Shown here in pieces: positions 1 through 64,000 of a stretch of DNA of 64,000 bases. The notes below the pieces were generated by a model. It had not been told where the DNA came from. It searched no databases and worked only from the letters and a program-made list of their open reading frames with translations. The stretch is taken from assembly GCF_001194135.2 (NCBI RefSeq), contig NC_068983.1:53466280-53530279 (forward strand). The letters run 5' to 3'. The DNA is from Octopus bimaculoides. Lineage: Eukaryota. Numbering within the stretch: position 1 is the stretch's first letter; every line of letters starts with the position of its first letter. The translations under genes and the position numbers were made by a program.

Positions 1-412
1 TGTATTAAATGATTTTAAGATATCACTATATGGTTTGATTTCATTATTACATCTAATACAACTCAGTTGACAGTACAAACTAACTGGGCTTGACTCCACT
101 TATGCTGACACTCCAACAATGATTTGGAGTAGTTTACAAGATCTGGTTCTGTACAGCATAACACAATATATATAATTAGAGGATATGTTAACGTTGTAAA
201 GGGATGGTTGCATACAAGGAAATACTGGTTCAATACCTAGTATTTTGAGGGAATGAAATTCCCTTAAAACAGTAGGTATATATAAAGCATATAATTTATA
301 TTCATTTAAAAGAAGAAAAGAATATGGAGATAAAGTGGTTAATAATTGTTTATTATTAACAAATTGGCCATAATGAACTGATAAGCCCACCTATAACATC
401 CAAAGGTACATA

Positions 413-520
413 TTTTTGCCTCTGGTGAAATTATACTCATGTCACATAAATATAAATTTAATGCACAAATTTGTAATAAAATTATTGATAATTAATTGAA
501 ACAGCTGTAAGAAGCAAAGA
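413..520 (+). ncRNA. Decayed type I hammerhead-ribozyme-like motif, probably a Penelope-like element remnant
   Basis: CTGGTGA (422-428; consensus CTGATGA), stem II AATTA/TAATT (429-433/493-497), GAAA (498-501), palindromic stem III CAG/CTG, TA cleavage site (508-509), bulged stem I (413-421 with 510-520). Confidence 0.45.
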
Positions 521-2769
521 TGACCATTTTTTTAATAATAAACAATTATTAACTTCCTTATTTCCATCTTTTCTTTTCTTCTTATATATATATATCAGAG
601 GATAATTTTATAACTTCATTAAACCGAAAAGCAATTTCGTTAAACTGAAGAACAAAAATAAAAATAGGACTGCATTTGGAAGTGCTCAGGTGACACTGAG
701 GCGAAAAGAGAAATAAATTGAAAGATATAATGAGTAAACACTCCAATTGGTCGAAACAACTTTATATCATTCCCAAATGATCAAAAATCAAATATAAATA
801 TATATTAAAATAATAGGGTACCCAATGATAAAACCCAGTAGTATAAAATATACACGTATATATATATTAGGTGAACCATGTCACAGTCATAACCATGTCT
901 AGTACACTATTACATAACATAAAGACTCATTATGTGTAAGTGTGTGGAATAACACAAATTCTTATCCATGAGTCAAAGTTATCTTAGTCTAAACAGGAAG
1001 AGGAGCATTCTTCTAGCTAACTTTCTACACCATAGCCAACTGCCCTGAATGAAAGTTTTGGAATTTAAGTTCTCTTTTATCTGAGCACTGCTCCATGAAC
1101 ATGTTTGCTACGTTTGCTTTAGCATTCTCCAATACACTCTTCACACACACACATATATGTATGTGTATTGAAACACATTCAAAGAGAGTGTAATTTGATC
1201 ACCTTACCAAAGTATACTTTGTGAAGTATTGCTAAAATAATATTTTGTATGCACCTTCTAAGAAAGGGATTTTTATGTTTATGTAATAAAAATTGATCTT
1301 ACTACAAAACATTCCCAATATAGACCTTTTAAAAAATTTATAAGATATGGTTAAAAATGGGTTTTATACTGTTGCTGAAAGATTTTATCTACAGAGGATA
1401 TTTTAGTATTTCTATATATATGAAATACATTTTAACACATTTTTCCAGATTATCTCTCCTTTATGATCAACTTAAAGTATGTATGCTCCATAAAATTACA
1501 TTAGGAAAAAATCTTATTTGAAAGAATGTTTTCGAGATATATTTTTAAGAAGAAATACATTACGTGGTTGGGTTGTGTATTTAACTGGTTTGGTATGTTA
1601 CTAACAAGATAGTGGAACTATTAAGCTGTTGTAGATTGAAATGGAATAGGAATTCATGATACTGTGAAAGATCTTTGAAGCAGATGCAGTATTAGTTTAT
1701 GACAGGAGTTCAAGCAGTTAACTATGGATTAATAACTTGCTTAATGAAATAGCAAAAATCCAGATTCATTAACATTTAATCTAAGACTATTGATAATTAG
1801 ATTGATACTTGAAATCTTTACATCTTTCAATTCTTCATTTGATGTTTAAAAGTTGTTTTGTTTCTTTGCATTTTTTTCTCCCCATTTTGCATTATAGGAT
1901 GAAGCCATAAGCTCTTTTGTTCATTATTATGATTGTTAGAGTTTAGTGCTAATTGTAATATCTAAAAGAAGCCTAATTGCAATCAATCATCTTAAATTTT
2001 AGCTACACTTCACTATAACTCAGGATAAATAAATAAATATAAAAAAAAAGTTCAAATTTCAGCTATCAACTCTTACTGAATCTTTTTTGTTGGTTTTGTT
2101 TTTGTTTCTTTGTTCTGAATTCCATTATTTAACCTTTATAACTCACTATATTTCTTTTAAATAAAATGCTTAATTCACAATCTAAAATCCTTGGAAAAGC
2201 TAAAAGAAAATTTAAAACTTGGAACTAAAAGTATAGCGAGAACACAGTAAACATTAGATTTTATATTGTAACCATTCAAATGTGGCCTTGTTTTCAAGGT
2301 AAAAATATATTGTACTTGCATTATATAGTGCTTTGTAAGCGATATTATCTGTAAATATACATGAAATGTAGTTTATTCCTGACAGGTTGACAGAAAGCAT
2401 TTACTGCAACTGCTCTTAATGCTCTCTCTTAACTGTTAGAAGCTTCAAGTTATCTTCATAGACAAGTCACTAAATCAATACACCTGTAAAAGTAATAGAG
2501 AGTTTTTTCCCTCAGAACTATATTATCTTGGTTTTGAAGAGGAGAACATGAGAGATCATGTCTTTAATATCTAGAAAGCCTGTAATATAAAAATAGTGGA
2601 AACCTCTTGTGCATTCAGTTCGTTTCAAGCTTTTTTTTCCATAATGTATATCATTTATATAGTTTATTGCAATGTTATCTATATCGTTATCATCATTCAT
2701 TATTACATTCCTTTATGATTATCAGCTTCTGAATTAATTTTTCTTTGATTTTTTATCCATTGCCGTAAT

Positions 2770-2900
2770 TATATATAAAAGATAAGGAAGCAATTTTAGG
2801 ACTAATTTCTTACTGAACTGAGGAGAATTATTCACAAGTAGATATTCTTCTAGATGCCAATTAGCACATATTGAAATATAAATTTTAAAGATTCCTAGTG
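2770..2900 (-). mobile_element. Possible highly decayed Gypsy-type integrase remnant
   Basis: Minus-strand ORF contains ...ICANWHLEEYLLVNNSPQFS, resembling integrase F..HGLPExLVSDNGPQFTS. No other domain confirmed. Confidence 0.25.
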
Positions 2901-4101
2901 TAATGGGATAAGTATAAAGCATTTAGTATTCAATTTTAAATTGCAAAATAGATTTCTTGTAGATTGATATTAGCCAATGAAGATCTCCAATAATGGTCTG
3001 TTCAATCTATCACTTGAAGAATTGACAGGTTTCTGATGGATTTGCATAGTAACTAAGACAGACATTACCCAATGATGACCTTCAGTGATGTTCAATAGCT
3101 TGAAGGAACCAATGTTTTATATGAAAGTAGGTGGCTTCATGGTTGAAGATATATGTATTTTCTTATAGAGTGATTTAAATTTTGTTTGCAATTCTGTACT
3201 GGTTGTGGATAATGCAGTGCATCAAATAAGATTTCCTGGAAATTGAAGTGCTTCAAATAAGATTTCTTTCAATGCTATTGGATGTATATTTGTCTTGTGG
3301 TTCCTTTCTCTGCACTAGTTTCTCTCTGTACGTAATCATAGACTGGCATCCACTTGGTGAACTGCACTACTCAACCATAATCCTATTGTCAATCCTACCA
3401 TGGATATTACAGTGAAATATATGAAAGTGCATTTGTGTATGTGTGTGTATATTTTGTTTACTGTTAGATTATATATATATGTGAGTGTGTGTATGTGTTG
3501 CTGTTGTGTATGTGTGTGTATATATATATATGTTGTTTACTTCTCTCAGTAAGAAATATATCTTAAGATATATTTTATCATCAATTGTTCCAGTTATACA
3601 TTTTTATCTATGATATTTTTATTCTGAGTAAATAAAAATTATTGATCCTATCCTGGACAAATATTTACATATCATTCACAAGCTGAAGTCTATCAAGGTC
3701 ACTGGTGAAAAAAAAATTATTGATTTGAAATCTGAAATATATTTTTCTTTTTCCTATTAATATTGTTATTCTAAACGTTGGAAAGATTGTATACTTTTTG
3801 AAACCTACTTACAAACTTTTGTAACAATCGTGGGGATTAAATTAATAACTTAAGTAAACCTTAAATAGTCTCCTATTCATATTTGAGGTCCGAGTTAATG
3901 TTAGAAATTCACTTGATCAATATATCTCATTTAACTATCAAAATGAACTTTTATACAATTTTCAAATATCTTATTTCAATCTTAGGTTATTATAATATTT
4001 TGTTTTCATTAAATATTATTTTTATAAATGTACATTAGTGTCAAATTCTAGACATGTGTTGAGCTTTGTTTCCTAACAAAATATTGTGCACTTAATTCCA
4101 G

Positions 4102-4197
4102 ATATTTGCTGATTTGCGAAGAAATAAAATTCATATCATCATTGGAGATTTCTTTGACTATGCAGCTCGCTTAGTTATGTGTGAAGCATATCGACAG
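4102..4197 (+). CDS. VKR: Venus kinase receptor, internal exon A (VFT domain): IFADLRRNKIHIIIGDFFDYAARLVMCEAYRQ
   Basis: ttccag|ATA...CAG|gtattt, 96 nt, phase 0-0, open. Resembles the GABA-B/VKR VFT motif L(K/R)xxxxRIIxGxFxxxxARxVxCExY. Too short to appear in the ORF track. Confidence 0.88.
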
Positions 4198-5536
4198 GTA
4201 TTTGTTAAATTTTTGAATTTATTTCAAAATATTCCTAAGGTATATATTATCTCAATGCTATTCATAGATCACGTTACGTGTTTATAGAAGCTCTTTTTTA
4301 TTTAATCAATTGATGAATATATTTATTTAAAACTTAACTAACAACATTTATGAGCTTGACATCAAAGTGCAATTGACAAAGTTTAAGTATAAACAAGCAA
4401 GAAGAAAATATAAAATTCTGTTCTCTATGAATTTAATAAATTAGCTTTTTTTTTTATATATCAAATAAATCCTAGAAAAAGTTGGTGATAAATTTAGAAA
4501 CAATCTCTAATTTAAAGATAATAATCTTTTGTTGCTATTTAGACAGCAATAAATTCAGTTATATGCAGAACTTTTGTAGAATGTAATAAATTGAATTTGG
4601 ATAATCTGTTTCAGCTATTTGTGTTCTTTTGAGAACCATTGTTTCTTGAGATGAGTTTGTAGGCATTATATTATGAGTAGCTTATAGAATAAAGTACACG
4701 AATGACTATATGTTTGTGATAAAATTTTAATTAAAATTATCGATATTCTACATTTTGTGACTATGGTTAGTCCCTTTTGTTCTAAAATTTAACATATTCT
4801 TCCCAATAACTAGACAATTTAACTCAAAAGCTGTGAAGTTCTTTTATTCTCTGACCCAGAGAACAATGCTTTTAATGTTATATTTGCATTAATGGGCATT
4901 TTAACTTATGCATCTCATAAATATTCCTTCTTGTCAAAGGTATTGATGTATATATGTTTTGAGTTTGTTTAATAATGTCATCTTTACAATATTTTGTGTA
5001 GACTGCATTGTGTATATAATAATCCATTTTTTGGTATCATGTCACTTAGATAAGCAATGCCATGCTGGCATTTTTCGTTTGCTACTGCATGTGTTACCTC
5101 CATTCTAATTTCACAAAACTACTTCACACGATATGTTAGTCTAGAAATATCTCTATATTACCTGTTAAAAGAATAAACTAACAAACAATTTTCACTTCTT
5201 GTATTCAAACGATAACATAATTGTTCTTCTAACATGAAAACGTTTTTTTGTGCTTGTTGTTTACTGAACCTAGGTTACTGAATATGGATTAGAATTTAAA
5301 ATACAAGTGAATTGTTGAGAGAACTGGGTCTTGAATGTATTACTCAGTTTATTCATAAGATAATATTGATGGCATAGAAACATAAGGCTTATGAAAGTGA
5401 ATATTGGCATGCTAAGTAATTTCTAAGGTGGAAATAGGATTTTTTTAAATGCTAATAAGGAGATTTTTTTAAAAATCCAATTTGAAGCTGTGAGACCCAA
5501 AGTATGAAATAAAAGCGATAAAACAAAGCATATATA

Positions 5537-5940
5537 GGCGCAGGAGTGGCTGTGTGGTAAGTAGCTTGCTTATCAACCACATGGTTCCGAGTTCAGTCAC
5601 ACAGCGTGGCACCTTGGGCAAGTGTCTTCTGCTATAGCCTCCAGCCGACCAAAGCCTTGTGAGTGGATTTGGTAGACGGAAACTGAAAGAAGCCTGTCGT
5701 ATATATGTATATATATATGTGTGTTTGTATGTCTGTGTTTGTCCCCCTCCCCCCGCAACATCACTTGACAACCGATGCTGGTGTGTTTACGTCCCCATAA
5801 CTTAGTGGTTCGGCAAAAGAGACTGATAGAATAAGTACTAGATTTCCAAAGAATAAGTCCTGGGGTCGATTTGCTCGACTAAAGGCGGTGCTCCAGCATG
5901 GCTGCAGTCAAATGACTGAAACAAGTAAAAGAGTAAAGAG
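5537..5940 (+). mobile_element. tRNA-derived SINE, family A (near full length)
   Basis: tRNA-like head (GGCTGTGTGGTAAG...GGTTCCGAGTTCAGTC), body, internal (TA/TG)n and tail ...GCGGTGCTCCAGCATGGC.GCAGTCAAATGACTGAAACAAGTAAAAGAG. Many homologous copies in the window. Confidence 0.85.
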
Positions 5941-6148
5941 AGAGTATATAATGATGCATTGTAAATGTATCCCAGTCCATGCTGGTGTATAGGGACAGAT
6001 GTTGAAATGGTGTGTTACTAAAATTGGTACAATTGTATTCAGTTCATACATAAAAAGAAACCTTGTTATTAATTTATCTGTTTGTTGCTTTCATTTCTTA
6101 CTCTCTAGATGTGAAGCCAAGTTCTTATGAAATCATGTTACTTTTCAG

Positions 6149-6421
6149 AGGATGACATCATACGAAGGCTATGCCTGGTTTCTACCAGCTTGGCTTTCAG
6201 AAGACTGGTGGGATGTCGACTACTACAATAGTCCACCAGGACGGGATGACACTCGGCCACAGGAAGCAGTGCCTTGCTCAACAGAAGAAATGGAAGAAGC
6301 CGTCGAAGGTTACTTCATTTTGTCCAAGAGCTTTTATAATGATAATGGAAAGAAAAGCGTTGCAGGAGATATCACTGTGAATAAATTTAGATCAATATAT
6401 GCTGTCAAAGCTGGAAAAGCA
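6149..6421 (+). CDS. VKR: Venus kinase receptor, internal exon B (VFT domain): RMTSYEGYAWFLPAWLSEDWWDVDYY...VPCSTEEMEEAVEGYFILS...AVKAGKA
   Basis: ttttcag|AGG...GCA|gtaagc, 273 nt, phase 0-0; overlaps ORF 6152-6484. The YxWFxxxWxxxxWW...C(S/T)xxEMxxAxEG pattern is typical of GABA-B-type VFT modules. Confidence 0.92.
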
Positions 6422-8507
6422 GTAAGCAACAATCTTTTTTCACTTTTAATTCTTAATTTGAAAATTACACAACCTATTTTATAAATACTGTTTACATTTT
6501 AGTCTCTTTTCTTTGTTACTTTTAAAGCTGTCATGATGAATACTTAATGTGAATAGATCATAGATTACAGCTAATACAATGTCTTAAAATTTAGGAATCA
6601 GCTTATTTTTATTGATTATTTCTGGTTGTTAATTTTTTTGTTTTTATTATTGATTAGAAAACAAATTAACTGTGAATAGAATTCTCATTTTCTCAATGTG
6701 TGTGAATGTGTGTGTGTGCGTGTGTACCCTTGGTAATATAAGTGAGGAAACTAAGTAAGAACAAGACAATTATAGTTGATGCTCTACCTATGCCGTATTG
6801 ATAATTGAGGACAAAGAAAGCTGGAACGATCATTTTGCTATTAGGGAAACATTTGAAGTATGCTGATGATGAATAATGAAACATCATCTGGGTTTACTTT
6901 ATAATATATCATTAATTTACATAGTAGGGTGCTCTACATTCTCAATGGAAATATTTTATTTTTAGAATGTAATTATAGTTGGTACTATGTGTTCTGTTCT
7001 TACCTAAACTACACTAGAAAATAATTAGGTAAACAAGACGAAATTCTAACAAACAATCTTAGGGTTAACCTTACTGAATGTGGATCAGGTTTTGGCATAC
7101 ATATTACGGTTCATTATTATTTATATTTGTTTTGAAATCTCTCTTTTATTCCACTTCTCTCTAGTGCCTTATTCACCTCCTTTATTCTTTCATACTTTCT
7201 TTATCTTGCTGTCATTCAAAATATTCTGTAAACTAATTAAACATTTAAAAAGAAAATTCACAATTTCATCTGTTTACAATAATTACAGTTCTGTTTATAA
7301 TATTTAAAAGAAAACTTAAGGATTGATGCAGTAGCTTTTTCTGTGTTATTAGGATACTACAGTTTTATCTCACAAAGGGAAATCTCAGCTGCAATCATCG
7401 ATTAAACTTATCAATATTTCAAAGACTAATGCTCTACTTTTGGGACTACATTGTTGCTTTGTGTGATTTTTCATAAAAGCCCTATTACTTCTCAGATTGA
7501 ATTATATCAGTGCTTTTTTTCTCTATGTTGAATCTAAATTTAATTAGTAAACTACAAACCTCTTTCTTTTGAATAAAGCAAGACTTTGTTTCAAAGCTTA
7601 AGAAAACAGAAAACTATAAGTTGTATGTGTGTGTGTATGCATGTATGTGTGCATATGTGCATGTGTGTGTGTTTCCATACATGCCTGTGTATGTGGATGG
7701 GATTTTTCATGTAGAAGTGAAATGACTGAGATAGCAGTATATTGTGTAACCAGATCACCAATTTTAAGTTCATATCCACTTCAAGTATTGTGCCTCTTGG
7801 CAGTTATTTATTATACATGATCAAATAACAGGTTCCTTATTTTCCCTAGGTATTCTGGAAATATTTCCTGTGATGGTATAACATTATTATCCATTTCAGA
7901 TATTATCTCATTTATTTAATATTACTGAAAGCAAAATTAAACGTTCGTTTTATTAAATCCTACAGTTCACAGAAACTTTTATGATTATCCATTTACGTAC
8001 ATACATTGCCGCTTAAAATCTTACTTGAAGTTTAACTAAAACTAAACCTCAGTTATAACATTTAGACTTCATATAAATTCATTTTCTTCAAAGCTCCAAT
8101 TCCTCAACATCCTAGTTCAACTTTCATATTTCTCTCAAATTCTAAACATCTAATATTTTATTATTAATTATAGTTTTAAACATTTGCTTTATGTTAGTTT
8201 ATATTTTTACTAGTAAAAATCCTTTACCTTTAATACGAATCATTTTTGCTTTCCCCTATGACACTTCTACACATACATACAAAGAACACATCTATATTTA
8301 TGCATTGTATATCATAATGCCTATATTAATGTTTCACCAAATTCATCAACATCAGTTTATTTTCCTCATAACAAGTTATATTGTGCACATTATTATGATA
8401 GTTAAAACATTATTTGATTTTTCTTATGTTTCTGTTTAGTTTAAGTTCACTTTTAACTCTCTGTAGTCTTTGAGTATGAATTGCAAAAGAGTTGTTTGTT
8501 AATTGTT

Positions 8508-8556
<49 letters not shown>

Positions 8557-8664
8557 GTGTGTGTGTGTGCATACATATATATGTATATACACGCACATAT
8601 TCAATTTTTCAATGAAAGACATAGATTATTTAAGGAACATTTGATATTGAGCACTTTAATTTTA

Positions 8665-9030
8665 TCTTTCACTTATTTCAGTCATTAGATTGTGGCCATG
8701 CTGGGGCACTGCCTTGAAGAATTTTAGCTGAATGAATTGACCCTAGGACTTATTTTTTAAAGCCTGGTACTTTTTCTATCAGTATCTTTTGCTGAACCAC
8801 TGAGTTACAGGGAGATAAACACATCAATAATAGTTGTCAAGCAGTAGTGAGGTATAAACACGGACACACATATGAGGGACTTCTTTTAGTTTCCATCTGC
8901 CAAATCCACTCAAGGCTTTGGTCGACACAAAGCTATAGTAGAAGACACTTACCCAAGGTGCCACAGTGGGACTGAACTTGGACAATGTGGTTGGGAATAA
9001 AATTTACCACACAACCACACCTGCACCTAT
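8665..9030 (-). mobile_element. SINE family A copy
   Basis: Reverse-complement similarity to 5537-5940 along head, body and tail. Confidence 0.8.
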
Positions 9031-9744
9031 GATTAGACAGATTTCACAGCCTTAATTTATAGTCGATATCTTATAGTTTTCTAATAGTTAACCATATTAT
9101 TATTGTATCTATATTCTCAAATCATTACTCTATTCCTATAACCTCTAGCACTCCATATACTTCAGCTTTCTTTTATTTTCCTATACTGTGTCTTATTTAC
9201 CTGGCCAGTTATAATCTGAATGATTTTAACCCACATTAAGACAATATTCAGCTAAAACAGTATAACATACAGAAAGTATAATCTTATGGGTATCTGAATA
9301 ATTACATGTCAGTTATGTTCATACTGTTACATCTGTAGCTATATTCACAAACTAAAATCTCAATGTCGATAATTATATGTTTTGCTGATTATCATTATGT
9401 GCAACTGACTACTTTTGTGGTAATGTTAGTAATTATAATAATGTTGATTATTAATATACTGAATTTTTTTTTTAACAACTATAATATTTCTCCAGTGGAC
9501 ACAAAATAACACATTTGTAAGAAAGTATAGTCAATTAGTATTTTACAACATATTTTAACAACTCTAAGCATGTTGAAGACAAGTCAAACTTTGAGGAGAT
9601 TTAAAGCTAGAACATAGAAATATAAAACAATCTACTGAAATTATATACTTTGGTGTTCTAGTGTTTCTCTCACCACTCTACTCACACACACGTGCACACA
9701 CACACACACACATACATACACATATGTGTGTGTGTAATGTACAT

Positions 9745-10163
9745 AGGCACAGACAAAGCTATGTGGTAAGAATCTTCCTTCCCAAGCACATGGTTGTGGA
9801 TTCAGTTCCACTGTGTGACATCTTGAGTAAGTGTCTTTAACTGTAGCCTCAGGCCAACCAAAGCCTTATGAGTGGATTTCGTAGATGGAAACTGAGAGAA
9901 GCCCATCGTATATATATGTGCATGTGTGTTTTTGTGTGTGCTTGTCCTACTAACATCACGTGTTGACAACATGTGTTGGTTCGTTTATGTCACCATAACT
10001 TAGCAGTTTGACAAAAGAAGTTGATAGAATAAAATACCAGGCTGAAAAAATAAAAATGAGTACTTGGGTTGAATCATTTAACTAAAAAATCCTTCAAGGT
10101 GATGTTCCAGCTTGGCCACAGTTCAATGACTGAAACAAGTAAAAGATAGCAGAAAGATAAAAG
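9745..10163 (+). mobile_element. SINE family A copy
   Basis: Colinear similarity to 5537-5940. Confidence 0.8.
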
Positions 10164-10412
10164 GTATATTAAGTAGTAGGGATCTAAATGACCCTGGTAT
10201 ATTTAGCTAACAAGGTATACAAGAAGTACACTTAAATGATTACAGTCAATGATAACCATTGTCTAGTGATATTAAGCATCCTGTAAATCAATGTATATAA
10301 CAACAAAATTGCATGTATTACATGGTGTTTAATATAGCAAAGGAAGAAAATGGACTGCTGATATTTTTGTTGCACATGTTTCCATAACGTGGTCATTTAT
10401 TCATAAATGGAT

Positions 10413-10827
10413 ACTCTCTCTTTTACTCTTTTACTTGTTTCAGTCATTTGACTGCGGCCATGCTGGAGCACCACCTTTAGTCGAGCAAATCGACCCCAGG
10501 ACTTATTCTTTGGAAGCCTAGTACTTATTCTATCGGTCTCTTTTGCCGAACCACTAGGTTACGGGGACGTAAACACACCAGCATCAGTTGTCAAGCAATG
10601 TTGGGGGGACAAACACAGACACACAAACATATACACACACACACATATGTATATACATATATACGACAGGCTTCTTTCAGTTTCCGTCTACCAAATCCAC
10701 TCACAAGGCTTTGGTCAGCCCGAAGCTATAGTAGAAGACACTTGTCCAAGGTGCCACGCAGTGGGAATGAACCCAGAACCATATGGTTGGTAAGCAAGCT
10801 ACTTACCACTCAACCACTCCTGAGCCT
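10413..10827 (-). mobile_element. SINE family A copy (well preserved)
   Basis: High reverse-complement identity to 5537-5940; source of spurious ORF 10598-10837. Confidence 0.85.
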
Positions 10828-11400
10828 ACCTACATAACTTTACTACATAACTTTAAAGTTTTTCATAACCACACCATTTCATCAGGCAATATTGAGTTTT
10901 ACTACCCAAGGCTAAACATTTTTGAGGAAGGGGTATAGTTAATTAAATCAATCCTGCCATACAACTGGTTGTATTTTATTACTCATAAAAGGTGAAGATG
11001 CAAAACAGATTTCTGCAGGATATCATCAAGGGTCATAAAAGAACAGTAACTGAGTGTTGTAAATTATTTAGTCTAGTATCATTTCTGCTACTTCAAAACC
11101 CTTTTAATTAAGCAGTTTTTCAGCTAACCTGTTCATTACCACGTATTTCTCGAAATACATTGCCTTTGCTTCAATTAATTCTGTAAATGATGAAAACTTT
11201 AATAAAATTACTTTGTCACTGTGAAACTGATGGTCAGAGACTTCCATGTAAGTTTAAAATTTACATTGTTTTAGAGGAAGTTAAGTGGTCTTGCGAAGGA
11301 TACAAAGCAAATTTTTCATAGACCTGAACTTAAATAAACTAGATGGCTCTTGAACCTTAGTGCCAGAATAATAAAACAATGTTATTTATTATTTATCATA

Positions 11401-11765
11401 AGGTGCAGGCATGGCCTTGTGGTAAGAAGCTTGCTTCCCAACCACATGGTTCCTGGTTTAGTTCCACTGCATGGCACCTTGGGTAAGTGTCTTCTACTAT
11501 AGCCTCGGGCCAACCAAAGTTTTGTGAGTGGTTTTGGTTGATGGAAACTGGAAGAAGCCTATCATATATATATATATTTGTTTGTCCCACCACCATCACT
11601 TAACAACTGATGCTGGTGTGAACTAAGTGGTTCAGCAAAAGAGACTGATAGAATAAGTACTAGGCTTACAAAGATTAAATCCTGGGGTCAACTTGTTCGA
11701 CTAAAGGTGGTGCTCCAGCATGGTCACAGTCGAATAACTGAAACAAATACAAGAATAAAAGAATA
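11401..11765 (+). mobile_element. SINE family A copy
   Basis: Colinear similarity to 5537-5940. Confidence 0.82.
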
Positions 11766-12563
11766 GTTTTATATCTGATGTCATACGTCTTTCTCTTTTG
11801 ATGAGATGTAGTTGAAATGGAGTGACTAGTACCATAAATATACTTACTATCTTTCAATGCTCTTTCTAAGGCCAAGGTTCTTTAAACCTTCATTCCATTT
11901 TACCTGAACTCACTAACAATTGAACTCTTTGCAATAATACAATACGCTCTGGAGATTGTTTTCATAGCCATTTATTTATTCATATATTTGTTTTACTTCA
12001 ATTTATGATTATAAAAAAAAAACCATCAAAACAAACACAATTGGCTTGCAGTTTTGAAGTTGTAAATGTCAGCAATATGGTGGCTGACAGATTTCCTTTA
12101 ATATGGCAGAACAAAAAAAGTTAAAAATGTAAATTGTAACATTATAGGTTATTTAAATTTCAGATAACTATTGTAAACATATAATAATTATTGTAATATC
12201 ATCAAATTGTTTCTTATGTCATGTGCTATGCCTTATTTATTGATTTCAATAGTTTTTTTCATTAAATTGCCTCTGAGAAATTTGATCATTCTCATCTAAT
12301 AGCTTGCAAGTAAGAAATACATTATATCAAAATTACAAAGAGATTTCGTGGAATATTCCTTTCATTTTATAATTTCTTTTTTATATTTTTTATTTATATA
12401 TTTCTTTTGCTTCATACATTTTTAAGTTTCCTTCAGCATTTTGTAATTTTTGCTGAAAGTTTTTTTTCAAGCCATTTTCTGACAGCCGGAATCTGCTTAG
12501 ACAGCAGCAAACCTTAACTGCAGTTACTCATAAATATAGACAGATGTACTAAGGAATTGCTAG

Positions 12564-12799
12564 CTTGTTTCGGTCATTGAACTGTGGCCATGCTGCATGG
12601 CGATAGTGTAACTGAAACAAGTAAAATATAAAAGAATTTCTAGTTGTGCAAATGAACTCCAGTACTTACTTTTTTAGACGCTTGGTATTTATTCTATCAG
12701 TTTATTTTGCCAAATCACTAAGTTACAAGGACATAAACACATCAGCACTCGTTGTCAAGCAATGGTAGGTAACAAACACAGACACAATGACACACACAC

Positions 12800-12839
<40 letters not shown>

Positions 12840-13257
12840 CAATTAGAAAATGGAGGATAATATGTTGAACCCAACTACTTGCAAACGGTGTATCCCATTG
12901 AATTCATTAATTTAATTCATAACAAAAGTGACAAAAAAAGAAAGAAAAAGAAAGAAAGAACCAAAGCACAGGTGTCTATGGCAGACTATGTTATTTTGCC
13001 AACCTGGTTTACATATAGAAGTACAAAGTACATAAGGAATTAGATGATGAACAGAAGTTTAATCTTACAGCTGTTTCGGCCTAGTTTTAGCAAGCCCCAT
13101 TCTATCCGAATATTCCTTTCCGGAGTGATTATCGGATGACATTTTGAAATGGGGTTACATGCCCGAACCGCTAGGCGACAATTGGATACCCTCCCAACAG
13201 TATACTGGATAGATACTATCCCTTAGTGGGTTGAACCCCCAACCCCTAACTCTCACG

Positions 13258-13297
<40 letters not shown>

Positions 13298-41631: not shown

Positions 41632-41699
<68 letters not shown>

Positions 41700-43187
41700 C
41701 AGCTTAGGTGGCAATTGCAAGAATAACCGTGTAGCTTTTATGATGCTTTCAGTAATTGTTTCAAGTGTCAATGTAGTGGTAAGAATACATAGTCAGCCTC
41801 TTGATGCACTCAAACTTTGGCCTGTTCAAACACTGAGGATGGTCTGCACTAACAGTTAGCTGATACTCATTTTCAGCTATGTACACTGGAACAATGTAAA
41901 ATGATGTGACATGCACAGGGGCAGAAATTGAACCCAGTACATTATGGTCATGAACCCGAATCTCTAACTACTAGGCCATTTACATTCATATTTGTGTGTG
42001 TGTGTTGGTGTACACACACACATAGAGTAATAACCACGAACTGAATGTATAATTTGGATATTACTACATGCATATCAGTATCAAATTTACACACATGATT
42101 AAGTATTTACATATATATGTGTGAGTGTATGCGCATATGTGTATGTATGTATATGTGTTTGTGTGTGTGTGTGTGTGTGCATGTATAAACAAAATGGGAA
42201 AGTACTCAATATTGAAATTAAAGTTGTATAATGTATAGGAAGCAGAAATTTCATAAATATTTATAACATCTTCTGAATATTGGCAATGATAATAAAGATT
42301 TACCAAGTTTCAACTTCCAATAATTATATTCACATAACCCATGAAAAAATTTAATTTTAAGCTAAGGAGTATATATATACTTGTCTCCCCCCCCCCACAC
42401 ACACACACGCACGTGTGTGTGTTTATGTGTAGATGTGTATTATTGGAAATTAAGCAGTATTGGAGTGTTTGCAAGCATGAACAGACTCATACTTCTGTTT
42501 AATTCTATCAGTGAAGAATTCGTGATGACACAGACATGAGAACATCAGTAAATGTGATCCTAAAGTGTTCAGGGAAGGGACCATCATGATGACATGGAGG
42601 AACTGACTGGCACCCAAGGCATCACCAGTAAACATTAGAACAGCTAAAATACAAGGCCCTTCTTGGTTGTGTAGCCCAGTGCAAAACCAGACATGAGTAT
42701 GCGTTTATGACTTTATATGACACAGCCTATAGGAAAGAAAGAGAGGCACTGGTGCAAGCAGATAGAGCATTGGCACTGCAAGCAAACAGTGGCCTGATGA
42801 AATGGAAACAGTTACTGAATGGGGTGTTCCCTAATAGGACATTTGGAAGTGGAAGCTAATATATTACTGGTACTTAGGTGCTGGCTTGGCTGTGTGGTTA
42901 AGGATTTCAGATTTCAACCCACTGCATAGCAACATGGGCTGTATTGGGCTGAAGGGTGCAACAGCAGGCTCAGTTTCTGTTTTGTTCTGTCAGAGAAGAA
43001 TTCATGATGATACAGGCATAAGTTTACCTGTTAAAGTGACACCAAAGTGCTCAGTGCTGGGACTACCACAGGGTAACCCCTAAACGTAAAATATCTTCTA
43101 CACTATTCTTGAGTCATCCAAAGCACTCTGTTTGAGACTTGCTTCACAGAAACTAAACAGGAACCATTGTACATGTGTGTGAATATG

Positions 43188-43599
43188 CAGGGCCAGATTA
43201 AGACCCATAGGGGCCCTAAGCACTTTAAAGGTTTTGGTGCTCCCATATATATGTAATTAAAAATATAAACAATAAATTATAAACCATAAAATAATTTTTT
43301 ATTTTTCAAAATACAACAAAACTAACAGTAAGATGAAAAATAATGTTTGTTTTTGTATATTTTCACTTTATTTATATTTGAAATATTTTCTCCTGCTTTT
43401 GATCAGATCCTCAAAATTAATCTTACATCACATATTTGCTTCTATATATAGCAGAGATAAAGTGTCCCAAGTATTATTTTAACAACTTTAAGGTGATTTC
43501 TTTTGTGTCGTAAACCATTTACCAGTTCTGTGATGCCCCCACTTCACTTAATGCCCTAAGCTTGTGCTTATTCTGCTTAATGGTTAATCCAATGCTCTG
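43188..43599. mobile_element. hAT-like MITE (degenerate)
   Basis: Left end CAGGGCCAGATTAAG; degenerate right end TTAATCCAATGCTCTG; internal GGGCCC/GCCCTAAGC subterminal motifs; no clear 8 bp TSD. Confidence 0.45.
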
Positions 43600-44754
43600 T
43601 ATATGTGTGTGTGTAGGTATGTGTTTGAGTATTTCTCTGTCTTCATATTGTCCCATATGGCAAACACTGTGACAGTCAGTGTTTATTCTGTCATAAACAA
43701 TCTGTCCCATAGCTCATGATTTCATCATATGATAAGTAGAATAAAAAAAAAAGTCCTTACTTGAAAATCAAGGTCTGCAACAGGAAGGGCATCTGACCAT
43801 TGAGCACTAACTCTTATCTAAGCCACACCAGCTTAGGAAAAATAAAAACAGAAATAAAAATGGTTGTGATGATAAAGATAACTCCAGACAAGAAGGAAAG
43901 GAAAGTGAATCTCAGCAGTATTTGTATTGAGAATGTAAAGAATTGTAACGAAATACTGCAGGGTATTTTGTCTGGTTCTCTACCTTTTCTCATCTGCAAC
44001 ACCATTTTTCATTATGATTAATAAATAATAATTCTATGTCATATTGTTATTGCCTTTAATTGCTTCAAACGTTGTCTATACCTATTAATATTTATTAAAC
44101 AATGATATAAAGGAAATTACAGCTGGCTATGTCTATTGTATATCAACTAAAGTGTCAAGGATTCATATTCCATCTCCAGTGAAGAAATATGTCCTTGCTG
44201 GTTCTCAACCTTTTCTAGCTCAATACCCGCTTTGACCTAATGGGGCTTTACAAAAGCCCTTCACCATGTTTTACCCCCCACCCCAAAGTAGATTATTTAA
44301 TCTAAGTGAAATTAATTTTACATAATTGTTTATTACCCATATGTTCTTATCCGACCACATCTAACATGTGCTATGTTTTAGATATTTGTGTGAACTAGCG
44401 CCACCTATAACAAATCTTAATGAAATTTTACTAAAGGTGTTGAAGGCTTATCCAACAAAATTATATTGGATCTTGGTGTATCAGTCACATTTTTGCTCAA
44501 TGTTCTACTCCTGTTTTAATCCCAACAAAGAGTTTTTGAAAATGTATTTAGAATATGAGCATTATATGGTTTAAATATTTTATTTCTGAAACAAAAATTA
44601 CAGCCCTTTTAAACACTCTGTTCCCTCTATATCACCCCTTAACATTTTCCCCTTCTTATCAGCTCATAATTACATCCAAAGGAGTGCTACAGCCCAAATT
44701 AAAAATCACCAAACTAGATGTGAGCAGATATTATGTCAAGAACACTCACTGACA

Positions 44755-44975
44755 GTAAGCCCCATGCCACTTAGGAAAGCACTCACGCCAGTGCCATGTA
44801 AAAAGCACCCAGTACTCTCTGTTAAGTGGTTGGCATTAGGAAGGACATCCTGCCTTAGAAACTATGCCAAAACAGACAATGGGGCCTGGGTAATTCTTCA
44901 GCTGGCCAACTCCTGCCAAACCATCCAACCCATGCCAGCATAGAGAACAGTTGATGGTGATGGCAATGATGATAT
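44755..44975 (+). mobile_element. Family B element copy (3' part)
   Basis: GTGCCATGTAAAAAGCACCC...GGTTGGCATTAGGAAGGACATCC...CCAACCCATGCCAGCAT. Confidence 0.72.
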
Positions 44976-45494
44976 ATGGAGTAGGTTAATTAGCAATCTC
45001 TCTTTTATCCCTTGTTAAATCACTATTAAACATTAACTCGTTAATTCTCTATTTCTTGATTAGTCCTGCTTGAACAAAACTAAGGTCTTTGGTCAAATAT
45101 TTTGGTGTGATCAACAGACCCAACAGTTGAGAGATTCCATGTTTTTGTCTTGTTTAGGACAACACTGCACACACTAACATTCAGTATTTGAATATGCCAA
45201 GTATTGTGTTTGGGGCATTTGCTTCTCGGCACAGTATGATCCAGTGTATCTGCAAGATTTTTAGGGAGGCCATAGCAGAAGCAGGCAAGCTGGAAATGCA
45301 CAGCGTGTTCCAAATGACTGGCATATAGGTACCAATGTAATGAATGCTAATTCAACATCCTAATAATAACAACTAAATTTCCTTTCAGTTACTTATTAAC
45401 ATCTCTAAAAGAGAACAAATGCTTTATGGGAATAAATTTTGGAGTTTTAACAGCTACTGTATGTGTTAGAGGATGTTACCAGAGACAGAATTTA

Positions 45495-45695
45495 TCCTTT
45501 TAGCATTAAAACCAGCCATTTTCTGGTCCTAATATTCTACTGGTTTTACATTCAAACGAGCCATGTCCTGCCTCTTATTCTAAAAATAAACAATCACATC
45601 ATCAAAATCTCGAAGCTTTGAGATAATGCATGGTTAATTCAAAACAATGAATAAATAAGCATTACATTTGACAGAATAATATGAATGCTAAAGAG
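45495..45695. mobile_element. piggyBac-type MITE just upstream of exon D
   Basis: Right end TGAATGCTAAAGAG-TTAA (TTAA at 45696-45699); degenerate left end TTTA-TCCTTTTAGCATTAAA. Confidence 0.55.
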
Positions 45696-45753
45696 TTAAA
45701 CAGTTTATTGTGTTTGCTCCTAAACAATTATTTTTATCATTAATATTTTTCAG

Positions 45754-46052
45754 TCAGCTAGTACAATACATCAATGAAACCAAATTTGATGGTGTATCTG
45801 GCCACATAAGTTTCCAAGGAGGTGAACGCATAGGTACAATTAACATTCTACAATATTTTCACAACGAAACCCGTCTCATTGGTCAATATATCCCAACTAT
45901 CCATAATAATCCTCGCATAAACATCCGTGGTAGTACACCTCCAGTAGCTTCAGGAAATGAAGAAATAGATAACGGAATTCTTCGGCTTTACAAGAGAAAG
46001 GTGCGCTGGCTCTCACCAAATGGGAAACCTCCTGCAGATGGTAGGCAAAATG
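45754..46052 (+). CDS. VKR: Venus kinase receptor, internal exon D (end of VFT): SQLVQYINETKFDGVSGHISFQGGERIG...RWLSPNGKPPADGRQN
   Basis: tttttcag|T...AATG|gttagt, 299 nt, phase 2-1 (alternative donor after 46040, G|gtaggc). Has the NxTxFxGVSGxxxF..G.R and W...G.PP.D motifs and two NET sequons; overlaps ORF 45710-46057. Confidence 0.9.
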
Positions 46053-46593
46053 GTTAGTTTTCATTTTCAACTATTCTTTATTATTATTATTATTGTTATT
46101 ATTATTATATGATCTTTAAATTCTTCCATTCTGTCAAGAAAGTGATTATAGAATCCTCATTTCTGATATTTAGATATGTGATGTTCCTGAACTAATGATG
46201 AAAAATTTTATTGGTCTATTGACTTCAATCTTTCTTCCTTTTTTTTCTTTTTTATTTAGTTTTGTTGTTGTTTGTTTTGTAAAATATGTCTGGTTTCAAT
46301 TCATCAAGCACAGTGTTATTGTACAACTTGTTTGCATCTGTAGTTAATGTTAATGCCGGAGCCCTCTGTGAAATGTATAGATTTGTCAGTTCAGTTTTAT
46401 CCCACTCACATATGTACATATAAATACATGTCACCTGATGACAGATTGAAATTAAAGATTTCCAAACATATTTTACAAAGAACAAAAAGAAAAAGAAAAC
46501 ATAAAAAAGATGAAACTAACTGTCAGAAGAACATTATCAACATTGCAAATATTAACTTGACCTAACAACTGAGGCATATAATTNNNNNNNNNN

Positions 46594-46629
<36 letters not shown>

Positions 46630-46631
<2 letters not shown>

Positions 46632-47300
46632 TAGACTACTCCTATTGAGCCAGGATATCATGATACTCATGCTAGAGGATGATTTATTTATAACTCAGCA
46701 TCACTTTAGTGACCGTGCAAATAACAATGGTTATCTTAAAATGAATCGATATACAATGTTTGTAAATACTATGTTCCGCTGAGTATACGGTATACCGAAT
46801 TAAGAGCTGATGATGAGTCTATGATTTATATATCTATCCCATTGCTGCCCTTTATTCATGGCAAATCATTGAACTATGGATAGAGCCATCCATCAACTTA
46901 TCTATAAATGGCTAACTTAAAATGCTTTGCGACTCATAAAGTAGAATGAGATCTTTAAATCAATGAGATTTTCATAAAAATATAGTACCAAGTTCATCCT
47001 CAAGTATAGGTAGGGGGTAGGCTCAGATAAGCTACTCCAGTGTATTTTTCTCGAGAGAGCACGGTATTGGAGAGATGACGTGTATATTAACCTAACTACC
47101 CACGACATCTTTGACGGAATATATCATGTTGATGAAGAGGAACAGTAACAATGACAGTAACAGTCGTTTGGACCAGAAAGTCTGATTAATTCTCTCGGGA
47201 AACATCGATAATAACTTTAACTCTATTAATTTGTCAGTGTATATATTAAATAGAGTGCAATTATTCCGAGATATATTTCAATATATGACGTTCTTGATGG
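46630..47300. repeat. Unclassified CpG-retaining insert next to (TA)n, possibly a Penelope-like terminal repeat
   Basis: Begins right after a (TA)n run and 10-N gap; more CpG and higher complexity than the flanks; no ORF. Confidence 0.3.
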
Positions 47301-48624
47301 TCATTTATTAATCTTTATATACACATGTGTGAGTATGTATGTATCTTGGGAGGGAGGGGGGAGAACCGTGTCCATGGATGTATTTGAAATTTTTGTGTGT
47401 GACTGTGAAGCTGGCAAGTCACTGTATCACTTTATTTTCTAAATGGATGTGACTTCTGAGACTACAATCATTTAAATTGATTACTTTTACTCCCCGTTAC
47501 TTGAAGTTTCTTCCTAGAGAGGCAATCATGAAAAAGATCTCATTCGTCCAAAACATATCCAGAGTTATCACTATGTCTCGCAAATGCCTCTTTATTTCAA
47601 TTAATCAGGACTCTTGTGCATCAACTCATTTTAACAATTTCCTGTTTGTTTTTTTAATTGTCAGTCTTGCCTTTGTTTGGCTTTCTTAAGCATTGTTCAA
47701 CAATATTTACCTCTTTCTTAATATTATTACCACCATCTCAGTTAATTAGTTACTGTACTTGCTACATTATCACTTAATTCAGTACATGTGATTTTTTTTT
47801 TTTTCCTAAGCTGTCAGCCTTGCCATTTTGGTGGGTTTCCTTAATCATTCTTCAAACGTATTTATCTCACGTTAATATCAGTATATTCCCAATTAATTAA
47901 AGTTATTGTATTTGTTACATTATCACTTGATTAAAATTCACACACACACACACACATATATAAACATGCCAATGTACATTTATATACGAACACACACTCC
48001 TGCATACATATATGTGTGCATGCATGCATGTATATATACCTGTTTGGGTGTGGGTTGTGTTATAAATGATAAGAGCATTGAGATTCTGTTTTAGAAATAC
48101 CATTTTATGCGTTTCTGATTCAATGTTTGGACATATACATATGCAAAAGTAGGGCTCTTTAAGAGACTAAATCAAATATAGTTTTGAAAACAGAGACAAA
48201 AATGATCAAGTTAAATAGTTCAGAGAATCCATACTGCTCTAATTATAACTTATATGATTTATATTTATGTAATATATTATGATATTTAACGACCATTTTG
48301 TTGCTGGGAGGTTTTTTTTTTGTCTTCCAAGTATCGACTCTGCTATCATAGGGAATTGCAAAATCTATGATCATACAATGTTTGTTTATTTTTCCCTCTA
48401 TAATCATGTCTGGTCTTCTTGTCTCAACAGTGTTACAGGGGTTACAGAGTATCTGAATGAATTATTGTGTCATCATCATAATGGGGGTGGATGGGAGAGC
48501 ACATCGATGAATACAATGAAGTGAGATAAGAGTTTGTGAGTTCCGTACATTGTATTAGAATCTTAGAATTAGTTTCCCTGGGGAGACCAAGTTTAGCTGT
48601 GTTAGATGAGTAGCCAAGCACAAC

Positions 48625-49100
48625 TCCCACTGCCTCCTCCTTTTCCTCTCTCCCTATTCCTCCAGCACAACCTCCTCTTCCACCCTTCCTCTTCTTCTTC
48701 CACCTCCACTCTTTCTCCTCCCCCCTCCAATTTCCCTCCTCTTCCACCTTCACCCTCTTCCTCCTCTCTTCACCTTTTGCTCCTCTAGTTCCCCTCCTCT
48801 ATTCCTCCTCTTCTCCACTATTCACCCTCTTCCACCTCTGCCTCCTCTCTTCTTTTCTGTCTCCCCTCTTCCACCTCCTCTGCTCCATTCTTCCTCTTCT
48901 GCTCCACTCTTCCTCTTTCACCTCCACTCTTCTTCCTCCTCTTCCCCCTCTCTCCCCCTTCTGCTCCTCTACTCCCCCTCCTCTATTCCCCCTTCTGCTC
49001 CACTATTCTCCCTCTTCCTCCTCTGCTCCACTTTTCCCCCAGCTGTCTCATCTCTTCCTCCTCCTCCACCGCCTCCACTCTTCCTCCTCCTCCTTATTCT
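48625..49100. repeat. ~480 bp polypyrimidine/polypurine tract (CCT/CTT-rich)
   Basis: Top strand is almost all C/T with recurring CTCCACTCTT and CCTCTTCC units. Confidence 0.92.
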
Positions 49101-49794
49101 TGCTGTTGCTGCAGATGCTTATCAATTCTGGACCAGCCCTGATCACACAGACTTATGAACAAAAGCATTTTAGACATGGTCTTCACATATTTCTTCAGTC
49201 ATTCTGTGCATAAGACTACATTATCTAGTGTGTTCCTCTCTTAAGATATTATTTTGAGGAAGATATAGCTGCTATTTCTACACCAGACCAAGTAACTACA
49301 TTAAGGGTCCCTCATTGACTCAATGGTATTTTTGAAACAGTATTTCAAGTGGTTAGAGAATTGAATTCTTATACAATAAGAGACATAAAATAAAAACAAC
49401 TAGTCAATATGGGGTATATTTACTGTGCCTGACATATTTGTTACAGAATACTTTGGTTGAGAAGTGATGGATTGGACAATTTGGAAGAATTAAAAGAATT
49501 CCACTTAACAAGAATCTCAGAACTATTTAGATGCAATTTATCAGAGTTAAGGACTTACAAACTATGCATTGTAAAACTATGCATTTCCTGTTTTCTTAGT
49601 TATGCATAATTGCCTTGATCTCTACTTCACAGAATATTGGTCTCTGTTTAAATGTTATTCATAGCAAACCTGAATCATATTGACGTGAATAATAAACTTA
49701 TTTGAACAAAAGCTTCATGTGGTAATTCAAAATCCACCAGAGAAATACTGCCCTCCTGATAGCATGAATTGAGAGAAACTGAGTGGCCGATGAC

Positions 49795-50180
49795 AGAACC
49801 CCCTGATTGGCACCCATGCCGGTGACACAAAATGCACCATTCTAGCGTGGTTGATGCCAGTGCTGCCTGACTGGTCCCGTGCCAGTGGCATGTAAAAAGC
49901 GCCACTCGAGCATGATCATTGCCAGTACCACCTGACTGGCTCCCAAGTTGGTGGCATGTAAAAAGTACCATTCAAGCATGGTTGTTGCCAGTACCACCTG
50001 GGTGGCACGTAAAAATCACCCACTACACTCTCGGAATGGTTGGCATTAGGAAGGGCATCCAGCTGTAGAAATTTTGCTAGATCAGATTGGAACCTGGTGC
50101 AGCCTTTTGGCTCACCAGCCCTCAATCAAACCATCCAACCCATGCCAGCATGGAAAGCAGATGGTAAACGACGACAATGA
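49795..50180 (+). mobile_element. Family B element copy
   Basis: Several GTGGCA(C/T)GTAAAAA units + RTE-like tail + (GAT)n. Confidence 0.8.
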
Positions 50181-51090
50181 TGATGATGAGTTATTATTTT
50201 TAGCAAGTCAAACAACCATGTAAGAGGCTGTCTTTTATTGGTTTAAAGTAAATATGGTTGTTGATATTGCCTAGCTCCAGATCACTCCTGATTAAACAGA
50301 ACAATGACGAAAGGCACTCCAGGCATGATTGACCCTTCTGTCATTGAACTACTTCTGAACTGCATTTATCCAATTCAACCATTTTGGATAAATGCAGTAG
50401 AATGAGATTTAAAGGAGATTTGGCTAGTATATCTAGTAGGTTGTGTGAGCATGTAAAAGCTTTCTTATTGAAAACCAAAGCCAGCTGACATACATTTGAG
50501 AAAATAGTCTTTGGTGGGACAAACAATGCTTTTCTCGCCCACAATGTCTATTTTACTCTCTTGCACTTTCTGTTTCATTCCTTCACAGAATTAATTATGT
50601 GAAAGGGAGAGTAAGAGGTAGTCTGAGGTATGAATTATTGGGTTGTCAGATAAATGTTTGTTTATTTGTTTGTTTCTGTTTGGCATTCCATCATCATGTG
50701 TCTGAAAATAAGGTAAAATTTATTCAGATTTCAAAAACAATAAACAAATGTTATAGAGGAAGATTAGATCTACAAAACAAAACCATAATTTTTTTTTAAA
50801 ATTTTAATTCAAATAACATTGAAAAGATTAAAATAAATGGAAAAAAAATATCATATCTATCTGACAAACCAATACTTAGTGATGTGATCTTTGAACGAGT
50901 AAGTGGCACTGTTTCAGTTGCATATATTGATATACTTATATTGTCTCAATTATAATAAGGACTATTTGGGAAAATGTATATTGTAGTCTTCCTTTAGAAT
51001 TGCTAATATATTGATTGCATTTGTCTTATCAGTGTTGAAACCACACAAATGGTTATTCTTTCTATCCTAAATTTCCATTTTTATTTCAAG

Positions 51091-51232
51091 AAAAAGTCAC
51101 TGAATGCCATATAGAGAAGTTTCGAGCTTTCTTGAATGTCAACTGTGAAATGGCTGTAATTCTTGCAAATGTCATGGCATTTGGTTTCTTTTCTATCATC
51201 ATATCCGTTGTTCTTATAATTATAAGACAAAG
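51091..51232 (+). CDS. VKR: Venus kinase receptor, internal exon E (stalk + single transmembrane helix): EKVTECHIEKFRAFLNVNCEMAVILANVMAFGFFSIIISVVLIIIRQ
   Basis: atttcaag|AA...AG|gtaagt, 142 nt, phase 1-2, matching the phases of both neighbours. About 25 hydrophobic residues (MAVILANVMAFGFFSIIISVVLIII) followed by basic residues. Missed by the ORF track. Confidence 0.88.
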
Positions 51233-52475
51233 GTAAGTCATTTTTGCATTGATAAATCACTACCTATCTATAACTTCTACATCTGTATTTATAAATTTTA
51301 TGTCTGTATGCACAAATAATGTCTGTGTGTATAAATTGTGTGTATGAAAGTTCAGATGTTTAATGGAATTATCTTGAAGAGTGATAATTACTGCTAATTA
51401 ATTAATTGCACCTGTGTAACTTTCCATCAAATAAATTCCTCTTGATTGACTGATTGGGAAACAAATAATCACTTTTTTTTTTTCAGTTTCTTTTTTGTTG
51501 TTTTTGTTTTTCTTTCATGTTATATTACAAACTTTTATGGGATATTCTACTTAGAACTATTATAAAACAATACTGTTTATTGAGATTTGATAAGTAAGAG
51601 TAATCAATTGTCCTTTTACTACTCAGAACAGTAATAGGATTGTTCAGGTATGTGACTGTTAGGAAAGAAGAAAGGTTTGGAGGCTGCAAGCAGAAACTGT
51701 AGGGAAGCTTAAGCCTTAGAGAATCAAATAGATAATGAGGAAACTCTAAATGAAAGATCTGTTTATGGTGTAAGGTTTTAGTTGTTTTTCACAAATTGGA
51801 AATAAGATTTTAACCAAATTTTCCAGAGCTGACAATTTATAACTGTTTTGATTTTATTTGTTTTGTTTTTTATTGCCTGAATATTTATTTATTACATTAA
51901 TACATTAGTCAATATCATTTTCTGAAAAAAAATCAATAGAAATGTGTATTGTCTCTAGTACTTATTAATAAAAATAAAATTGCTTAGACATGTTATGTGC
52001 TTGAATAATGAGAACTGAATGAATAACTGTGATGTGCCTGTATTGTAAGAGGAACAAACACAAAGCCAAGCAAAATTGGAAATTGTTAGAGCTGATCTAA
52101 AAGAATTGGTTTAATAACAGAAATGATGTGATAAAAGAAGGCAGAAAAAAAAATGTTCAGTTTGTATTTGTAAAGAAATAAATAAGAGTAAGCTAATAAT
52201 AGCATCAATAGAAGGGGTGTTTTGATGTTGATGTTATCAATGGTAGTTTTGTTCTCAGGAGAGATGTAAATGGTGACTGAAATCACAAAAATCTGTATTA
52301 CTTCACAGATTTCAAGAAACAAATTTACACAAGAAATAAACTTTCGTTTATCTTAACATTTAATTGAAATTCTCGTGTTAGTTTTAATTCATTAAATTGA
52401 TAAAGAAACCTAATACTATGTAAGAGGTTTTTTTTTTTTTCTAAATTTTTTTTTTTCTTATTTTCTTTTTCCCAG

Positions 52476-52719
52476 GTATTGCAGACGTAACAGAGGTTCG
52501 AACCAGAAAATGGAAGAACTCGGGTTATTATCTACTCGATTCTCCCGGTGCCTATCTCTTGATGGCTGGGAATTACCTCGAGATAATGTGGTATTAAACA
52601 GAAAACTAGGCGCAGGAGCATTTGGTACTGTGTTTGGAGGAGAGGCTTTCCTTGACGATCAAGGTTGGCAACCTGTGGCGGTAAAAACACTAAAAGTCGG
52701 ATCAACCATTGAACAAAAA
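52476..52719 (+). CDS. VKR: Venus kinase receptor, internal exon F (juxtamembrane + tyrosine kinase subdomains I-II)
   Basis: ttttcccag|G...AAA|gtaagt, 244 nt, phase 2-0. Encodes WELPRDNVVLNRKLGAGAFGTVFGGEA...VAVKTLK: Gly-rich loop and catalytic Lys of an insulin-receptor-like RTK; overlaps ORF 52510-52752. Confidence 0.95.
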
Positions 52720-52735
52720 GTAAGTCACAACTTAA

Positions 52736-53037
52736 CCCATTACCTCCCATAATTCTATTAACTGGAAATTTTTTTTATAAAAAATCATTTTTTATGATTT
52801 CTAGCATAAAACAGCCTTAGAAACACGCTGGAATGATCGAAATAACATTTCAAAATAACGTTTTAAATAGAAATAAGCGAGATATTGGGTGAAAAATTAG
52901 CAAACCTCATTTGAATATCAGAGAAATATACTTAGTAGATATAGCAAAAAGGGTTAGATATGTGTAAATATTAACAGATAATTACGAAATTTGTAATTTT
53001 TAAGTGATCTCATATGAGATCACTGGTAGGTAATGGG
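52736..53037. mobile_element. piggyBac-type MITE (302 bp) 12 nt downstream of the exon F donor motif
   Basis: TTAA(52732-35)-CCCATTACCTCCC ... GGTAGGTAATGGG-TTAA(53038-41): 12/13 TIR match and perfect TTAA TSD; internal 22 bp palindrome at 53003-53024. Confidence 0.85.
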
Positions 53038-53746
53038 TTAATGCAGAAATAGTTTATCACATATCATACATCTATTATGGTCTACTTTCTTGAAATAAGT
53101 TTGTCTTTGATTGAGGGTGTCTACACATAAGCACCTCATTTACAGAGTCGTTAATTCATAGCTTTTTTAATGATTACAGAATTATTTTTAATAACATTCT
53201 GGAAGTTCTTGCCTACAGATGTGTGAATCTGGTGGGAGATATTCGTGGTTGTATGTGAATGACACAAAAATTTATGACTGTAAACAAGATCACATTATTC
53301 TCCAAATAGGAGCCTATCATTGATACGGATAAAGAGAAGATTTATAGGGTGCAGATTCCAGGGTATTCACTTAATTCATGTCCTGATAGTACTATCTGCA
53401 AAATCTTCCTGTACAGAGATTTAGTTTTTAGGGGCTTTTCTTGGTTAGAAACTTCTTATACCAAGTATAAACTTTAACTTTGCTAATAACATGAGCAATA
53501 TCTTAGCTTTCTTCAAATTCTACTGACATTGATTTTTTTTTGTTCAGTGAAATAAATACCAGTTGAACACTGAGATCGATGTAACTGACTTACTCACTTC
53601 CCTCAAAATTGCTAGACTTGTTCCAAAATCTTAAATCAGTAATTGTAGTTAATCAATTGAGAAAATTTACTCAAGATAGTAAAGGAAATGTCTACTTAGA
53701 AACATCTCTCTTGAAAGTAACAGAACAAATATTCAAGGCATTCCAT

Positions 53747-54030
53747 TTGACTGAGGACTGGCAAACCAGATGGCTACACCAGGCTCCAATCTGATCTGGC
53801 AGAGTTTCTACAGCTGGATGTCCTTCCCAACGCCAACCACTCTGAGAGTGTAGTGGGTGCTTTTAAGTGTCACCGGCAAGAGGGCCAGCCAGGCGGTACT
53901 GGCAACGGCCATGTTCAAACTGTGCCAGATCAGATTGGAGCCTGGTGCAACCTTCTGGCTTGTCAGTTCTCAGTCAACTCATGCCACCATGGAAAGCAGA
54001 CATTAAACAACAATGGTGATGATGATGAAT
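53747..54030. mobile_element. Fold-back family B element (minus-oriented piece joined to plus-oriented piece)
   Basis: 53747-53801 is the reverse complement of 53923-53977 (49/55 identical). Confidence 0.85.
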
Positions 54031-55254
54031 GAGCTTTTCTCAGTTTATGCTGACCAAAATCTATTCACAAGGCTTTAGCTGACCCCAGGCTGTAGTAGAA
54101 GACATTTACCCAAGGTGCCTCACAGTGGTACTGAACCAAGAACTATGTGATTGGGCAGTGAACTTTTTACCACACAACTGTGCTTGATCCTATGAATATT
54201 TATATATATATATATATATATATATACATACATACATATACACACAATATATCTATATAGTAGTTAAACATTATATTTATGTGTTTTATATATATACATA
54301 TTTATATAATATTGGTGGAAGATGCAGAATCAGTAGAACATCTAACAAAAATATCTTGTGTTATTTGGTTATATCTCTTTATGTTCTGGCTATGTCCCTT
54401 TACGTCAAGGGCAACTTTACTTTTCTTCCTTCCGAGGTTGATTTATTAAGTACCAAACAAAGTAATGGATTTGATAGAATCAACTAAAATCCCTTAAAGG
54501 TAGTGCTTCAGAACAGTCACAGCTCAATGACTGAAACCAGTAAAAAGAAGAAAGAAGTTCTGGAGAGAGCAGCTTACAGTCAGTATGTTTTGAAAAGGAT
54601 TCTTTTTATCTTTCTTGAATATATATGTATATATATGTCATCATCATCATGATGTATGCGTACGTATGTATGTATGACTTTCCAACTTCATGCAATGGCG
54701 CCTACTTAAAAGACATCCGTACTTAACAATTTATCGATATTCCCTTTTTATGTTTCTCTTATATAAAGGAATTGTTATTACATTTTTATCTACAACAACA
54801 AAGGAAACTGCTTATTGAATTTGAATATCATAAGTATAGAAGTCTAAGGTTTGCTGTCAAAAGATTCATTTCAATGCATACACATAAAATATTGTTCTAC
54901 TCCATGACTTTTGTGCAAGGTATCAATCATGGGCACAAGCATGATGATGTGGTTAAGAATTTTGCTTAACAGTTACATGGTTTTATGTTCAATCCCACTA
55001 CTTGGTATCTTGAGAAAGTGCTTCCTACTGTTAACTCAGACTGGACTGAGGATTTAAATTGAAACTAAGAAGACAGAAACTGTTAGCCTATTAGATGAAG
55101 GAGGGTCATTGTGAAAGAGGGTCATTGACCTAATCCATCTCCCTGTGAAACACCACCACAGAGCCCTTGTATGCCTTTGGTGAAACCCTTCATATTGCAA
55201 AGCCACCTGTTTCTTCATCCCTTTCTCAGAGTTCTGCTAAAAGTAATGGTTTAA

Positions 55255-55530
55255 TCATCATCAGTTAACATCCATTCTCCATGCTGACATGGGTTGGATG
55301 GTCCAGCAGGAGCTGGCAAATCAGAGGCCTACTCCAAACACCAGTCATCTGTTTCAGCATGGTTTCTTTTGGCTGGGTGCCCTTTCTAACACCAACCACT
55401 TTACAGAGTGCACTGAAGTCTTTTACATAGTGCCGGCACTGGTTCCTTTGTACTAGGCACTGGCTCCTTTGTACTAGGCACTGGCATGGGTGCTCTTATG
55501 TGGTGCCTGCACTGGTTCTGGCATGGATGC
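55255..55530 (-). mobile_element. Family B element copy with 21 bp internal tandem duplication
   Basis: Tail TTAACATCCATTCTCCATGCTGACATGGGTTGG and (GGCACTGG.TCCTTTGTACTA)x2. Confidence 0.7.
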
Positions 55531-56313
55531 TTTTTACACGATGTCAAATGGTTGTGAGGAAGCATATGGCCTAGTAGTTAAACAACTGGGCTCTCAACCA
55601 GAAGGTTGTAAGTTCAATTCCTGCTGGAGGAGGCATGTTGTGTCCTTAAGTAAAGCACCTAACTGCCTCCAGTTCACTCAGCAGGTAGATATGAGCATTA
55701 AGATTGACAGAATGCTCTGAACTAGTTGCTGCTTGAGTCAAAATTCTTCAAGCTGGGAAACGGATTTATCCAACAGTAAACAGCTATACTCCTTTACACT
55801 CTGACTAAAAACCATTAAGAAAAACAGAGGACAAGAGACAAAACTTTAACATATTAAATACTGCCGTTTAAAAACTTTTTATCAACAGCACAATGCAGAG
55901 AGTAAATATTTTTTTTGTTTTGTTTTTTTTGTGTTTTTTTTTTGTTTTTTGGGGGGTTTTTTTAAGGTTTTTCCCTACAAAAATCATACAATATTTTTCC
56001 TTCTGAATTGTAAATATTATATCAAGTATTCCTTGCATTAAAATTGAACAAAGTATTTCTTTCATGGAAATACAATTGTTTTGAAATTTATCACGACTAA
56101 TGTTTATTTTAAATTAAAGGCTTCAACTTTAATTGAGTTATTTTTAAAAAAAAAAAGCCTTATTCTTTATTCTGTGTTCTTATTTTCAGTTTTAGATGGC
56201 ATCTGACATTAGCATTTCACCTGTAACTTGGCTGTCTGTTGTCTTAATTTTTCAACATTTGTTTTTCTCCTATATTCAATAAATGTTAGAGATCAAACAA
56301 GTGTGTGTATGTT

Positions 56314-56346
<33 letters not shown>

Positions 56347-57744
56347 TTGTGTGTGTGAAAGAAAGGGCAAGAGGTGAGGAAAGGGCAAAACAAGAACTAT
56401 AGCATTCAGTAAGTGACTGTTTGTTTTAATTGCAAATCAGATTTCCTAAGCTAAAACCACTCTGTACTTTTAAACAATGAATCATTTTGGAATTGGAGAA
56501 GTAATAGAAAAAGAAAAACAAACAAAAAAAAAACATTTGTGCTTCAACCAGTACAAATAAAATCATAACTTTGTCCATTACATTTATTAAAATTCCTTTG
56601 TGTTGTCAAAAGTAATTACCCTGATAGCCAAAAAACAACACATAATTACATAAAAAGTTCAATGACTTTTTTTTTTTTCAATTTATTTTATTGACGACAT
56701 TTTACCAAATAGATCTAGTTATGTTCTTCCATGCATATGACTGATGCATTATTATGATAATTCTAATGACTGCAGCCACTGTGGCGACAGTATGTGCTAA
56801 TTTATTAGCTTTTATTTTTGTCCGTTGCAACAGTAAACAAGTTTGAGATTTCAAAGAGAAAGTATCTAGAATAAAACTCAGATTATCGATACTTAAATTA
56901 AATGGTTGTAAGTCGTTAGTTTCATGATATATGGGAATAAATATATATAGCAAAGTTAGAAAACAAACTAGTCCCCTAAGTATTAACAACATTGTAAAGA
57001 ATATATTCTATGTACAAGTGTGTTTTTCTCTGAGAAACAAAAGAAGATTAGGAAATGGAAAATTCCTTTTAGTTATTGACTTTCATGAAAGCAAGAGAAC
57101 ATTTATGTAGAGAAATCCTTCAGCAATGTATAATAATGCTGCAATATAAGTTCACAAACGATCATTGTTACTTGTGTTAGTCTGAGAAAGAGAGCAAAGC
57201 CTACAATCTATGTATTTCTTTCTCAAATGGAGGGATTAAGTTAAACAGATGATGTCTGTGCAATCAATATTGGGAAGAAATTGTTCCTGGTTTACAGATG
57301 AAGGGTAATTATGGGTATTAAGGGACAGTGAAAGGTTGTAGTTTTAATGAGAAAGAATTAGCCAAAGTATTTAGGGATGACTCTGTAAGATGAGAATGTG
57401 GAAGTAATGAGAGGAATAGAAGAGAACACATCAAATTGGTTTAGGTGACATGACATAGATTTAGCTATAAAGCTTAGATAATTACAGACCATTGTAGTAG
57501 TGAATGATTTCAAGAAATGTAACAGCTTCAAAGTGAGTAAGGTTTTGCAGTGGTTTAATGATTGTGAGTTGGACTATCAGATGAGAGACTACCTTTTAGA
57601 TGCCTTTTAGACTACCTTTATTAGGTAATAGACACTGTGTGAGCAATATTCAAGTGTAGATTGTAACTGTGCATTTAAATGCTTACCAGATATAGAGACT
57701 CTGATACTGAGAGGAAATTTATATGGAGAATGCCAGAGCAGCTG

Positions 57745-58143
57745 TCTGGCTCCTGTGCCAGTGGCACGTAAATAGCACCATTTGAGCATGAATGTTACCA
57801 GCATCGCCTTATTGGTACTTGTGCCAGCGGCACGTGAAAAAACGTTCGGGCGAGATCATTGCCAGTGCCGCTGGACTGGCTCCTGTGCAGGTGGCACGTA
57901 AAATACACCATTTGAGGGTGGCCGTTGCCAGTACCGCCTGACTGGCTTTCATGCCGGTGGCACGTAAAAGCACCCACTACACTCTCAGAGTGGTTGGTGT
58001 TAGGAAGGGCATCCAGCTGTAGAAACTCTGCCAAGTCAGATTGGAGCCTGGTGCAGCCATCTGGTTCACCAGTCCTCAGTCAAATCGTCCAACCCATGCT
58101 AGCATGGAAAGCGGACGTTAAACGATGATGATGATGGTGATGA
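57745..58143 (+). mobile_element. Family B element copy (best preserved; four tandem units)
   Basis: Four GTGC.NGNGGCACGT units + RTE-like tail CGTCCAACCCATGCTAGCATGGAAAGCGGACGTTAAACGATGATG; CpGs intact. Confidence 0.88.
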
Positions 58144-58434
58144 ATACTATGTTTGCACATATAAAATACCAGAAACTACTGGGTTACACTTTCCAGTAGA
58201 CTACAATATTTAAAAAGGGGCAGTATGATGGTTTTGTTTCTTTAGACATGAAGTAATAGTATTTCACTGTTGAATTGTTAAGGGTTTCAAGGCTGTTAAT
58301 GAATCTACGGAACTATTATTATACATGTCTTTACAGTGCTTTTCAAATTGTAAATATTTTCATAATTTTATGTAAAAATTATCTGTCCTTTATTCAAAAG
58401 ACCAGTGCACAATGTTGTTATTATACCACAATGA

Positions 58435-59330
58435 TGAGCATCATCAATGTTTTCATGTTCATTTATCCAAGCTGACATGAATTAGACAGATCTGCTATCA
58501 GTATAATTCCACTCAGTATATCTTTTCATCTATAAAGCCCAACATTCTGCAAGTTAACCTTACCCCCTCTTTCCAAATCTTTTGTAGTCCTCATCTGCCA
58601 CAGATGTTCTCTGATAACTCTCATCTCTTTTTTCACTTAACACTCATCTTCCTAAATTTTCTTCACCAGTGCAGTTCTCTCTTTGTCATACATTAACCAA
58701 TGCCATTAATGTTGATCTTAATTTTGCTACACCTTTCATACAAGTTAGCATTATGCTTCCATCTTCAGCTCCTTTAGATCTACTTTCACTATTGCTAATA
58801 TAAGCATCATCTAGTCTCAGTTTTGTTAAAAGTTCTTATTTTTACTCTTTGTTGCCAACTGAAGCAACTGTCTGCTGAATTTCTTCAATTCTTTGCTCTA
58901 ACAACTGATTTTTTCAGTAACTACATACAGTACCTAAATAGCAAGCACTCTTAACGAAATTTAGAGAGTTGTTTAATTAATTTAAGTACTGTGTTTTAAT
59001 GGAGCTTCTAATGCTAACTCTTCTATACATGTCATTTTTGCCAGCCTTCTTTTCTGTGAATCTACAAGAGGTTGTATCTACTCCTTATTCTAGATACTGC
59101 TGTGCTATTTATTGCAAGTGGCAACATTTTGCTCTCCTATTTAAGCAGTACTAACACAGAACCTTCTAAATTATCAATCAACCTGCTGGAAATAGCAGCC
59201 AAATTTCCTCTAACTTGCCTACTAATATCTAAAAAAAATGACAAATTGTGCAACAAAGAAAGGATGGTCATTAGGCAAGCTGTATCAGGGCTTGCCTGCG
59301 ACTAACTGAAAATGGCATGATTAAACTCAA
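58435..59330 (-). mobile_element. Old decayed RTE-like LINE remnant
   Basis: (GAT)n-type tail at ~58440 and minus-strand WKEGVRLTCRMLGF resembling the RTE C-terminus; heavily mutated. Confidence 0.45.
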
Positions 59331-59912
59331 ATAATAATTAGCATAGCACCTACATAGTTTGAGGTTTTCAACACCACAAATATTCCTATTATACTTGTTC
59401 ATTATCTTTATTTCATTATTACCTTTACTACACAGTAGTTAACCATGCCAACTAAGATTTCTGTTAATTTCAGATGAGATATTTCCTTTACCACTCTATT
59501 AATATTCATTATTCAATAACCTCTAACTGTAATAACGTAACACTTCCTGCTTTTTTATTTCTTTTTTTTTTTTGGCTCTCACAGGTTAAATATCCAATGT
59601 CATTTTGAACTTATTTCCCTCAATATATCAACTAGTCAATACAAATACATTGTATTTCATTTCACAATAATTTATTCATCTTGTCTTCATGGCAAGCAAT
59701 ATATCTTTGTCAATTTTCACAGTAATTAAACTTCTTCTACTTAAAATGAACCATACTCGGCTGAAGTTATGGGTGTGTATTCAAACCATTGTAAATGTGG
59801 GGTTAATATTTAAGCAGTCATAGATAACTAGTATTAAATTGGTCATGTAACAATTGATGCATTTCAAAATCCGACAATAACTAATATAATTTTTTTTTCG
59901 CTTGTTAGCATT

Positions 59913-60230
59913 CAGGGTGTGTGGCTTAATGGTCAGGGTATTTGGCTCATGATTGAAAGATCATGAGTTCGATTCCTGGTGGCACATTGCATCCTTGAGC
60001 AAGATACTTTATTCCACATTACTGACACTCAGCTGACAAAAGTGAGTAGTACCTGTATTTCAAAGGGCCAGCCTTGTCACATTCTTTGTCATGCTGAATC
60101 TCCCTATGAACTATGTTATGGGTATGTGTGTCTGTGGAGTGCTCAGCCAGTTGCACATTAATTTCACAAGCAAGCTGATCTGTTGATTGGATCAGCTGGA
60201 ACTCTTGTCATCATAACTGATGGAGTACCA
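59913..60230 (+). mobile_element. tRNA-derived SINE family C
   Basis: Head GTGGCTTAATGGTCAGGGTATTTGGCTC...GAGTTCGATTCC; body TTTCAAAGGGCCAGCCTTGTCACATTCT also found at 29690-29830. Confidence 0.7.
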
Positions 60231-62075
60231 GGTTTTATTTATTTATTTTTTGACATTCAATTGAAACTGTCATTACTCATTTCAACAGCAAGATATACAA
60301 CTCTTAAGTTAAGTAGATACCAGAGTACACATAGGAGTAATTCGGTGTCAATTTTGGAGAATTCTTCTTTCTTGAGATTGTCTCCCTTTCTCATATGGAA
60401 TTGGTCTCAGTTGTTATTTGGTAATTGTGACACATCTTCTAACAGGTAGAGATAATTTCAATAACTCAATAATTTATGTTGTATGGTATTTGATATCATG
60501 TGATCACATGATCAACCAGACTATTGGATGCTGTTATACAACACTGGTCACAATGTGCTTTGCATTGTTTTAGCTTTTGAATGATTGCTTAGCAATCTCC
60601 GCTGATCCAAAGGTTATTCCATCACAGAGTTACCTATTTACATCTGATTAGACTGATGCAGCATGAAATGTAGTGTTTTGCTCAAGAGCACAACATGCCA
60701 CTCAGTCCAGGAATTGAACTTATGATCGTTAGATCTTGAGAGCAACACTCTAACCACTGCACCACGTTCCTCCACATGGTATTTGATATACATGTATTTA
60801 TTGTTGCTGTTGTCCATATACATGCAATTGGCCAGTCTGAGTTATTTCTTTTAGCTCATGTTTGTTTAATTTATTCAAATCACCTCAACCACAAATGTGC
60901 TCATCTCTTTTTGTGTCTATCTATATCCCTTATCTGCTGGAAATAACTTAGGGCAATTGTTTTGTGGATGATGCTTATTGAGGCAGAAACACTTGTCTAT
61001 ACTGTCCTCTAATATCCAAGCAATAGTCCTGTCTTTTCTTTAACGGCATATCAATTTTAGAGGATTGTTGATTTTTTTAGTTAGTTTCCTCTTTTTGTAT
61101 GGAGTTGGTCCCAGTTTCCATTTGGTAAGTGTGACACATCCTCTTGAGGCAGAGATAATTTTAATAAATCTTTTTATATTGTATAGTATTTGATATACCT
61201 GTATTTCTCTACATTATACTTCAAAGCCCAGGTATGGAAAATGTGGAGACTATAGTTTATACATCCATCACCTTAAACCTAATTTGCTTTAAACATGTTG
61301 ATTAGTTGTTATTTCAATGATATATGAAAAAATGTTTTGAACCATTTAACCTCTGGTCCTAAACTAAATCCATATATCAATTATAGATTACTATGCTGAA
61401 TATATTTTTTACTAAATAATAGATATATTCTGCATTTGCTATCATTCAAATGCATATACAAATTGCACTAAACCTACAAAAGGAGGCTTTAAAAAGGACG
61501 TATGAGGGATTATAATAATTTGCATGCCCTGTTTCAATTCTCATATTGAAACATGCACTCTCAGTGGCATGGGTGTGTGTGTGTGTGTGTTATCCCCTTT
61601 ATTTTCCTATTATAAAAACTTATCTCATGGTGGCATATAATTTCCGTTTCCCTATCATAAATGTTTTACATTTCTGACTTCATTGTTCTCCTCTGATTAC
61701 AGCTTTCTAATATCCATTTATAATGTTTAGATGTCATCTTGTTTCTCTTTTATACATTCTGAGGTTCTTCCAATAATGGATGGAATATTTTATAAATGAT
61801 TTCATTTTTTTTTTTTTTCCTATTTGTGGATTAAGCTGGGGAAGTTTCTGTCAAAGGCATCATCACTATCATCACCATTATAATTATCATTTTCATCAAC
61901 ACTACCATCATCATCATCATCATCATTATATAGGCTGTAAAAATTCTGTAGCTCCATGTTTTGGAAATCATCATTCTCAAGTTTGTGTGTGAGTGAATAA
62001 AACCTCTATGAAAAGAATGAGAGAGAAGTAATGGTGTAATATCATTCATGTTGTAATGTTTATGCCTTTTGGCTA

Positions 62076-62971
62076 CAAGGTGCATTCAAAAAGTATCCAA
62101 ATTATTTTTTCCTGCCAAAACTAATGCTACATGCACAAAATTCTTTCGATGGGCGGTAACACCATCTTTCCTGTGCATGAGTGGAAATTTTCATACTGGT
62201 CGGCCATGTCAGTTCTCAGCTGTTATGGTTTAAGTATGGTTGTGTAATGCATGCTTGTCAAATTTTCGTTTTCATGCAAGATGCCTGGACGCATTAAGAA
62301 GAGATCATAAACCCATGTCTAATCCCCAGTGATGATGGTCTTCATAAAGTCTGGGTCATGGTTTTCACAGTCTAGCATGTCACAGTGATTTCCATGTGGA
62401 ATTGCTCTGCCAGCAATGTGGGGATGAATTTCGCCAATGCTCTCCACGTGTACAAATCCTTCAATGGAATGCACTGATCCTGTGCCTGTTCCCGTTTCAT
62501 GAGTAATTTTCTGGAGAGTTACATGACAGTCTGCTATGACTATGTGCCAAACCTCCTCAATCGGTTCCTCATTTTGGCTTGTGGATGGCCTGCCTGAGTG
62601 TGCCTTGCTCTTCACCGAGGTGTGGTCATGTTTGAAGCAGTTGTACCACTCCTTGATCTGAGTTTTGCCCATGGCTCAATCACCAAAGGCCTGCTGAATC
62701 TTCTGGATGGTTTAAGCTTGAGTATCACCAAGCTTTTAGCAAAACTTGATGCAATATCTTTGATGCGTTTGGTGAAAATGAAAATCCAACAAGCACACAC
62801 TACACATCTGCACTCTGGGCATAACAGCTGGGAACTGACACAACCTACCAATGTGAAAATCTTAGTGCATGCACAGGAAGGGTAGTGTTACTTCCCACCC
62901 AAAAGACTAAGCCCACATGGCATTAGTTTTGGTGAGAAGAAATAAAGAAGGTACTTTTTGAATGCACTTCA
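62076..62971 (-). mobile_element. Internally deleted mariner (Tc1/mariner) transposon, 896 bp, with transposase pseudogene
   Basis: TA-CAAGGTGCATTCAAAAAGTA ... TACTTTTTGAATGCACTTCA-TA. Minus strand reads QRYCIKFC*KLGDTQA*TIQKIQQAFGD*AMGKTQIKEWYNCFK...SGRPSTS...DPDFMKTIITGD (HTH domains and first Asp of the DD(34)D triad). Confidence 0.92.
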
Positions 62972-64000
62972 TATGTCTTAGTGATTAATGTAAAAGAAGA
63001 GCTGATAGTGTGCTCATTTACAAGAAAATCCATAAATATATAGTATGATGTAGTTTATATTAGAATGCTTATTAGTTCAATTGTTTAGACTTTTACTGAA
63101 TGTCATAGTATATTTCTCAGAAGTTTATTAATAACAAACATGTTAGATACCAAGATATTCATATGAATTAATAGGAAAGTTTTCCTCTTGTAAAAGATCT
63201 TTAGTAACAACAGCTAATTGATAAACTGATAGTTTTTTTTTGGGGGGGGGGTCACCTTTTTTCTTTTGCAGGAATGTTCAAATTATGTGCTTTACCTTTC
63301 TTCAAGTCTCATTGCAAGATGTGAAATCATAAATTTTTCAGTTGTGTAGTGTCTTAATATTCAGCCCACCCCTCAATCACCACACCTCTATACATTGAGA
63401 AATCATTGACAAAATATATATCAAAGGAAGTAATTTAATTTTAGATAACAGCCTAGTTACATAATTGCAGTTTCTGTTTTAAAGTATCTCCTAATTGCTT
63501 TCCTGTGTAGATAGTTTACCCTAATTTCAATTAATTAAAATTCAAAAAAAAATTATTTTTATTTTATTACTTTTTTTAACTTTTTTTTACTCTATTCTCC
63601 TCTCCACCATCTTGATTTTTGTGTTAAGACTTTTCAGTTAGTGTACGTTACTCCTCTTTCATCAGCACACTCACATACACATCCAACCATAATACTACAC
63701 ATTGCTATTAATTCTCTTGGTTTATTTTGATCAATTTTACGATGCCAATCTTCTATTGCAAAAACTGATTTACAAAACATTAAAATAATTATTCAAGTGA
63801 ATAATAAACTATTACAGATTGAATCTGTGTTATAGCTTGAGATCAGCATTAAGAATCATGTCCATTATTTTCTTTTAAGCTTGTATTAGAAATTTATGAT
63901 TTCTGTATTACGCAGCTAATACTAGCATGGAAATCTGAATATGAAATTTAAAACCTTTTTGCTTTCTTCTTCCTAGGACATTATTTAAAATGATGTTAAA

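What the first reader, a model, noticed from the sequence alone, without database searches (positions are those of the whole stretch)
4102..52719. Venus kinase receptor: GABA-B-like flytrap joined through one TM helix to a tyrosine kinase, in an apparently cephalopod genome
Seen: six exons with canonical GT-AG ends and matching phases (0-0, 0-0, 0-2, 2-1, 1-2, 2-0) give 1182 nt/394 codons reading VFT, then Cys-containing stalk, single TM, then GAGAFG/VAVK kinase N-lobe. Two of the exons (A and the TM exon E) are invisible in the ORF track, so an annotator could split this into a GABA-B fragment and a separate kinase. Established: VFT + insulin-receptor-like kinase defines VKRs, invertebrate RTKs first described in Schistosoma mansoni, activated by amino acids and linked to reproduction; in Aedes a VKR is the ovary ecdysteroidogenic hormone receptor. 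Inference: this is the octopus orthologue. The family is known, but I am not aware of functional work on a cephalopod member.
Basis: partly seen in the sequence, partly recalled or inferred. Interest (0 to 1): 0.75.

Follow-up and report, generated by a model that had tools for sequence, protein, structure and literature searches.

The report
Partial octopus Venus kinase receptor gene
The window holds the middle third of a Venus kinase receptor gene (a flytrap-type sensor joined through one membrane helix to an insulin-receptor-like tyrosine kinase) in an octopus-type genome; it is a real but ordinary new member of a receptor family already known in molluscs.

Summary
Six + strand exons (4102-4197, 6149-6421, 37480-37607, 45754-46052, 51091-51232, 52476-52719) have AG/GT ends and the stated phases. 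They splice into 1182 nt, or 394 stop-free codons. All three N gaps lie inside introns, and alignment to homologues is continuous across them.

The product aligns as one stretch to the published limpet receptor LgVKR (49.7% identity, E 4e-136) and to an ant protein named "venus kinase receptor". The flytrap half falls inside the VKR clade, apart from GABA-B-type 7TM receptors (100/100 bootstraps), and groups with molluscs (100/100). Its best fold matches are GABA-B ectodomains. There is a single hydrophobic helix. The kinase start (GAGAFGTV, VAVK) best matches the solved Schistosoma VKR2 kinase, then insulin receptor.

All six exon 3' ends coincide with LgVKR introns, and three also coincide with scallop introns. 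No 7TM exon is present. Repeat-derived ORFs in the window match only Octopus bimaculoides among named proteins.

Only about residues 573-943 of a roughly 1300-residue receptor are in the window. Lobe I and the catalytic core lie outside it. No transcript evidence could be obtained.

Verdict: a new member of a known kind, of low to moderate interest.

The parts
4102..4197 (+). Exon A (96 nt, phase 0-0), encoding IFADLRRNKIHIIIGDFFDYAARLVMCEAYRQ, part of the flytrap (VFT) module
   Evidence: AG/GT ends. tblastn hits from Pomacea, Patella and Ylistrum VKRs have E 2e-8 to 8e-8. The 3' end matches the LgVKR intron after residue 563, phase 0. The 5' end is not an intron in Lottia.
6149..6421 (+). 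Exon B (273 nt, phase 0-0), VFT. It contains the VKR signature GYAWFLPAWL at 6167-6196.
   Evidence: tblastn E 3e-29 to Pomacea VKR. The family motif is G-Y-(V/I)-W-F-L-P-x-W-L (PMC3703292). The 3' end matches the Lottia junction GRA|DVEESEF, phase 0, once the JGI model is re-read.
37480..37607 (+). Exon C (128 nt, phase 0-2), VFT helix carrying the invariant YDAVW
   Evidence: tblastn E 5e-9 to 2e-8. Y135, D136 and W139 are invariant in all 40 aligned sequences. The 3' end matches the LgVKR intron after residue 690, phase 2.
45754..46052 (+). Exon D (299 nt, phase 2-1): the end of the VFT (FDGVSG), a lineage-specific 20-22 residue loop at 45905-45970, and the conserved NGxxPxDG. An in-phase alternative donor lies at 46040.
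   Evidence: tblastn E 1e-17 to 8e-18. The loop has pLDDT below 50 in the model and is absent from the other molluscs. The 3' end matches the LgVKR intron after residue 769, phase 1, within a 2-residue alignment gap.
51091..51232 (+). Exon E (142 nt, phase 1-2): a stalk with two conserved cysteines (codons 51105-51107 and 51144-51146) and the transmembrane helix
   Evidence: tblastn E 1e-5 to 3e-5 to mollusc VKRs. C271 and C284 are at least 90% conserved. Both ends match the scallop introns, and the 3' end matches the Lottia intron after residue 815, phase 2.
51150..51224 (+). Single transmembrane segment MAVILANVMAFGFFSIIISVVLIII, followed by the basic stop-transfer sequence RQRYCRRNR
   Evidence: This is the only stretch with Kyte-Doolittle 19-residue hydropathy above 1.6 in the 394 aa. 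It is predicted as one continuous helix, residues 284-327.
52476..52719 (+). Exon F (244 nt, phase 2-0): juxtamembrane region and the start of the kinase N-lobe, with the glycine loop GAGAFGTV at 52609-52632 and the ATP-anchoring VAVK at 52675-52686
   Evidence: tblastn E 2e-26. Pfam PK_Tyr_Ser-Thr profile positions 2-43 are matched. The best solved kinase is 7zvs_A 'Venus kinase receptor 2', E 2.3e-8. Strands beta1-beta3 are predicted. The 3' end matches the LgVKR intron after residue 897, phase 0, and the scallop intron.
31189..31509 (.). Assembly gap inside intron B-C (6422-37479), abutting a (TA)n microsatellite
   Evidence: The protein alignment is continuous across the B/C junction.
41500..41599 (.). 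Assembly gap inside intron C-D (37608-45753)
   Evidence: The alignment is continuous across the C/D junction.
46584..46593 (.). Assembly gap inside intron D-E (46053-51090), 532 nt after exon D
   Evidence: The alignment is continuous across the D/E junction.

Best explanation
Positions 4102-52719 (+ strand) carry six consecutive internal exons of a Venus kinase receptor (VKR) gene in an octopus-type genome. They encode the second half of the extracellular Venus-flytrap module, a short two-cysteine stalk, the single transmembrane helix, the juxtamembrane segment and the first three beta strands of the tyrosine kinase. This corresponds to about residues 573-943 of a roughly 1300-residue receptor. 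The N-terminal domain, flytrap lobe I and the catalytic core of the kinase lie beyond both ends of the window.

By homology the receptor most likely works like other VKRs. A small ligand (amino acids, preferentially L-arginine, in schistosome and insect VKRs) or a peptide hormone (the neuroparsin OEH in Aedes) binds the flytrap of a receptor dimer. This triggers trans-autophosphorylation of an insulin-receptor-like kinase and signalling through PI3K/Akt/S6K and MAPK, with a probable role in gametogenesis or development.

Shown here: the architecture, family membership, exon structure and motif integrity within the window. Inferred only from other species: the ligand, kinase activity, signalling and reproductive role.
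For: Exon model:
- Canonical splice sites, matching phases and 394 stop-free codons.
- Exon GC is 0.41 against 0.34 for introns.

Architecture:
- Pfam ANF_receptor at 6e-18 plus the start of PK_Tyr_Ser-Thr in one product.
- One hydrophobic helix.

Homology:
- An exhaustive search gave 771 relatives. The best are full-length proteins of about 1300 aa matched over query residues 1-394 in one stretch: Patella vulgata (54% identity, E 4.5e-124) and Pomacea (53%), followed by a nemertean, a hemichordate, a tick, an ant, a scallop and a sea urchin.
- blastp gives one HSP to LgVKR (49.7%, E 4e-136) and one to 'venus kinase receptor [Lasius niger]' (40%, E 3e-93).
- LgVKR itself has ANF_receptor at 366-725 and a complete PK_Tyr_Ser-Thr domain at 855-1121.

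Phylogeny of the flytrap part: the VKR versus 7TM class-C split is recovered in 100/100 bootstraps, and window plus molluscs in 100/100.

Structure:
- AlphaFold model with mean pLDDT 84.9.
- The top 35 Foldseek hits are all GABA-B ectodomains, E 4e-15 to 3e-9.
- By sequence, the best solved flytrap is GABA-B R2 (8e-20) and the best solved kinase is SmVKR2 (7zvs, 2.3e-8), then insulin receptor.
- A homologue's full kinase best matches insulin and IGF1 receptor kinases at about 1e-79.

Motifs: GYAWFLPAWL, GAGAFGTV and VAVK match the family motifs of PMC3703292.

Intron positions: all six exon 3' ends coincide in position and phase with LgVKR introns. Three also coincide with Argopecten introns.

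No 7TM exon: class-C GPCR queries hit only exons A-D.

Taxon: SINE and transposon-derived ORFs match O. bimaculoides gene models at 62-94% identity.

Function in other species: PMC4522560 and PMC4026697.
Against: - Only about 30% of the gene is in the window. The catalytic loop (HRD), DFG, the YY autophosphorylation site and MAPE, and the lobe I ligand residues (S66, R107), could not be inspected, so an inactive or truncated receptor cannot be excluded.
- No transcript or junction-read evidence was available.
- No cephalopod VKR protein appeared in any of three database searches, although O. bimaculoides proteins are in the database. This could mean the gene is unannotated, but it also leaves expression unverified.
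- The glycine loop has Ala where 33 of 33 homologues have Glu (GAGAFG against GEGAFG).
- A largely conserved Tyr (position 130) is Phe here, as it also is in gastropod VKRs.
- The ligand and physiological role are extrapolated from flatworms and insects. No mollusc VKR has been studied functionally in the searched literature.
Confidence: 0.9

Rival explanations
1. There are two separate genes: a fragment of a GABA-B-type 7TM receptor (exons A-D) and an unrelated receptor tyrosine kinase (exons E-F) that merely lie next to each other.
For: Taken alone, the flytrap exons best match GABA-B receptors among solved structures. Annotation pipelines do split or misname this gene in other species: Argopecten P0028 is called 'ephrin type-A receptor 3-like' and holds only the TM and kinase parts, and Lytechinus has two separate models.
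Against: - Dozens of single proteins from molluscs to echinoderms align to residues 1-394 in one stretch.
- The flytrap part falls in the VKR clade, not with 7TM receptors, in 100/100 bootstraps.
- It carries the VKR-specific GYxWFLPxWL motif.
- The phases of D (ends in phase 1) and E (starts in phase 1) match, and the junction is the same as in LgVKR and the scallop gene.
- No 7tm_3-like exon is found anywhere in the window.
Confidence: 0.02
2. The locus is a VKR pseudogene or a partial duplicate that is no longer expressed or no longer encodes an active kinase.
For: Only a third of the gene is visible. No cephalopod VKR protein was found in public protein sets. There is an unusual Glu-to-Ala change in the glycine loop. 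The introns are very long and filled with repeats.
Against: - 394 codons carry no stop or frameshift in AT-rich DNA (chance about 2e-13).
- All splice sites are canonical.
- The nearly invariant family residues are retained, apart from Glu359 of the glycine loop, which is Ala here: Y135, D136, W139, F177, G179, G182, C271, C284, the glycine-loop glycines and K383.
- The x position of GxGxxG is not catalytically essential (established kinase knowledge).
- Long repeat-rich introns are the norm in this window.
Confidence: 0.06
3. It is a receptor guanylyl cyclase (ANF-receptor type: flytrap, one TM, kinase-homology domain, cyclase), as several database names of homologues suggest.
For: Homologues are named 'guanylate cyclase D-like', 'receptor-type guanylate cyclase gcy-5-like' and 'atrial natriuretic peptide receptor 2-like'. 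The Pfam family that matches the flytrap is called ANF_receptor.
Against: - Those same homologues have a full PK_Tyr_Ser-Thr domain and no Guanylate_cyc (PF00211) domain.
- True cyclases (Esox lucius, with PF00211) score only about 1e-24, against E 0 for VKRs, with the mollusc profile.
- The window's kinase start has an intact GxGxxGxV and VAVK, and its best solved match is a VKR kinase.
Confidence: 0.01

Closest known systems
LgVKR, the Venus kinase receptor of the limpet Lottia gigantea (JGI 109151 / LOTGIDRAFT_109151; Vanderstraete et al. 2013, PMC3703292)
   Same: The domain order is the same. Identity is 49.7% over all 394 residues in one alignment. The VFT motif, stalk cysteines, glycine loop and VAVK are shared. 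All six exon 3' boundaries fall at the same position and phase.
   Different: The Lottia gene is compact (about 9.2 kb for the annotated gene), whereas here six exons alone span 48.6 kb. The octopus copy has an extra intron before exon A and a loop insertion of about 20 residues (45905-45970). It also has Ala instead of Glu in the glycine loop. The rest of the octopus gene has not been seen.
SmVKR1/SmVKR2 of Schistosoma mansoni (founding members; the SmVKR2 kinase is solved as PDB 7zvs)
   Same: SmVKR2 is the best solved-structure match for the kinase start (E 2.3e-8). The architecture is the same. These receptors are activated through the flytrap (L-arginine for VKR1, calcium for VKR2) and are needed for gametogenesis.
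   Different: They are distant in sequence. Whether the octopus protein binds arginine cannot be judged, because lobe I (S66, R107) is outside the window.
AaeVKR of Aedes aegypti, receptor of ovary ecdysteroidogenic hormone (a neuroparsin)
   Same: Same family. It shows that a VKR flytrap can take a peptide hormone and drive Akt signalling for egg formation (PMC4522560).
   Different: According to that review, neuroparsins are known only from arthropods. No candidate peptide ligand is known for molluscs.
GABA-B receptor subunits 1 and 2 (class C GPCR ectodomains, e.g. PDB 4f11, 4mr7)
   Same: They are the closest solved fold and sequence for the flytrap half.
   Different: GABA-B receptors continue into a 7TM domain. 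Here the flytrap is followed by one TM helix and a tyrosine kinase, and no 7TM exon is present. The two form separate clades, at about 27-31% identity.
Insulin / IGF1 receptor tyrosine kinase domain
   Same: The kinase domain of VKR homologues is closest to the insulin and IGF1 receptor kinases (about 1e-79). The window's TM-to-kinase stretch also aligns to insulin receptor (5e-6).
   Different: The ectodomain is a flytrap, not the L1/CR/L2/FnIII ectodomain. Only about 45 kinase residues are available here.

Membership tests
Venus kinase receptor (VKR) | Extracellular Venus-flytrap (ANF_receptor / class-C-GPCR-like) module | tested here: met
   Pfam ANF_receptor 6.2e-18, profile positions 174-350 of 353. 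GABA-B ectodomains are the best sequence and fold matches. Only the C-terminal half of the module is in the window.
Venus kinase receptor (VKR) | VKR-typical flytrap motif G-Y-(V/I)-W-F-L-P-x-W-L (PMC3703292) | tested here: met
   GYAWFLPAWL at 6167-6196, with Ala at the V/I position, as in two other homologues.
Venus kinase receptor (VKR) | A single transmembrane helix linking the flytrap to the kinase | tested here: met
   There is one hydrophobic segment, residues 286-310, and no other above threshold. It is predicted as a continuous helix, 284-327. Exon phases and homologue alignments join it to both neighbours.
Venus kinase receptor (VKR) | Intracellular tyrosine kinase of insulin-receptor type: GxGxxGxV and VAxK | tested here: met
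   GAGAFGTV and VAVK are present. The best solved kinase is SmVKR2, then insulin receptor. Only subdomains I-II are in the window.
Venus kinase receptor (VKR) | Catalytic motifs HRD(L/V/I)xxRNxL, DFG, the YY autophosphorylation site and M(A/S)PE | not testable with these tools
   The exons encoding them lie beyond position 64000. No such exon was found in 52720-64000. The orthologues LgVKR, Pomacea and Patella have them.
Venus kinase receptor (VKR) | Amino-acid-binding residues of lobe I (S66, R107) | not testable with these tools
   Lobe I exons lie upstream of the window. Nothing was found in 1-4101.
Venus kinase receptor (VKR) | Pocket tyrosine Y406, conserved in all but lepidopteran VKRs | tested here: inconclusive
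   The paper's figure is not held, so the numbering could not be mapped. The only Tyr invariant in all 40 aligned sequences in this region, Y135 of YDAVW, is present. The mostly-Tyr position 130 is Phe here and in Lottia, Patella and Pomacea.
Venus kinase receptor (VKR) | Groups with known VKRs rather than with other flytrap receptors | tested here: met
   In the NJ tree of the flytrap part, the VKR versus 7TM bipartition is recovered 100/100 and window plus molluscs 100/100. The set includes LgVKR and Lasius 'venus kinase receptor'.
Venus kinase receptor (VKR) | Intron positions shared with other vkr genes | tested here: met
   Six of six exon 3' ends coincide with LgVKR introns. One requires re-reading the JGI splice choice, and one falls within a 2-residue gap. 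Three coincide with Argopecten introns.
Venus kinase receptor (VKR) | One transcript joining the flytrap, TM and kinase exons | not testable with these tools
   There is no cephalopod transcript resource. Exact look-ups of the exon B and exon F ORFs found nothing.
GABA-B receptor (class C GPCR) | Flytrap followed by a 7TM (7tm_3) domain | tested here: not met
   Eight 7tm_3-containing relatives hit only exons A-D. No 7TM-coding sequence is present in the window. The flytrap is followed by one TM helix and a kinase.
Receptor guanylyl cyclase (ANF receptor type) | Kinase-homology domain followed by a guanylate cyclase domain (PF00211) | tested here: inconclusive
   The C-terminus is outside the window. 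All close full-length homologues lack PF00211 and have a complete tyrosine kinase domain. True cyclases are far weaker hits.
Insulin receptor family | L1 / Cys-rich / L2 / fibronectin III ectodomain | tested here: not met
   The ectodomain exons encode an ANF_receptor flytrap. Only the kinase resembles that of the insulin receptor.

The most novel reading that the evidence does not exclude
The octopus VKR may be missing from current cephalopod gene sets: no cephalopod VKR appeared in three searches, although octopus proteomes are in the database. It might be the gonadal or neuroendocrine receptor through which a nutritional signal (arginine or other amino acids) or an as yet unknown peptide hormone, for example from the optic gland, controls egg formation in a semelparous cephalopod. 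Two candidates for altered ligand specificity are the cephalopod-specific loop of about 20 residues in the flytrap and Phe at the mostly-Tyr position 130 (a substitution also seen in gastropod VKRs).
Probability: 0.08. Interest if true: 0.6.

Novelty: new member of a known kind. Interest (0 to 1): 0.25.

Why it matters
VKRs are invertebrate-only receptor tyrosine kinases tied to gametogenesis in flatworms and insects. No mollusc member has been studied functionally in the searched literature, and no paper there links VKRs to cephalopods.

A verified exon model gives primers and junctions for cloning the octopus gene. It also allows a test of whether amino-acid or hormone sensing through a VKR takes part in octopus reproduction.

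On the practical side, annotators fragment or misname this gene in several species, as ephrin receptor, guanylate cyclase, ANP receptor or GABA-B subunit 2. A curated cephalopod entry would therefore be useful. The biology itself is expected from what is known in other molluscs.

Tried and rejected
- Donor 46040 for exon D gave 1170 nt. It was rejected in favour of 46052 because the conserved DG is kept and the total then matches 1182 nt.
- I looked for further exons with arthropod and then mollusc full-length VKRs. Nothing turned up in 1-4101 or 52720-64000. In the scallop the next kinase exon is 11.3 kb downstream, so its absence here is unremarkable.
- The first word-index homology search missed the closest relatives (Patella, Pomacea, Lottia), which the exhaustive and profile searches later found. 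Absence of a hit in that tool is therefore weak evidence.
- P0258, an O. bimaculoides kinase that surfaced in the repeat search, is an unrelated kinase with an inserted repeat-family-B-like segment, not the VKR.
- I tried exact look-ups of the exon B and exon F ORFs to find source contigs or transcripts. Neither is on record.
- The first bootstrap figures (17-34% for deep VKR nodes) were an artefact of comparing rooted clades. I recomputed them as bipartitions.
- I first mapped 'Y406' of the literature to position 130 (Phe). I withdrew this because LgVKR, which the paper counts as having the Tyr, also has Phe there. Y135 is the more likely equivalent.
- An intron hidden inside the exon D insertion was considered and rejected. 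The segment is only about 60 nt and lies in an open frame.
- tRNA and Rfam scans of the window found nothing.
- Two literature searches using min_terms were badly targeted and uninformative.

Full report
**1. Observation**

The window is AT-rich (about 34% G+C), repeat-laden eukaryotic DNA.

| Exon | Coordinates | Length (nt) |
|---|---|---|
| A | 4102-4197 | 96 |
| B | 6149-6421 | 273 |
| C | 37480-37607 | 128 |
| D | 45754-46052 | 299 |
| E | 51091-51232 | 142 |
| F | 52476-52719 | 244 |

Each follows a pyrimidine tract ending in AG and is followed by GT. The phases are 0-0, 0-0, 0-2, 2-1, 1-2 and 2-0. The sum is 1182 nt, or 394 codons with no stop. The chance of 394 stop-free codons at this composition is about 2e-13. 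Exons have 0.41 G+C against 0.34 for introns.

My first pass used a donor at 46040 and gave 1170 nt.

The three N runs lie in introns B-C, C-D and D-E. Alignments to Patella, Pomacea and Lottia proteins run through those three junctions with no missing residues. The gaps therefore affect only the intron lengths (31.1, 8.1 and 5.0 kb). That all exons keep the same order and strand across the gaps argues against mis-scaffolding.

Exon E has no ORF in the start-codon ORF list.

**2. What it encodes**

Pfam finds ANF_receptor (6e-18, profile positions 174-350 of 353) and the first 42 positions of PK_Tyr_Ser-Thr in the one product. A single segment, residues 286-310, is hydrophobic enough for a membrane helix. 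It is followed by RQRYCRRNR.

An AlphaFold model built on 40 sequences has mean pLDDT 84.9. It shows a flytrap-type alpha/beta half-domain, one long helix at 284-327, and three beta strands at 351-385. The only disordered stretches are 220-237 and 334-340. Its top 35 Foldseek matches in the PDB are all GABA-B receptor ectodomains.

By sequence, the best solved flytrap is GABA-B R2 (8e-20). The best solved kinase for residues 337-389 is 'Venus kinase receptor 2' of Schistosoma (7zvs, 2.3e-8), ahead of insulin receptor (5e-6). The complete kinase of a spider homologue is closest to the insulin and IGF1 receptor kinases, at about 1e-79.

**3. Relatives**

The word-index search returned 61 proteins. 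Most carried PF01094 and PF07714 together and covered 92-100% of the query.

The exhaustive search of 1.84 billion representatives returned 771 hits, 40 of them below 1e-30. The best were proteins of about 1300 aa matched over query residues 1-394 in one stretch. By name these are Patella vulgata (54% identity), Pomacea canaliculata (53%), a nemertean, a hemichordate, a tick, an ant cluster containing 'venus kinase receptor [Lasius niger]', the scallop Ylistrum, and Strongylocentrotus.

A profile search then recovered LOTGIDRAFT_109151, which is LgVKR in Table 1 of Vanderstraete et al. 2013. The model aligns to it in one HSP (49.7% identity, E 4e-136, LgVKR residues 532-897). LgVKR has a full flytrap and a full tyrosine kinase domain.

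In a neighbour-joining tree of the flytrap part, all VKR-type proteins including the window's separate from eight 7tm_3-bearing class-C receptors in 100/100 bootstraps. The window groups with the molluscs in 100/100.

The family motifs listed in that paper are present where the window allows a test: GY(V/I)WFLPxWL as GYAWFLPAWL, GxGxxGxV as GAGAFGTV, and VAxK as VAVK. The two stalk cysteines are at least 90% conserved.

**4. Independent check of the exon model**

I mapped LgVKR onto its genomic locus (L002). Its introns fall as follows:

| LgVKR residue | Phase | Window exon end | Window residue |
|---|---|---|---|
| 563 | 0 | A | 32 |
| 690 | 2 | C | 165 |
| 769 | 1 | D | 265 |
| 815 | 2 | E | 312 |
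| 897 | 0 | F | 394 |

The D/E site matches within a 2-residue alignment gap.

At the B/C site the JGI model uses a junction that drops five residues. The Lottia DNA offers GRA|GTAAGT ... TTTTAG|DVEESEF, which restores them and gives phase 0 at exactly the window's position.

In the scallop Argopecten irradians (L001), the TM exon and the first kinase exon have the same three boundaries and phases. The next kinase exon lies 11.3 kb further on. This explains why no further kinase exon is found in the 11.3 kb that remain after exon F.

The 5' edge of exon A is not an intron in Lottia. No upstream flytrap exon lies in 1-4101.

**5. Rivals**

- **Two separate genes.** A split into a GABA-B fragment plus a separate kinase is contradicted by the one-stretch alignments, the clade placement, the matching phases at D/E, the conserved D/E and E/F introns, and the absence of any 7TM-coding sequence.
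- **Receptor guanylyl cyclase.** This reading, suggested by several database names, is contradicted by the domain content of the close homologues and by the much weaker scores of true cyclases.
- **Pseudogene or partial copy.** This cannot be excluded from one third of a gene. However, the open frame, the canonical splice sites and the retained invariant residues speak against it.

**6. Source organism**

ORFs read from the interspersed repeats and transposon remnants of the window were searched as one concatenated query. Twelve of the named hits come from Octopus bimaculoides. These are stretches, mostly 51-94% identical, embedded in otherwise unrelated gene models. The remaining hits are generic mariner and reverse-transcriptase proteins.

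Together with the molluscan placement of the receptor, this supports an octopus-type genome. The species cannot be fixed with these tools.

**7. Mechanism**

By homology, VKRs act as dimers. Ligand binding in the flytrap cleft induces autophosphorylation of an insulin-receptor-like kinase and signalling through PI3K/Akt/S6K and MAPK. Known ligands are L-arginine and other amino acids (honeybee and SmVKR1), calcium (SmVKR2) and the neuroparsin OEH (Aedes). Knock-down impairs gametogenesis in S. mansoni and OEH-dependent egg formation in Aedes.

For the octopus gene, only the architecture and motif integrity are shown here. The ligand, activity and role are inference.

Lineage-specific features seen:
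- Ala for Glu in the glycine loop, where 33 of 33 homologues have Glu.
- Phe at position 130, where 31 of 34 homologues have Tyr. Gastropod VKRs also have Phe there.
- A low-confidence loop of about 20 residues absent from other molluscs.

**8. Novelty**

The family has been known in molluscs since 2013. In the searched open literature, no paper combines 'venus kinase' with 'cephalopod', and the single paper combining it with 'octopus' does so only in its reference list.

No cephalopod VKR protein surfaced in three database searches, although octopus proteomes are present. The gene may therefore be unannotated. The word-index tool is lossy and the exhaustive library is collapsed at 50% identity, so this is not proof.

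The finding is a sound annotation of a new member of a known kind. It is useful, but not surprising.

Noticed in passing
window 5535-5919(-), 8678-9029, 9763-10133(-), 10440-10840, 11419-11741(-), 12641-12826, 13260-13424, 20031-20376, 33480-33689, 35194-35287(-), 35815-35972(-), 36591-36760, 37956-38304, 39758-40108(-), 54033-54178: An interspersed SINE-like repeat of about 390 bp (family A) occurs at least 15 times, counting the reference copy, at 67-88% identity to that copy, on both strands, all in introns or flanks. Its pseudo-ORFs match segments embedded in unrelated Octopus bimaculoides gene models.
   Followed up: partly
window 15507-15645(-), 27430-27726, 44783-44889, 49808-50136, 53745-53919(-), 57740-58090: A second interspersed repeat of about 350 bp (family B) has an internal 66-bp tandem unit (57742-57969, 3.5 copies). 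A closely similar segment is inserted in an O. bimaculoides SRPK-like kinase model (P0258).
   Followed up: partly
window 62322-62675 (-): A 118-aa open stretch resembles a mariner/Tc1-type transposase. The matching proteins carry HTH_48 and Transposase_1 domains, at 40-51% identity. It is a decayed transposon remnant downstream of the receptor exons.
   Followed up: partly
window 26265-26810 (+): This looks like the tail of a non-LTR retrotransposon ORF. It has a zinc-finger-like CPHCxRRF...HLRTH motif, and the hits carry reverse-transcriptase domains. It lies inside intron B-C.
   Followed up: partly
window 30778-31188, 33458-33536, 38643-39164, 48600-49200: A (TA)n microsatellite of about 410 bp runs straight into the first assembly gap. 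There is also a perfect (AC)39 run, a 279-bp unit duplicated 1.9 times, and a pyrimidine-rich low-complexity block with a 72-bp repeat.
   Followed up: no
L001 (Argopecten irradians) 66654-69177: The intron after the second kinase exon of the scallop VKR-like gene holds a long array, with about 62-bp spacing, of units that each encode RGEPVLVIMEYHLHG. These are repeated copies of the end of that kinase exon. The annotated scallop model (P0028, 'ephrin type-A receptor 3-like') contains only the TM and kinase start plus unrelated terminal exons.
   Followed up: no
L002 (Lottia gigantea) 6255-6445; P0068 (Ylistrum balloti): Public VKR gene models contain probable splice errors. The Lottia JGI model drops five residues (GRADV) at the junction equivalent to B/C, although a canonical GTAAGT...TTTTAG pair restores them. 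The Ylistrum model skips the whole first kinase exon, the equivalent of exon F.
   Followed up: partly
window 52612-52614 (codon 359) and 37498-37500 (codon 130): The glycine loop reads GAGAFG where all 33 aligned homologues have GEGAFG. Position 130 is Phe where 31 of 34 have Tyr; Phe is also found there in Lottia, Patella and Pomacea.
   Followed up: partly
tool behaviour, versus 33 and 40: The word-index homology search did not return the closest relatives (Patella, Pomacea and Lottia, 50-54% identical), which the exhaustive and profile searches did find. Negative results from that tool should not be read as absence.
   Followed up: yes
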